Of a stretch of 64,000 bases of DNA, positions 1 through 64,000 are shown in pieces. Below the pieces are notes generated by a model, which saw only the letters and a list, made by a program, of their open reading frames with translations, had not been told where the DNA came from and ran no database searches. This DNA is from Pseudomonadota bacterium (GTDB lineage: Bacteria; Pseudomonadota; Alphaproteobacteria; Rhizobiales; CBDHHC01). The stretch covers positions 7,097 to 71,096 of the forward strand of contig JBCCCO010000004.1 in assembly GCA_039033475.1 (NCBI GenBank), in the 5' to 3' direction. The first letter of the stretch is position 1; each line of letters starts with the position of its first letter. A program made the translations under genes and the position numbers.

Positions 1-309
1 ATCAAAAACACCAGACCCAATTTGTTCATCCACCCGGCGGCCTATGCGCACAAGCATTCGGGACCGAATAAACTCAAGTAATCCCATGAAAGCATAAAGG
101 CCAATGACTAGAAAGGTGAGAGCAATAAGTGTAGGAACACTTCGGCTGGTGAGGACACGGTCATAAACCTGCAACATAAACAAGGGACCGGTTAGCATGA
201 GCAAATTAATGCAACAGCTGAAGAGTCCGATGTTTAAAAGGGCCGACCTGCAAGCACTATAAGCTTCTGAGATTTTTGTATGCAGCAGATTACGATTGCC
301 CTTTGCCAT
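1..309 (-). CDS. Type I secretion system ABC exporter (PrtD/HasD type), first 103 codons only; gene runs off the left edge
   Basis: My translation of the minus strand from ATG at 309..307: MAKGNRNLLHTKISEAYSACRSALLNIGLFSCCINLLMLTGPLFMLQVYDRVLTSRSVPTLIALTFLVIGLYAFMGLLEFIRSRMLVRIGRRVDEQIGSGVFD. The block PLFMLQVYDRVLTSRSxPTL is the characteristic N-terminal membrane-domain motif of T1SS permease/ATPases. It is missing from the ORF track because it has no in-window stop. Confidence 0.85.
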   Translation of the reverse strand, partial: MAKGNRNLLHTKISEAYSACRSALLNIGLFSCCINLLMLTGPLFMLQVYDRVLTSRSVPTLIALTFLVIGLYAFMGLLEFIRSRMLVRIGRRVDEQIGSGVFD

Positions 310-358
310 GAATGAAATACTTTTTGGAAACAACGCAAAGTCTGAAAAGACTTATGCA

Positions 359-964
359 TTAGCCATTCGAACCTTCAGTTGTGTTCTGGGGAACAATTGC
401 AATATCATCTATCGATGCACACTTCAAATCGCCGTTTTCACTGCGAACGCGCATCTTAACAGTCTTATCTTGAAATTCTGTTTGCCGCAACAGCCCAAGA
501 AGCTGTCTTGCGATATCACCATTGCCTACGACTTCGATAATCCAGATATTCTTACCACTTTTCCACTCATTTGGCTTTAGCCGAACGGGACGATCAATAT
601 TATCTGTAAACTCTTTATCTCTCTCGTCTGAAATTTCCGCCCAAAGAACTGCTGCAACAGGTGCTGTTTGTCCAGTCTCTTGATCACGAGCTTCGGCAAC
701 CCGGTATTGTCCGGTTAAGAGACCTGGTAGAACCATCCATTCTAAATCTGTTAAAGTGTTGTACTTATGGTTTGGAGAACGCATAAATAGGCCAACCATT
801 TCCCCAAATGCCGCAGACACTAACTTTTTATTAACCACACCTTCTTTACTTAATTCTTCGTTTGTTTCTGGCTTTTTATCCTCGGAAGTCTTAACGCCTT
901 GAGCTTCTTGCGTTGCAGGGTGGGCATACTCGGCTTCTTCTGTACTTTTTTTTCTAAACATCAT
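359..964 (-). CDS. RTX toxin-activating lysine acyltransferase (HlyC/RtxC family) with a ~45-aa N-terminal extension
   Basis: 201-aa ORF. The C-terminal ~150 aa resemble E. coli HlyC by eye (here FMRSPNHKY..., VLWAEISDE..., WKSGKNIWIIEVVGNGD; HlyC has SWANLS..., WTSGDRKWFIDWIAPFGD). GAGGAG lies just upstream of ATGATG at 964/961. Same strand as the T1SS ABC gene and 49 nt upstream of it. Confidence 0.75.
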   Translation of the reverse strand: MMFRKKSTEEAEYAHPATQEAQGVKTSEDKKPETNEELSKEGVVNKKLVSAAFGEMVGLFMRSPNHKYNTLTDLEWMVLPGLLTGQYRVAEARDQETGQTAPVAAVLWAEISDERDKEFTDNIDRPVRLKPNEWKSGKNIWIIEVVGNGDIARQLLGLLRQTEFQDKTVKMRVRSENGDLKCASIDDIAIVPQNTTEGSNG

Positions 965-1042
965 GACTCCTCGACATAAATACTAAAAAACCATTTATAT
1001 AAATAACATAGACAGGTAAAATAAGGATTTATATTACAAAAA

Positions 1043-1088
1043 GGGGCTGTACCAAATAACAATATTTTACGTTATCTGGTACAGCCCC
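1043..1088. other. Perfect 12-bp-stem hairpin (GGGGCTGTACCA / TGGTACAGCCCC, 22-nt loop) flanked by A5 and T-rich runs
   Basis: Read directly. Stem arms at 1043..1054 and 1077..1088, preceded by CAAAAA and followed by AAATTTTTTA. It lies in the divergent intergenic region between the acyltransferase gene and opgC, so it does not follow any annotated gene on either strand. Confidence 0.6.
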
Positions 1089-1307
1089 AAATTTTTTATG
1101 TCTATGACATGGGCGGCAAATAGGAATATCAGATTAAGTTTGAGTGATTATATATATTGCAATACTGTCTCTCATACAATTAAGTCCTGTTGACGTTCAC
1201 TTTATATTCAAAAAAAGTTATTTATAGCAGCTGTATATTATTTGTTATCGTAGTGCTGTCGTGCGATATCTCACACTTAACAAAGTGAAATGAAAAGAGC
1301 TTAAGTC

Positions 1308-2477
1308 GTGTCTAGAAGACAATTTGAAAAACCTGCCATGCGGGATCCGCGTCTTGATTTTTTTCGCGGCATAGGCATGTTTATTATCTTTATCGCCCAT
1401 GTTCCGAGTAATGCCTGGACATTGTACATCCCAGCTCGGTTTGGATTCTCTGATGCAACGGAAGTTTTCGTTTTTTGCTCCGGCATGGCATCCGCTATAG
1501 CATTTGGCAAAGTTTACAGCGAACGGGGATGGCTGCTTGGAACTTCACGCATTTTATTCCGGACCTGGCAGGTGTACTGGGTCCATCTTGCGTTATTCTT
1601 ATTCTTATTAACACTCATGTGCTTTTTCGATAGCCTTGGTGTATTTGAGAAGAGCTATGTCTCCCAACTTAACTTGCATAAGTTTCTTGAAAACCCTCAG
1701 CAAAATTTGATCGGGTTAATGACCCTCACATATGTTCCAAATTATTTTGATATTCTGCCTATGTATATCGGGATATTGCTAATGGTGCCGATTATTATGG
1801 CATTGCGCAAGTTTGGGGTGCTGCCACCACTTGTATTTATGTTTGTTCTTTGGCTGTCGGCGCAATTTTCTTATTTTCAGCTACCAGCAGAACCGTGGTC
1901 AGATCGCGCTTGGTTTTTTAATCCCTTCGGCTGGCAGTTGATCTTCTTTACAGGCTTTGCTTTTATGGCAGGCTGGATTAAACCACCGCCAGTCAATAAA
2001 TACTTGATAACCCTGTCAGCTATTATTTTAATAATAACAATTCCACTAGCCTTCCATAAAATTATTAAAGAAGTCGTTTTTATTCAAGAGCTGCGCCGAG
2101 ACTATGATGATCTAATTTTCAAAACAAATCTAGGAGTTCTGCGCTATATTCATTTTCTTGCTCTTTCATATATCTGCTGGGTTTTAGCAGGACCAGGCGG
2201 TCAATGGTTGCAAATTAAAAAAGGCATAGCAAGTTATGTAATCGCAATTATTCATAAGGTTGGACAGCAAGCACTTTCAACATTTATTGCGGGTATGGTT
2301 ATGGCCCAAGTCTTTGGTGTGTTTCTGGATGTCACCGGTCGCACAGCGCTAACCTATACCATTGCAAATTTTGGAGGATTTATATGCTTGATTATTACCG
2401 CGTATGTTGTGTCTTGGTTTAAAAGTCAACCTTGGAAAATTAAGCACAAACAAAGATTGAAAATGTTACCAGAGTAA
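1308..2477 (+). CDS. opgC: OpgC-family membrane acyltransferase (osmoregulated periplasmic glucan succinylation type)
   Basis: 389 aa. N-terminus RDPRLDFFRGIGMFIIFIAHVP followed by about ten hydrophobic segments, the typical OpgC layout. Confidence 0.7.
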   Translation: MSRRQFEKPAMRDPRLDFFRGIGMFIIFIAHVPSNAWTLYIPARFGFSDATEVFVFCSGMASAIAFGKVYSERGWLLGTSRILFRTWQVYWVHLALFLFLLTLMCFFDSLGVFEKSYVSQLNLHKFLENPQQNLIGLMTLTYVPNYFDILPMYIGILLMVPIIMALRKFGVLPPLVFMFVLWLSAQFSYFQLPAEPWSDRAWFFNPFGWQLIFFTGFAFMAGWIKPPPVNKYLITLSAIILIITIPLAFHKIIKEVVFIQELRRDYDDLIFKTNLGVLRYIHFLALSYICWVLAGPGGQWLQIKKGIASYVIAIIHKVGQQALSTFIAGMVMAQVFGVFLDVTGRTALTYTIANFGGFICLIITAYVVSWFKSQPWKIKHKQRLKMLPE

Positions 2478-2607
2478 ACAATTACGAAGGAACCTTGTTG
2501 GGGGCCTGTGACGTTTCCAGCTGACCCGCCTATATGCCGCTAGCCTATCTACATAGGGAGTAGTGACCCAGCCCAACCAGCGGATAACTTCTCAGAGTAA
2601 ATAAACC

Positions 2608-3567
2608 TTATCGTGTACCAAACATACGAGCACCAACAGGGCGAAACCGTGGGCCCGAAGAATTAAGCGAAGGCTCAATGTAATCTCTGCCATAAGGTGT
2701 AATATTATCGCCAACAACAATACGCTCAGAACCAAACCGATCATCCCAACGCTTTACCAATTGGTTTGCCTGTCCTTGCACTTGCCGATTGGCCTGACCA
2801 GAAATCTTTTGATATAAATTTAAAATCCATTGATTATTCTTCGAAACAACATTGCGTTTGGCAAGCTTTAGAAAGGCAAGCCCTTTGGCTTTATTTTGCT
2901 TGAAATCTTGTCCTAACCACAAAATTTCACCAAGAACAGCTTGGGATCCTGGATGATTTTTACGCGCGGCATTCAAAAGCCAGCGCACGGCACGTTGGGT
3001 GTTTTTTTGCACGCCATTACCCTTGAGATACATCATCGCCAGATAATACTGGCCGTAAGGATCTTGAAAGTATGAAGCTGCATGGTGATACATGCGCACA
3101 GCTTCTTCATCATTAGGTTCTTTAAATCCTGGAATTCCAATGCTGTAATAATTCCCTAATGTCACAAACGCCTCAGATGAAACTTTTGCGAATGGGCTAA
3201 AGGGATGAATTTCAGCAAGGCTATCAGCCAATAACTGATAATATTTAAAAGCCTTCAAATGGTCCTGTGACGCCCCTTTCAAACCATACAAGTAAATTCG
3301 GGCCAACCAGAGTTGCGCTTGATGCAATTCGCCCTTTGCTGCATATTCAAGAGCAGGCAACGCAATATCCATACGGTTCGCATGAAAGCCACTCATACCT
3401 TGTCGATAGGCCTCAGTGTGGGATGAAAATAAAATGTTTTCTGTTAGTGGAGTTTCTAATTTTGTTTCAGCATTCACTTTCATAAAACTGATATTACAAA
3501 GCAGCAATATGATAAGAGTGACGGATAAAGAATTCATAATATTAAAATTTCGCTTAGATATCTGCAT
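2608..3567 (-). CDS. Secreted Sel1-repeat (TPR-like) protein, ExoR-like
   Basis: 319 aa. N-terminal signal-like hydrophobic stretch, then several Sel1 repeats (e.g. [15 protein letters not shown]..., [44 protein letters not shown]). The start could be the internal Met at 3537. The ExoR assignment is by resemblance only. Confidence 0.65.
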
Positions 3568-5269
3568 AACACACTACTTCTTTTTTGCCACCGGGGTGTG
3601 TTACGGCACCTAAATAAGCAGGTCCTACTTGACCTGCATATTTATGTAACACACCACTTTGATATAAATTATCAGGAATATTCCATTCTACTTTACGCTG
3701 TTTCAATTCCTCTTCGCTAACTTTTAAGTCAATAAAACCAGATTCTGCATCAATTGATATAATGTCACCGTCTCTAACAAGGGCGATGGGGCCACCAACC
3801 GCAGCCTCTGGCCCCACATGACCAATGCAAAACCCCCGCGTACCACCTGAAAAACGTCCATCTGTTATTAAGGCAACTTTTTCACCCATACCTTGACCAT
3901 AAATCGCAGCTGTTGTAGAAAGCATTTCACGCATGCCGGGTCCACCTTTGGGCCCTTCGTAGCGAATTACTATAATATCGCCTTCATCATATTGCCGGTT
4001 TTCCACGGCAGCGAAGGCATCTTCTTCACAATCAAAGCAGCGTGCTGGGCCTTCAAAACTTAACGACTTCAGGCCTGCAATCTTAACAATCGCACCATCT
4101 GGAGCCAGTGAGCCTTTTAATCCAACAACACCACCTTGTTTAGTTATAGGGTTAGAAACTGGATAAATTACGTCCTGATCGGTACTAAATGTGACATTTT
4201 CTAGGTTTTCTGCAAGAGTTCGACCCGTTACAGTCATACAATCGCCATTGAGGTACCCACCATCCATTAAGGTTTTTAGCAACACAGGCACTCCACCAAC
4301 GTCATGCATGTCTTTGGCTACATATTTTCCACCAGGCTTTAGATCAGCGATGTATGGTGTCTTCTTAAAGATTTCAGCAACATCAAAAAGGTTAAAATCA
4401 ATGCCGATTTCATGGGCGATTGCTGGTAAATGAAGGGCCGCATTGGTTGAGCCGCCGCTTGCGGCAACAACAGTTGCTGCATTTTCAAGTGAGGCTCGGG
4501 TCACGATATCACGCGGGCGGAGATTATCTGCAATCAAGCGCATCACGGCTTTTCCACTGGCATGTGCATATTCATCGCGGCTTTCATAAGGTGCAGGGGT
4601 GCCAGCAGAACCCGGTAGAGCAATGCCCATTGCCTCGGAAACACACGCCATTGTGTTCGCAGTAAACTGCCCACCACAAGAGCCCGCACTAGGACAGGCA
4701 ACGCATTCAAGTTCAAGCAGTTCATCACGGCTCATGTTGCCAGCAGAATACTGCCCTACGCCTTCGAAGACATCAACCACGGTGACGTCTTTTCCTTTAT
4801 ACCTGCCGGGTAAAATAGAGCCACCATACATAAAAACACTTGGCACATTAAGCCGTACCATAGCCATCATAATACCAGGTAAGGATTTGTCACAGCCAGC
4901 AAGTCCGACCAAAGCATCGTAACAGTGGCCACGCATGGTGAGCTCAATAGAATCCGCAATAACTTCGCGTGAGACCAAAGAGGATTTCATGCCTTGATGC
5001 CCCATGGCAATGCCATCAGTGACTGTTATCGTGCAAAATTCGCGGGGTGTACCGTGTGCTTCTTGCACTCCTTTTTTAGCCGCTTGAGCTTGGCGCATAA
5101 GCGCTATATTACAAGGTGCAGCTTCATTCCAGCACGATACAACGCCTACAAAAGGTTGATGAATTTGCTCTTCCGTAAGACCCATGGCATAATAGTACGA
5201 TCGATGCGGCGCTCTTTCGGGACCTTCGGTAACATGCCGGCTCGGAAGTCTTGATTTATCGAATGACAT
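3554..5269 (-). CDS. ilvD: Dihydroxy-acid dehydratase
   Basis: Full-length match to IlvD motifs: [79 protein letters not shown] prefer the MSFDKS start at 5269 to the upstream ORF start at 5311. Confidence 0.95.
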
Positions 5270-5864
5270 TCTCGTCACAAAAATAGCCTTGTCTAAAGAA
5301 GCGATAACCAATCAGGTGCGTCGTATGAGATCAGTATTATTTGGTATCTCTTCTACTTAGATAAATTAAGTTAGTCCCACTACGAAACTCACCCTATCAA
5401 GCGATAATTTATGAACTTTGTGGCTGAAACGAGGCAAGGTTAACGCGCTTTGTGTCTTTCAAGCAACGAATCTAAGCTATATATGATATAAAGTGAATAA
5501 AGCAATTCGGCTATGCCCATTTCGACACACATCATGAAAAAATAAAGTAAATGAAATTTAAATACTTAATTTTACTTAAACATTTCAATTAAACGCAAAT
5601 GTAAATATGAATAGATAACTGGTTGCTTTAAAAAGAATGAGAAGATCAATATAGTTTTTTAGAACACTGTGGTGTAATATTTGTTGCTGCAATGTCACAT
5701 CCATAAGAATGAATTCAAATTCGCTTTTTGTATTTTGAATCCATGGCTGAATGAAATCTTTTTTCCAAGATATAGCAAAGAAAACATCATTTTTGAGCCT
5801 TAGTGTCGTCCAATTCATAAACTACTTCAAAGCTATAAATTAAATAATAAGCAAATGAAGTAAA

Positions 5865-7238
5865 ATGATAGTTTTAAGCGTTACAAAAATTCAAGCTTTA
5901 TTGGTTGTTCTATTTGCATTAATAAGTTGCGTGTTTGTCTTATCTTACCCTGCTTTATCAAATGATGGTTATTATAGAACATATGACAGTAAAAAGTCTT
6001 CCGATGAAATTAAAAAAGACAATTGGCAGAGTTCGGTTTCTGGGAATACAACATCTGGCAACACGGCAATAGATCAAGCGATACATGGTGAAAAGCTCAG
6101 GGATCTAAAAACACCACAAACGGTTTATGAGAGTCATACATCTGATCACGGCAAAACATCCCATCAAGGGCCGGCAAGCACGCATGCCGACCACAGTCCT
6201 CATCAAAATCATGTAAGTGAGCATAGCAGTGAGCATGGAACCCACGGAGCTCGAGCGCCAATAGGGGTTATGGGAGATCATTTGTTGCATAAAAAAGGGC
6301 AATGGATGTTGTCCTATCGACACATGTATATGAACATGGAAGGCAATCGCATTGGTGATGATGATATATCACCCGAGAGAATTGTAACTACAGTACCCAA
6401 CCGTTTTTCTGGCCAACCAATGCAGCCTCCAACCTTACGTGTTGTGCCTACCGAGATGGATATGCACATGAACATGTTTGGTGGTATGTATGCCGCAGCA
6501 GATAATGTCACGCTGATGGCTATGGTGAATTATCATTCTAAGGAAATGGACCACATTACTTTTGCGGGTGGTATGGGAACAACGCAACTTGGACGCTTTA
6601 CAACACAAACAGAAGGCTTTGGGGATGTAAAACTGTCTGCCCTTGTTGCTTTGTATGAAGATGATATTCATAAAGTTCATTTGAATTTAGGTTTAAGTAT
6701 TCCAACAGGCAGTATTACTGAAAAAGATAAGATTCTAACGCCTATGGGAATGACGCCTGAAGTGCGTTTACCCTATGCTATGCAACTTGGCACTGGAACA
6801 TTCGATGCCCTTCCTGGCATCACCTACACAGGTCAAAAAGGAGATTTCTCGTGGGGCGCGCAATATAAAGGATCTATCCCACTAGAAGATGAGAATGATG
6901 AAGGTTATCGTTATAGCGATAAGCACGAAGGTACTGCCTGGGTGGCATATCAATGGGCCCCTTGGATTAGTACATCATTACGCGTTGCAGGATCGACGCA
7001 AGATTCCATTGATGGCATAGACAGTGAGATTGTTGCACCGGTCCAGACGGCTGATCCTGATAATTATGGTGGTGAGCGCATTGATTTGCTGTTTGGTGTT
7101 AGTATGGCTGGACAGCAAGGTGCTCTAAGCGGCCACCGTTTTGCGTTTGAGATTGGAACCCCGATATATCAAGACCTAAATGGGCCTCAAATGGAAACAG
7201 ATTTGATCTTGACTGTTGGTTGGCAAAAAGCTTTTTAA
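5865..7238 (+). CDS. Outer-membrane beta-barrel protein with a His-rich N-terminal region (transporter / MetA-pathway-like OMP family, tentative)
   Basis: 457 aa. Signal-like N-terminus, then HTSDHGKTSHQGPASTHADHSPHQNHVSEHSSEHGTHGA. The rest shows alternating beta-strand-like patterns and ends in ...TVGWQKAF (C-terminal Phe, as in OMP beta-signals). The family name is from memory of similar proteins. Confidence 0.5.
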   Translation: MIVLSVTKIQALLVVLFALISCVFVLSYPALSNDGYYRTYDSKKSSDEIKKDNWQSSVSGNTTSGNTAIDQAIHGEKLRDLKTPQTVYESHTSDHGKTSHQGPASTHADHSPHQNHVSEHSSEHGTHGARAPIGVMGDHLLHKKGQWMLSYRHMYMNMEGNRIGDDDISPERIVTTVPNRFSGQPMQPPTLRVVPTEMDMHMNMFGGMYAAADNVTLMAMVNYHSKEMDHITFAGGMGTTQLGRFTTQTEGFGDVKLSALVALYEDDIHKVHLNLGLSIPTGSITEKDKILTPMGMTPEVRLPYAMQLGTGTFDALPGITYTGQKGDFSWGAQYKGSIPLEDENDEGYRYSDKHEGTAWVAYQWAPWISTSLRVAGSTQDSIDGIDSEIVAPVQTADPDNYGGERIDLLFGVSMAGQQGALSGHRFAFEIGTPIYQDLNGPQMETDLILTVGWQKAF

Positions 7239-7286
7239 GGTCTTCGAAGCATGTCATGTCTAATAATGTCATGATGAGAAAGGCTA

Positions 7287-7913
7287 TTAGGCATGACCAA
7301 CATCGTTAACTAGAAACGTAGGGTCGATGCCCATTTGAGCAAGAGCTTGGTTATATTTTTCCTCGGTTTTGTGGCCAAAAACGATATTAGGGTCAGCAGG
7401 ACAGTTGAGCCAACCATTGGCTTTTAGTTCAATTTCCAGTTGACCTGGACGCCAACCTGCGTAGCCCAGTGCAAGCAAAGCGCGATCCGGACCATTCCCT
7501 GTTGCAATGGCGCGCAAAATATCAATAGTTGCTGTTAGGGATACAGCATCGTCTATGGATAAAGTTGCCTCCTTGGCGTGATAATCACAGCTGTGGAGTA
7601 CAAAACCACGCCCAGTTTCAACAGGGCCGCCTTTGTGGACAGCCATATCTTGTACGACTGAGGGTAGATAAATTTGGTTGTTATCCTTGGGTTGTGGCAA
7701 AATACTAAGCTGTTCCAAAAGTTCTGAAAAGCTAATGTTTGAGGCTTGTTTGTTTATGATGAGCCCCATAGCGCCATCGGCTGAGTGAGCGCACATATAG
7801 ATAACCGCCTTGTTAAAACGCTTATCCGCCATGCCGGGCATAGCTATCAAAAGTTGCCCTTCTAAGTAATTTCCCTCCTCAGAGGGCTCTAAATCTAAAT
7901 TTCGCTCAAACAT
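7287..7913 (-). CDS. yqgE: YqgE/AlgH family protein (UPF0301)
   Basis: 208 aa with [37 protein letters not shown] and [13 protein letters not shown], typical of the family. Confidence 0.85.
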
Positions 7914-8164
7914 GCATAGATACTAACTGATTGTAACGTTACCCGTGAAGAGGGATATAATGTTATTCCATTAAAAAAACAGGTTCCATAAGCAACCTTC
8001 TGCTATTTTAGCATAGGAATATTCAAAAAATTGTGATGACCGATGTAATCATTTGAAAATTAAAAATTTAAACATACACTATATAAAGGAAGAGCACCAA
8101 TTCTCTATAGTACTAAAAGTTTAATTGGACTTTCTTTAAAAATATATTTTTTCAAAGGGTTAAA

Positions 8165-9070
8165 ATGTATTTAACGTTTTATAAGAGACAATTTACGCTA
8201 TTCGCGTTTGTTTTGTTAAGCCTGTTTATTATAACCAGTGCATTACATTCAGTGTATGCCTTTTCTTCCTGGGTTCACAATAACTACAGCAAAGTGCGCT
8301 TATTAACTATGTACGAGAAAATTCCAGAAACCCAAAAAGGAGTTTACAGTGCAGGTATATATTTGAAAATGAAGGAAGGATGGAAGACGTATTGGCGTAT
8401 TCCGGGCGACAGTGGTGTTCCTCCTCATTTTAATTGGTCTGGATCTTCAAATATAAAAAATGTAGAAGTACTTTGGCCAGCGCCTCAAAAATTTGTGGAT
8501 CCTTATGGCATATCCATCGGCTATGATTCAGAAATTTTATTTCCAGCGAAAATTGAACCCATTGACAGCAGCAAGCCCATTTTGCTTAACGTGACATTTG
8601 ATTATGGGGTATGCAAAGATATTTGCGTTCCTGAGCAGGCCAAGCTGAATATAAAATTTGATAAACACAGTATAACAACACGAAAAGACAAACAGCTTAT
8701 CAAGCAATATATGGCATCTGTTCCAAAACAAGTGCAATTTTCAGATGAGAAAAATGCAAATCAAAAGCTCTTACCTGCTATAAATAATATATCTGCAAAA
8801 TTGGAAGGCAAAACACCCCATATTTTGATTGAAGCTCTTTTTCGTAAAGGTGCAAAAACAGCTGATATTTTTGTTGAAACATCAGATAACTTTTATCTCG
8901 CTTGGCCAAAACAGGTTGGTAAAAGCCCTGCGGAAAGCAAGCGCGAACTAATTACCTATCGTATTGATTTGAAAAAAAACAGTAATTTAAATAAACTTAA
9001 AGGTCAAAATTTGATAATGACGCTCGTTTCAGAAAAAACGCAATCAGAAGTATACTGGAAAGTGCCATGA
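8165..9070 (+). CDS. DsbD N-terminal-like (thiol:disulfide interchange) domain protein, periplasmic
   Basis: 301 aa. Signal/TM N-terminus, then GWKTYWRIPGDSGVPPHFNW...VLWPAPQKF...VTFDYGVCKDICVPEQAKLNI, which matches the DsbD_N/ScsB-like fold motifs. Confidence 0.65.
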   Translation: MYLTFYKRQFTLFAFVLLSLFIITSALHSVYAFSSWVHNNYSKVRLLTMYEKIPETQKGVYSAGIYLKMKEGWKTYWRIPGDSGVPPHFNWSGSSNIKNVEVLWPAPQKFVDPYGISIGYDSEILFPAKIEPIDSSKPILLNVTFDYGVCKDICVPEQAKLNIKFDKHSITTRKDKQLIKQYMASVPKQVQFSDEKNANQKLLPAINNISAKLEGKTPHILIEALFRKGAKTADIFVETSDNFYLAWPKQVGKSPAESKRELITYRIDLKKNSNLNKLKGQNLIMTLVSEKTQSEVYWKVP

Positions 9071-9308
9071 TAGCAATAGCATAGCCCGCTTGAGAAGAAC
9101 AATAAATTCCCCTTTTGTTAAAAATATCTCACTATGGCAAAAGTTTGTTGGACTTGCGTCTTTTTGCTGGACAAACCCTACCCAAATCAATTCAAATACA
9201 GTTATCCAAATAAAGTAATGCTTATTCTATTCGTTTCAAAGCTCGCACTTTGAAATCGTGTTTTTGTATTCGTGCATAAAGATACTCAAATCTTATCTGG
9301 CAAAATAG

Positions 9309-10946
9309 ATGACACTACAAAAATACACCTACAATACTATATTTTTTCTTAATTCGTTAAAAGCAAGGGATGTTTTCCTTCCCTTTTTAATCATTATCAT
9401 TTTAGGAATTGCCCTTTTTCGCTTCGCCCATCATACGGCCACATCACAAAATGAAGTTCTCGCACAAGCGAACGCGACGCTTTCGCAAATGCTAAGCCAT
9501 GTGCAGACTGACATACATAATACATTTTCTAAGCGCTCTCAAAACATAGAAAATAATTTTGGTACATGGCCTGTTTTGCTAAATAAAAGTGTTGAAAGAA
9601 ACGGCATCTCTTTAAAAAATAAGCGTGTTTTGCTGGCTGACTTAAACGGCATAATACGTGCAGATCTTCCGGGTGGTCAGTTCGCATTAGGTGAAAGTCT
9701 TTTTAACACCTTTCCTGATCATATATGGTTGCAAGCCTTTTCAGGTAATACACATCAATCGACCCAAGTTCCTATTACGAAAGTGGCTCACATTGCGTCT
9801 TTCAGGCTTGTGCCAGATGTTGGCCTGGTGATCCTTCTTGAAAAATCTATGGTAAGCCTAAATGCTTGGCAAAGTAAAATTTTCCTTGAAGCTGCTTTTT
9901 TTCTTATCCTATTTTCTGTTTTTGGTATTTTGTATTTTATGATGCAAGAGAAATCTCAAAGAGTTTATCATCTTCAAAAACAGACTCCTCACCCTATAAA
10001 ATTCAATTCTTCTTTTGGAAAAAATTCTCATAATGTTAGCAATTTACTTGGGCAAACAAGATCAAGCATTTGGCACTGGGATTTGCAAAATAATAAAATT
10101 TGTTGGTCCAACTCAATGAGTAGGATGCTTGGAATGCACACGCATCCAGAAAAAATAACAATCCAATATCTCGAGGAATTGTTACATCCAGAAGATGATA
10201 TAATGGGTTCGCTGCAAAACTTATTATGGACCAGTCAGCGTCATTTTAGTTTCAGGTTCCGCATGCGACATGCACAAGAACGTTGGCTTAATTTTGAACT
10301 TCGTGGCACATTTCTACCATCTTTCCATAATGGTCTTCCCTGCATACAAGCCCTTATTATTGAACTTTACGACCAAGAAAGTATCTACAACCAACAGCAC
10401 CATGTATCAGACATGCAACTTAATAATGCTGTTGAGGCGATGTCAGAATCTTTTGCACTATGGGATAAAAAGCAAAACCTCGTAATGTGCAATCGTAAAT
10501 TTATTGCCTTTTATCAACTGCCTGAAAACTGCCTAAAGGCTGGCACTTCTTTTTCCGACATTATCAAACACTCAGATGAGCCAGCGCTAAAACAAGGTTT
10601 GCTGTCAAAATGTAAAGATGTCGACAGCGCCTGTAGTTATGAAGCAAAATTGAACGGCGGACGGTGGCTTCAAATTAATGAACACCGCACAACAGATGGT
10701 GGTTATGTCAGCATTGGTACAGATATAACTGCTATAAAAACCAGTGAACAAAAACTTGTTCGTCAAGAAAAATTTTTACGGTCAACAATCACAGAACTCA
10801 ATCAATCCCGCCGCCAATTGGAGCGTCAATCCCAGCAGTTGGTAGAATTAGCTGAGAAATATATGCTCGACAAAATGAAGGCCGAACAAGCTCATCAGAA
10901 AATTTTTGAACAACAAAAGAATAGTGAAATTAAAAACGCGGCTTGA
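9309..10946 (+). CDS. Membrane-anchored double-PAS sensor protein ending in a coiled coil, with no kinase or output domain
   Basis: 545 aa. Two TM segments flank a ~150-aa extracytoplasmic region. Two PAS-like blocks follow (WHWDLQNNKICWSNSMSRMLG...; AVEAMSESFALWDKKQNLVMCNRKFIAFYQLP...GGYVSIGTDITAIK), then a coiled coil that ends at the stop where HisKA normally begins. Confidence 0.7.
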   Translation: MTLQKYTYNTIFFLNSLKARDVFLPFLIIIILGIALFRFAHHTATSQNEVLAQANATLSQMLSHVQTDIHNTFSKRSQNIENNFGTWPVLLNKSVERNGISLKNKRVLLADLNGIIRADLPGGQFALGESLFNTFPDHIWLQAFSGNTHQSTQVPITKVAHIASFRLVPDVGLVILLEKSMVSLNAWQSKIFLEAAFFLILFSVFGILYFMMQEKSQRVYHLQKQTPHPIKFNSSFGKNSHNVSNLLGQTRSSIWHWDLQNNKICWSNSMSRMLGMHTHPEKITIQYLEELLHPEDDIMGSLQNLLWTSQRHFSFRFRMRHAQERWLNFELRGTFLPSFHNGLPCIQALIIELYDQESIYNQQHHVSDMQLNNAVEAMSESFALWDKKQNLVMCNRKFIAFYQLPENCLKAGTSFSDIIKHSDEPALKQGLLSKCKDVDSACSYEAKLNGGRWLQINEHRTTDGGYVSIGTDITAIKTSEQKLVRQEKFLRSTITELNQSRRQLERQSQQLVELAEKYMLDKMKAEQAHQKIFEQQKNSEIKNAA

Positions 10947-11208
10947 TACTTTACTATAGTTTGAAAAGGTTATATTGCTCTCAAATAGCTGCGTATAGCC
11001 TATCCAATTTGTAACAGTCCTTTCTCAAAATTCATAAAAATCTCTGATTTTGAATATGTTCGCTAACGCTTAGCAGTGGGAGCTTAAGTGGCGATTAATT
11101 CTGGAAATATCCATCACTGAGAGGGAGGAAGTCAATTTGATCCAATTTTTGTTTGAGTACGTTTAATTTGCTTTAGAGTGCCTCACCTTTATGTGAATTA
11201 ACCTATGG

Positions 11209-12540
11209 GTGAAAATGCTCGCCTATAAAAATTTGAATATGCTTCTATTGGATCTGACTTTGACACTTCGAACCCCAACGCAGACACCTTATTTACGCTA
11301 TGCATTGTTTGGCAGCGCACTTGCGTTTGCAGGGCCTCCTGTTTATATTCATATCCCTAAGCTTTATACCGAATATCACGGGATGGGTTTGGCAACAATT
11401 GGTGCAGCTCTCTTAGTATTACGTTCCATAGACTTCATTCAAGACCCAGCCTTGGGTTACCTTATTGCAAAATTTCGCAAGCACCTCAAAATCATCGCAT
11501 TTGCATTAGGTTTATTGCTTAGCGTTGGCATGCTTATGCTATTTTCTCCAACACTCCCTATAGGCTCGCAAGCCTGGCTTTTTTTAAGTTTAATATGTGT
11601 CTTTACAGGATTTAGCGGTTTACAAATCCTATATTACAGCACGGGTGTTTCCCTTGGAAAACCGTCGGCTGAGAATTCTCAAAATGGCTCAAGCCACACC
11701 CAAATCGCTTCGTGGCGTGAAGCTGGCGTTTTGTTTGGCATATGCGCGGCCTGCGTTACTCCAACTTTTTTATCATCTTTTATGACTGATCTTTCAGCGT
11801 ACTTTATTTATTCATTATTCTTTGTGTTTTTTTTAATTATCTCACTTTTCTTTATGAATACTATATGGGCCATTGAAGCAAAAACCTCAAATAATGACTT
11901 AAAATACAGAAATCTTATCCAAGATGCAGTGTTAAGTAGATTACTCATAATCGGATTTGTCAATACCCTTCCCGTTGGGCTCACTTCAACACTGTTTCTA
12001 TTTTTTGTTGAAGATAGATTAGGAGCATCCACGCAAGAGGCCGGAGTAATGCTATTACTATTTTTTCTCTGCGCTGCCATTGCGGCCCCATTTTGGGGAA
12101 TGCTTGCAAAATCATATGGATTAAAAAATATTCTTCTTTTTGGCATGGCCCTCTCTATTGCAGCTTTTAGTATTGCTTTTGCTTTAACTCCTGAGAATTA
12201 TATACTTTTTTACGGTGTATGCGCATTATCCGGATTTGCTCTTGGTGCAGATATGACATTGCTACCAGCAATGTTGTCACAAAGATTAGAAAAAATAGGA
12301 GCAGGAAGCGCGCAGACTTTTGGACTTTGGGGCTTTGTCAACAAAGCAACCCTGGCTTTGGCGGCTGCCATCGCATTACCCCTTTTGCAGCTAAGTGGGT
12401 TTGAGCCCTCTCAAAACAACTCTGATGCGGCATTAGTTACGCTTAGTTTTATGTATGCAGCACTACCTTGCCTTCTCAAAGTTCTTGCAATTTTTGCCCT
12501 TATCCTAACGAAGATAAATATGGAAGAAAATAAATGTTGA
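11209..12540 (+). CDS. MFS transporter (GPH/sugar-cation symporter-like)
   Basis: 443 aa with about 12 hydrophobic segments. It overlaps the downstream DUF3833 gene by 7 nt. The start could be ATG 11215. Confidence 0.7.
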   Translation: MKMLAYKNLNMLLLDLTLTLRTPTQTPYLRYALFGSALAFAGPPVYIHIPKLYTEYHGMGLATIGAALLVLRSIDFIQDPALGYLIAKFRKHLKIIAFALGLLLSVGMLMLFSPTLPIGSQAWLFLSLICVFTGFSGLQILYYSTGVSLGKPSAENSQNGSSHTQIASWREAGVLFGICAACVTPTFLSSFMTDLSAYFIYSLFFVFFLIISLFFMNTIWAIEAKTSNNDLKYRNLIQDAVLSRLLIIGFVNTLPVGLTSTLFLFFVEDRLGASTQEAGVMLLLFFLCAAIAAPFWGMLAKSYGLKNILLFGMALSIAAFSIAFALTPENYILFYGVCALSGFALGADMTLLPAMLSQRLEKIGAGSAQTFGLWGFVNKATLALAAAIALPLLQLSGFEPSQNNSDAALVTLSFMYAALPCLLKVLAIFALILTKINMEENKC

Positions 12541-13106
12541 AGAGCCTTTTCCTGATTTCAATTGGTGTCCTTATTACACTCGGTATTTACTTTGTTATTC
12601 ATACATTTTGGAGTTTTTCAGCTCAACGTACTCGAGACTATGCCAAAGAATCTCCTACACTTGATTTGAAAACACATCTGCAAGGCAATTTCATTGCTAG
12701 CGGTCTTATTTATGACTATACAGGTAGGGTAAACACACGGTTTCGCGCAAAACTCCAGGGACGCTTTGATAGTAGATCTGGAACGCTTGATGAAAATTTC
12801 GTTTACTCACATGGACCAACACAAAAACGTAAATGGAATATTACATTAGAACAGAATGGAAAGTTTACGGCAACGGCTGCGGATGTCATTGGCAAAGCGC
12901 AAGGAGAATACAAAGGCAATGCCTTGGTTATGCGCTATCGTTTGCAATTGCCCAAACGATCCGGCGGCTATATATTAGATGTTGTTGACTGGATGTATCT
13001 GCTTGAGGATGGCACAATCCTCAATCGCTCTGAGATGCGGAAATTCAACCTTAAAGTCGCCGAACTTTTTGCTGTGTTTGTCGAAGAAACAGCAGAAAAA
13101 AATTAA
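12534..13106 (+). CDS. DUF3833 family protein
   Basis: 190 aa. N-terminal TM, then GTLDENFVYSHG...RKWNI...NGKFTATAADVIGKAQGEYKGNALVMRYRL...VDWMYLLEDGTILNRSEMRKFNLKVAELF, matching the DUF3833 pattern as I remember it. Its ATG overlaps the MFS gene stop. Confidence 0.65.
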   Translation: MLKSLFLISIGVLITLGIYFVIHTFWSFSAQRTRDYAKESPTLDLKTHLQGNFIASGLIYDYTGRVNTRFRAKLQGRFDSRSGTLDENFVYSHGPTQKRKWNITLEQNGKFTATAADVIGKAQGEYKGNALVMRYRLQLPKRSGGYILDVVDWMYLLEDGTILNRSEMRKFNLKVAELFAVFVEETAEKN

Positions 13107-13241
13107 GCCTCTAATTCAAACGTTTATTTGATAGTAATACTTTGCGAGTATGCGTGTGATCTGCCCCCTAATGAACTGTCTCATTTAAAACTGACACTTA
13201 CAATTTAGTTCTACAATCAGAGTATTAGACAAATTCATGCG

Positions 13242-13268
13242 TGACGGGTGTTTTTCAACACCCCGTCA
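13242..13268. terminator. Hairpin between convergent genes (possible bidirectional terminator, weak)
   Basis: TGACGGGTG-TTTTTCAA-CACCCCGTCA, a 9-10 bp stem with a 1-nt bulge, between the DUF3833 gene (+) and the DUF992 gene (-). No clean U-tract on either side. Confidence 0.3.
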
Positions 13269-13294
13269 AAACTTGCACATAATTATATTCAAAC

Positions 13295-13783
13295 TTAACG
13301 GCGTTCCGTATATCTCAATTCAAGATCGGCAACACCAGCAGCAATATTTAAACCGGTTGAACCTGAAACGCTCAAAGGATTTAGCATAATCTTGTTTGTT
13401 CCCACTAGAGCATTAGCACCAATACCTGCACCTGCGGTTACCTCAGCCGTTGCGCCAACATAATCGCCCTCTAAAACTCCAGGACGGCTCTTTGATGTCG
13501 GAGCAAGCACTTCCCATAGAATAATGCCTGATTTTTTATACCCAATATCAAGGCCAAACTTTTTAATTTTACCACGATAGCGCTCAACACGTTCACTACC
13601 TGAAGGCTCATAAACACAATATAGCTCACGCTTTGAACCAACGATGAAAGAAAACCCTTCACCCACATCACATTTTAATGTTCCAGCGACGCGGCGCTCG
13701 GCTGACACTTGGTGGGACGTTGACACAAAAAGGCCTGCGGCAAGAGCAAATACACTCAATATAAGTAACAAATTTTTATTCAT
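13295..13783 (-). CDS. DUF992 family secreted protein
   Basis: Signal peptide MNKNLLLILSVFALAAGLF (I prefer this internal start at 13783). Then GTLKCDVGEGFSFIVGSKRELYCVYEP...ERYRGKIKKFGLDIGY...GANALVGTNKIMLNPLSVSGSTGLNIAAGVADLELR, the DUF992 signature common in Rhizobiales. Confidence 0.8.
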   Translation of the reverse strand: MNKNLLLILSVFALAAGLFVSTSHQVSAERRVAGTLKCDVGEGFSFIVGSKRELYCVYEPSGSERVERYRGKIKKFGLDIGYKKSGIILWEVLAPTSKSRPGVLEGDYVGATAEVTAGAGIGANALVGTNKIMLNPLSVSGSTGLNIAAGVADLELRYTERR

Positions 13784-13870
13784 ATTCTGACCCTCAAATA
13801 AATTATTCAATTAATTTTATAGTCTTTGTATTTATGCGATAGCTTTACCACACACAACCTAGAAATGCTA

Positions 13871-16360
13871 TTATGAAGCTATTTTTTCCTCTGAGATTTC
13901 AGCATCTTCTTCATCTTCAGCTGGTTGTATCTGAAAAAATTGGACTTTTTCTTGCATCACAACAGCTCTTTCTGCAAGCGCCGAACATGCGGCCATATTT
14001 TCTTCTGCAACGGCCGCATTTTGTTGCGTCGTATTATCCATCAAGGCAATAGCTTTGTTAATTTCATCAATACCAATGGACTGCTCTACACTTGCATTAG
14101 AGATCTGGTCGACAATATCAGCTAATTTCGCCACTCCGCCAAGTATCTGCTCTAGTGACCCACCTGTGTCTTTTACAAGCTTAGTACCTTGCTGTACTTC
14201 TTGATTTCCACTTTCAATCAACTGATCAATATCTTTTGCGGCATCAGCAGACCTTTGGGCTAATTTTCTCACTTCTGCGGCAACGACTTCAAAGCCCTTC
14301 CCCGCGTCTCCTGCTCGGGCGGCTTCAACAGCGGCATTCAATGCAAGTAAGTTAATTTGAAAGGCAATTTCATCAATAACGTTGGTAATATCAGCCACTT
14401 TACGCGATGACTTTTCAATCCTATCCATCGCTTCGATTGCACACCCAACAACTTGACCACTTTCTTCAGCTGCACTTTGTGCCTGCGTTGCAAGTTCATT
14501 CGCAACAGATGCACTTTCAGCATTGTTCTGAATGCCGGTAGACATTTGCTCTATAGATGCAACTATTTCATGCAAACTTGAGGCTTGTGTTTCCGTGCGC
14601 CTTGCAAGATCATTACTGCCGACAGTAATTTCACTTGAAGCTGTACTGACGGAATCTGATGTATAATGGATCTGATCAATTACATCAGACATGGCATCGA
14701 TTGTACTGTTGAGAGCCTGCTTGATATCATCAAACATACCAGTATATTTGCCTTCAACCTTTGTCGTTAAATCGCCCTTGGATAGAGCTTCAATGACACC
14801 TTTAACCTCTGTCAAGCCTTTGAGACAAATCGCATTAATAACATTAATGCCCTCTGAAAGCTCAATCATGAAACCTTCTTTATCGAAAGAATTCATTTCC
14901 TGGGTAAAATCACCGCGTGCGGCCGCAAAAGAAACTTCTGTCATATCAGAAATAAAGGAATTCAGTTTTTCCTGACTTTCATTGATCGCTTGCTTAATTT
15001 CGTCAAACAAACCTTGATACTCACCATTCACAGCATTGGTCAGATCGCCCTCTGAAATTCCTTTAACGGCATCACGAATTTCACCCAAACCACGCTCTGA
15101 AATTTCATTAATGTTATTCATGCTTTGCGACAACTCAAGCAAGAAGCCTGCTTTATCTGAGACTTCGATACGGTGTGAAAAGTCGCCAGCGCTTGCTGCA
15201 TTGGCTTGCTCAGTCGCACTGGTTATGACTGAAGATAATTGTTGAAGAGTTTTATTGAAATTCAGTTTGATATCTTCAAATTGACCATCTAGATCACCTT
15301 CAATTGTTTGCGATAAATCTCCATGAGAAATAGCGCTCACACATTTTTCTATTTCTGTGAGACCTTGATCTGATATTTCGTTAATTTTATTTATGCTTTC
15401 GGCTAGATTTAAAAAAGCACCTTCGTAACTTGAAATATCAATACGTCTTGCAAAGTTACCTAAAGATGCAGCCCGAGCTGTTTCGGTTGTTTCTTGTATT
15501 AGGTTCGAGAGCTTTATGCTGATCTCGGCAAAAGCACCTGATATTTCTGCAAACAGCCCATGTATTTCTTGATTGTCTTCTTCCAACTGTTGTTCTTGCA
15601 CTAAGTGCTCTTCTTTAGTTGAAATTTCACAATCATCTTGGTCTAGATTTTGCTCTTCATTTTCATCATCTTCAATATCTGTCACACAATTTTCTTCGAT
15701 CGTATTTTGGCTCTCAGCTAGGGTCAACTCACCTTTAGAAATACACGAAAGCGTTTCTTTAATGAATGATAAGTTTTTCTCTAAAGTAGACATCATCCCG
15801 TTTGTATTTTGGGCAAAATACAACACTGGACCTTGCAAATCTTCTGTCACAATACGCAAAGAACAATCCCCTTTTGACACTTCAGTCATAAGGCACTCTG
15901 CTTGCGATGTTACACGCTTATAATCTTGAAGAAGCTCTAACTCTTGCCGGAATTTTTGTTTTTCTACGTTGAAAGTTTTTTGGGCAGTTTCAAGCTCATT
16001 CAAGCGCTCTAATTTGTTGTGCAAGATCTTTATAGATGCCGCCATATCTTGCAGTATTTGATCATAGGCTGCGTTGGTATCAAAATCGGATTTGATTTTG
16101 TTTTGCGAAAGATCCTTTAAAGTTTTATTGATTTTTTCAAAAGGCTGCATGATATAGCATGTGATAAAATATGCTCCAACGGCTCCTACAATCACTAGAG
16201 CTGTAGAGGCTGACAACTGATAATAAACCGTTAGTTTGGAGGCGAAATCTGCTGTTAGGAACACATATAAAACACATGCGTGCAAAAAGCCAAGAACAGT
16301 AACAAGAGCTATCACGCACGATGCTCTTTTATAATGGCCAAATTCTCGCTTAATTCGCAT
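13871..16360 (-). CDS. Methyl-accepting chemotaxis protein with tandem HAMP-containing repeat units
   Basis: 829 aa. Two closely spaced N-terminal TM segments. Three ~90-aa repeat units at about 14665..15490. The conserved signalling hairpin reads EIAFQINLLALNAAVEAARAGDAGKGFEVVAAEVRKLAQRS. Confidence 0.9.
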   Translation of the reverse strand: MRIKREFGHYKRASCVIALVTVLGFLHACVLYVFLTADFASKLTVYYQLSASTALVIVGAVGAYFITCYIMQPFEKINKTLKDLSQNKIKSDFDTNAAYDQILQDMAASIKILHNKLERLNELETAQKTFNVEKQKFRQELELLQDYKRVTSQAECLMTEVSKGDCSLRIVTEDLQGPVLYFAQNTNGMMSTLEKNLSFIKETLSCISKGELTLAESQNTIEENCVTDIEDDENEEQNLDQDDCEISTKEEHLVQEQQLEEDNQEIHGLFAEISGAFAEISIKLSNLIQETTETARAASLGNFARRIDISSYEGAFLNLAESINKINEISDQGLTEIEKCVSAISHGDLSQTIEGDLDGQFEDIKLNFNKTLQQLSSVITSATEQANAASAGDFSHRIEVSDKAGFLLELSQSMNNINEISERGLGEIRDAVKGISEGDLTNAVNGEYQGLFDEIKQAINESQEKLNSFISDMTEVSFAAARGDFTQEMNSFDKEGFMIELSEGINVINAICLKGLTEVKGVIEALSKGDLTTKVEGKYTGMFDDIKQALNSTIDAMSDVIDQIHYTSDSVSTASSEITVGSNDLARRTETQASSLHEIVASIEQMSTGIQNNAESASVANELATQAQSAAEESGQVVGCAIEAMDRIEKSSRKVADITNVIDEIAFQINLLALNAAVEAARAGDAGKGFEVVAAEVRKLAQRSADAAKDIDQLIESGNQEVQQGTKLVKDTGGSLEQILGGVAKLADIVDQISNASVEQSIGIDEINKAIALMDNTTQQNAAVAEENMAACSALAERAVVMQEKVQFFQIQPAEDEEDAEISEEKIAS

Positions 16361-16505
16361 GACGTGCCAATCCCCAAATTGCCACTTAAAGTTTAATTGT
16401 CAGAATACGGAAAAGGAAACAAGAAAGGCTTAATTTTTAGCTCGCGCAGAAGCCAATTTGAAAGTTGCCTAATAAAGTGTAAAGCAGCACGGACAGAAGC
16501 TATGT

Positions 16506-17306
16506 CTAAATCGCTAGATACTGCTGGCGAAGCTCCACATTATCAAGCACTTCTTGGGATACGCCATCAAAGACGATATGTCCCATATCCAAAATAATCG
16601 CCCGATCGGCTAACTGTAGCGCAGCTATTGCATTTTGCTCTACGATAAGTGTTGTAATGCCAAGGGTCTTGATTTGCTCAAGTGTCTTTTCAATCTCTTG
16701 CACGATCACAGGGGCTAAGCCTTCATAGGGCTCATCAAGCAACAATAGCTTTACATCTCTGGCCAATGCCCTGCCAATAGCAAGCATTTGCTGCTCGCCG
16801 CCAGATAAAGTGGTTCCTTCTTGGGTGCGCCGCTCCCCTAATCTTGGAAACAAATCATATATCCGTTCAATAGACCAACCGATAGGGGGGGCAATCTGCG
16901 CCAATTGCAAATTTTCTTCCACCGATAACCCCTGAATAATGCGTCTGTCTTCCGGCACGAAGCCAACACCGTTTTGTGCCGCTTCATAAGAGCGCATCTT
17001 ATGCAATGGCTTATGGTCCAGCCAAATTTCACCATGACGCAATTCAGGATTATCTACTCGGGCAATTGTCCGCAATGTTGAGGTTTTACCAGCTCCATTT
17101 CGTCCCAACAGGGCAACGATTTCACCTTCGCGTATGTCAAAGCTAACCCCTTGGACAATATAACTTTCGCCATAATAGGCATGAATATCCCAACACGAAA
17201 AATAGGTGGTTTGCCCACCTTTCGTATGCGTTGGTTTCTTAACAGGAACCCTTTCTTCGCAGGCAGTATCACCGAATGTACCGATCCCTTGACTTTGTAT
17301 ATTCAT
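16506..17306 (-). CDS. HAAT-family ABC transporter ATP-binding protein (LivF-like) with an N-terminal extension
   Basis: Walker A GRNGAGKTS, signature LSGGEQQ, Walker B LLLLDEP. I prefer ATG 17306 (AAGGA upstream) to the TTG at 17333. Confidence 0.85.
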   Translation of the reverse strand: MNIQSQGIGTFGDTACEERVPVKKPTHTKGGQTTYFSCWDIHAYYGESYIVQGVSFDIREGEIVALLGRNGAGKTSTLRTIARVDNPELRHGEIWLDHKPLHKMRSYEAAQNGVGFVPEDRRIIQGLSVEENLQLAQIAPPIGWSIERIYDLFPRLGERRTQEGTTLSGGEQQMLAIGRALARDVKLLLLDEPYEGLAPVIVQEIEKTLEQIKTLGITTLIVEQNAIAALQLADRAIILDMGHIVFDGVSQEVLDNVELRQQYLAI

Positions 17307-17367
17307 ATCCTGTCCTTTTGGTGGAAAAGTCAAACTTACTTCAATTCTCTAAATGTTCTATAATCCA

Positions 17368-18123
17368 CTAAACGTGAATGCCTCCCAAATAAGCATCTTG
17401 CACTTTGGGGTTACCTTTTATTTTTTCGGGTATATCCTCCGCAATAACAGTGCCTTGAGCAAGAACTGAAATTTTCTCGGCAAGTGAAAACACAACATGC
17501 ATGTCGTGCTCAATCACCACCATTGTAATCCCCCGTTTGGCAATTTGCTTCATCAGGTAAATCGTATTATTAGTGTCTGCCCGCGCCATACCCGCTGTTG
17601 GTTCATCAAGCAACAACAGTTTTGGATCTTGAGCAAGACACATGGCTAACTCTAAACGCCGTTTATCACCACGCGATAATTGACCCGCATAATCATACGC
17701 TTTTTGATCTAAGTCCACATCCTTTAACATCTCCAGGGCCTTAACATGAATATCACCGTAATCTGCAACAGCGTTCCACGCATTTAATTCAAAAGCCCCA
17801 TCGCGTTTTGCAAATGCTGGTATCATAATATTTTCAAGCAATGTTAGGTCGCCAAATATCTCCGGGGTTTGAAAAACACGGCTAACCCCAATCTGATTAA
17901 TCTGATGCGGCTCAAGCCCCAATAGGGACTGTTTTTCAAATGTAACGCTTCCAGTATCAGGCTCAAGCCGTCCAACAAAACAGTTTAATAACGTTGATTT
18001 TCCAGCTCCATTAGGACCGATAATCGCATGAACGGTGCCAGCCTCAATTTCAAGATTAACATTGTCGAGAGCCTTAAGGCCACCAAAACTTTTATTTATA
18101 TTTTTGACTGAAAGGACACCCAT
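17368..18123 (-). CDS. HAAT-family ABC transporter ATP-binding protein (LivG-like)
   Basis: 251 aa. GPNGAGKST, LSRGDKRRLELA, LLLLDEPTAG. Confidence 0.9.
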   Translation of the reverse strand: MGVLSVKNINKSFGGLKALDNVNLEIEAGTVHAIIGPNGAGKSTLLNCFVGRLEPDTGSVTFEKQSLLGLEPHQINQIGVSRVFQTPEIFGDLTLLENIMIPAFAKRDGAFELNAWNAVADYGDIHVKALEMLKDVDLDQKAYDYAGQLSRGDKRRLELAMCLAQDPKLLLLDEPTAGMARADTNNTIYLMKQIAKRGITMVVIEHDMHVVFSLAEKISVLAQGTVIAEDIPEKIKGNPKVQDAYLGGIHV

Positions 18124-19292
18124 TATTCAGCTCCTTCCACGCGGGCAGATTGGGGCAATTTCGGAGTTGATTTCTCATCTTGTTTTATCATTAGAGATTT
18201 TACAAAGTTATAAAGTCTATTGACACCCTCCATAATACCTCCAGGTAAAAAGATAACGATTAGCATAAACATAGCGCCCAACGTCAAATGCCACCCTTCA
18301 CCAACAAAAAGTGAGGCAAGCGAGACCACAGCATGCTGCAAAGTTTCAGGAAGAAAGCTGAAGGTGTTCAATAAAATATCTTTGTTGAAAGCAGAAAAAA
18401 TATTCTCAAAATACTTGATAAAACCAGCGCCTAACACAGGTCCAATCAGTGTTCCAGCCCCTCCCAAAATTGTCATCAAAACCACTTCACCCGACGCAGT
18501 CCATTGCATTCTCTCGGCCCCAGCTAAAGGGTCTGTGACTGCCATTAATCCCCCTGCAAGCCCCGCATACATGCCTGAAATCACAAATGCAGCCAGCGCA
18601 TAGGGGCGCGGGTTTAGCCCGGTGTAATTCATGCGATTTTGATTGGATTTGATAGCTCTAAGCATCATACCAAATGGAGAGCGGAAAATGCGAATTGAAA
18701 GATAAAAACATAAAATCAATACAACGGCGCAGAAATAAAACCCAGGATAGCCTGTCATGACCAGCCCGAATAGATCTGAAGATGGCAGCACAGCCCCATA
18801 ATCACGGCCCAATGCTATATCTAAAACCCTCGGATCTGACTGGGTGAGTTGCAAACCTGTCTCGCCGTTTGTGATTGGAGTTAAAACCGAATAAGCCAGA
18901 TTATAACTCATTTGTGCAAATGCAAGCGTTAGAATAGAGAAATAAATTCCTGTTCTACGTAGCGATATAAATCCAATGATAACAGCAAATACTCCGCCCA
19001 AAACAGTGGCAAAAACAATTGCCAATATAGGGTTCATGCTGAGTAACTTGAATGCCCAAACAGCTGTATATGATCCAACACCCAAAAATGCGGCATGGCC
19101 AAAAGATAAATACCCCGTCAAGCCGAAAAGAATATTAAACCCCAATGCAAAAACTCCAAATATTGCGAATTTCTGCAACAAATCTGGATAACCCGCTCCG
19201 AATGGGGTAAAAAGAATGGGGCCCAAAAATACAATGACGGTAAAGCCTATAAAGAGTAGGGTATCATTTTTATTTAGTGCAAGTATTTTCAT
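18123..19292 (-). CDS. HAAT-family ABC transporter permease (LivM-like)
   Basis: 389 aa and polytopic. Its stop overlaps the start of the downstream ATPase gene. Confidence 0.85.
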
Positions 19293-19295
19293 TGA

Positions 19296-20324
19296 TTAAT
19301 GCTCCATGACACCTTTACGGCCCATTAGCCCTCTAGGGCGAACCAGCAGAATAATCACAGCAATCAGGTAAATAATAATCTGATCAATACCCGGAAGAAT
19401 TTGCTTCACCTCGTTCATTGAAGCAAAGCTTTGCAAAATACCAAGCATAAAACCTGCTGCTACAGCTCCCCCGAGTGAGCCCATGCCACCAACAACCACA
19501 ACAACAAAACTGAGCACCAGAAAGTCCATACCCATATGATAGTCTGGGCTGAGAATTGGTGTATACATTAAGCCTGCAAGCCCTGCAACAACCGCGGCCA
19601 TACCAAATACAATAGTGAATTTTTGGTCAATATTAATACCCAATAAGCCAACAGTTTCACGGTCCACCATACCTGCGCGCACCACCATGCCAAATGTTGT
19701 AAATTGCAAGAATGAAAATACGATACCAATTAGAGCGACAGAAAACAAAAAGTACACCAAACGCCAGGCCGGATAAACGACACTACCGGGGTCGAAACCA
19801 ATGTTTGCCCCAAAATCTACCATACCCTTAAAAGAGATTGGCGCAGGTTGCGGTATAGGATTTGCTCCAAATATACTTTTAATAATTTCCTGCAAGACGA
19901 TAGCTAGTCCGAAGGTTACAAGAATTTGCTCAGCATGAGGTCTATTATAAAAATATTTAATCAACCCCCGTTCTTTCGCAACACCTATCAAAAGCATGAT
20001 AGGTATCGCGGCTAAAATTGAGAGGGGCACAGACAAATCGATCAGCGTCATGCCAAAATCACCAAACCAGTACTCCAAATAAGGTTGGCGAATTTCAATC
20101 GGCGTTCCCCATGCCGTCAAATTATTTGGATCAAGGGTGACTTTCTCCAGGCTGAACATTGCTTTTATAGCAACAGCGCAAAAAGCGCCCAGCATGAAGA
20201 GCGCACCATGTGCAAAATTAACGACCCCCAACGTGCCAAAAATAATGGTCAAACCAAGTGCTATCAGTGCATAAGCACCGCCTTTATCCAGACCATTTAA
20301 GACCTGTAACAGTATTGCATCCAT
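19296..20324 (-). CDS. HAAT-family ABC transporter permease (LivH-like)
   Basis: The start MDAILLQVLNGLDKGGAYALIALGLTIIFG is the typical LivH N-terminus. ATG at 20324 is preceded by AAGGAAG. The longer ORF-track start at 20486 would overlap the binding-protein gene. Confidence 0.85.
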   Translation of the reverse strand: MDAILLQVLNGLDKGGAYALIALGLTIIFGTLGVVNFAHGALFMLGAFCAVAIKAMFSLEKVTLDPNNLTAWGTPIEIRQPYLEYWFGDFGMTLIDLSVPLSILAAIPIMLLIGVAKERGLIKYFYNRPHAEQILVTFGLAIVLQEIIKSIFGANPIPQPAPISFKGMVDFGANIGFDPGSVVYPAWRLVYFLFSVALIGIVFSFLQFTTFGMVVRAGMVDRETVGLLGINIDQKFTIVFGMAAVVAGLAGLMYTPILSPDYHMGMDFLVLSFVVVVVGGMGSLGGAVAAGFMLGILQSFASMNEVKQILPGIDQIIIYLIAVIILLVRPRGLMGRKGVMEH

Positions 20325-20400
20325 ATTCTTCCTTATTAACTCAATAGTGGCTGTCTCAAAAGTCATCTTGAGACAGCCACTCGCATTTATAGGGATGTAG

Positions 20401-21741
20401 TTAAGCGCCGTCGTTGTAAGGTCCAAGCTCTCCGCCAAGCAGAGATGCAGGATATTCAACTTGTTTGCGTGGAGTAACTTCAACAACTTCTAAAACATCA
20501 AATTTAGACGTTGGCTTTTCTTTTCCCTTCACCACGAGAACATCTTTAAAGCACTGGTGATCATCTGCGCGGTACTCTGTCGGGCCATTGCCAAGACCAT
20601 CAAACTTAAAGCCTTCTAGGGCTTTTCCAACACCTGATGGACGGAATGTGCCAGCGCGTTGACAGGCATCAGCATAAAGGATGGCTTGAGAATAACAGGT
20701 ATGAGCTGCCTGACTTGGAGGGAAGCCATATTTTTGACCGAAGGACTTTACAAAAGCCTTTGACCCTTTATCCTGCAAAGACCAGTGCCAGTTTGTAGAC
20801 CCGAAAATGCCTTTCACATTCTCACCTGCACCTTGCGCCATGAGGCGACTATAAAGAGGCACAACAATAGAAAAATCTTTACCATTCACCTGTTTGTCGC
20901 GCAGTCCAAACTGAACAGCTTGGGTGAGCGAGTTGACCATATCACGACCATAGTGATTCAAGACAAGTACATCAGCACCCGATGTGAGCACAGGTGTGAT
21001 ATACTGTGAAAAGTCACCTGAGCCAAGTGGCGTGCGAACAGCCGCAGATGTTTTCCAACCGAGTTCTTCTGTGTACTTTTTGATGGAGCCTTCCTGTGAC
21101 CATCCCCAATTATAATCGGCAGTTAGGTGATAAGCCACACGATCTGTACCAAAACTATTTTTTAGCACAGGTGCCAAAGCCGCACCAGACATCTCAGTAT
21201 TAAAGAAGTGACGGAACCCATTGGCTCGCTTATCTTTACCTGTTGTGTCATTGGAATGCGTTAGACCTGCCATGAAAATAACACCAACTTCTTGGCAAAG
21301 GCTTTGCACGGCAACAGCAACACCTGATGATGACCCTCCGGTAATCATCACAGCACCATCTTTTTCGATCATGCGCTTTGCACTAGCACGGGCAGCATCT
21401 GATTTTGTCTGCGTATCACCTGTCACAAAAACAACTTTTTTACCGTTAACACCATTGCCTTTAAGAGCTTTAGATGAAAATGTTTTCAGCATGCCACCAT
21501 CACCCTCACCATTGATATGCTCAATAGCAAGTTTGTAGGCCCGCAGTTCGTCTGCACCCTCATCGGCATAGGCCCCTGTTTGTGGCACATTTAAACCAAG
21601 CGTAACAGTTGCACCTTTTGGCTCGTTTCTGTAACTTGCAGCCCAGACTTGACTGGTAAAGATTGTTGGTGTTGCAATCACAGCACCTGCCGCAGCCGAA
21701 GCTTTCAAAAGCTTGCGACGGCTCATAGGTATTTTCTTCAT
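20401..21741 (-). CDS. Periplasmic substrate-binding protein (Leu/Ile/Val-binding/amide-binding superfamily) with a twin-arginine signal
   Basis: Start MKKIPMSRRKLLKASAAAGAVIATPTIFTSQVWA (SRRKLL twin-Arg motif) at 21741, with GGGAGA upstream. The mature part resembles type-I periplasmic binding proteins. The ligand is not inferable from sequence. Confidence 0.8.
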   Translation of the reverse strand: MKKIPMSRRKLLKASAAAGAVIATPTIFTSQVWAASYRNEPKGATVTLGLNVPQTGAYADEGADELRAYKLAIEHINGEGDGGMLKTFSSKALKGNGVNGKKVVFVTGDTQTKSDAARASAKRMIEKDGAVMITGGSSSGVAVAVQSLCQEVGVIFMAGLTHSNDTTGKDKRANGFRHFFNTEMSGAALAPVLKNSFGTDRVAYHLTADYNWGWSQEGSIKKYTEELGWKTSAAVRTPLGSGDFSQYITPVLTSGADVLVLNHYGRDMVNSLTQAVQFGLRDKQVNGKDFSIVVPLYSRLMAQGAGENVKGIFGSTNWHWSLQDKGSKAFVKSFGQKYGFPPSQAAHTCYSQAILYADACQRAGTFRPSGVGKALEGFKFDGLGNGPTEYRADDHQCFKDVLVVKGKEKPTSKFDVLEVVEVTPRKQVEYPASLLGGELGPYNDGA

Positions 21742-22169
21742 ATAAATCTCCCTTGAAATACGCTCAAAAAATGAACTGAGGTTCATTATAAGAACGCTTT
21801 GTGACGAAAAAAATGGAAACTTGACTAGGTAAAAGGCTATGAACAAACAATAGGCCTGTCAATAATACTTTGATTTATATAGCGTTTCTGTAAATATATA
21901 AAAAATGAATTTATTACACTTTTAAATAAATCAAAAAATACATGTAACCTCTTTATACATAACGATAAAACGCATTTAAATGCGGAGATTTATATTATTT
22001 ATTTATGAGAAATAACTTTGGAAAAATGAGTGTAGAAAATATTTCCATTAGTCAAAAGGATAAGTATATTTGCATTATACTTAAATCCAATTGCCTGCAA
22101 TCAATTTAGAGATTTCAGAATGTACGCGAGAGCCTATAAACAGCATCCATCTAAGGGCGAAAAATTCTT

Positions 22170-22199
22170 CCACCTTTAAGTAAATCTACTTAAGGGTGG
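22170..22199 (-). terminator. Probable intrinsic terminator of the quinone oxidoreductase gene
   Basis: CCACCTTTAAGTA-AATC-TACTTAAGGGTGG (13-bp stem, one mismatch) immediately after the stop at 22206. On the minus strand it is followed by AAGAATTTTT. Confidence 0.5.
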
Positions 22200-22205
22200 A
22201 TTGCT

Positions 22206-23192
22206 CTAAGTCACGTTCAAAACAACACGCCCCCTCACCTGCCCTTGCAAAATTTTTGGTGCAATGTCAATAACGTCAGATAAAGGATATGTCGTTGTCA
22301 TTGCGTCGATTTTTGCAATATCCAAATCTTGCGCTAGACTTTGCCAGGCACGCAACCTCTTTTTTCGCGGCACTTCGACAGAATTGACACCACATAGCGT
22401 AACCCCCCTTAAAATAAATGGCGCTACTGTGACTGGTAAGTCCAATCCTTGGGCAAGACCACATGCAGCCACCACACCATCGGCCTGCGTGTGAGCAATA
22501 ACATTGGCTAAAATATGACTCCCTGCCACATCAATACCACCAGCCCAGCGCTCTTTGGCAAGGGGTTTACACTGACCAGATAGGTCATTGCGATCAATCA
22601 ATTCTTTAGCGCCCAAAGACATCAGATAGTCTTTTTCCTGTGTCCGACCGGTTGCGGCAATGACATCATATCCCAACTTTGCTAAAAGAGCGACCGCAAC
22701 ACTTCCAACCCCCCCTGAGGCACCGGTCACAACAATAGGGCCATTATCTGGTGCAAGGTCATGGTCTTGAAGCGCCATAACACAAAGCATTGCTGTAAAT
22801 CCTGCTGTTCCAATTGCGATTGCTTGCGATGATGAAAACACCTCAGGCACAGGGACCACCCATTCACTTTTCACACGTGCATATTCTGCATATCCACCAA
22901 AATGATCCTCTCCCATACCGCAGCCAGTGACTATAACATTTTCACCGGGCTTAATATTTTCGTTTTCAGACTTCACAACTTCACCGACAAGATCAATACC
23001 CGGTATCATAGGGTAGGAACGCACAACAGGAGCATTACCCGTAATGGCCAAGCCGTCCTTATAATTTATAGTTGAGTGACTAACGCGTATTGTGACGTCT
23101 CCTGGCATAAGATCTTGTTCTTTAATCTCTCTCCAGGCAACAGTTTGCTTATCTTCGTTTTGAGATATCCATAAGGCTTTAAAAGGATCCAT
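22206..23192 (-). CDS. acuI: YhdH/AcuI-type NADPH:quinone / acrylyl-CoA reductase (MDR superfamily)
   Basis: 328 aa. VRVSHSTINYKDGLAITGNAPVVRSYPMIPGIDLVGEVV and VVTGASGGVGSVAVALLAKLGYDVIAATGR match the YhdH subfamily. Confidence 0.85.
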   Translation of the reverse strand: MDPFKALWISQNEDKQTVAWREIKEQDLMPGDVTIRVSHSTINYKDGLAITGNAPVVRSYPMIPGIDLVGEVVKSENENIKPGENVIVTGCGMGEDHFGGYAEYARVKSEWVVPVPEVFSSSQAIAIGTAGFTAMLCVMALQDHDLAPDNGPIVVTGASGGVGSVAVALLAKLGYDVIAATGRTQEKDYLMSLGAKELIDRNDLSGQCKPLAKERWAGGIDVAGSHILANVIAHTQADGVVAACGLAQGLDLPVTVAPFILRGVTLCGVNSVEVPRKKRLRAWQSLAQDLDIAKIDAMTTTYPLSDVIDIAPKILQGQVRGRVVLNVT

Positions 23193-23605
23193 GTACGACC
23201 TCTCTGGCGGTTTGATGCGGTGTTTTGTAATGCTATATTTTTAGGCTTAAATACCTGCAAAATAGAAATTATGATGCTATTTTCAAAAGAAAATCATAAT
23301 TTTAGAATATCCCAGTTAGGTTGCTTTGATAAATAACCCAAAAGACCAATATCAATACATCTGAATAAATTTGTATAAAGAATTTGTTAATACTTTGATG
23401 GAAGATTCTGTTTGAGAAGCTTACGCTCTAAAATTACGATGTTTTAGAAGCTTTTGTGAAGCAAAACAGCAGAATTATATACAGCCTACGGATTTATTGC
23501 ATTGCAGCAACGATTTTTCTAGAAAAACGGAATTACCCATAATACACTGGTTGATGGAAAAACGTGCTGCATACTTAATTATTTGTTTATGTATGGAGAT
23601 GTGAC

Positions 23606-23689
23606 ATGACAGCTTCTTCTATTTTGCATCGAATGATGTTTTTTGCGTCTTTTAGTTTGCTTATGGCCGTTATATTAGGTCTTTTGTAA
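23606..23689 (+). CDS. Possible 27-aa hydrophobic micropeptide
   Basis: ATG preceded by GGAGA with 6-nt spacing. It encodes MTASSILHRMMFFASFSLLMAVILGLL-stop (one TM-like helix) and ends 8 nt before the convergent pyrG stop. No other support. Confidence 0.25.
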   Translation: MTASSILHRMMFFASFSLLMAVILGLL

Positions 23690-23697
23690 AGGCAAAC

Positions 23698-25326
23698 TCA
23701 CACCAAACGGCTTTGCATAACAGCAGCTTGTACAAACGATGCAAAAAGAGGATGCGGATCAAAAGGTCTTGATTTCAGTTCCGGGTGGTACTGGACGCCA
23801 ATGAACCAAGGATGATCTTGCAACTCAATGACTTCAGGCAAGATCCTATCAGGGGATAGGCCGGATATATTTAGTCCAACGCTTTCCAGCGCGTCACGGT
23901 ATTTTATGTTCATCTCATAACGGTGACGATGGCGCTCACTAATCTGAGTTTGTCCATAAATTTCAGCTACTTTACTTCCTAATGTAAGGTTTGCGCCATA
24001 CGCGCCCAAGCGCATTGTACCGCCTACGTTACCATCTTGCTCCCGTTTTTCGAGCTGACCGCCCTTCATCCATTCTGTCATAAGTCCGATTAAGGGTTCC
24101 TGCGCATCTCCAAATTCGGTTGACCCAGCGCTTCTTAAGCCAGCCAGATTGCGCGCCACCTCAATAACAGCCATCTGCATTCCGAAACAAATGCCAAAAT
24201 AAGGCACTTTGCGTGTGCGCGCGAAATGAACAGCAGCAATTTTTCCCTCAGCTCCTCGTTCTCCAAATCCGCCCGGAACGAGAATGCCATGCACATTTTC
24301 CAAATGGACGTTTGGATTTTCTGCCTCAAATATTTCTGATTCGAACCAGCGGATATTGACCTTAACACGATTGGCAATGCCGCCATGACATAAGGCTTCT
24401 ATAAGGGACTTGTAGGCATCCTTCAAAACTGTATATTTGCCAACAATTCCGATTGTAACCTCTCCATCTGGATTGGAAACATCATGGGAAATGCGATGCC
24501 ATTTCTCCAGGTTCGGAGCTGGTGCGTCTTTGATACCAAACGCATAAAGCACTTCCTTATCCAAACCTTCTTTGTGGTATGCCAAAGGAACATCATAAAT
24601 ACTTGGGACATCCAAAGCCTGAATAACAGAGGCCTCGCGCACATTACAAAACAACGCAATTTTACGGCTTTCATCTTCTGGGATATTGCGATCACAGCGA
24701 CACATAAGAATATCAGGCTGAATACCTATAGAGCGAAGCTCTTTGACAGAGTGTTGTGTGGGCTTTGTTTTTAATTCGCCTGCGCTTGGAATAAAAGGCA
24801 AAAGTGTTAGATGAATAAAAATGGAATGTCCGCGGGGCAAATCATTTTGCAACTGACGAATGGCTTCAAAGAATGGCAAACCTTCAATATCACCAACTGT
24901 ACCGCCTATTTCACACAATACAAAATCAACATCCTCATTCTCATCAAGAACAAAACGTTTAATCTCCTCCGTAACATGCGGGATGACTTGTACGGTGCGG
25001 CCGAGATACTCACCCTTACGCTCTTTGGATATGATGGTTTGATAAATTTGCCCTGTTGTTACATTATCGGTCTTACGGCATGGACGATCCGTAAAACGCT
25101 CATAATGCCCGAGATCAAGATCGGTTTCAGCCCCATCGTCAGTGACAAAAACCTCGCCATGCTGATATGGACTCATCGTTCCAGGATCTACATTTAAATA
25201 AGGATCCAGTTTTCTTAATTTTACGGAAAACCCTCTAGCTTGCAGCAAAGCCCCTAGTGCTGCTGAAGCAAGCCCTTTGCCAAGAGAGGAAACCACACCG
25301 CCTGTTATAAAAATATATCGCGCCAT
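23698..25326 (-). CDS. pyrG: CTP synthase
   Basis: 542 aa. [18 protein letters not shown], the glutamine amidotransferase GICFGMQ, and HRHRYE. Confidence 0.97.
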
Positions 25327-25558
25327 GGGCGTGTAGAATACACAAAATTTTTAAGATTCGAAGAGTTAATTTTATCGTATCCCGTCATAGTGTCCCTAAA
25401 ATCACACCAAAGCGGATTAAGCTATAGAATTGAATAACCTCAATATCACCTATCCTCTTGAAGATCACTTGTATTTTCTCCAAAGTCTCTATACTTAGAA
25501 AGAAATGATGCGGTAGCATCAAATATGATATGCAAACCATTTATAGAAAATTATTCTG

Positions 25559-26239
25559 ATGAGTGACGAAGATAATATATTTAGAGAAGTTGACGAAGAA
25601 ATACGGCGCGAGCAAGTTAAGGCTTATTGGGATAAATTTGGCATTTATATTATAAGTGTCGCCGCATCTATTGTACTGATTGTTGCAGGATATCAAGGTT
25701 GGACCTATTGGCACCAAAGCCAGACAGCTCAAGCAGGCCTTGAGTTTGTCAAAGCCCAAGATCTTGCCAAAGATGATAAAACAGATGAAGCTGCAAACGC
25801 TTTTAAAAAATTAATAGAAAGCGGCCCGAAAGGCTACAGCATTTTAGCCCGGTTCCAACTTGCCTCTACACAAGCCGCTGATGGAAAATCAGCAGAAGCT
25901 GCGAAGACATTTGAAAGCATTGTGAAGGACAATAACGCTGACCCTGTTATAAAGGGCTACGCGAAACTACAGAGCGCTTTGCTTCGCGTTGACGAGGCAA
26001 AATTTGAAGACATAAAAAATTTGTTGGTGGACATTAACACACCCAAAAGCCATTGGAGGCATTCTGCTCGAGAGTTGCTTGGCTTATCCGCTTACAAGAA
26101 TGGCCAATACGACGTTGCTAAAACACACTACAATAGCATAATAACCGATGCACAAGCCTCAGAAACTCTTAAAGAGCGCGCTAGCATGATGCTTACATTA
26201 ATATTAGCACGCACAGAATCGAAAACGGCCACAAAATAG
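25559..26239 (+). CDS. yfgM: YfgM-like TPR membrane protein
   Basis: 226 aa. Acidic N-terminus, a single TM (IYIISVAASIVLIVAGYQGW), then a TPR-like periplasmic part. It sits immediately upstream of bamB, as in other proteobacteria. Confidence 0.65.
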   Translation: MSDEDNIFREVDEEIRREQVKAYWDKFGIYIISVAASIVLIVAGYQGWTYWHQSQTAQAGLEFVKAQDLAKDDKTDEAANAFKKLIESGPKGYSILARFQLASTQAADGKSAEAAKTFESIVKDNNADPVIKGYAKLQSALLRVDEAKFEDIKNLLVDINTPKSHWRHSARELLGLSAYKNGQYDVAKTHYNSIITDAQASETLKERASMMLTLILARTESKTATK

Positions 26240-26307
26240 TGTTATGTATATTTTTACAAACAACACTATGATTTTGAAAAAATGTATATTTCAAGAGGGC
26301 GAATAAA

Positions 26308-27639
26308 ATGACACGTTATATAACTCTTGCAACAGCCCTACTTTTTCTATTTCTTTCTGGTTGCAGTAGCGTCCCCGGGCTATCATCACTTAATCCCTTT
26401 GAAAAAGAAGAAGTTAAATTACCAGGGACACGTGTCGCCGTCATTAATTATGATGACGCACCGAAAATTGATTCTTCAACTGCGCAACAACCTCTTCAGC
26501 TACCACAAGCAACCGTAAATGCCGCATGGACCCAACCGGGTGGAAACCCACAAAATGCGCCAGGACATTTGTCCTTATCCAACAGCTTGAAAACTCTTTG
26601 GAGTACGAACGTTGGAGAAGGATCTAGCAGTGATGGTCATCTAACAGCAAGCCCTATCGTCCATGACGGAAAAATTTATACGCTTGATACCCATGGCAAA
26701 GTTAGGGCCTTATCTGCAACCAACGGCAAAGAGGTTTGGGAGACCAGCACAACACCGGAATCTGAAAAAGAAGATGAAGGTTTTGGCGGAGGTATTGCGA
26801 TTAACAACGGAAGGCTATTTGCAACCACGGGATATGGACAAGTGGTTGCAATGAATGCCAACTCTGGCAAAATTCTATGGAAGAAATATTTAAGGGTTCC
26901 TATTCGCAGTCTGCCAACAGCCTCAGGTGACAAGGTCTTTGTGTTTACAACCGAAGGCAAATTATATTGTTTATCCGGAATTGATGGCGCTGAATTATGG
27001 ACCCATCGCGGATTACCAGAGAATGCTTCCTTGTTGAGCAATGCCAGCCCTGCCATTTCTGGAGAAATTGCTATTGTTCCTTTTGCCTCCGGCGAAATTA
27101 GTGCATTTAACATCGAGAGCGGAGAACCTCTTTGGTCAGAGACACTCACACGGCGCAGACAAGGGGCATCATTTTCATCTCTTAGCAATGCTGCAAGACC
27201 TGCCATATCTAATGATATGATTATTGCAGGCAGCCATACCGGCAAAATGATTGCCTCTAAAGCGCAGACAGGCGAGCGGGTATGGACCCAGAATATTGCG
27301 AGTAATCAGGGCCCTTGGATTGCAGGCGATAATGTCTTTGTCGTGGATGTAACCGGGCGTTTGATGGCTCTCACAAAAAGTACTGGAAAGGTCCGTTGGG
27401 TGTCTCAACTGCCTAATGACGGAAATAAAAAATCCCGTGTTGGATGGAGTGGACCAATTGTTGCTGGTGGAAAAGTTTGGGCTATTTCGTCTAAAGGTCT
27501 GTTGGTTGGTGCAAACGCTGTTAACGGCAAATTGGTAACGCGAAAAGATTTTGATACAAAAGTTTATATACCACCTATAGTGGTTTCTAACCGGATGTAT
27601 GTTTACACAGATAAAGCAAAGCTGATTGCTTTGAATTAG
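26308..27639 (+). CDS. bamB: Outer membrane protein assembly factor BamB (PQQ-like beta-propeller lipoprotein)
   Basis: 443 aa. Lipobox LFLSGC, and repeated propeller blades such as DGKIYTLDTHGKVRALSATNGKEVW, NNGRLFATTGYGQVVAMNANSGKILW and GDKVFVFTTEGKLYCLSGIDGAELW. Confidence 0.85.
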   Translation: MTRYITLATALLFLFLSGCSSVPGLSSLNPFEKEEVKLPGTRVAVINYDDAPKIDSSTAQQPLQLPQATVNAAWTQPGGNPQNAPGHLSLSNSLKTLWSTNVGEGSSSDGHLTASPIVHDGKIYTLDTHGKVRALSATNGKEVWETSTTPESEKEDEGFGGGIAINNGRLFATTGYGQVVAMNANSGKILWKKYLRVPIRSLPTASGDKVFVFTTEGKLYCLSGIDGAELWTHRGLPENASLLSNASPAISGEIAIVPFASGEISAFNIESGEPLWSETLTRRRQGASFSSLSNAARPAISNDMIIAGSHTGKMIASKAQTGERVWTQNIASNQGPWIAGDNVFVVDVTGRLMALTKSTGKVRWVSQLPNDGNKKSRVGWSGPIVAGGKVWAISSKGLLVGANAVNGKLVTRKDFDTKVYIPPIVVSNRMYVYTDKAKLIALN

Positions 27640-27662
27640 AAGTATTGCAAACAGATATGCTC

Positions 27663-28289
27663 TTACTTTTTTGTAATCAAAGCTTTGAGTTCGCTTTTAA
27701 ATAAATTTTCTAAATCCTCACGAACCTCGTCCGCAACACCATCTTGTGACTTTAACCACTTGATAACTTTATCTGTTTCATCCATTGGACTGTCTGCAAA
27801 ATTAAGGATCTGTGCAAATTCACTTTTGATTTTTCGTGTTGTGCTCCCTTTCCAAAAGACCTCTAAAATGTTTCCCCAAAACAGATAAAACACACCGAAG
27901 AAAGCAAGACCTATAATGACAAAGCTCAAAGTATCCACTTTATTATAGTCTTTTGCTATGGCAGCTAATATGACAATGGTCAGGAAGCCAGATGCTGCAC
28001 TTAAATACAATTGCAAATTATATGCTGGCTTTTCCCAAAATACATAGTCCAAGATCAGTTCTCGCGTTTTGATAATTGCAATATTACGAGATTGATTAAA
28101 TTTTTTGATCGCGAGAACAGGCTCTGCCCCCATCAAGTCAAAAGACTTCTTCTTTAAAGCCACATTCTCGGCGCTGATTTTCGCTGCAATCTTTGTATAA
28201 GAGCGATCCGCAATCACTCTTGCTACAACCAATAAGATAAGAACTAACGACAGGGCTATAATTGCGCCCAGAACAGGATCAAAGGACAT
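27663..28289 (-). CDS. Hypothetical membrane protein (3 predicted TM), no family recognised
   Basis: 208-aa ORF. N-terminal TM (LGAIIALSLVLILLVVA), a central TM pair (LSAASGFLTIVILAAIA / FVIIGLAFFGVFYLFWG) and an acidic helical C-terminus. It is convergent with bamB (23-nt gap). Confidence 0.55.
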   Translation of the reverse strand: MSFDPVLGAIIALSLVLILLVVARVIADRSYTKIAAKISAENVALKKKSFDLMGAEPVLAIKKFNQSRNIAIIKTRELILDYVFWEKPAYNLQLYLSAASGFLTIVILAAIAKDYNKVDTLSFVIIGLAFFGVFYLFWGNILEVFWKGSTTRKIKSEFAQILNFADSPMDETDKVIKWLKSQDGVADEVREDLENLFKSELKALITKK

Positions 28290-28766
28290 TTCAAATACAT
28301 ATATGTTTAACTATTGCGGAGCTTTACATGTATTGAATATGTATTATGCTCAAGTCAATTGTAAAAGAGTTTTAAACTAAGCCTAATTGCTATTTTGGAA
28401 AAACATATACCTTGACATCGTTGCGACACTGTCTGTTCGTTTTGGCGGTCGCGTTACATAACATAGACACACTATAATCATGAATTCTCCTATCGTAACC
28501 CCGGTGATGTGCAAAAGTGATGAATAAGAAGGCCTTAAAAATTTTTCAAAAAAGCAAATACTTCTTTTTCAAATATTAGATTTTTTGACAATTTTCTTAA
28601 TTAAAAAAAATAGAAAATTGTTTTTTATTCTTTTCAAGACTTATTCACAAAATACAGCCTCAAGTATTATAAAAGTCACAGTCAAAACATATTTCAAAAT
28701 TATTTTGCAATCCGCATGTGGCAGTAATTTATATTATTATCTTAGTTGGGGGAGCCTGTTTTTATT

Positions 28767-31403
28767 ATGTGGCAAAGTCATCCGTATAGTAAGAAAAGTT
28801 TATCAAACCACTCTATTCAAAATAAAACTCTTAAAACTCATATTAACAAACAAGCACCATCATTTTCGTTTCTAACCTCGTTTCACAGATTCCTTGTTCT
28901 TCTCGGCCTTGGTTTTTTATCCTGGTTTACAACATACACAGGCATTCTTGAGTTTATAAAAGCAAATTCTGGAGAACTGAATTTTCAATTTCGATTAGCC
29001 GTCGCATTTGCCGTTGCCATGCTCACGTTAATGACCATTTATATTTTGAATAATCTGTTTTCTCCGCTAAAGTGGTGGTTACGTAGTGCCTACATCTTTG
29101 GCTATGTTTTTCTAACCTTGATTTCTGTTGGATTTGGTTTTGGATTTTATTGGAAATTCTTGGAATCCCGGACTGCTGCAAATCATTCAGCACAAACAGC
29201 AATTTCCAATGTCCAAACATCGTTACACGCAGCCTATACCCGCTTGGCACAACTGCAAACAACACTAGATGCTCTCAGTCTTCTTTCCAAACGCAAAGCC
29301 GAGCAAGAGCGTACGATTGGCAAAACATGTCATAAAAGTCCACCGGGAGATGGGCCTCGGCTTCGTTTGCGAAATGATGACGCTTACAGATTTAATTTTG
29401 CATCTCAACTGGTCAGTCAGCGCGTAAAACTCATTAATCAAGACATTGTCAATTTGAATACCTATGCAGACAAGCTGGCACGTTCCTATGCACTTCAACG
29501 CCCAAAGGAAACTCAGAAACAACACAGCAAAGCACACTATCAATTCTTACGCGCACTAGACCAGAAACTCAATCTGATCCTTGCCAGATTTAATACCTTC
29601 CGCACAGATCCACAACTACTGCAATTTCGCGATGACTTTGCAAAACGCGCCAATCAAAAATATTTTAAGACAAGCTCAGGCCGAACATTTTTCTGCCCAG
29701 ATAGACAATTACAAAGCGCACTCCTTGGTGCCGTTAAAGCCATTGACGAAATCCCCCAGATAGAGAAATCCGACATTCTTACGATAGAAGGTTCCGAAGC
29801 TGTTATTGAAGCCTTCCGCAGATTAATCACAACTTTTACAAGCGTAATAACATTTCAGCTTTCCTCAAGTGCGCCCCCCAGCACAAAGAACGTAATAGCT
29901 CTATCACAAAATAATAGAATGAGCGCTCTGCCTAAATATTCAGTAGAAAATAGCCTACAAAAGCAACAGCGATTTTTATCGTTAGAAAAACGTAAATCAG
30001 GATTAAGCGAGCGAGATTACCTTCCCTTGTTCATCGCACTTTTTGTGGATTTATGCATTCTGCTGGTTTCCATGAACCGCTCAGTTAATCGATTGCACCC
30101 CATTTTAAAATTAACAAGGAATACGCCGGATGAACGACTACACTACATTTTAAAGTCTTTTCATGATGTGCATATGGAAAACCGCTCCAGTCATTTGGAT
30201 ATTTTTTACAACACAATTTTTGATATCGGCTCAAAACAATATGTTGCAGTCCCAATAGATATGCGCTCAACCACAGGGCCTCATGATGGCTCCCTCGCGG
30301 ATCGATTGTACTATAAAAATCATGAAAACAAGCATGCGCAGATGAGATATCTTAATACGCTTATGGTTACCCTTGAAGAAGCCGGTATGGTCCAAAGAGC
30401 AAACCATATCAGCACTGCACGAGCAGGACGCAGATTACGTCAGCTAAAGAGCCCATATGCCGACGCACCTGGTTTTCGCATCTATTCTTTCAAGAAAAAT
30501 GCATGGCCCACAATTATTCTCAATGATATTCTAGGTCAAGCTGATGAAATGAATGAGGAAAAGAGCATAACGCCTCCACCAATTCCAGTTGAGAGCCTTT
30601 CTCTCCCACCACCTAATAGATTGTCTGATCAAAACACACAGCTGAGCTACTATGGTGATGATGAAAAAAATGAAGGTGAGAAGAGCACTCATCACGTAAA
30701 AGAGGCAAAGGCTAGTTATTATCCAAGAAAAGAGCATTTGCAAAATTTTTATGAAGATAAGAGATCACTTTCAGAACGGCTTGCCTTAAACGTACACACT
30801 TCTTCATCTCTCAAAGTAGGTCATTCGCGCAATATACAAAAAACGCTTTATAGCAAATCACATTACCTTCTCAATGCGATCAGCTCATTCATTGCAAAAA
30901 TGCCAGATACAAAAATACTTTATCGAAAATTGGAGCACATTATACCGCCCACCTACGTCAAAGGAGGCATGTCATTGCTGTCTGAGTCATGTCGCAAATT
31001 TGCCAAAACATACTTCACACCACAGAAATTTAGACCTTCTCATATTCACCATCAATGGCATAAAACGCATGATGTAAACTTTGGAGGATCTCACTCGTTT
31101 TCATCGGAAAAAATTGCCCAGTCAGAATCAACAAACGCTCTTCACAAGACTGAAATGTTAAAGACCTCTGAACTTACTCAGGGTTTTGCAAACACCTGTG
31201 AAAACTCTTTGCCTATTGTAGAAGTCGCGCCACAATCACAAAATCCGAAAATAAATACAATGCAATCATTTGAATTTGAAAAGAGAATTAAAAAAATCCA
31301 TCAATACAATGAAAAATATGATGAAACTTTGGAGATAGAAATTGAAAAAATAGCCAAGAATTTTGCTTACCATGGCCCCCAGTATCAAGATCAGGAGGAA
31401 TAA
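28767..31403 (+). CDS. Hypothetical large membrane protein (3 N-terminal TM, coiled coil, 4th TM, long polar C-terminus), no family recognised
   Basis: ORF of 885 aa from TTG 28746, or 878 aa from ATG 28767. TM segments FLVLLGLGFLSWFTTYTGILEFI, LAVAFAVAMLTLMTIYIL, IFGYVFLTLISVGFGFGFYW and LPLFIALFVDLCILLVSM, with a heptad-like region between TM3 and TM4. Confidence 0.7.
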   Translation: MWQSHPYSKKSLSNHSIQNKTLKTHINKQAPSFSFLTSFHRFLVLLGLGFLSWFTTYTGILEFIKANSGELNFQFRLAVAFAVAMLTLMTIYILNNLFSPLKWWLRSAYIFGYVFLTLISVGFGFGFYWKFLESRTAANHSAQTAISNVQTSLHAAYTRLAQLQTTLDALSLLSKRKAEQERTIGKTCHKSPPGDGPRLRLRNDDAYRFNFASQLVSQRVKLINQDIVNLNTYADKLARSYALQRPKETQKQHSKAHYQFLRALDQKLNLILARFNTFRTDPQLLQFRDDFAKRANQKYFKTSSGRTFFCPDRQLQSALLGAVKAIDEIPQIEKSDILTIEGSEAVIEAFRRLITTFTSVITFQLSSSAPPSTKNVIALSQNNRMSALPKYSVENSLQKQQRFLSLEKRKSGLSERDYLPLFIALFVDLCILLVSMNRSVNRLHPILKLTRNTPDERLHYILKSFHDVHMENRSSHLDIFYNTIFDIGSKQYVAVPIDMRSTTGPHDGSLADRLYYKNHENKHAQMRYLNTLMVTLEEAGMVQRANHISTARAGRRLRQLKSPYADAPGFRIYSFKKNAWPTIILNDILGQADEMNEEKSITPPPIPVESLSLPPPNRLSDQNTQLSYYGDDEKNEGEKSTHHVKEAKASYYPRKEHLQNFYEDKRSLSERLALNVHTSSSLKVGHSRNIQKTLYSKSHYLLNAISSFIAKMPDTKILYRKLEHIIPPTYVKGGMSLLSESCRKFAKTYFTPQKFRPSHIHHQWHKTHDVNFGGSHSFSSEKIAQSESTNALHKTEMLKTSELTQGFANTCENSLPIVEVAPQSQNPKINTMQSFEFEKRIKKIHQYNEKYDETLEIEIEKIAKNFAYHGPQYQDQEE

Positions 31404-31631
31404 AGAGAGTACTATGAAATAAAAAACATATTTTCGATTATTTTTTTATCCATAATCCAAAAATGCAAACATTCATTAACTGATGAGATTTAAAAATTAA
31501 GATGTTTCACTAGCATAAAAAATCTGGCCTTAATATCTAGATTGCGAGTTAACGTAATTAAGTGTGTTCTGCGTATTTACGGCTAACATCAATTTGATCT
31601 TTACGCCTTTTAGTACAAAGAGATTATAGTT

Positions 31632-32282
31632 ATGAGATTTTTTTCAAATATCTGCGACGACTATCTATTTGCATCTGACAAGCAAGTAGAAAGTTTTGAT
31701 CATTTTATTACAATGTATTTCGATTATCTGGATAGTCACAGGCATACGTCAGGTTGCATAAAAGAGGAGTATCAAGTTCGACTGATTGCCAGCTCTCCAG
31801 AATCTGCGGTTGCTCGCGCATTGGCCAAACGCACTGAAGAATTTTATGCCCGCGACATAAGGATAAAAGCAATTTTTGCCAATTTGATTTCGGCCGATGC
31901 TTTATCTACATGGATTGAAGGTGAAACTGCATTAACAAAAGGCGTACTTACAGAAAATTTGCGTTGGGCCAAAAAGCCAAGTCTTTTAGAAGCTCATGAA
32001 CAACTTGTATTAGGTGTTACTATGTGTTGGTCTGGTGATACCATGCGGCGCCAAACAGACCGCCGATATGTTATGGATTTATTCAAGCACGATGCACCTA
32101 ATGAAACCCGTTTGGCAAATTCGGCGTTTGATGCGATTTGGGCAGCCTCCATACCCGTATCCAAAACTCAGGTGAAAAAGATGGCGCAAAGCCGTGATTT
32201 TAACGCGGCCTTAGAAACTGATACTCTTTTGACAGAACTCTGGCCATCACACTTGCATACAAGTATCTCAACACGCCACTAA
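31632..32282 (+). CDS. Hypothetical cytoplasmic protein, no family recognised
   Basis: 216-aa ORF with no signal peptide or TM. Supported only by ORF length and by sharing orientation with its neighbours. Confidence 0.5.
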   Translation: MRFFSNICDDYLFASDKQVESFDHFITMYFDYLDSHRHTSGCIKEEYQVRLIASSPESAVARALAKRTEEFYARDIRIKAIFANLISADALSTWIEGETALTKGVLTENLRWAKKPSLLEAHEQLVLGVTMCWSGDTMRRQTDRRYVMDLFKHDAPNETRLANSAFDAIWAASIPVSKTQVKKMAQSRDFNAALETDTLLTELWPSHLHTSISTRH

Positions 32283-32327
32283 GATAACATTTTGCATTCG
32301 TATTAAGGTTCATTATCGAAACAGGCC

Positions 32328-32434
32328 CTACAGCATGTCAATTTCGGCGACACCTCATCTGGCAAGCTGTAGTTTTTTAAAAACGAGCAATTTTACAACC
32401 TGAATTGAATTCAATTCAGGTTGAATCGCTCTAG
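32328..32434. repeat. Copy A of a ~106-bp intergenic repeat (two hairpin modules plus a T6A5 tract)
   Basis: CTACAGCATGTCAATTTCGGCGACACCTCATCTGGCAAGCTGTAGTTTTTTAAAAACGAGCAATTTTACAACCTGAATTGAATTCAATTCAGGTTGAATCGCTCTA. The reverse complement of 60828..60933 matches it with 5 mismatches. Confidence 0.9.
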
Positions 32435-32506
32435 GGTCTGTTAAAATAGTGTATGCGATTATGCTCTTGGCATCTTTATATTTAATACTATAAAAGTAAT
32501 GTAAAT

Positions 32507-33046
32507 TTGTCTTACAATGCTTTGGAGTTTTTAGTGGCTGGCAATCAAACAATATTCTTTTGTTTTACGCTTTGTTTGACTTTGGTAAAGGTGTTGACCT
32601 TGCCTCTTTACGCACAGTTAAAAGAAATACCGCTCGATTTGCAGGTTGATATTACCCTTCCAGAGAAAGCAGACCCTCTTGTAAAAAAATTAAATCCAAG
32701 CGACCCCCCCAATGCAGACCCCGAAAAAACATTGTTTGCTCCTCTAAAAACAATATCTTACGATGGCGTTTGGGTTGTGAAACAAACAGCAAGTGCTTGC
32801 AATGAAAAGCTAAACGATTTTAAAATTAGAATTTCAGGTAAAGAAATTGATACATTTATTGGGCTGGATGTTGAAGGCACTATAAAAGATGCCGGTAAGT
32901 TCGAAATGGATGCCGCGACTGCCTACTGGTCCATTAAATTTACAGGCAAACTTGAGAACAAAATGGGCAGAGGTGTTTGGATACGCAAATATACCGGCAA
33001 AAAAAATTGCTCTGGAGCCATACAACTCGTACGTGTTAACAGTTAA
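32507..33046 (+). CDS. Hypothetical secreted protein, no family recognised; contains a C7 tract
   Basis: 179-aa ORF with a non-ATG start in the track, so the start is uncertain. The hydrophobic N-terminus FFCFTLCLTLVKVLTLPLYA looks like a signal peptide. It lies 41 nt upstream of the next gene on the same strand. Confidence 0.5.
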   Translation: MSYNALEFLVAGNQTIFFCFTLCLTLVKVLTLPLYAQLKEIPLDLQVDITLPEKADPLVKKLNPSDPPNADPEKTLFAPLKTISYDGVWVVKQTASACNEKLNDFKIRISGKEIDTFIGLDVEGTIKDAGKFEMDAATAYWSIKFTGKLENKMGRGVWIRKYTGKKNCSGAIQLVRVNS

Positions 33047-33087
33047 AGAACCAATTTGAGTTTCGACACTTTCCTTATGGTAAAAAT

Positions 33088-34224
33088 ATGTTGTTACGAA
33101 CCTTAATTTTATTCGTTTCACTCATCATGGGCGTTACCACACAGCCTTCCTATGCAGCAACCGAATATACGTTTGTAACAGGCAATTGGCGTGGACAAGC
33201 CCATTATCAAGAAAACGGCCGTTTTCGCTCATGCACGATGTTTGCCAGCTATAAAAGTGGCGCTGAAATCTTTTTTGTTGTTGATGAGAATATGGTCTGG
33301 GCTATGGGCATTAACAAAAAGTCGATAAATTTTTCGCAGGACACAACGCAAAAAGCTCGCGTTCAAATTGACCTCAATGAACCTATATCAGGTAACGCAA
33401 AAATCCTCTCAAACAAAGGATTTTCTATTCGATTTGATAATTCAAAAGAAATTCTTAGCCGTTTAAAACGTGGCTATCAAATGATCGTAAGCCTTGATAA
33501 TCTTAAAATGCGTTTTGAACTGAAAGGCACAAATAAAGCGATATCAAATTTGTTAAATTGCGCACTTGCACGAAGCACCTATGTTGCCTCTCCAAAAAGA
33601 AATCCAAAACGTGCCGTTAGCCCCCCCCCTCTCAAAGAACAAAACCAAGACAGCAACCGTACACCAAAAATTCTAGAAAATGCAGCCGTTAGGGTAAACA
33701 AACCCACCAAACAATTTGATAGTAATATTTTTTCATCTGGCCAAAATATATCCCATCAAAAAGCCCTAGAATTCGTAAAAAATTTATTTAAACGCCGAGG
33801 TCTTGTGGTGCCTCAATTTATTACGCAAGAGAAGCATCCCAAACAAGGGTATAATGTGATGTGGCGCTCGAATAACATACTTTGGGGCATTCTTATTCTA
33901 CGCAATGCAAATGAGCTTAATATTGACCAAGCGGTTGGTAAAATTATCGGACAGGACGCATCAGCATGTGACAAGGAGTTCGCTTCAGCAAAAAAAGTGC
34001 TTCAGAGCAAAAACAAGCGTACAATGAGGCATATTTCAACATTATGTGACAACGAAACGGAAACGCATGAAGCGCAATATTCCCTAATTAAAACAGACAA
34101 CGGAACATTTTTAAATATCGCTCAGCATCTCCGCGTTGCTGTTGGTAAAGAACAGTCTCAAACGCTGCCACAAAATGATTTTCTTATTAATCCAGATCAA
34201 GATATTTTTGATGCAATAAGATAA
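33088..34224 (+). CDS. Hypothetical secreted protein, no family recognised; contains a C9 tract
   Basis: 378 aa with a clear signal peptide, MLLRTLILFVSLIMGVTTQPSYA-ATEY. Confidence 0.6.
   Translation: MLLRTLILFVSLIMGVTTQPSYAATEYTFVTGNWRGQAHYQENGRFRSCTMFASYKSGAEIFFVVDENMVWAMGINKKSINFSQDTTQKARVQIDLNEPISGNAKILSNKGFSIRFDNSKEILSRLKRGYQMIVSLDNLKMRFELKGTNKAISNLLNCALARSTYVASPKRNPKRAVSPPPLKEQNQDSNRTPKILENAAVRVNKPTKQFDSNIFSSGQNISHQKALEFVKNLFKRRGLVVPQFITQEKHPKQGYNVMWRSNNILWGILILRNANELNIDQAVGKIIGQDASACDKEFASAKKVLQSKNKRTMRHISTLCDNETETHEAQYSLIKTDNGTFLNIAQHLRVAVGKEQSQTLPQNDFLINPDQDIFDAIR
33621..33629 (+). repeat. Poly-C(9) homopolymer inside the 378-aa secreted-protein gene
   Basis: Read directly: GTT AGC CCC CCC CCT CTC, encoding VSPPPL. 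It is the longest G/C homopolymer I saw in the window. Confidence 0.95.
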
Positions 34225-34580
34225 AATAGCATTAAACCTCATGCTACTAAATGATGTGAACAAATAGTCAATGCCTAGCGTTTAGGCTGCGTGATACTTT
34301 AGTTGAGATACTGGCATTAATTTATTGCCGAAATTCTACTCATTTAATACCATTCTCTCTTTTTTCATAACATACATCAGATCATATTAACCTAAAGTCG
34401 TAAGTGATCATGGGCTCTGTCTAAGTAGTACGTAGTTTCCTAAGTATTTTTTTCGAATATTCCTTTTGCTTAAGATGCTTTATATTCAGTATATCTGCGG
34501 AATATTATGACCAATATTTGCATTTATAGTACGTTAGATAAGGCGCATTCATATTAAGTATACGGCAATTAGGAAATACA

Positions 34581-37500
34581 ATGGCTTACGATATCGATAC
34601 CTCATACACTCTTGATCCTAGTTTTTTAAAGGGCTCTTCGGCAACAGAATTTCAAGATACAATCAGTGATGAAAGCCTGTTTCTCGATGCTCTGCGTCAA
34701 ACATTTGGCGATGGCATCAGTGAGACAAAAGCAGAAGGTATCCGACAGAAATTGATGGATTGGTTAAAAGGTAACGATGCTGATGCGTTGCCTGAGATGG
34801 TTTTTGTTAAAGAGAGTGCTTTGCCTCAAGGTGTATATGCTGGGTATTTTGCGGGCAATCAACAAGATCCAACAGCTAAATTCTTTATAAGCGAAGCGTT
34901 AATGGATGGGGTCGAAGGGGATATTGAATTAACCGATGTGCTTATTGAAGAGATCGGTCATTATCTTGACGCCGAACTCAATGATGTCGATACCAAGGGT
35001 GATGAAGGCGCGAAGTGGCGTGCCGTTGTAACAAACGATGACAATGCCCTTGCAAATTTAAATCCGGATGAAATTGATACAGTTTCTATTGATTACAAAG
35101 GCAAAACTTACGAAATAGAAGCCTTTAGCGATAAAGCTGTTTTTGATACTTTAATCGGCGATAAAACAAAGCAATCTGGCTTGGTATTAAATAAAGATAT
35201 CTCATTGAGCGCAGATAAGTATCTAGCAGTAGATGATATAGGTAGATCTGACCCTGAAGGAAGGGTCATTCTGACTGCTGTTAAAATGAATGACAAATTC
35301 AGTTTGGTCATATTGAATCGGCACACCCAACAATTTTTTAATATTGATTTATCCGTTTCAATTTCAGATCCAGGTGATAGTAGCATCTCGAAATTATCTG
35401 ACATTTTAATATTAGATTCTAACGGCGCTCTATCTGTCAGGGATGGATATCACTTAGATTTTAAGGAAGGCGGCAAAGTAACCGTCTATAACAATACTTC
35501 TGGCGCTGCTATTTGGAAAAATTATACTCACACAACCAAGGGGCTTTTTGCAAACTATAGCAGTGTTACAGGCACGACTATTGATAGTTCAAGCATTCTT
35601 GAGAAGACACAAAAACTACAGAATGTGCATAATGACCTCACCGTTTTGTTTGATACAGATTCTGAAAAATATGAAGTTTATGTCTTTAATACTTTGGAGA
35701 ATACTGGAGCTTTTGTTGATACATCTTCCGCCCAAGACTTTTTAGCAGTCCATGAAGATGGCTCATTGGTTATGCTAGCTGACTATCAGTTGGAGCTGAC
35801 CCAAATTGGGGATATTATCATTACTGATAAAAATGATGGATCAAGAGTTTGGATGTATGACAGAAGTGCAAATGAGATCCACCATAATTATAGTGATGAT
35901 ACCACGTATGATATTCTTGTTAATGGCGGCACTGATACACGTCCAGGATATACTCCTGCCATTCCTTACATGCAGCCCATTCGGGAGTTCGTTTCAACAT
36001 TAGATACATTTAACGCCTTGTTTGGAGTACCGGATGTTAAGTCTAATCTACATTATGGAGATGTTCTTGACCACACCCAAGTCATAAAAAATGGTAATCT
36101 GGTTTTTGGCGCTGTTCAGCATTTGGGAAGTTATAATACTTCTGATGATACCGCTCGATATGACCTCGTCGTATATAATGAAGCCACAGGTGGAATCCAG
36201 ATTATTAATGAAAACGACAGTCCATTTGGTGAGTTTATTACTTTTGATTCACAAACAGGTAAATTATCTGTCACAGAAGAACATTATGCCTTAACACTTG
36301 ATGGTACAAACCCAGATAGCCCACTGTCTATCGACAACTTAACATTGCAATCCTTCTTTGGTAACAAACAGCTTCTTACAATAGATAGCACCTCTAGCGC
36401 TAAAGACACTTTGGAGGGGGGAGAGTCCCTAGACAACGATCATTACATGAAAATCGCTGGGAGCACCCCAGATGACGGTAATCTATATTTTGGTTTGGTT
36501 CTTGGTGAGTGGGTTGTATTTAATGATAAGACCAATCAATTTGTATCTGTTGATTTTCATACGTATGATACGCATGGAGACAAAACAGATGAACTTGTGG
36601 ACGGCATTACCATAGATAACGGCGCCTTGATAGTGGGCTCTGATTATCGCTTAGAGTTTGAAGAAGGAGGCGCCTTAAAACTAGAGCAAAAAAGCAGCAA
36701 CACTAACAATTACAATGAAACGTGGTCATTTCAAACACAGCAAAAAACTTTTTTCAGTGACTATCAAGTTGTTGACTCTCTAGACCCATCTATACTCCAC
36801 AAAAATATGACACTTTCTGGAGCGGATAAGCAAATGCTAAGGGCAGAGGGACAAGATGCCGCTGGTAATGCTCAAAGTGCAATACTTACCACTGTATATA
36901 ATACAAATTCTGGTACATACGAAGTTTATGTTTTAAACGAGCAAACCCAGACAGGCACTTTTATCGACTTATCTCTAGCAGTACATGCCGGATATCTAGA
37001 GATTGATAGTGATGGCCTTATAACGATGGACAGTAAGTATGGTTTGACACTGCACCAAGACGGCAGGGTTGAAATCACCAATGATCATCCGTTTTGGAGC
37101 TTTGATCCAAGCACTCAAGTTATTACAACGTATGATTATGTCCTTAACAATAACTTTGACACCCCAAATTCCTTGGACCCTGTTCTAGGTGATATACCAT
37201 ACAGCCCACATTTTCCGCCCATTAGAGGTCTAGCTTCTACTGCAGATATTCTAAAGTTATTTACAGAAGGGCGCAACGCACACTCACCTAAATCTGATTA
37301 CTTGCGCCATGGGGAAACGCTCAGCAGCGCAGAATACATGCGTGATGGCAATATTTATCTGGCCGCAATTGATGTAAGTGACAGCAGGTCAAGTAGCTCT
37401 TATGAGCTTATCATGTACAATGCAGATACTGGGGAAAGCGACACTGTTGATGTAGCGCAATATCCGGAACTGAACTTCGACAGAGCTCATGGCACTCTCA

Positions 37501-40500
37501 CCCTTAACGAAGAAAGACGTGCCTTGAGATTGGATGAAAACGCATCTCAAAAGAAATTGTATGCAACAGGTTATCAGGTAGACGGTACAGTGCCGGATGA
37601 CGGCTTGTTCTTTTTTGGAAGTAAAAAAACAACTATAGAACAAGCTGAAGAGCAAGGTATCGACTTTAAGGTTGCATCTGGTGAGTTCGTTAACAGATAT
37701 TTCATTGATAGCAAATTTAATGACGGCGATGGATTTACCTCTGAATTTGTGATGGTTGCGAATCCAGATGGGCATGAAGAACATGACAAAAGCGTATCCT
37801 TTGCGTCTCTTAAAATCAATGGGAAAGATAGCTTTATTATCCAGAATGATACAACAAATGAATTTGTTGTGGTAGATTTTGCAGGATCTGAAGGCCTGAT
37901 ATTTACAGATACAGATGGAGATGGAGGTAACGACGCAATATCAGTTCAGGATGGTTACCGTTTGGTTTTTGAAACCGGTGGTGCTCTGGTTGTGCAAAAA
38001 GATGACGGTAACGGCAATTTTGAAACCAAATGGTCATTTGAGCTTAATGATTTCGAAGCGCTTATGGACAACCGTAGCACCCATAATTCGAGTGGAGCGT
38101 TTGGCGTTCTTGCCTCCGAAGACACACTATCCCAATCAGAAAAGCTGCTTGGGTATATTGGAAGTACATCAAATATTGCAGAAGCTGCTGTTTTCTTCAA
38201 TACTGAAGTCAATGCTAACCTATTATATGTATTTGATTATGACGCACATTCCGGAAACTTCGTGGATTTATCAAGTGCTACTGACTATGTCACAATTTCG
38301 GATTCTGGAAATATGACTATGGAGTCCGGCTATTCGCTGGAGCTGACAAATGAAGGCGATGTTAATATTAAGGATGCATCCGATGCTGTAGTTTGGTCAT
38401 ATGATAATGAAAGCAAAACAATTTGGGGGGGAACTTCAGGGGGAACCGATGGGGCCCCAGTTGATAATCCTTATACTTTCTACGAGGCAGATGAAACCCC
38501 ACCAATAAGAGGCCTATTCTCTCCGTCAGATACAATGGATTTTCTATTTGGTGCTGAGCCCAAAGTGCATGAGCCGGTTGCAAATGCTTTGGCTTATGGC
38601 GAAACATTAGAGGCAGGCACAGTCTTAAAAGATGAAGATGTTGTCGTTGGCTCAATGTTATATACAGATGAGGAGGGCAACCAAAAATACATCCTCGGGA
38701 TGTATGATGAAAATGGACAATTCAACCTGCTTGATCCAACGTCCGACTTTTATGGCGGGAATTTGCTGTTTGATGAAACAACGGGCGCTCTGTCTATCGC
38801 CAATGAAGGGTATGTGCTTAGAATAGATGCAGATAATGATTTTATTTATGTGACGAGTGATGTGGTCAATCACGCTCTGAATGGTGATACGCTTGAAGAG
38901 TGGCAGGAAGATGCCCTCATTGAAAGCACTACAGCAGTGTGGGAAGCAATGCTGACCAGCGCCGGCGGGGTTCTACCAAAATGGACCCAAAAACAACTCA
39001 TGACGTTCGTCTATCATGCAACCATGCTAGGTCAAGATGCAACGACAGAGTATACTTGGGACCAGTTCTTTAAACATAATGAAGCTCTTTTTAATGACCC
39101 GAGCATTATAAATAATATAAGTGCCCCAGATTTTGTTAAGCTTGTTCAAGATGGGACTATTTTACTAGATGTATTCGGCATTTCCTCTACTGACACGCAA
39201 AAAATAGAACAGTTCCAAAATGTTATTAATATCTCCTCTCTTTTGTCTTATTCCTTGAATGAAAGCCACAAAAGAGCGTTTTCAGCGCAAAGTGGCACAG
39301 ACATTATAGATAGCGCGGGGAACAAGTTAGCCACCCAAGACATGGTGCTCCCATATAACAGAGATGGAACGCTAGGCATAAATGAGGCACAGGTCAATTT
39401 TGTCAATGCTTTGGGCTACGATATCGATTTTCTCAATCAACCGACGGATTATCTGGCCAATCGGGTGGAAATAGGTGATACATTTACCCGTACAGATGGC
39501 GTTGAAATTACTGTTGAAAACGAAGATCAGGCTAAGACTATCAATACTCGAAACTTTGAGTATTTTCTGACAGCACTGGAAAGTGGTGACATTCTAGATG
39601 GTAAGGTCAAGCAGGATAGCCTAAGAAAACACTCTTTTACTCAAACTCTTATGTCAACAGCACGAGAAGCAAACGATATAATGGTTGCTGAAAACAATCC
39701 TTACTGGAATCGCGTGGACCTTGACAGTGCAGATGTTGATACAGACGCAAGATTTAAAGTATCTTACACAGTAGTAGGTCAAGATGGTGCTGATGACAAA
39801 GTCATAAAAGACAAATATGTTACGCAAGAGCAAATGGACTTTTTGGAAGAAAGGCAAGGGAAGAAAGAAATTACAGGTCTCACAGATAGAGAAAATGCTC
39901 ATATTACAGATCGTGTTTTGTTGCAAACGATAAAAGCTATAGAGACCCTCGCAGATTATGATGCACTGCGCACACAACAGCTTGATCCAGAAACAGGCAA
40001 AATTAAGGGAGCTCCTGCCATTGTCATGTGGGCCCAAGCATTCTCTAATCATCATAAAACTCTGGTAGAGGGCACTGATGACGTTGGCAGTGCTTTAACT
40101 GAGAAGGACTTTGATTACACAAAATGGAATGCAAAAAAAGCGAAGTATGTCACCCATAATCATCACGGCACTCATTTTGAAAGACTGTTTGGAGGGCATA
40201 TTGATGCTGGATTTGCACAGAGTGATATTACAGGAAAGGCTTTCACCAACAGGGAAGCAATAGATTATTTCTTTAATGAAATGGGCATTGAAGACCCTGG
40301 TATGCTCTCTACTTCAGTAACCACTTCTTTTTCGGACATGCTGTTACTTGCTATTAATGAAGTGCCGCCGGTTACAGATATGGTTACGTCAAGTATGTAT
40401 TTTGGTGCAAATTATCCTTTACAACTAGATTGGGACACATTGAATACTAATGTGCCAAATGGACATTTTTGGTGGCATCAGGACAGTATGGGGGGCACTC

Positions 40501-43500
40501 TCTATAATAAGGATGGGGATTATCTTGAAGATTATGAAAAAGCGCAAGGTGTAAGAGATATAATTAAGGGTTGGATAGGAGATCGTGCCGCTTATGCAAA
40601 TCGTGACCTAGATCTTGTCGAATATTTGAGTCACAAATCAATTAGTCATCAAAGATACGTAGAAACTAAAGCTTTATGGACCGAAATAGAGATTGAAATA
40701 CTCATAGACTTTGGTGCAGCAATTATAGGTGCTGGAGTTGGTTGGGCTGTAGGGGCACTAATAGGGGCTGTTGCTGCAGCTCTGACCACTGAAGTCGCCG
40801 CTGAAGGAGCCAGTGATGTAGCCTCTCAAGGGGTCGTTCGAGGAACGGCTTATGGAGGGGGAGAAGTTGAAATGAGTAACTTAGCTGAGCGCACTGCCCT
40901 TGTAGGACAAGAACAACTTGAAGGAAGCTTCGAAGTTGAAGGAGGCTTCGATGAAGTACCCCTTGACGACATTGATGACGCTGCACAACCCCTTAACGGA
41001 GCATCACCAGCAGCACGAGAAGCAGCAACGAAATCAGCTGTTGGATATGCTTTAAATATATTAAGTCCAGCAACCGTTGCGGGTACTGAAGCTGTTGCCT
41101 ACGGAACAGACATAGCAACCAACATCAATGATATCTTTGCTCCTGATGCTGACCTTGATTACGTCACAGCATATGGCTACGAGCTTGGCAATGACAACTA
41201 CACAGGCACAGACTTTGAGATTTATAAAGCTGTTGACGGAGAACCTCTAGAAGAAATCAAATCTTACGATGGGGCGCAGTACAGTTCTGGCACCACAAGC
41301 CTGCGCGATAATGTATCGGCAGTCAATAAAGCAATTCCTGTACTGGATAAGTATGCTGAAGCGGTTGGAGATGATCCGGCTAATCCAGACTTCACAAGCG
41401 TGATAGATACATTGCTCAACGAAGCGAAAGACGCGGAGGGGAATGTTGACCCAGAGATGCTCCAGCTGATTATATCCTATATGCCCACTTATTATGAATT
41501 TGACGACGCTGGAAATACGATATCAAAAAACCCTAAAGTGGACATTGTTGCAACTCTCTACCAATATGATATTGCTAACACCGTTGGACAAGAAAAATTT
41601 GACGCGGTGATATCTTCCCCAGCCACTGCTGATAATGGCCCCGTTCTTCATGCTCTTAGCCTTCCTAGTACGCAGTATTCTTTCTTAGAGCAAACATATA
41701 ATGCGAATGGCGGGGCAGACATTGCAGATATTTTAAATGACCCAAGCGTGACTTCTGACGACATTGTAAATATTCTGACCTACTACATCGACAATAAAAG
41801 TGAATATACAGGATATTCTACGGGCGATCCGGTTGACTACCCTGAAGGCCAGCCAACCCCATGGATTATTGACTCATTGGTTGCACTTAATGAAGTTAAT
41901 GAAGATAAAGTCCATGATGTTTTTGCCATTCTTGCCAATGGAGATGATGCTGCCATTAGGGTTGGGGCTCTGGTCAGCAATGAAATACAATATTTGACAA
42001 CGCCGAGCGATCCTAATGCACCAGACAACTCAGAGTTAACGTTGTCTATGCTCCATGGCGCTTCGTTTTCTCCCAAAAATACCGATGCTAGTGGTAACTC
42101 TATGGGTATGGCGTCGATGTATTCTATTATCGCAGAACTTGATACCCTTATACCTCCTCCTGAGGTCCAGGAACGTCGACGGACGCAGGGAGGATTGGTA
42201 ACAGCAGCAGGTGTTGGCTTTGCGCTAGCTGCTTTGTCACAATTTATTCTAGGAGCCGGAGCCCTTAGCTATGCCCCATCTACGCCTGCAGGAATAAGAC
42301 CCAGAACAGCAGAAGGAGATGTTGCTGGTCTTCTAACAAGGAACCGTGCTGAACAAGGGGGAATCTCTCTAGATAACGGGGATAATTACGACGATGATGT
42401 AGAGGCTCTTGATGCAACACAGGAACAAAAAGATAGAGTGCGCGCAGAGATGGCAGATCCGGCTGCACGTTCGGAGTATAGTAGTGATCCTAATCTCGGC
42501 ATTGACTCATTCAAAATTAATGGCCTTAAGACAAATGCCGCAAAAATCATAGACTATGCAGATAATCACATTTACACAGGTTCTGACGTCCCTCCGCGTT
42601 GGACCAGCGCTCATAAGACATATCAAGATATCTTTTTAGGTATTGATGATACACCTCTTGATAATCCTGATCAGGACGTTTACACGCAGAAAGTTGGCCT
42701 AACTCTCAATGAGGTTGCCAATCAGGGACGTGCGGACATTGTTGCAAAAATCTTTATTGATGTCATACGTGATTTCTCTAACAACCGTGATAGTGTTGTG
42801 GAATGGATGGGGTATATGTCACCGGCGAATGTTGGTGATACACTGGCAATATATGACACCTTGGAAAAACCAGCAGGCTGGACAGACAATAACCAAAGCC
42901 TTGGTTTGATTAGTACATTCATGGATAAAAATCCTGATCAAGGTGCAATTTCCGCGTCGGCCTATTACCAGTTCGCTGATATTTCAGCACAAAACTTCCT
43001 CACGTTTTTAGAAAGTTTTACCGATACAACTGGTCAGGATAGCTCTGTAACATTATCTGCGAATGATAAAATTCGTAAAATTCTGACGTCTGGAACACCT
43101 GAAGATGCCGCTTACTTTATTAAGGCTTTTGGGATAGATGCGGCAGATAGTCGTGGATCCATAATCTTCCTGGCTATAGAGGATGCTGGTCAGCAATCCA
43201 TGATTTTGAATTCTATGTCTTATGAAGATGCAGCCACTCTTTCTGGATATCTCGATACTACAGAAGATGGAGTTGCGGATGACAAATTCCTTGAGACAAC
43301 CGCTGGACTAGACCCTTCTGTGTTCGCGGATATGACGCTTACAAAGATTGACCAGTCCGATACAACCTTTATGCAGAATCTAAACAAAGTTGACTCATTG
43401 GTTCTTGCGGAGGCAGTAAATACAGTTGATAATGACAGCAAATTCCGCATTCTTTCTGCAATGCTCAAAAATTCAGCGGGCGATGATGGTGTAAAAGACA

Positions 43501-46500
43501 GTGTACCAACGCTTGAAGCAATAAATAGCCTTAACCCTGTAGATAGTGCTGATTTATTTGCTCTCTGGGGGCAGATGAATGGGACGGAAGCTGCCGAACT
43601 TTTTATAGATAATGCCTATGTTTTGGCGTCAAAATACTTAGAAAACTCGGGCATAGATGTAACAGACCCTACGAACATCGCCCCAGAAGATCAAGCTGAA
43701 GCATATGATGCGGCCATTGACTATTCCGTCATGACCCTTGAGACTATGAAAGAAGGAGATGCACCAGAGTTCTTTGATCACATTCATGACTATAGCTCTA
43801 AAATGTCCCACACCTATATGGACGCAATGGTCAAAGATGACACCGGCTTTGCTCTGTATACATTCGGCGGTTTGGCTGATGCGAGCGCTCCTGATGCATT
43901 AAGCAATACGCAAAGCGCGTTTTTGCTGTCAGCCAATTCTGAAACGGCTGGCAAGCTTATCGAAAACATGTACACCGTGGATGATCAAGGAGCCATAGAC
44001 TATACCAAAGCAAACACCGCTTTAACACAACTTGCAACACAAGATGCATCCCTCACCGCCTCTATTGTTGATGACATGGACCCCGCCAAAGCTCTCAAGA
44101 TATGGCGCAATGGTGCGACTGATGGAACGTTTGCTGGGTCATTTTTTAAAACGGTATGGAGCAGTGGCAGCCTTAATGACCTTGGCAAGGTCAGCCTGTG
44201 GTACGCCATGAACAGCGATGAGCGTCAGGAAATTTATTCTGATGGTACAGCAAGCACTCCATTTGACACAAAATACTTTGCGAATACGGCCATAGCTGAT
44301 AAAACCTCAAACGTTGCGGCTATTGCCCCTGAAAATTTAGCGCCTTTCGGTGAAGAAGCTGACGGAAAAACAGCAAATGCTCAGGTGCTTACTGTGGGTA
44401 CCTTCCTAGAAGGCGCACTTAGTAAGCTCGAGACTATAACAGATCCAAATATTTTGACCATTCAGTCTAAATTTAGTTATCAAGATCTTCTTGATGCCTT
44501 CCCAGATTCTGATATCACACCGGATGATTACGTTGCCTATATAGAGGGAACATTCCTGCCAACAGTTGAAGCTGCAATGGAGAAGATGGGACGGCCCGCG
44601 AATGAAATTGATGCGGCGCTTGATGTTGTTCGAAAAGCCGCAACACTGGCAACATCAGAACCAAGTCTTTTAGATCACAATCTGAGTTTCACCATCGATC
44701 TAGATGATCCAATGGCATATGACGATGCTTCAAGCTCATGGGTTGATGATGGCATTACAGAAACCAAAGCCTTTCATTATGTGAATTATGTCTCATCTCC
44801 TGATGAAGCAACAACAGCGCCTGCAGCTGGGGCTGAGCCAACCTTTTACCAATCCACACCTGTACTCTCAAGTGAAGAGATTATACGCCATTCAAACACC
44901 ATTAAGTCTGGCGGCGGCCTTCCCCAGATTGTCGGCGCTTCAGGATTAGATGCCCCAATGGCGGTTTTAACAGATGCAGACCGCCTGGAACTTGCAGAGT
45001 TACCTGATAATCCAGAGACAAGAGCAACCGTAGTTGGTGGGGCTAACGAGTTGGAGCTTTTTGATCCAGCCAGTCATTTTCATGTAACTTTAGATGGTAC
45101 TATATCAAATACGACAACACAAAGCTTGACGGATGCTGCCACAGACCAAAGCGTAAAAGAGACGACGGTATTCACGTTAGGTGATAATTTTGTTTGGAGC
45201 TCTTTTGCTGATGATGCTGCGGCAACGCAATCTTTTGAGACCGACCTCAAAGCGCAGGTGATAGAGTATCTAACACCGCTCGGTTTCACCGAGAGCGAAA
45301 TTGAAAACTTTTTCTGGGCTCTCCTTAACGCAGCTCAAAACAGCCCAGATCAGAAAATTTCTATGGTTGTGCGTCAGGGCAAAGTATTGGCACAGGACTG
45401 GTATGACAGCGATGGAATGATTAAAAGCGACAAAGCCCATCTGGTTCAGTATCAAAATGGTACTGAGCAAACATCACTGATCTCCTTCATAGCTTTCTCT
45501 GATGACTTTGATGGTAGTAAGGTTGGTTGGGACGGTCAAAACGCTGATGATATCAATGTAAATGAAACGCAGCAAGTCAACACGGCCCTCTATAATGGAA
45601 CATTTTTTACCGGGGCCCAGTTGCAAGGTATTCGTGATGATTTTCCGGGCGACGCTTCAGATGGTTCAAATAGTTTTGTATTCACCGCTTCAGACATAGA
45701 CACATTGCCAGCTTACGTCACGAATAATAATACTGCGAACGTAGAGTGGATTGACTCTATAGCCGAAAATTCTTCCAGATCAGAAGCGATCCAAAACATC
45801 GCATCTTCACTTGGCTCTTATGCAAACATTTTTCTTCAAGCCTTGAAAACTAATACGCTTCAAGGGGCATATGGAGCCGCGCTTTCCTTCATGGATGGTG
45901 ACATTTCAGGTATAATGCAAACAACATTAGACTTAGCCGGCATAGGTGATGGAAGTGACGGAGACCTGCGAGAGCATGATATTTATGATGTTGCGTCTGA
46001 TGACACTGCGTGGACTTACTTCTTGCTAACAGCTTTTGCGAAAGACAAAGACCAACTTGATACAGCTTTTAAAAATAATGACACACTTACTGTGGCAGAT
46101 ATCGGAACAACATTTGAGGTTAGTGAACTGTTCAGCCATTCTACAATGGAGCAGCTACGCGATGGCTTACTTCAAGTTAAACAAGATAAAATTGCGGCAG
46201 GTGGCAGACGAGCACAAGTGGTAGAAGCCAGGGAATTACTTGATGGTTTCGTGAACGCTACAGCAAATATAACGGATCTTAATGCCACAGATAGCCCGAC
46301 AGGCGCGCCAACAACACTGCCTCCAACACAACTGCCAACAGCAGCACCATCAGCAAACATACCAAAAGGGGGAAGAGGTCCAAGCGTAGACATAGCTAAG
46401 ATCCTATCCAAAACCATTCCGACAACCGGTATGGAGTGGTTTGATCTGGCGCGTAAAGCTATAGGGGTTGGCTCAACACTTATGGCAGTTGGCCTGCCCT

Positions 46501-49500
46501 CTGCCCATCAAAACATTCCACAACCAGGTGACAATTCGTTTCTATTACGTCAGATCTTCGGCAATAAGTTTACTGCTAAGAGTACCGAATTTAATGGCCT
46601 TGTATGGGTTGATAGAGGCGTAATGACAAACCCAGACACAGGGGAGGAAGTTTATAGAATTGAATTGGGGTATCGAAATACAGATCTTGCATTTCTTGCA
46701 GGCGTGGGAAGAGAGTATTTACCAAAATCAATCGCAAATTTTTTTCGCTTAGATGAAAATCCATTCAACCAAAACCAAGATAATAAATCGCCGCCAGCAA
46801 AAACATTTGCAGGCAATGTATTTAATCCAATACTGTTTGATGTCACCCATATAACAGCTAGGATTGACATAGATCTTAAAACTGGCACGCCGGTTGTCGT
46901 GGGCGGGGGAGCGACCTTCGGCTCATACGTAGGTAACTCAGCTTTTCAAGCAGTTGCGGGCACAGAAAATAGACCTGCAGCTGGAGAAAAAACTCTCTTG
47001 ACGGGGACGCTTAATGGATTTTCGCAAAGCACTAAACCATTGTCAGCGGCAGGTTTGGCGGCGGTGACACTTTATGCTATTGGATCACGTGCTGTAAGGC
47101 CGTCCGTAACTGGTATAATGCAAGCTCGAGGATTGAGACCAGACAATACCAAAGATATTCAAGGTCAAAACGTCCCGGGCAGTTTCGTACACCATTCAGT
47201 TCGTGAAGTTCTTAGTTTTGGAGGAAGGCAGGCTGCGTGGATGCTCCCTATGTATTTGACGGGGGGTAAAATGGACATTGGTTCACTTGCATTCACTGGG
47301 GGAATTGTTCCAAGTGCTATAGGAGCTGCGAAATATGCCTCGACTGGTACCCTATCTCAGTCCCTAGGAGCATTGGGGCGAAATCTTGCTGGTGGAGTTC
47401 TCAATTTTCCTCCAGTAGCGACTGCGGCAACACCAGTCTATGATCTTGGTGCATGGGTTAGTGATGTGTTCAATGAGTTTACGGTACTAAATGTAGATTT
47501 TGGAATGGGAACCGGAGTTGCACCAGATCAACAAGGTGCGCAAGAAGAGCCACGGGAAGTTGAATTGATTAGAACTTATAGCCGTGACAGCTTTTTTAGC
47601 GATACAACGGATGGAACATATGTCCCACCTTGGCAGGCAGAGGATGAAGAGCCAGAGGATATGTTTGCAGCTTTAGGAGGTCAAGCACCGTTAAACCCGC
47701 TAGGCGCGGGCGCGCGGGTTCTTTCAGCCATACAAGCTGCAGATGAAAATGGGGATATTGGGGATATCCGCATGGAAGTTGAAGATCCAGAAACGGGAGA
47801 GAGTAGGTTTATCCAATTCATTAAACGGCATGGAAACATATTTGATAAATCGCAATGGTTTGCTTTTGCGAATATAGGTGAACCGAAAACAATATATGAA
47901 CCAGAAGGGTTTAACTTTTTTAATGATGTTAAGGGCGATAATGACGGTAGATTTTTAACAAGTCTATCGATGGAGGATTCAAATGAGTTTCTTCAATTCA
48001 AAGCCAGACTTGGTGATTTGGAACGCGAACTTATTAATCCCGATACCGGAGAAAAAGGCCTGCACTTAGACAACAACCGTTGGTATGGCTTGGTTGATGA
48101 TCCTATGACAGCGCTTAAAACCCTCGAGACTTATAAATTAGATATTGATGGTGATGGTAAAAAAGAGCTTGTTTTTGGAGACCTAGATGGTGATGGCCAG
48201 GATGGCCACATATCAAATCCACTTGCGGCAGTCGAGAGTTTAGAGAATAGCCAATATTTAGCGGATAATTATCCAGATATGGATAAGGATTTCGACGGTG
48301 ATGGCACAGTTGGGACAGCGACAAACCTCAAACCAGAAATGTTCCCTCCAACTGGTGCCGATTCTACCACAAAAATTGAGAGATTAGTTCCTTCTCTGGA
48401 GAGCGTATTTGATAACAGAAAAATCGAACCTGGCACCTTTAATTTGATTGAAAATGAAATACCCAATGCCTTGGAGCCAAGTGATAAAATCCGTGCCACA
48501 ACAAGCGCAAACAATACTTTGGAGATGGGGGCTGTCTTCTTTCAGAACTCTTGGAAGTTTATTGCAAAGGATGATACAGGTAAAATCTGGGATTTAACTT
48601 CGGACCTTTTATCAGAGCCAAATTTACATTTTGACACTGAGACAGGCATTCTAATGTCTGATCCTACAGCAGGTCCTCTAACGTCTCTTGCACTTGCGTA
48701 TAATAGCGCAAATGACAGTTTGGAATTAGAGGTTTTGGGCACCACCGTAAATTTGTTCACCTTTGATGATACTACTGCAATAGGCAAAGGGGCGTTATTT
48801 GACTTCACGTCCGATACAGCGCACACTCCTGACCCGCAAATTCTTATGGCTGGTGAAAAGCTGCGGCCAGGTGAATATTTACAGGCGAAAGATGGTGGTG
48901 CCTATTCGCTGCACTCCGCCCGTGTTGCTGGAGAATACCGCCTTTTGATCATTGAGAGTGATACGCAAAGAATCTGGGGTGATGTTACTGATAGTGCATA
49001 CTACTTTGACAAACGTACCGGAATACTCGCCGTTCCCAGTTACTCAAATCGTGAGTATACGCTTTCCCAAGATGGTGAGCTATTTCTGCATAAAACTGGT
49101 GAAGTTCCTGACGGCGGCTTTGCGAGATATGAAGAACCCTATGAAGGCACAGCTCAGACACAAAAGGCCATGGTGCAATGGCAGAACCTAAATCAAACCT
49201 ATGACGAGGATATCCCGTCTTTAGAAGCAAAACAGGTATTTGATCTGCTGTATGGCTTTGAACTTGACAGCTATGCAATTATTACAGAAGGCACATGGCA
49301 GACATTGTTTAGTTCTAATTTTGACGAAACCGGTCAATTCATTGGAAGTGAGACTGGTGAGCTGGATTTCAGCATGTTTGGTGATGACCGCAAAGCTCAG
49401 GTTAAAGATGCTGTAGAGGTCGGCGCCATTATGTTCCATTCTATGCAAAAGCATGTGGAAGGCACGGACGAAGCTGATAACGCCCTTTTCCTACCCGATG

Positions 49501-52500
49501 ATCCTCTTGTGGCACAACAAAAGTTTTTGGCCGCCCTGCGAACAGACATGGGTTTTAGCACCACAGAAACCAGCACGCACGATCATGAGTTTTACTTATC
49601 AGGTATTTTGGATCCAAGTGATACTGGAAGCACCCCTCTAACCGATGACGTAATGAATAACAAAGTTTTGCTTGATAGCATTAAAAATACATTCTCTCAA
49701 GTCTCTGAAGAAATGGCTGGTTGGACAGAAAACCCATACGATGGCCCCACGATTGCCGATATTAATGCAGATACCTTGGCTGATGACTATGCGCTCTATG
49801 ACGTGAAATATACCAAAAATGGTGTTGAATATAAGACTGTTGCGACAGAAACAGAAAAGCAAAAACTAATATATTTAGAGAGCGAAGGGGAAGTGACTTT
49901 CAATCCTTCCACAGATTCTAACCAAATCACTGATCCAGCTCGGCTTAAAGTGTTTCACATGATGAAAGGCATCGCTGATTATGAGGCCAACCGTGAAGCA
50001 AATTATGAAGATGGTAATCAGAGTGGCGGAGTATCAGCGGCAACACTGATCACGCAAGATTTTGCAGCGCGGCATTCGTTTTATAATGATGAAAAGACAG
50101 CAGCAGGAGGTGGTGCCACAACAAGCATCTTGTCAGAAACCTTTGATGGACGCAGCTCTGGTATGTACGATAAAGAAGCGGGGGACCTTGCCTATCAGAC
50201 TTTAGGTGTTGATGGAAGCAACTTAGCATCTCTATTCTCCGCCCTTAAAGGAGCGACAGATGTGAGCGGCTCCACCGCGTGGATAGCTAACGATGCCGAA
50301 CTCAAACCTCTGATGTTAGATATCGCCTCAGCCCCGCAGCTTGCCGCTATAAGCGGTAAAGTGCAAGACAGTGCTGGTATTGCCGTATCTGACGAAGAGC
50401 TTTCGCTATTCCTCAAAGAAAAATGGGCAGATCTACAAGATAATCCTTCTGATCCAAGCACATGGACCGATGTTGGTGTTTGGATGAGTTTAGATATGGC
50501 CTATCAGTTAGCAGATGAATATGGCAGCACAGAAAACGCTTTTGAAGCATTGTTGGCCACAGCACCCGGGGCGTCTATGACGCACGTCGGTGAACTCATA
50601 GCAGAGGGCACATATGGCATTGCTACCCCCTACGAATACGACTTCGATATTTTTCAAGATAATACTGATGTCGAAGCAGGAACATATACAACAGTTTTCA
50701 AAGATGACCCAGAAGACAATGTCACCTGGTCTAAATCTGTTGGTCTCACCGCCGGTGAACATGAAGATGCAATTGAGCTATCTGAAAACATTATGGAGAA
50801 GCTTGACACTGAAGGACTAGCCAGCACTGCGGACTATGTTGGTGAGCGCATGAAGGCACTGGAAAATCCTGCTGTTGTGATCCAGGCGTTAGAGCTGCTT
50901 TCCCCTGATATTCAGGGAGATATCCAACTCCAGCGTGATAAGTCTGTGAGTGCTGGAGTTGCTTATCAGAGCACTGAATGGAATAACGCTGTGAACGATT
51001 CGTCAATAACAGCGCAAGTTGATTTTATCAATGTCTTAGCTCCAGATTATGCTGAGAAATTCTTATTTGAAGTGTCCAAAGCTCAAGGGCTGGACCACGC
51101 AAAAGACCTTCTCGGAAATGGTGATAAAGTCGCTGCAGAAAAAACAATTCTCGCTGGAATGGCCGGCGTCTTGCAGCGCAATAAAGACTATGGCCTGCCC
51201 TACAGCGCACCAACAGCACTGAGCGAAGAAGACAGCTTTATCATGGATATTATGCTCAGCTTAAGTGACACTGATCCTGCTAAAGCACAAGAAATAATGA
51301 TAGACGTGGGACTAGCCTCACCGAAGATTGCGGCAGTACTGACTTACATGATCAGTAAATTTGAAGGTGATGGCGAGAGCTTTGATCGCGCTGCAGCTTT
51401 ATTGCAACCAGATGACAGTACCGATGCGACTGCCTCTGAAGTTATCGGAGAAATAGCCCTCAACCTTACAAAGATGGAAGAGGAAAAAAGCCCAGACGGA
51501 CGCCGTTTGATGGAAGGCGGAGAGACAAATAATCAAACCTTTGCAGAGTCGTTTCTTAACGCTGTGTGGGCCAGGTTAGGTCTGAATGGCCCCAATGACG
51601 TGCAAACTATATCCCTTAAAGTTTTGTTATATGCGTCATCTACGGCATCTTTCCTCACACAGGCGAGAAGTAGGGCTGATGTTAACCTATTGTTGGCATC
51701 AAAGCTTTCAACGGATTTTGCCACTAAAATTTTAGCCTCTTGGGATGATGCAGTTGATCTTCATAAAAATGGTTATACAACAGCTGCTGGAACTGCGGTT
51801 GATATTAGTGATCCCAAAAAGATTGCACAAGGAATTGTTGAAGATTTTAATGCAGCAACCTCGGAGACCGAGCAGGATGATGTTATTGCAGGTGTCGCAG
51901 AGTTATTAATGAGAACTAAGAAGTCCGACAAAGTTGGCGCTGTTCTCGGTCACATTAGTGCCCGTGATGCTGAAAACGATACTAAGATTGCTTTTAAGAT
52001 TGTAACCAAAATATCGCAGTTTGCAGATTCTGCTAAAAAGGAAAAAACGTCAGGTATATTGGCACACATAGCAAGTGATGTTATGGATGCTATTATTCTT
52101 AACTTGAATGATCTAATTCCCGCTGATCGTACAACTGTTGCAGACGCTATAGTCCAGTCTACCACCAATTCACTCGCTGTTGGTGCAACTCGTACTTTGT
52201 CATCATTAATTCAGGTCTCGGGGATTGGCACTAGCTATTTTATAGAGCTAGTTGATCCTGTAAATACAGATCGATACCCTATAACAACAGCTAACTACGG
52301 GAACATCGTAGCACGTCTGCCTGTAGAAAATCGAAAAACAATTATGACCAGTCTGTATGATAATCTTGTAACACAGGATTTTGCCTTAAGAGCAATGGCT
52401 GCAATGCCTGCAGAGACCTTGGTGCAAATGCTACTATCAATTAAGTTGGATGATCCTTATAAAGCAAAAATGATGCTGAATAAGATGCTCGAATTAGAGT

Positions 52501-53876
52501 TTAATCTGCGCAGAACAGGTATGACTGAGGTGCTAGACCTTTTACATCAACAAGATCCTGATTACCTGTTTGACGCAATATTTATTCTTCCATTTGCAAG
52601 TATATCATTTACTCTGAATTCTGTTTCTGATGAGACCTTCACACAAATCATAAAGGGTTTTCATGTAGATTCCCCTCAAAATGCTGCAATTATATTTAAT
52701 GGGATGCAGAATAAAGCCGTAAGATTTTCTAGACTTTACAGGTTGGATCAGACCTTTGCTCTAATTTTACTTGAAACTCTTTACGCTAAACAAGATGTCA
52801 ACGGGGTCGACGAATTTGCGCTCTTTGTTCAGAGCTTACTTGGTAGCAATGACGATTTGCTGAACTTCAGTGAAATAGTAGAAATACAAGAGGTGTTGCA
52901 TCAAAATGATACAGGTGCTGATTTGGTCTTTTTCTCAAGCTTATTATTATCTTCTACTATGGGACGAGTTAAAAATGCTTCTGAGTATTTTAAGTCATTC
53001 ATTCAAAAGCCGGATATGGCCAAAGAACTTTTTATTGAAGCAAGTTTATCCGACAACAAATCTATGGCTAGTCGTTTTATAGCGAGTGTGCACACCAGTA
53101 CAGACCAGGAAGTCAAAAATCAACTATATACCTTTATGGCTGATTTATATTCACTTAGTCCTAATGTATTTGCGCAAAATCTAACCTTGTTGCTTCCGGA
53201 AATAGGCTCTTCGCCTTCTAAGTACCTGATGTTGTTGCGTACAGCACGAGCTGGTGGGCACAACCTTTTCGATATGTTAAAAAGCTTAGTTGATATGCCA
53301 AACTTTACAATACCTGTAATGGGTAGTCCTCTTACGTTTAACGGCGCGTTTGTGGCTTTTGAAATGTTTGATTTCCTGGGCAAGGAAATATCATCACAAT
53401 TTTATGACACATTAAGTGATGTGCAAAAAAGTAAGATAGATAATTATATTGATAATCCTGATACTTATTTCGATCATGATGATACCGGTATTTTAGGTTA
53501 TGATAGCAAATTGACTGCAGGTCTATCGCTGGCAGATAATGATATACTTTTCTCGCCAGAGCTTCAGGCTTCATTTGGGTTTGTTGAGAGCTATAGATCA
53601 AATGGCTATGACTTAGTTATTCTTAAGCCGGGCCCACAAAAGTTTGATATTAAGGATATCAATAATAATACAATTAAAGTTGCACAGGGATCAGAATTTA
53701 AAATTGCTTTTAATGGAAGACTTGTTGTAGTTGAGCCTGATGGTAAGATCCATTTCATCACAAAAGCCTTAGAACCTGGAACGTTTAATCCTGAAGATCT
53801 GCGAGTTGTCCTAACAGAAGTGGGCAATTTGATATTTTTTGATGACAGCACAAACAGAGTGTTGGAAATTATGTAA
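34581..53876 (+). CDS. Giant 6,431-aa acidic protein of unknown function (mosaic of lectin-like beta modules, hydrophobic Gly/Ala-rich segments and helical repeats)
   Basis: A single frame stays open for 19,296 nt. ATG is preceded by AGGAAATACA. Every ORF in the other five frames inside it is under 135 aa. Residue composition and repeat structure look protein-like throughout. Confidence 0.95.
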   Translation: MAYDIDTSYTLDPSFLKGSSATEFQDTISDESLFLDALRQTFGDGISETKAEGIRQKLMDWLKGNDADALPEMVFVKESALPQGVYAGYFAGNQQDPTAKFFISEALMDGVEGDIELTDVLIEEIGHYLDAELNDVDTKGDEGAKWRAVVTNDDNALANLNPDEIDTVSIDYKGKTYEIEAFSDKAVFDTLIGDKTKQSGLVLNKDISLSADKYLAVDDIGRSDPEGRVILTAVKMNDKFSLVILNRHTQQFFNIDLSVSISDPGDSSISKLSDILILDSNGALSVRDGYHLDFKEGGKVTVYNNTSGAAIWKNYTHTTKGLFANYSSVTGTTIDSSSILEKTQKLQNVHNDLTVLFDTDSEKYEVYVFNTLENTGAFVDTSSAQDFLAVHEDGSLVMLADYQLELTQIGDIIITDKNDGSRVWMYDRSANEIHHNYSDDTTYDILVNGGTDTRPGYTPAIPYMQPIREFVSTLDTFNALFGVPDVKSNLHYGDVLDHTQVIKNGNLVFGAVQHLGSYNTSDDTARYDLVVYNEATGGIQIINENDSPFGEFITFDSQTGKLSVTEEHYALTLDGTNPDSPLSIDNLTLQSFFGNKQLLTIDSTSSAKDTLEGGESLDNDHYMKIAGSTPDDGNLYFGLVLGEWVVFNDKTNQFVSVDFHTYDTHGDKTDELVDGITIDNGALIVGSDYRLEFEEGGALKLEQKSSNTNNYNETWSFQTQQKTFFSDYQVVDSLDPSILHKNMTLSGADKQMLRAEGQDAAGNAQSAILTTVYNTNSGTYEVYVLNEQTQTGTFIDLSLAVHAGYLEIDSDGLITMDSKYGLTLHQDGRVEITNDHPFWSFDPSTQVITTYDYVLNNNFDTPNSLDPVLGDIPYSPHFPPIRGLASTADILKLFTEGRNAHSPKSDYLRHGETLSSAEYMRDGNIYLAAIDVSDSRSSSSYELIMYNADTGESDTVDVAQYPELNFDRAHGTLTLNEERRALRLDENASQKKLYATGYQVDGTVPDDGLFFFGSKKTTIEQAEEQGIDFKVASGEFVNRYFIDSKFNDGDGFTSEFVMVANPDGHEEHDKSVSFASLKINGKDSFIIQNDTTNEFVVVDFAGSEGLIFTDTDGDGGNDAISVQDGYRLVFETGGALVVQKDDGNGNFETKWSFELNDFEALMDNRSTHNSSGAFGVLASEDTLSQSEKLLGYIGSTSNIAEAAVFFNTEVNANLLYVFDYDAHSGNFVDLSSATDYVTISDSGNMTMESGYSLELTNEGDVNIKDASDAVVWSYDNESKTIWGGTSGGTDGAPVDNPYTFYEADETPPIRGLFSPSDTMDFLFGAEPKVHEPVANALAYGETLEAGTVLKDEDVVVGSMLYTDEEGNQKYILGMYDENGQFNLLDPTSDFYGGNLLFDETTGALSIANEGYVLRIDADNDFIYVTSDVVNHALNGDTLEEWQEDALIESTTAVWEAMLTSAGGVLPKWTQKQLMTFVYHATMLGQDATTEYTWDQFFKHNEALFNDPSIINNISAPDFVKLVQDGTILLDVFGISSTDTQKIEQFQNVINISSLLSYSLNESHKRAFSAQSGTDIIDSAGNKLATQDMVLPYNRDGTLGINEAQVNFVNALGYDIDFLNQPTDYLANRVEIGDTFTRTDGVEITVENEDQAKTINTRNFEYFLTALESGDILDGKVKQDSLRKHSFTQTLMSTAREANDIMVAENNPYWNRVDLDSADVDTDARFKVSYTVVGQDGADDKVIKDKYVTQEQMDFLEERQGKKEITGLTDRENAHITDRVLLQTIKAIETLADYDALRTQQLDPETGKIKGAPAIVMWAQAFSNHHKTLVEGTDDVGSALTEKDFDYTKWNAKKAKYVTHNHHGTHFERLFGGHIDAGFAQSDITGKAFTNREAIDYFFNEMGIEDPGMLSTSVTTSFSDMLLLAINEVPPVTDMVTSSMYFGANYPLQLDWDTLNTNVPNGHFWWHQDSMGGTLYNKDGDYLEDYEKAQGVRDIIKGWIGDRAAYANRDLDLVEYLSHKSISHQRYVETKALWTEIEIEILIDFGAAIIGAGVGWAVGALIGAVAAALTTEVAAEGASDVASQGVVRGTAYGGGEVEMSNLAERTALVGQEQLEGSFEVEGGFDEVPLDDIDDAAQPLNGASPAAREAATKSAVGYALNILSPATVAGTEAVAYGTDIATNINDIFAPDADLDYVTAYGYELGNDNYTGTDFEIYKAVDGEPLEEIKSYDGAQYSSGTTSLRDNVSAVNKAIPVLDKYAEAVGDDPANPDFTSVIDTLLNEAKDAEGNVDPEMLQLIISYMPTYYEFDDAGNTISKNPKVDIVATLYQYDIANTVGQEKFDAVISSPATADNGPVLHALSLPSTQYSFLEQTYNANGGADIADILNDPSVTSDDIVNILTYYIDNKSEYTGYSTGDPVDYPEGQPTPWIIDSLVALNEVNEDKVHDVFAILANGDDAAIRVGALVSNEIQYLTTPSDPNAPDNSELTLSMLHGASFSPKNTDASGNSMGMASMYSIIAELDTLIPPPEVQERRRTQGGLVTAAGVGFALAALSQFILGAGALSYAPSTPAGIRPRTAEGDVAGLLTRNRAEQGGISLDNGDNYDDDVEALDATQEQKDRVRAEMADPAARSEYSSDPNLGIDSFKINGLKTNAAKIIDYADNHIYTGSDVPPRWTSAHKTYQDIFLGIDDTPLDNPDQDVYTQKVGLTLNEVANQGRADIVAKIFIDVIRDFSNNRDSVVEWMGYMSPANVGDTLAIYDTLEKPAGWTDNNQSLGLISTFMDKNPDQGAISASAYYQFADISAQNFLTFLESFTDTTGQDSSVTLSANDKIRKILTSGTPEDAAYFIKAFGIDAADSRGSIIFLAIEDAGQQSMILNSMSYEDAATLSGYLDTTEDGVADDKFLETTAGLDPSVFADMTLTKIDQSDTTFMQNLNKVDSLVLAEAVNTVDNDSKFRILSAMLKNSAGDDGVKDSVPTLEAINSLNPVDSADLFALWGQMNGTEAAELFIDNAYVLASKYLENSGIDVTDPTNIAPEDQAEAYDAAIDYSVMTLETMKEGDAPEFFDHIHDYSSKMSHTYMDAMVKDDTGFALYTFGGLADASAPDALSNTQSAFLLSANSETAGKLIENMYTVDDQGAIDYTKANTALTQLATQDASLTASIVDDMDPAKALKIWRNGATDGTFAGSFFKTVWSSGSLNDLGKVSLWYAMNSDERQEIYSDGTASTPFDTKYFANTAIADKTSNVAAIAPENLAPFGEEADGKTANAQVLTVGTFLEGALSKLETITDPNILTIQSKFSYQDLLDAFPDSDITPDDYVAYIEGTFLPTVEAAMEKMGRPANEIDAALDVVRKAATLATSEPSLLDHNLSFTIDLDDPMAYDDASSSWVDDGITETKAFHYVNYVSSPDEATTAPAAGAEPTFYQSTPVLSSEEIIRHSNTIKSGGGLPQIVGASGLDAPMAVLTDADRLELAELPDNPETRATVVGGANELELFDPASHFHVTLDGTISNTTTQSLTDAATDQSVKETTVFTLGDNFVWSSFADDAAATQSFETDLKAQVIEYLTPLGFTESEIENFFWALLNAAQNSPDQKISMVVRQGKVLAQDWYDSDGMIKSDKAHLVQYQNGTEQTSLISFIAFSDDFDGSKVGWDGQNADDINVNETQQVNTALYNGTFFTGAQLQGIRDDFPGDASDGSNSFVFTASDIDTLPAYVTNNNTANVEWIDSIAENSSRSEAIQNIASSLGSYANIFLQALKTNTLQGAYGAALSFMDGDISGIMQTTLDLAGIGDGSDGDLREHDIYDVASDDTAWTYFLLTAFAKDKDQLDTAFKNNDTLTVADIGTTFEVSELFSHSTMEQLRDGLLQVKQDKIAAGGRRAQVVEARELLDGFVNATANITDLNATDSPTGAPTTLPPTQLPTAAPSANIPKGGRGPSVDIAKILSKTIPTTGMEWFDLARKAIGVGSTLMAVGLPSAHQNIPQPGDNSFLLRQIFGNKFTAKSTEFNGLVWVDRGVMTNPDTGEEVYRIELGYRNTDLAFLAGVGREYLPKSIANFFRLDENPFNQNQDNKSPPAKTFAGNVFNPILFDVTHITARIDIDLKTGTPVVVGGGATFGSYVGNSAFQAVAGTENRPAAGEKTLLTGTLNGFSQSTKPLSAAGLAAVTLYAIGSRAVRPSVTGIMQARGLRPDNTKDIQGQNVPGSFVHHSVREVLSFGGRQAAWMLPMYLTGGKMDIGSLAFTGGIVPSAIGAAKYASTGTLSQSLGALGRNLAGGVLNFPPVATAATPVYDLGAWVSDVFNEFTVLNVDFGMGTGVAPDQQGAQEEPREVELIRTYSRDSFFSDTTDGTYVPPWQAEDEEPEDMFAALGGQAPLNPLGAGARVLSAIQAADENGDIGDIRMEVEDPETGESRFIQFIKRHGNIFDKSQWFAFANIGEPKTIYEPEGFNFFNDVKGDNDGRFLTSLSMEDSNEFLQFKARLGDLERELINPDTGEKGLHLDNNRWYGLVDDPMTALKTLETYKLDIDGDGKKELVFGDLDGDGQDGHISNPLAAVESLENSQYLADNYPDMDKDFDGDGTVGTATNLKPEMFPPTGADSTTKIERLVPSLESVFDNRKIEPGTFNLIENEIPNALEPSDKIRATTSANNTLEMGAVFFQNSWKFIAKDDTGKIWDLTSDLLSEPNLHFDTETGILMSDPTAGPLTSLALAYNSANDSLELEVLGTTVNLFTFDDTTAIGKGALFDFTSDTAHTPDPQILMAGEKLRPGEYLQAKDGGAYSLHSARVAGEYRLLIIESDTQRIWGDVTDSAYYFDKRTGILAVPSYSNREYTLSQDGELFLHKTGEVPDGGFARYEEPYEGTAQTQKAMVQWQNLNQTYDEDIPSLEAKQVFDLLYGFELDSYAIITEGTWQTLFSSNFDETGQFIGSETGELDFSMFGDDRKAQVKDAVEVGAIMFHSMQKHVEGTDEADNALFLPDDPLVAQQKFLAALRTDMGFSTTETSTHDHEFYLSGILDPSDTGSTPLTDDVMNNKVLLDSIKNTFSQVSEEMAGWTENPYDGPTIADINADTLADDYALYDVKYTKNGVEYKTVATETEKQKLIYLESEGEVTFNPSTDSNQITDPARLKVFHMMKGIADYEANREANYEDGNQSGGVSAATLITQDFAARHSFYNDEKTAAGGGATTSILSETFDGRSSGMYDKEAGDLAYQTLGVDGSNLASLFSALKGATDVSGSTAWIANDAELKPLMLDIASAPQLAAISGKVQDSAGIAVSDEELSLFLKEKWADLQDNPSDPSTWTDVGVWMSLDMAYQLADEYGSTENAFEALLATAPGASMTHVGELIAEGTYGIATPYEYDFDIFQDNTDVEAGTYTTVFKDDPEDNVTWSKSVGLTAGEHEDAIELSENIMEKLDTEGLASTADYVGERMKALENPAVVIQALELLSPDIQGDIQLQRDKSVSAGVAYQSTEWNNAVNDSSITAQVDFINVLAPDYAEKFLFEVSKAQGLDHAKDLLGNGDKVAAEKTILAGMAGVLQRNKDYGLPYSAPTALSEEDSFIMDIMLSLSDTDPAKAQEIMIDVGLASPKIAAVLTYMISKFEGDGESFDRAAALLQPDDSTDATASEVIGEIALNLTKMEEEKSPDGRRLMEGGETNNQTFAESFLNAVWARLGLNGPNDVQTISLKVLLYASSTASFLTQARSRADVNLLLASKLSTDFATKILASWDDAVDLHKNGYTTAAGTAVDISDPKKIAQGIVEDFNAATSETEQDDVIAGVAELLMRTKKSDKVGAVLGHISARDAENDTKIAFKIVTKISQFADSAKKEKTSGILAHIASDVMDAIILNLNDLIPADRTTVADAIVQSTTNSLAVGATRTLSSLIQVSGIGTSYFIELVDPVNTDRYPITTANYGNIVARLPVENRKTIMTSLYDNLVTQDFALRAMAAMPAETLVQMLLSIKLDDPYKAKMMLNKMLELEFNLRRTGMTEVLDLLHQQDPDYLFDAIFILPFASISFTLNSVSDETFTQIIKGFHVDSPQNAAIIFNGMQNKAVRFSRLYRLDQTFALILLETLYAKQDVNGVDEFALFVQSLLGSNDDLLNFSEIVEIQEVLHQNDTGADLVFFSSLLLSSTMGRVKNASEYFKSFIQKPDMAKELFIEASLSDNKSMASRFIASVHTSTDQEVKNQLYTFMADLYSLSPNVFAQNLTLLLPEIGSSPSKYLMLLRTARAGGHNLFDMLKSLVDMPNFTIPVMGSPLTFNGAFVAFEMFDFLGKEISSQFYDTLSDVQKSKIDNYIDNPDTYFDHDDTGILGYDSKLTAGLSLADNDILFSPELQASFGFVESYRSNGYDLVILKPGPQKFDIKDINNNTIKVAQGSEFKIAFNGRLVVVEPDGKIHFITKALEPGTFNPEDLRVVLTEVGNLIFFDDSTNRVLEIM
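35178..38855 (+). repeat. Threefold ~400-440-aa protein-level super-repeat within the giant ORF (about aa 200-1425)
   Basis: Anchors recur with a 402-441 aa period. These are FSLVILNRHTQQFFNIDL / GEWVVFNDKTNQFVSVDF / DSFIIQNDTTNEFVVVDF; YEVYVFNTLENTGAFVD / YEVYVLNEQTQTGTFID / LLYVFDYDAHSGNFVD; QPIREFVSTLDTFNALFG / PPIRGLASTADILKLFTEG / PPIRGLFSPSDTMDFLFGA; and YDLVVYNEATGG / YELIMYNADTGE / YILGMYDENGQ. Confidence 0.8.
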
Positions 53877-53909
53877 ACGTTTGAACTTATGTTACTTTAG
53901 CACAAGATT

Positions 53910-53960
53910 GCCATCTCTTGGGGTATTGCTATATTATCTCAAAGATGGGCTTTGTTTTTG
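53910..53960 (+). terminator. Possible weak intrinsic terminator after the giant gene
   Basis: An imperfect hairpin (GCCATCT ... AGATGGGC, long loop) followed by TTTGTTTTT, 35 nt after the stop. The stem is short and bulged. Confidence 0.35.
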
Positions 53961-54351
53961 ACGTTCTCACATGATATTTACTCTGAGTTGCTGCTCGCAG
54001 AAACATTTCAACTCTTCCAAAAATTATCAAAATGTTAAGACTAGAGAATTATTCTTTTTCTGGAAATATTTGTTTACTGTATTCTTATGGTTAATCCGTT
54101 ATTAATTTTGCCATGAAAATGTTCAACAAATCCTAAGTTCTGAACGCATATCTAAAGTTTTATGGGGGTTGATAGGCGTTTATGGAAAAATATATAGTAT
54201 GTAGAGGGCTATTTTTGTTTTGAGAGGCTCTTGTCCTGATTTGATGTAAACCGGTAAGTATACAGAAAGTTTGGTTTGTATCAGGGTCCGTTATAGAGTA
54301 GACAAATTCCTCGGCTATAGTTTTGCTAAGGTGGGCGTAGTGAAAAAAATT

Positions 54352-64000: not shown

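What the first reader, a model, noticed from the sequence alone, without database searches (positions are those of the whole stretch)
34581..53876. 19.3-kb ORF for a 6,431-aa acidic, apparently cysteine-free giant protein that fits no known giant-protein class
The frame is open for 19,296 nt. Reading the translation I saw no Cys in 6,431 residues, a strong D/E/T/S/N/G bias, and no N-terminal signal peptide or lipobox. I also saw no arrays of GGxGxDxUx nonapeptides, no field of short Ig/cadherin-like tandem repeats, and no autotransporter, TPS or LPXTG terminus. Those features define the usual bacterial giants (RTX/MARTX toxins, LapA/BapA-type adhesins, Sca/TAA autotransporters), and no NRPS/PKS motifs are evident either. 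Its parts are a degenerate zincin-like N-terminus, a 3x ~415-aa super-repeat of lectin-like beta modules, a ~600-aa unique region, widely spaced Gly/Ala-rich hydrophobic segments, two long helical-repeat regions, a DxDxDG cluster, further lectin-like modules and a lectin-like C-terminus. Absence of Cys plus acidity is typical of proteins exported unfolded, for example by T1SS, and T1SS parts occur at the window edge. Lectin-like ends flanking membrane-insertable segments would suit a surface-binding or pore-forming exoprotein, but this is inference only.
Basis: partly seen in the sequence, partly recalled or inferred. Interest (0 to 1): 0.85.

Follow-up and report, generated by a model that had tools for sequence, protein, structure and literature searches.

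The report
Orphan giant cysteine-free secreted-type protein
A real 19.3-kb gene in an uncultured low-GC alphaproteobacterium encodes a 700-kDa acidic protein without a single cysteine; about 97% of it matches nothing known, but its first ~180 residues mark it as a divergent member of an unnamed class of giant exported bacterial proteins.

Summary
Window 34581..53876 (+) is one ORF of 6,431 codons with 0 Cys, pI 4.23 and 700.5 kDa. It has no signal peptide, RTX, Ig/cadherin, autotransporter, TPS or LPXTG feature. The gene is native: codon usage matches housekeeping genes (r = 0.85), and a second assembly tiles it at 100% identity.

"Fits no known class" is only partly right. Residues ~25-200 are homologous to the extreme N-termini of large cyanobacterial and proteobacterial exoproteins (RTX, Calx-beta, cadherin, VCBS, YD-repeat, colicin-E3-tipped). 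The relatives checked are acidic and nearly Cys-free. Two proteobacterial members lie inside TolC/HlyD-type export clusters. No Pfam or NCBIfam model covers this head domain.

The rest (~6,200 aa) had no detectable homologue, though only the last 1,200 aa were searched exhaustively. It contains 12 copies of a beta module, an ancient ~450-aa internal duplication, two TM-like helices, a neutral Gly/Ala-rich region and a DxDxDG cluster. The module model is confident (pLDDT 85) but matches no PDB or BFVD fold. "Lectin-like", "zincin-like" and "helical repeats" remain unproven.

Most likely it is a TolC/T1SS-type exported binding and membrane-associating giant exoprotein. This is a new variant of a known kind.

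The parts
34581..53876 (+). Giant ORF: 6,431 aa, 0 Cys, pI 4.23, 700.5 kDa. It is NCBI MEM7619077.1, a hypothetical protein of a Pseudomonadota MAG.
   Evidence: Codon usage (RSCU) correlates at r = 0.85 with housekeeping genes, and GC1/2/3 are the same. Logan contigs of run SRR22824269 tile it: the retrieved parts are 100% identical, and the contig lengths imply a 30-nt overlap. There are no DNA repeats of 24 nt or more apart from one imperfect 24-nt pair (79% identity).
34581..35135 (+). N-terminal head domain (aa ~25-185) with the invariant motif EE-x-G-H..D...N..D..GDEG (E123, E124, G126, H127, D130, N134, D137, G140-G143).
   Evidence: tblastn against plasmids gave E 5e-7 to 9e-4 and 26-32% identity to the N-termini of four large cyanobacterial proteins, all of which carry RTX repeats. 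The family is in 21 plasmid records. No Pfam, NCBIfam or PDB match covers the domain itself.
35088..38900 (+). Three super-repeats (aa 170-590, 591-1000, 1001-1440). Each has three beta modules, giving nine modules in all.
   Evidence: Self-BLAST. Alignment A1 shows 30-32% identity. The AF2 model of repeat 2 is all-beta with 31 strands and pLDDT 58.7. Its Foldseek hits are all beta-propellers with E as low as 4e-5 but TM of only ~0.1.
37218..37589 (+). Reference beta module (aa 880-1003), modelled using the 12 paralogous copies as its alignment.
   Evidence: Alignment A3. AF2 gave pLDDT 85.3 and pTM 0.80, with 1 helix and 9 strands. No Foldseek match in PDB (best E 0.41) or in BFVD. The profile against PDB gave only marginal hits (E 0.04-1.6), enriched for bulb-type lectins and propeller proteins.
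38565..40058 (+). Copy 1 of an ancient internal duplication (aa 1329-1826): a beta module plus a ~400-aa non-repetitive domain.
   Evidence: BLASTP of aa 1329-1826 against aa 4747-5167 gave a colinear alignment with 22% identity and E 2e-6.
40710..40790 (+). TM-like segment 1 (aa 2044-2070, FGAAIIGAGVGWAVGALIGAVAAALTT).
   Evidence: Kyte-Doolittle 19-residue maximum of 1.99; 27 consecutive uncharged residues.
42183..42296 (+). TM-like segment 2 (aa 2535-2572), flanked by RRR on one side and RPR on the other.
   Evidence: Kyte-Doolittle maximum of 1.94; 38 consecutive uncharged residues.
46278..47570 (+). A Pro/Thr linker (aa 3905-3935) followed by the only charge-neutral, Gly/Ala-rich, moderately hydrophobic region (aa ~3940-4330).
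   Evidence: Net charge is -4 to 0 per 200 aa here, against -13 to -32 over most of the protein. The uncharged stretches are 3960-3983 and 4101-4128.
48135..48320 (+). DxDxDG cluster (aa 4521, 4534, 4568): candidate Ca2+-binding loops.
   Evidence: Regex search. There are 5 overlapping matches in the protein against 0.42 expected, and none of 500 shuffles reached 4.
48483..49130 (+). Two further beta modules (aa 4635-4740 and 4725-4850).
   Evidence: The module-C HMM matches aa 4745-4844 at iE 1.7e-32. Both are in alignment A3.
48819..50081 (+). Copy 2 of the internal duplication (aa 4747-5167).
50718..53450 (+). C-terminal region rich in helix-forming residues (aa ~5380-6290). No repeat period was detected.
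   Evidence: Composition and lag analysis with z <= 3.3. Exhaustive phmmer of aa 5232-6431 against 1.84 billion representative proteins returned only the protein itself.
53478..53873 (+). C-terminal beta module (aa 6300-6431). The protein ends ...DDSTNRVLEIM.
   Evidence: Alignment A3. No NCBIfam T1SS C-terminal target domain was found.
1..309 (-). Context: the N-terminal 103 aa of a PrtD-type T1SS ABC exporter. The gene runs off the left edge of the window.
   Evidence: Translation. Matches TIGR01842 at E 4.2e-29.
359..964 (-). Context: an HlyC-family RTX-toxin acyltransferase directly upstream of the ABC gene, with no toxin gene between them.
   Evidence: Pfam PF02794, E 8.5e-21.
62584..64000 (-). 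Context: the C-terminal 459 aa of a 585-aa RTX protein. The part inside the window has 0 Cys and pI 4.05.
27663..34224 (.). Context: five ORFs between bamB and the giant gene with no family assignment (208 aa on the - strand; 885, 216, 179 and 378 aa on the + strand).
   Evidence: Pfam and NCBIfam gave nothing significant. The 885-aa ORF has no relative in JGI metagenome contigs. None resembles the TolC/HlyD cluster genes of relatives.

Best explanation
The ORF is a genuine, native gene for a giant exoprotein. It is an extremely divergent member of an unnamed class of Sec-independent, acidic, almost Cys-free giant proteins. The class is defined by a ~150-aa N-terminal head domain with the motif LLEEIGHxxDxxLNxxDxxGDEG.

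Proposed mechanism:
1. The protein is made without a signal peptide and kept unfolded. It has no disulfides and a high negative charge.
2. It is exported in one step through a TolC-dependent tripartite (type I-like) system. A PrtD-type ABC exporter gene lies on the same contig.
3. Outside the cell it folds, helped by Ca2+ at the DxDxDG loops.
4. Its 12 beta-meander modules bind a surface ligand. Nine sit near the N-terminus, two at aa 4635-4850 and one at the very C-terminus.
5. The two central hydrophobic helices and the neutral Gly/Ala-rich region associate with a membrane, either the producer's outer membrane or a target cell's.

Shown: that the gene is real, its composition, the head-domain homology, the module family, the internal duplication and the hydrophobic segments. 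Inferred: the export route, the Ca2+ dependence, ligand binding and membrane insertion.
For: **Gene reality.** One stop in 6,432 codons against 235-742 in the other frames. RSCU correlates at r = 0.85 with housekeeping genes, against 0.01 and 0.37 for the giant's own sequence read in the two shifted frames. A second assembly agrees.

**Composition.** 0 Cys (chance ~1e-28) and pI 4.23. This profile is described for T1SS substrates (PMC3034196).

**Head domain.**
- It is homologous to the extreme N-termini of four cyanobacterial giants, all with 8-40 RTX repeat matches.
- The wider family is fused to Calx-beta, cadherin, VCBS, YD-repeat and colicin-E3 toxin regions.
- The six relatives checked have pI 4.05-4.22 and 0-4 Cys.
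- The Eleftheria terrae and Azospirillum thermophilum members sit in clusters ordered TolC, adaptor, giant, HlyD, HlyD.
- The Eleftheria protein has no GGxGxD either, so RTX-less members exist.

**Same contig.** A PrtD-type ABC exporter, an HlyC acyltransferase and a 585-aa RTX protein.

**Other features.** No signal peptide. The DxDxDG cluster is non-random. The beta module model is confident.
Against: - There are no RTX nonapeptides and no recognisable T1SS C-terminal target domain. The last 130 aa look like a folded beta module rather than a separate signal.
- The T1SS ABC gene is 34 kb away. No TolC or HlyD gene flanks the giant, and its five upstream neighbours are unrelated to the export genes of relatives.
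- Two strong TM-like helices would equally suit an inner-membrane anchor.
- Head-domain homology covers only ~3% of the protein at 26-32% identity.
- There is no expression or localisation data, and the gene is known from one sample only.
Confidence: 0.5

Rival explanations
1. The protein is an inner-membrane-anchored giant envelope protein. The two hydrophobic helices (aa 2044-2070 and 2535-2572) are true transmembrane segments in the producer. The protein stays cell-bound, with large domains in the cytoplasm and/or periplasm, and acts as a structural or scaffold component.
For: There are two clear TM-like segments with Kyte-Doolittle maxima of 1.9-2.0, and the second is flanked by basic residues. 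No export genes are adjacent. Giant proteins with TM helices are described in other phyla (bioRxiv 10.1101/2023.11.21.568195).
Against: Total absence of Cys together with pI 4.2 and DxDxDG loops is typical of extracellular proteins, not cytoplasmic ones. The head domain is otherwise found on RTX-type exoproteins. No signal peptide or N-terminal anchor is present to start Sec/YidC insertion of a 2,000-aa N-terminal region. RTX pore-forming toxins also carry internal hydrophobic helices, a point that rests on established knowledge and was not tested here.
Confidence: 0.2
2. The protein is an effector or toxin delivered to another cell by a route other than T1SS, such as a T4SS, T6SS or contact-dependent system encoded elsewhere in the genome. 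The head domain would serve as a processing or trafficking module, as in polymorphic toxins.
For: Head-domain relatives include a YD-repeat protein and a 3,212-aa protein annotated as a colicin E3/pyocin S6 cytotoxin. The hydrophobic helices could insert into a target membrane.
Against: No toxin domain was recognised anywhere. No immunity-like ORF follows the gene: the next 394 nt hold only short spurious ORFs, followed by a DipM/NlpD-like housekeeping gene. No T4SS or T6SS genes lie in the 64 kb. Proteobacterial relatives sit in TolC/HlyD clusters.
Confidence: 0.15
3. The ORF is an assembly artefact, or a non-functional or decaying gene.
For: The source is a single MAG from a single sequencing run (SRR22824269). 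There is no close homologue, so conservation cannot be measured. The join at window 42747-42776 is bridged by only a 30-nt overlap in the Logan assembly.
Against: A 19.3-kb open frame in 41% GC DNA cannot arise or persist by chance. Codon usage and GC1/2/3 match the host. There are no long DNA repeats that could mislead an assembler. Paralogous modules diverged to ~30% identity while the frame stayed open and Cys-free. The retrieved parts of the two Logan contigs agree with the window at 100%.
Confidence: 0.02

Closest known systems
Large cyanobacterial and proteobacterial exoproteins that share the N-terminal 'EEIGH...GDEG' head domain. Examples: Gloeothece verrucosa WP_013334310.1 (calcium-binding protein), Acaryochloris marina WP_012167975.1 (Ig-like), Nostoc WP_256872037.1 (Calx-beta), Eleftheria terrae WP_301260765.1 (VCBS).
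   Same: They share a homologous head domain at the extreme N-terminus and lack a signal peptide. They are large (1,744-4,599 aa), have pI ~4.1-4.2 and have 0-4 Cys. The Eleftheria member also lacks RTX repeats.
   Different: Their bodies are built from recognised modules (RTX, Calx-beta, cadherin, Big_9, VCBS, PD40). The giant's remaining ~6,200 aa match none of these. No TolC or HlyD genes flank the giant.
Giant T1SS adhesins (LapA, SiiE, MpIBP, BapA; for example the 6,177-aa Tokpelaia protein, PMC5156944).
   Same: Size, acidity, scarcity of Cys, no signal peptide, and a T1SS encoded elsewhere in the genome.
   Different: Those proteins are arrays of ~100-aa Ig-like repeats followed by RTX repeats and a TIGRFAM T1SS C-terminal target domain. 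The giant has none of these.
MARTX and pore-forming RTX toxins (RtxA, HlyA, CyaA).
   Same: Giant or large T1SS substrates with internal hydrophobic or Gly-rich membrane-inserting regions. An HlyC-type acyltransferase gene is present on the contig.
   Different: The giant has no RTX nonapeptides and no Pfam-detectable repeat family; the MARTX A/B repeats were not searched for specifically. With zero Cys, a MARTX-type cysteine protease domain is impossible. No effector domains were recognised.
Bulb-type (GNA/MMBL, beta-prism II) lectins and lectin-like bacteriocins (LlpA, pyocin L1/L2).
   Same: Module size is ~100-120 aa and all-beta. The profile of the 12 modules gives marginal PDB hits to curculin, pyocin L1/L2, daffodil and other bulb lectins at E 0.05-1.6, with near full-length coverage for curculin. 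The only PDB hit of the super-repeat profile is Crocus lectin 3MEZ at E 0.04.
   Different: No Pfam B_lectin hit. No QxDxNxVxY sugar-binding motif. The confident AF2 module does not match any beta-prism II structure by Foldseek. Other marginal hits are propellers such as sialidase, PQQ, Kelch and NHL.

Membership tests
RTX / classical T1SS substrates | Tandem GGxGxDxUx nonapeptide repeats (Pfam HemolysinCabind) | tested here: not met
   0 GGxGxD and no PF00353 hit on any tile.
RTX / classical T1SS substrates | Uncleaved C-terminal secretion signal or T1SS C-terminal target domain | tested here: inconclusive
   No NCBIfam/TIGRFAM T1SS target-domain hit. T1SS signals are poorly conserved, so their absence by HMM is not decisive. 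The C-terminus is ...RVLEIM.
RTX / classical T1SS substrates | Acidic pI, few or no Cys, no N-terminal signal peptide | tested here: met
   pI 4.23 and 0 Cys. The N-terminus is hydrophilic and acidic. This profile is described in PMC3034196.
RTX / classical T1SS substrates | Genetic linkage to ABC, MFP and TolC export genes | tested here: inconclusive
   A PrtD-type ABC fragment lies on the same contig but 34 kb away. No MFP or TolC is in the window, and the rest of the contig was not retrievable.
Head-domain ('EEIGH...GDEG') giant exoproteins (unnamed; no Pfam or NCBIfam model) | Homologous ~150-aa domain at the extreme N-terminus with invariant E-E-x-G-H, D, N, D and GDEG | tested here: met
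   tblastn E 5e-7 to 9e-4. Alignment A4 has 19 invariant columns, including M1. 41% identity over 68 aa to the Eleftheria member.
Head-domain ('EEIGH...GDEG') giant exoproteins (unnamed; no Pfam or NCBIfam model) | Body built of known extracellular repeat modules (RTX, Calx-beta, cadherin, VCBS, Big) | tested here: not met
   Such modules are present in the relatives (annotations) and absent from the giant.
Head-domain ('EEIGH...GDEG') giant exoproteins (unnamed; no Pfam or NCBIfam model) | Flanking TolC/HlyD-type export genes (seen in the two proteobacterial members examined) | tested here: not met
   Eleftheria and Azospirillum loci. The giant's neighbours are unrelated.
Bulb-type lectin (B_lectin / beta-prism II) | Pfam PF01453 match, QxDxNxVxY sites and a beta-prism II fold | tested here: not met
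Zincin metallopeptidase | HExxH (plus a third ligand) and a zincin fold | tested here: inconclusive
   The motif is EEIGH, with the first His replaced by Glu, and this is invariant in the family. There are 0 HExxH. No Pfam, NCBIfam or PDB zincin hit; one relative gave SprT-like at E 0.2 only.
MARTX toxins | Cysteine protease domain and A/B/C Gly-rich repeats | tested here: not met
   Zero Cys excludes a cysteine protease domain. The C-type (RTX) repeats are absent, and no repeat family was detected by Pfam. The A and B repeats were not searched for by motif.
Ig/cadherin-repeat adhesins, autotransporters, TPS exoproteins, LPXTG proteins, NRPS/PKS | Respective Pfam or NCBIfam domains or the sorting motif | tested here: not met
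   No hits on seven overlapping tiles at E <= 1. No LPxTG.

The most novel reading that the evidence does not exclude
The giant may represent a new architectural class of RTX-less, TolC-exported exoprotein. Its 12 beta modules would be a previously undescribed fold: the model is confident yet has no PDB or BFVD match. The protein would combine surface binding with membrane insertion through the central hydrophobic helices.

Independently, its head domain defines a widespread, un-modelled family with an E-E-x-x-H variant of the zincin motif. This family may be the export, retention or self-processing module of many cyanobacterial and proteobacterial giant exoproteins and polymorphic toxins.
Probability: 0.2. 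Interest if true: 0.7.

Novelty: new variant of a known kind. Interest (0 to 1): 0.45.

Why it matters
- **Scale of unknown sequence.** This is a 700-kDa protein of which ~97% has no detectable relative. The last 1,200 aa were compared exhaustively with representatives of ~15 billion proteins.
- **Possible new fold.** It contains a 12-copy beta module that models confidently yet matches no solved or viral fold by Foldseek.
- **A handle on function.** The only link to known proteins is a head domain shared with RTX, Calx-beta, VCBS, YD-repeat and colicin-E3-tipped giants. That domain has no Pfam or NCBIfam model and no literature that I could find. Characterising it (export signal, retention plug or variant metallopeptidase) would annotate a whole class of giant exoproteins.
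- **The limits of T1SS export.** The protein would also be a test case for how RTX-less, 6,000-aa substrates with hydrophobic helices cross the envelope.
- **Caveat.** The evidence comes from one MAG and one sample, without expression data, so the practical impact is moderate for now.

Tried and rejected
1. **Family and sequence searches on the giant.** Pfam and NCBIfam on 7 overlapping tiles gave only noise: PQQ_2 at E 0.003, Collagen_bind at 0.086 and PaREP1 at 0.016. PDB sequence searches of aa 1-5000 and aa 4001-6431 gave nothing at E <= 1.
2. **Word-index homologue searches.** Searches of aa 1-1500, 1430-3330 and 3331-5232 found nothing. Attempts with 6,431 and 5,000 aa failed. This tool also missed the head-domain relatives that tblastn later found, so its negatives are weak.
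3. **Other homologue searches.**
   - Exhaustive phmmer of aa 5232-6431 found only the protein itself.
   - Pattern scans with the super-repeat alignment found nothing in GTDB genomes or JGI metagenomes.
   - The 885-aa neighbour found nothing in JGI metagenomes.
   - tblastn of aa 3001-6000 against plasmids found nothing.
4. **Synteny.** Scanning with BamB showed the nearest genomes are Hyphomicrobiales MAGs at 45-50% identity and 62-66% GC, with no giant ORF downstream of bamB. No positional homologue was found.
6. **Comparisons within the window.** The giant shows no similarity to the 585-aa RTX protein or to any other window ORF.
7. **Periodicity.** Lag analysis found no repeat period in the alpha-rich regions.
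8. **Transcription signals.** Promoter and terminator scans around the gene were uninformative.
9. **Contig edge.** Attempts to reach the contig beyond the left window edge failed.
10. **Literature.** A search for the run accession returned no papers.
11. **Polymorphic-toxin reading.** I rejected it as the primary explanation because there is no toxin domain and no immunity ORF.
Full report

Yes. Window 34581..53876 (+) is one ORF of 6,431 codons ending in a single stop. The frame opens at 34542, and the ATG at 34581 is the first start codon. Over the same stretch the other five frames contain 235-742 stops.

The product has no cysteine, a pI of 4.23 and a mass of 700.5 kDa. Its commonest residues are D, A, L, T, S and G. 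The other 35 ORFs in the window contain 1.0% Cys, so zero in 6,431 residues has a chance of about 1e-28.

The gene looks native:
- Relative synonymous codon usage correlates at r = 0.85 with housekeeping genes of the window. The giant's own sequence read in the two shifted frames gives 0.01 and 0.37.
- GC at the three codon positions is 0.54/0.39/0.36, against 0.53/0.39/0.37 for housekeeping genes.

The protein is NCBI MEM7619077.1, a 'hypothetical protein' of a Pseudomonadota MAG on a 74-kb contig. It is a singleton at 90% identity.

A second assembler supports the sequence. Two Logan contigs from the same run (SRR22824269) tile the ORF:
- One is 100% identical to window 32622-42776.
- The retrieved part of the other is 100% identical to window 45612-57434, and its full length of 14,688 nt would reach window 42747.
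- The implied overlap is 30 nt.

No DNA repeat of 24 nt or more exists inside the gene, apart from one imperfect 24-nt pair. An assembly artefact is therefore very unlikely. The only weak point is the 30-nt join.

**2.

- There is no signal peptide. The first 30 residues carry 1 positive and 6 negative charges.
- There are 0 GGxGxD, 0 HExxH and 0 LPxTG motifs.
- No Pfam or NCBIfam family rose above noise on seven overlapping 1,200-aa tiles.
- No PDB sequence relative appeared at E <= 1.

**3. Anatomy**

*(a) Beta modules.* Residues ~170-1440 are three super-repeats of 410-440 aa at 30-32% identity. Each holds three beta modules. With two more at aa 4635-4850 and one at the very C-terminus (aa 6300-6431), there are 12 alignable copies sharing a D...G...L core.

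Using the paralogues as the alignment, AlphaFold2 models one module (aa 880-1003) with pLDDT 85.3 and pTM 0.80, as one helix plus nine strands. A whole super-repeat models poorly (pLDDT 58.7) but is all-beta with 31 strands.

Fold evidence is mixed:
- Foldseek finds no significant match for the confident module in PDB (best E 0.41) or BFVD.
- The super-repeat model's hits, and the weak hits of the module, are nearly all beta-propellers.
- Sequence profiles give only marginal PDB hits. These are bulb-type lectins (curculin, pyocin L1/L2, daffodil lectin, Crocus lectin; E 0.04-1.6) and propeller proteins (sialidase, PQQ kinases, NHL).
- The mannose-binding motif QxDxNxVxY never occurs.

My reading is that these are repeats of four-stranded antiparallel meanders. 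They are compatible with a propeller or a prism, but their fold is unresolved and they are not demonstrably lectins.

*(b) Internal duplication.* Residues 1329-1826 align colinearly with 4747-5167 at 22% identity and E 2e-6. A 'module plus ~400-aa domain' cassette was duplicated long ago.

*(c) Hydrophobic segments.* Two strongly hydrophobic, Gly/Ala-rich, uncharged segments lie at aa 2044-2070 and 2535-2572. After a Pro/Thr linker, aa ~3940-4330 form the only charge-neutral part of the protein.

*(d) DxDxDG cluster.* Three DxDxDG loops cluster at aa 4521-4573. There are five overlapping matches in the protein against 0.42 expected, and none of 500 shuffles reached four.

*(e) C-terminal region.* Residues ~5380-6290 are rich in helix-forming residues, but I found no repeat period.

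**4. The one link to known proteins**

tblastn against plasmid records matched residues ~25-200 to the extreme N-termini of four large cyanobacterial proteins. These come from Gloeothece (1,744 aa), Acaryochloris (1,859 aa), Geminocystis (3,566 aa) and Nostoc (4,599 aa), at E 5e-7 to 9e-4 and 26-32% identity.

The alignment starts at Met1 in all five proteins. It has 19 invariant columns, including E-E-x-G-H, D, N, D and G-D-E-G. All four relatives carry many RTX repeats, and some also carry Calx-beta, cadherin or Big_9 domains. No Pfam, NCBIfam or PDB entry covers the head domain itself.

Searching with the Acaryochloris domain finds 21 plasmid records. The annotated products include:
- a YD-repeat protein;
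- a bluetail surface protein;
- a 3,212-aa colicin E3/pyocin S6 cytotoxin;
- VCBS and cadherin-like proteins from Eleftheria terrae and Azospirillum thermophilum.

The six relatives checked have pI 4.05-4.22 and 0-4 Cys. The Eleftheria protein has 3,718 aa, 0 Cys, pI 4.09 and no GGxGxD. It shares 41% identity with the giant over the motif region.

In Eleftheria and Azospirillum the giant gene sits in a conserved cluster ordered TolC, adaptor, giant, HlyD-family, HlyD-family. The giant therefore belongs, by its head domain and its composition, to an unnamed class of TolC/HlyD-linked exoproteins. RTX-less members of that class already exist.

**5. Homology elsewhere: negative, with a caveat**

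- Exhaustive phmmer of aa 5232-6431 against 1.84 billion representatives returned only the protein itself.
- Word-index searches of the other 5,232 aa found nothing. That tool also missed the head-domain relatives, so these negatives are weak.
- Pattern scans of GTDB genomes and JGI metagenomes with the repeat alignment found nothing.
- tblastn of aa 3001-6000 against plasmids found nothing.

**6. Context**

The organism is a deep-branching, low-GC (41%) alphaproteobacterium. BamB's best relatives are Hyphomicrobiales MAGs at 45-50% identity and 62-66% GC. None has a giant ORF after bamB.

Between bamB and a DipM/NlpD-like gene lie the giant and five upstream ORFs with no family assignment. 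The giant is separated from its neighbours by intergenic regions of 356 and 394 nt. No immunity-like ORF follows it.

The window's left edge carries an HlyC-family acyltransferase. It is followed directly by the N-terminus of a PrtD-type T1SS ABC exporter (TIGR01842, E 4e-29), with no toxin gene between them. The right edge carries a 585-aa RTX protein.

**7. Mechanism**

The best-supported reading (confidence ~0.5) has five steps:
1. Synthesis without a signal peptide.
2. One-step export of the unfolded, disulfide-free, highly acidic chain through a TolC-dependent type I-like system.
3. Extracellular folding, assisted by Ca2+ at the DxDxDG loops.
4. Ligand binding by the beta modules near both ends.
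5. Membrane association through the central helices and the neutral Gly/Ala-rich region.

The literature describes T1SS substrates as acidic (pI ~4.0-4.6). It also describes the T1SS-secreted RTX lipases and S-layer RTX proteins as lacking cysteines (PMC3034196).

What is shown: gene reality, composition, head-domain homology, the module family, the duplication and the hydrophobic segments. What is inferred: the route, Ca2+ dependence, binding and membrane insertion.

Rivals:
- An inner-membrane-anchored envelope giant (0.2).
- A toxin or effector delivered by another system (0.15).
- An artefact or pseudogene (0.02).

**8. Comparison and novelty**

It works most like a giant T1SS exoprotein. 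However, it fails the defining tests for RTX proteins, Ig-repeat adhesins (for example the 6,177-aa Tokpelaia protein, PMC5156944), MARTX toxins, bulb lectins and canonical zincins. It passes the test for the head-domain class.

I therefore rate it a new variant of a known kind, not categorically new.

Interest is moderate at 0.45. A 6,200-aa stretch of unknown sequence with a confidently modelled, unmatched beta module is unusual, and the un-modelled head-domain family is a useful lead. Against that, the evidence is one MAG from one sample, with no expression data and no demonstrated function.

Noticed in passing
window 1-964 (- strand): An HlyC-family RTX-toxin acyltransferase gene (359-964) is followed directly by a PrtD-type T1SS ABC exporter gene (309..1, cut by the window edge). 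There is no toxin gene between them, so the acyltransferase's substrate is encoded elsewhere. It could be the 585-aa RTX protein or, speculatively, the giant.
   Followed up: partly
window 62584-64000 (- strand); L001 1689-3446: A 585-aa RTX protein has its nonapeptide repeats in the N-terminal third. Its 459-aa C-terminal part has 0 Cys and pI 4.05, with no family match. It shows no similarity to the giant.
   Followed up: partly
window 27663-34224: Five consecutive ORFs between bamB and the giant have no Pfam or NCBIfam family. They include an 885-aa protein with hydrophobic N-terminal segments and a 378-aa protein with a signal-peptide-like N-terminus. der (engA), which usually follows bamB, is absent here.
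   Followed up: partly
L015-L019, L021, L022 (plasmid loci of Gloeothece, Nostoc, Geminocystis, Acaryochloris, Azospirillum, Eleftheria): A ~150-aa N-terminal domain (LLEEIGHxxDxxLNxVDxxGDEGAIFSALV) heads many giant exoproteins and at least one colicin-E3-tipped toxin, yet it has no Pfam or NCBIfam model. In two Proteobacteria the gene lies in a cluster ordered TolC, adaptor, giant, HlyD, HlyD. The ~700-aa 'HlyD family' proteins in that cluster lack Walker A and LSGGQ motifs.
   Followed up: partly
tblastn against plasmids then found head-domain homologues at E down to 5e-7. Negatives from the word-index tool with long queries should be treated as weak.
   Followed up: yes
window 5865-7238 (+): A 457-aa ORF has a signal-peptide-like start and a His-rich N-terminal region. 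Its only match is a weak one to the MetA-pathway outer-membrane channel family (PF13557, E 0.036).
   Followed up: no
whole window compared with L002-L008: The window is 41% GC, whereas the nearest relatives by BamB (Hyphomicrobiales MAGs, 45-50% identity) are 62-66% GC. The lineage is deep-branching and strongly AT-shifted, which partly explains the orphan status of its fast-evolving genes.
   Followed up: partly
window 42747-42776: Both Logan contigs that cover the giant end here, and their lengths imply a 30-nt overlap. No repeat explains the break. It may reflect a coverage dip or strain variation at this point.
   Followed up: no
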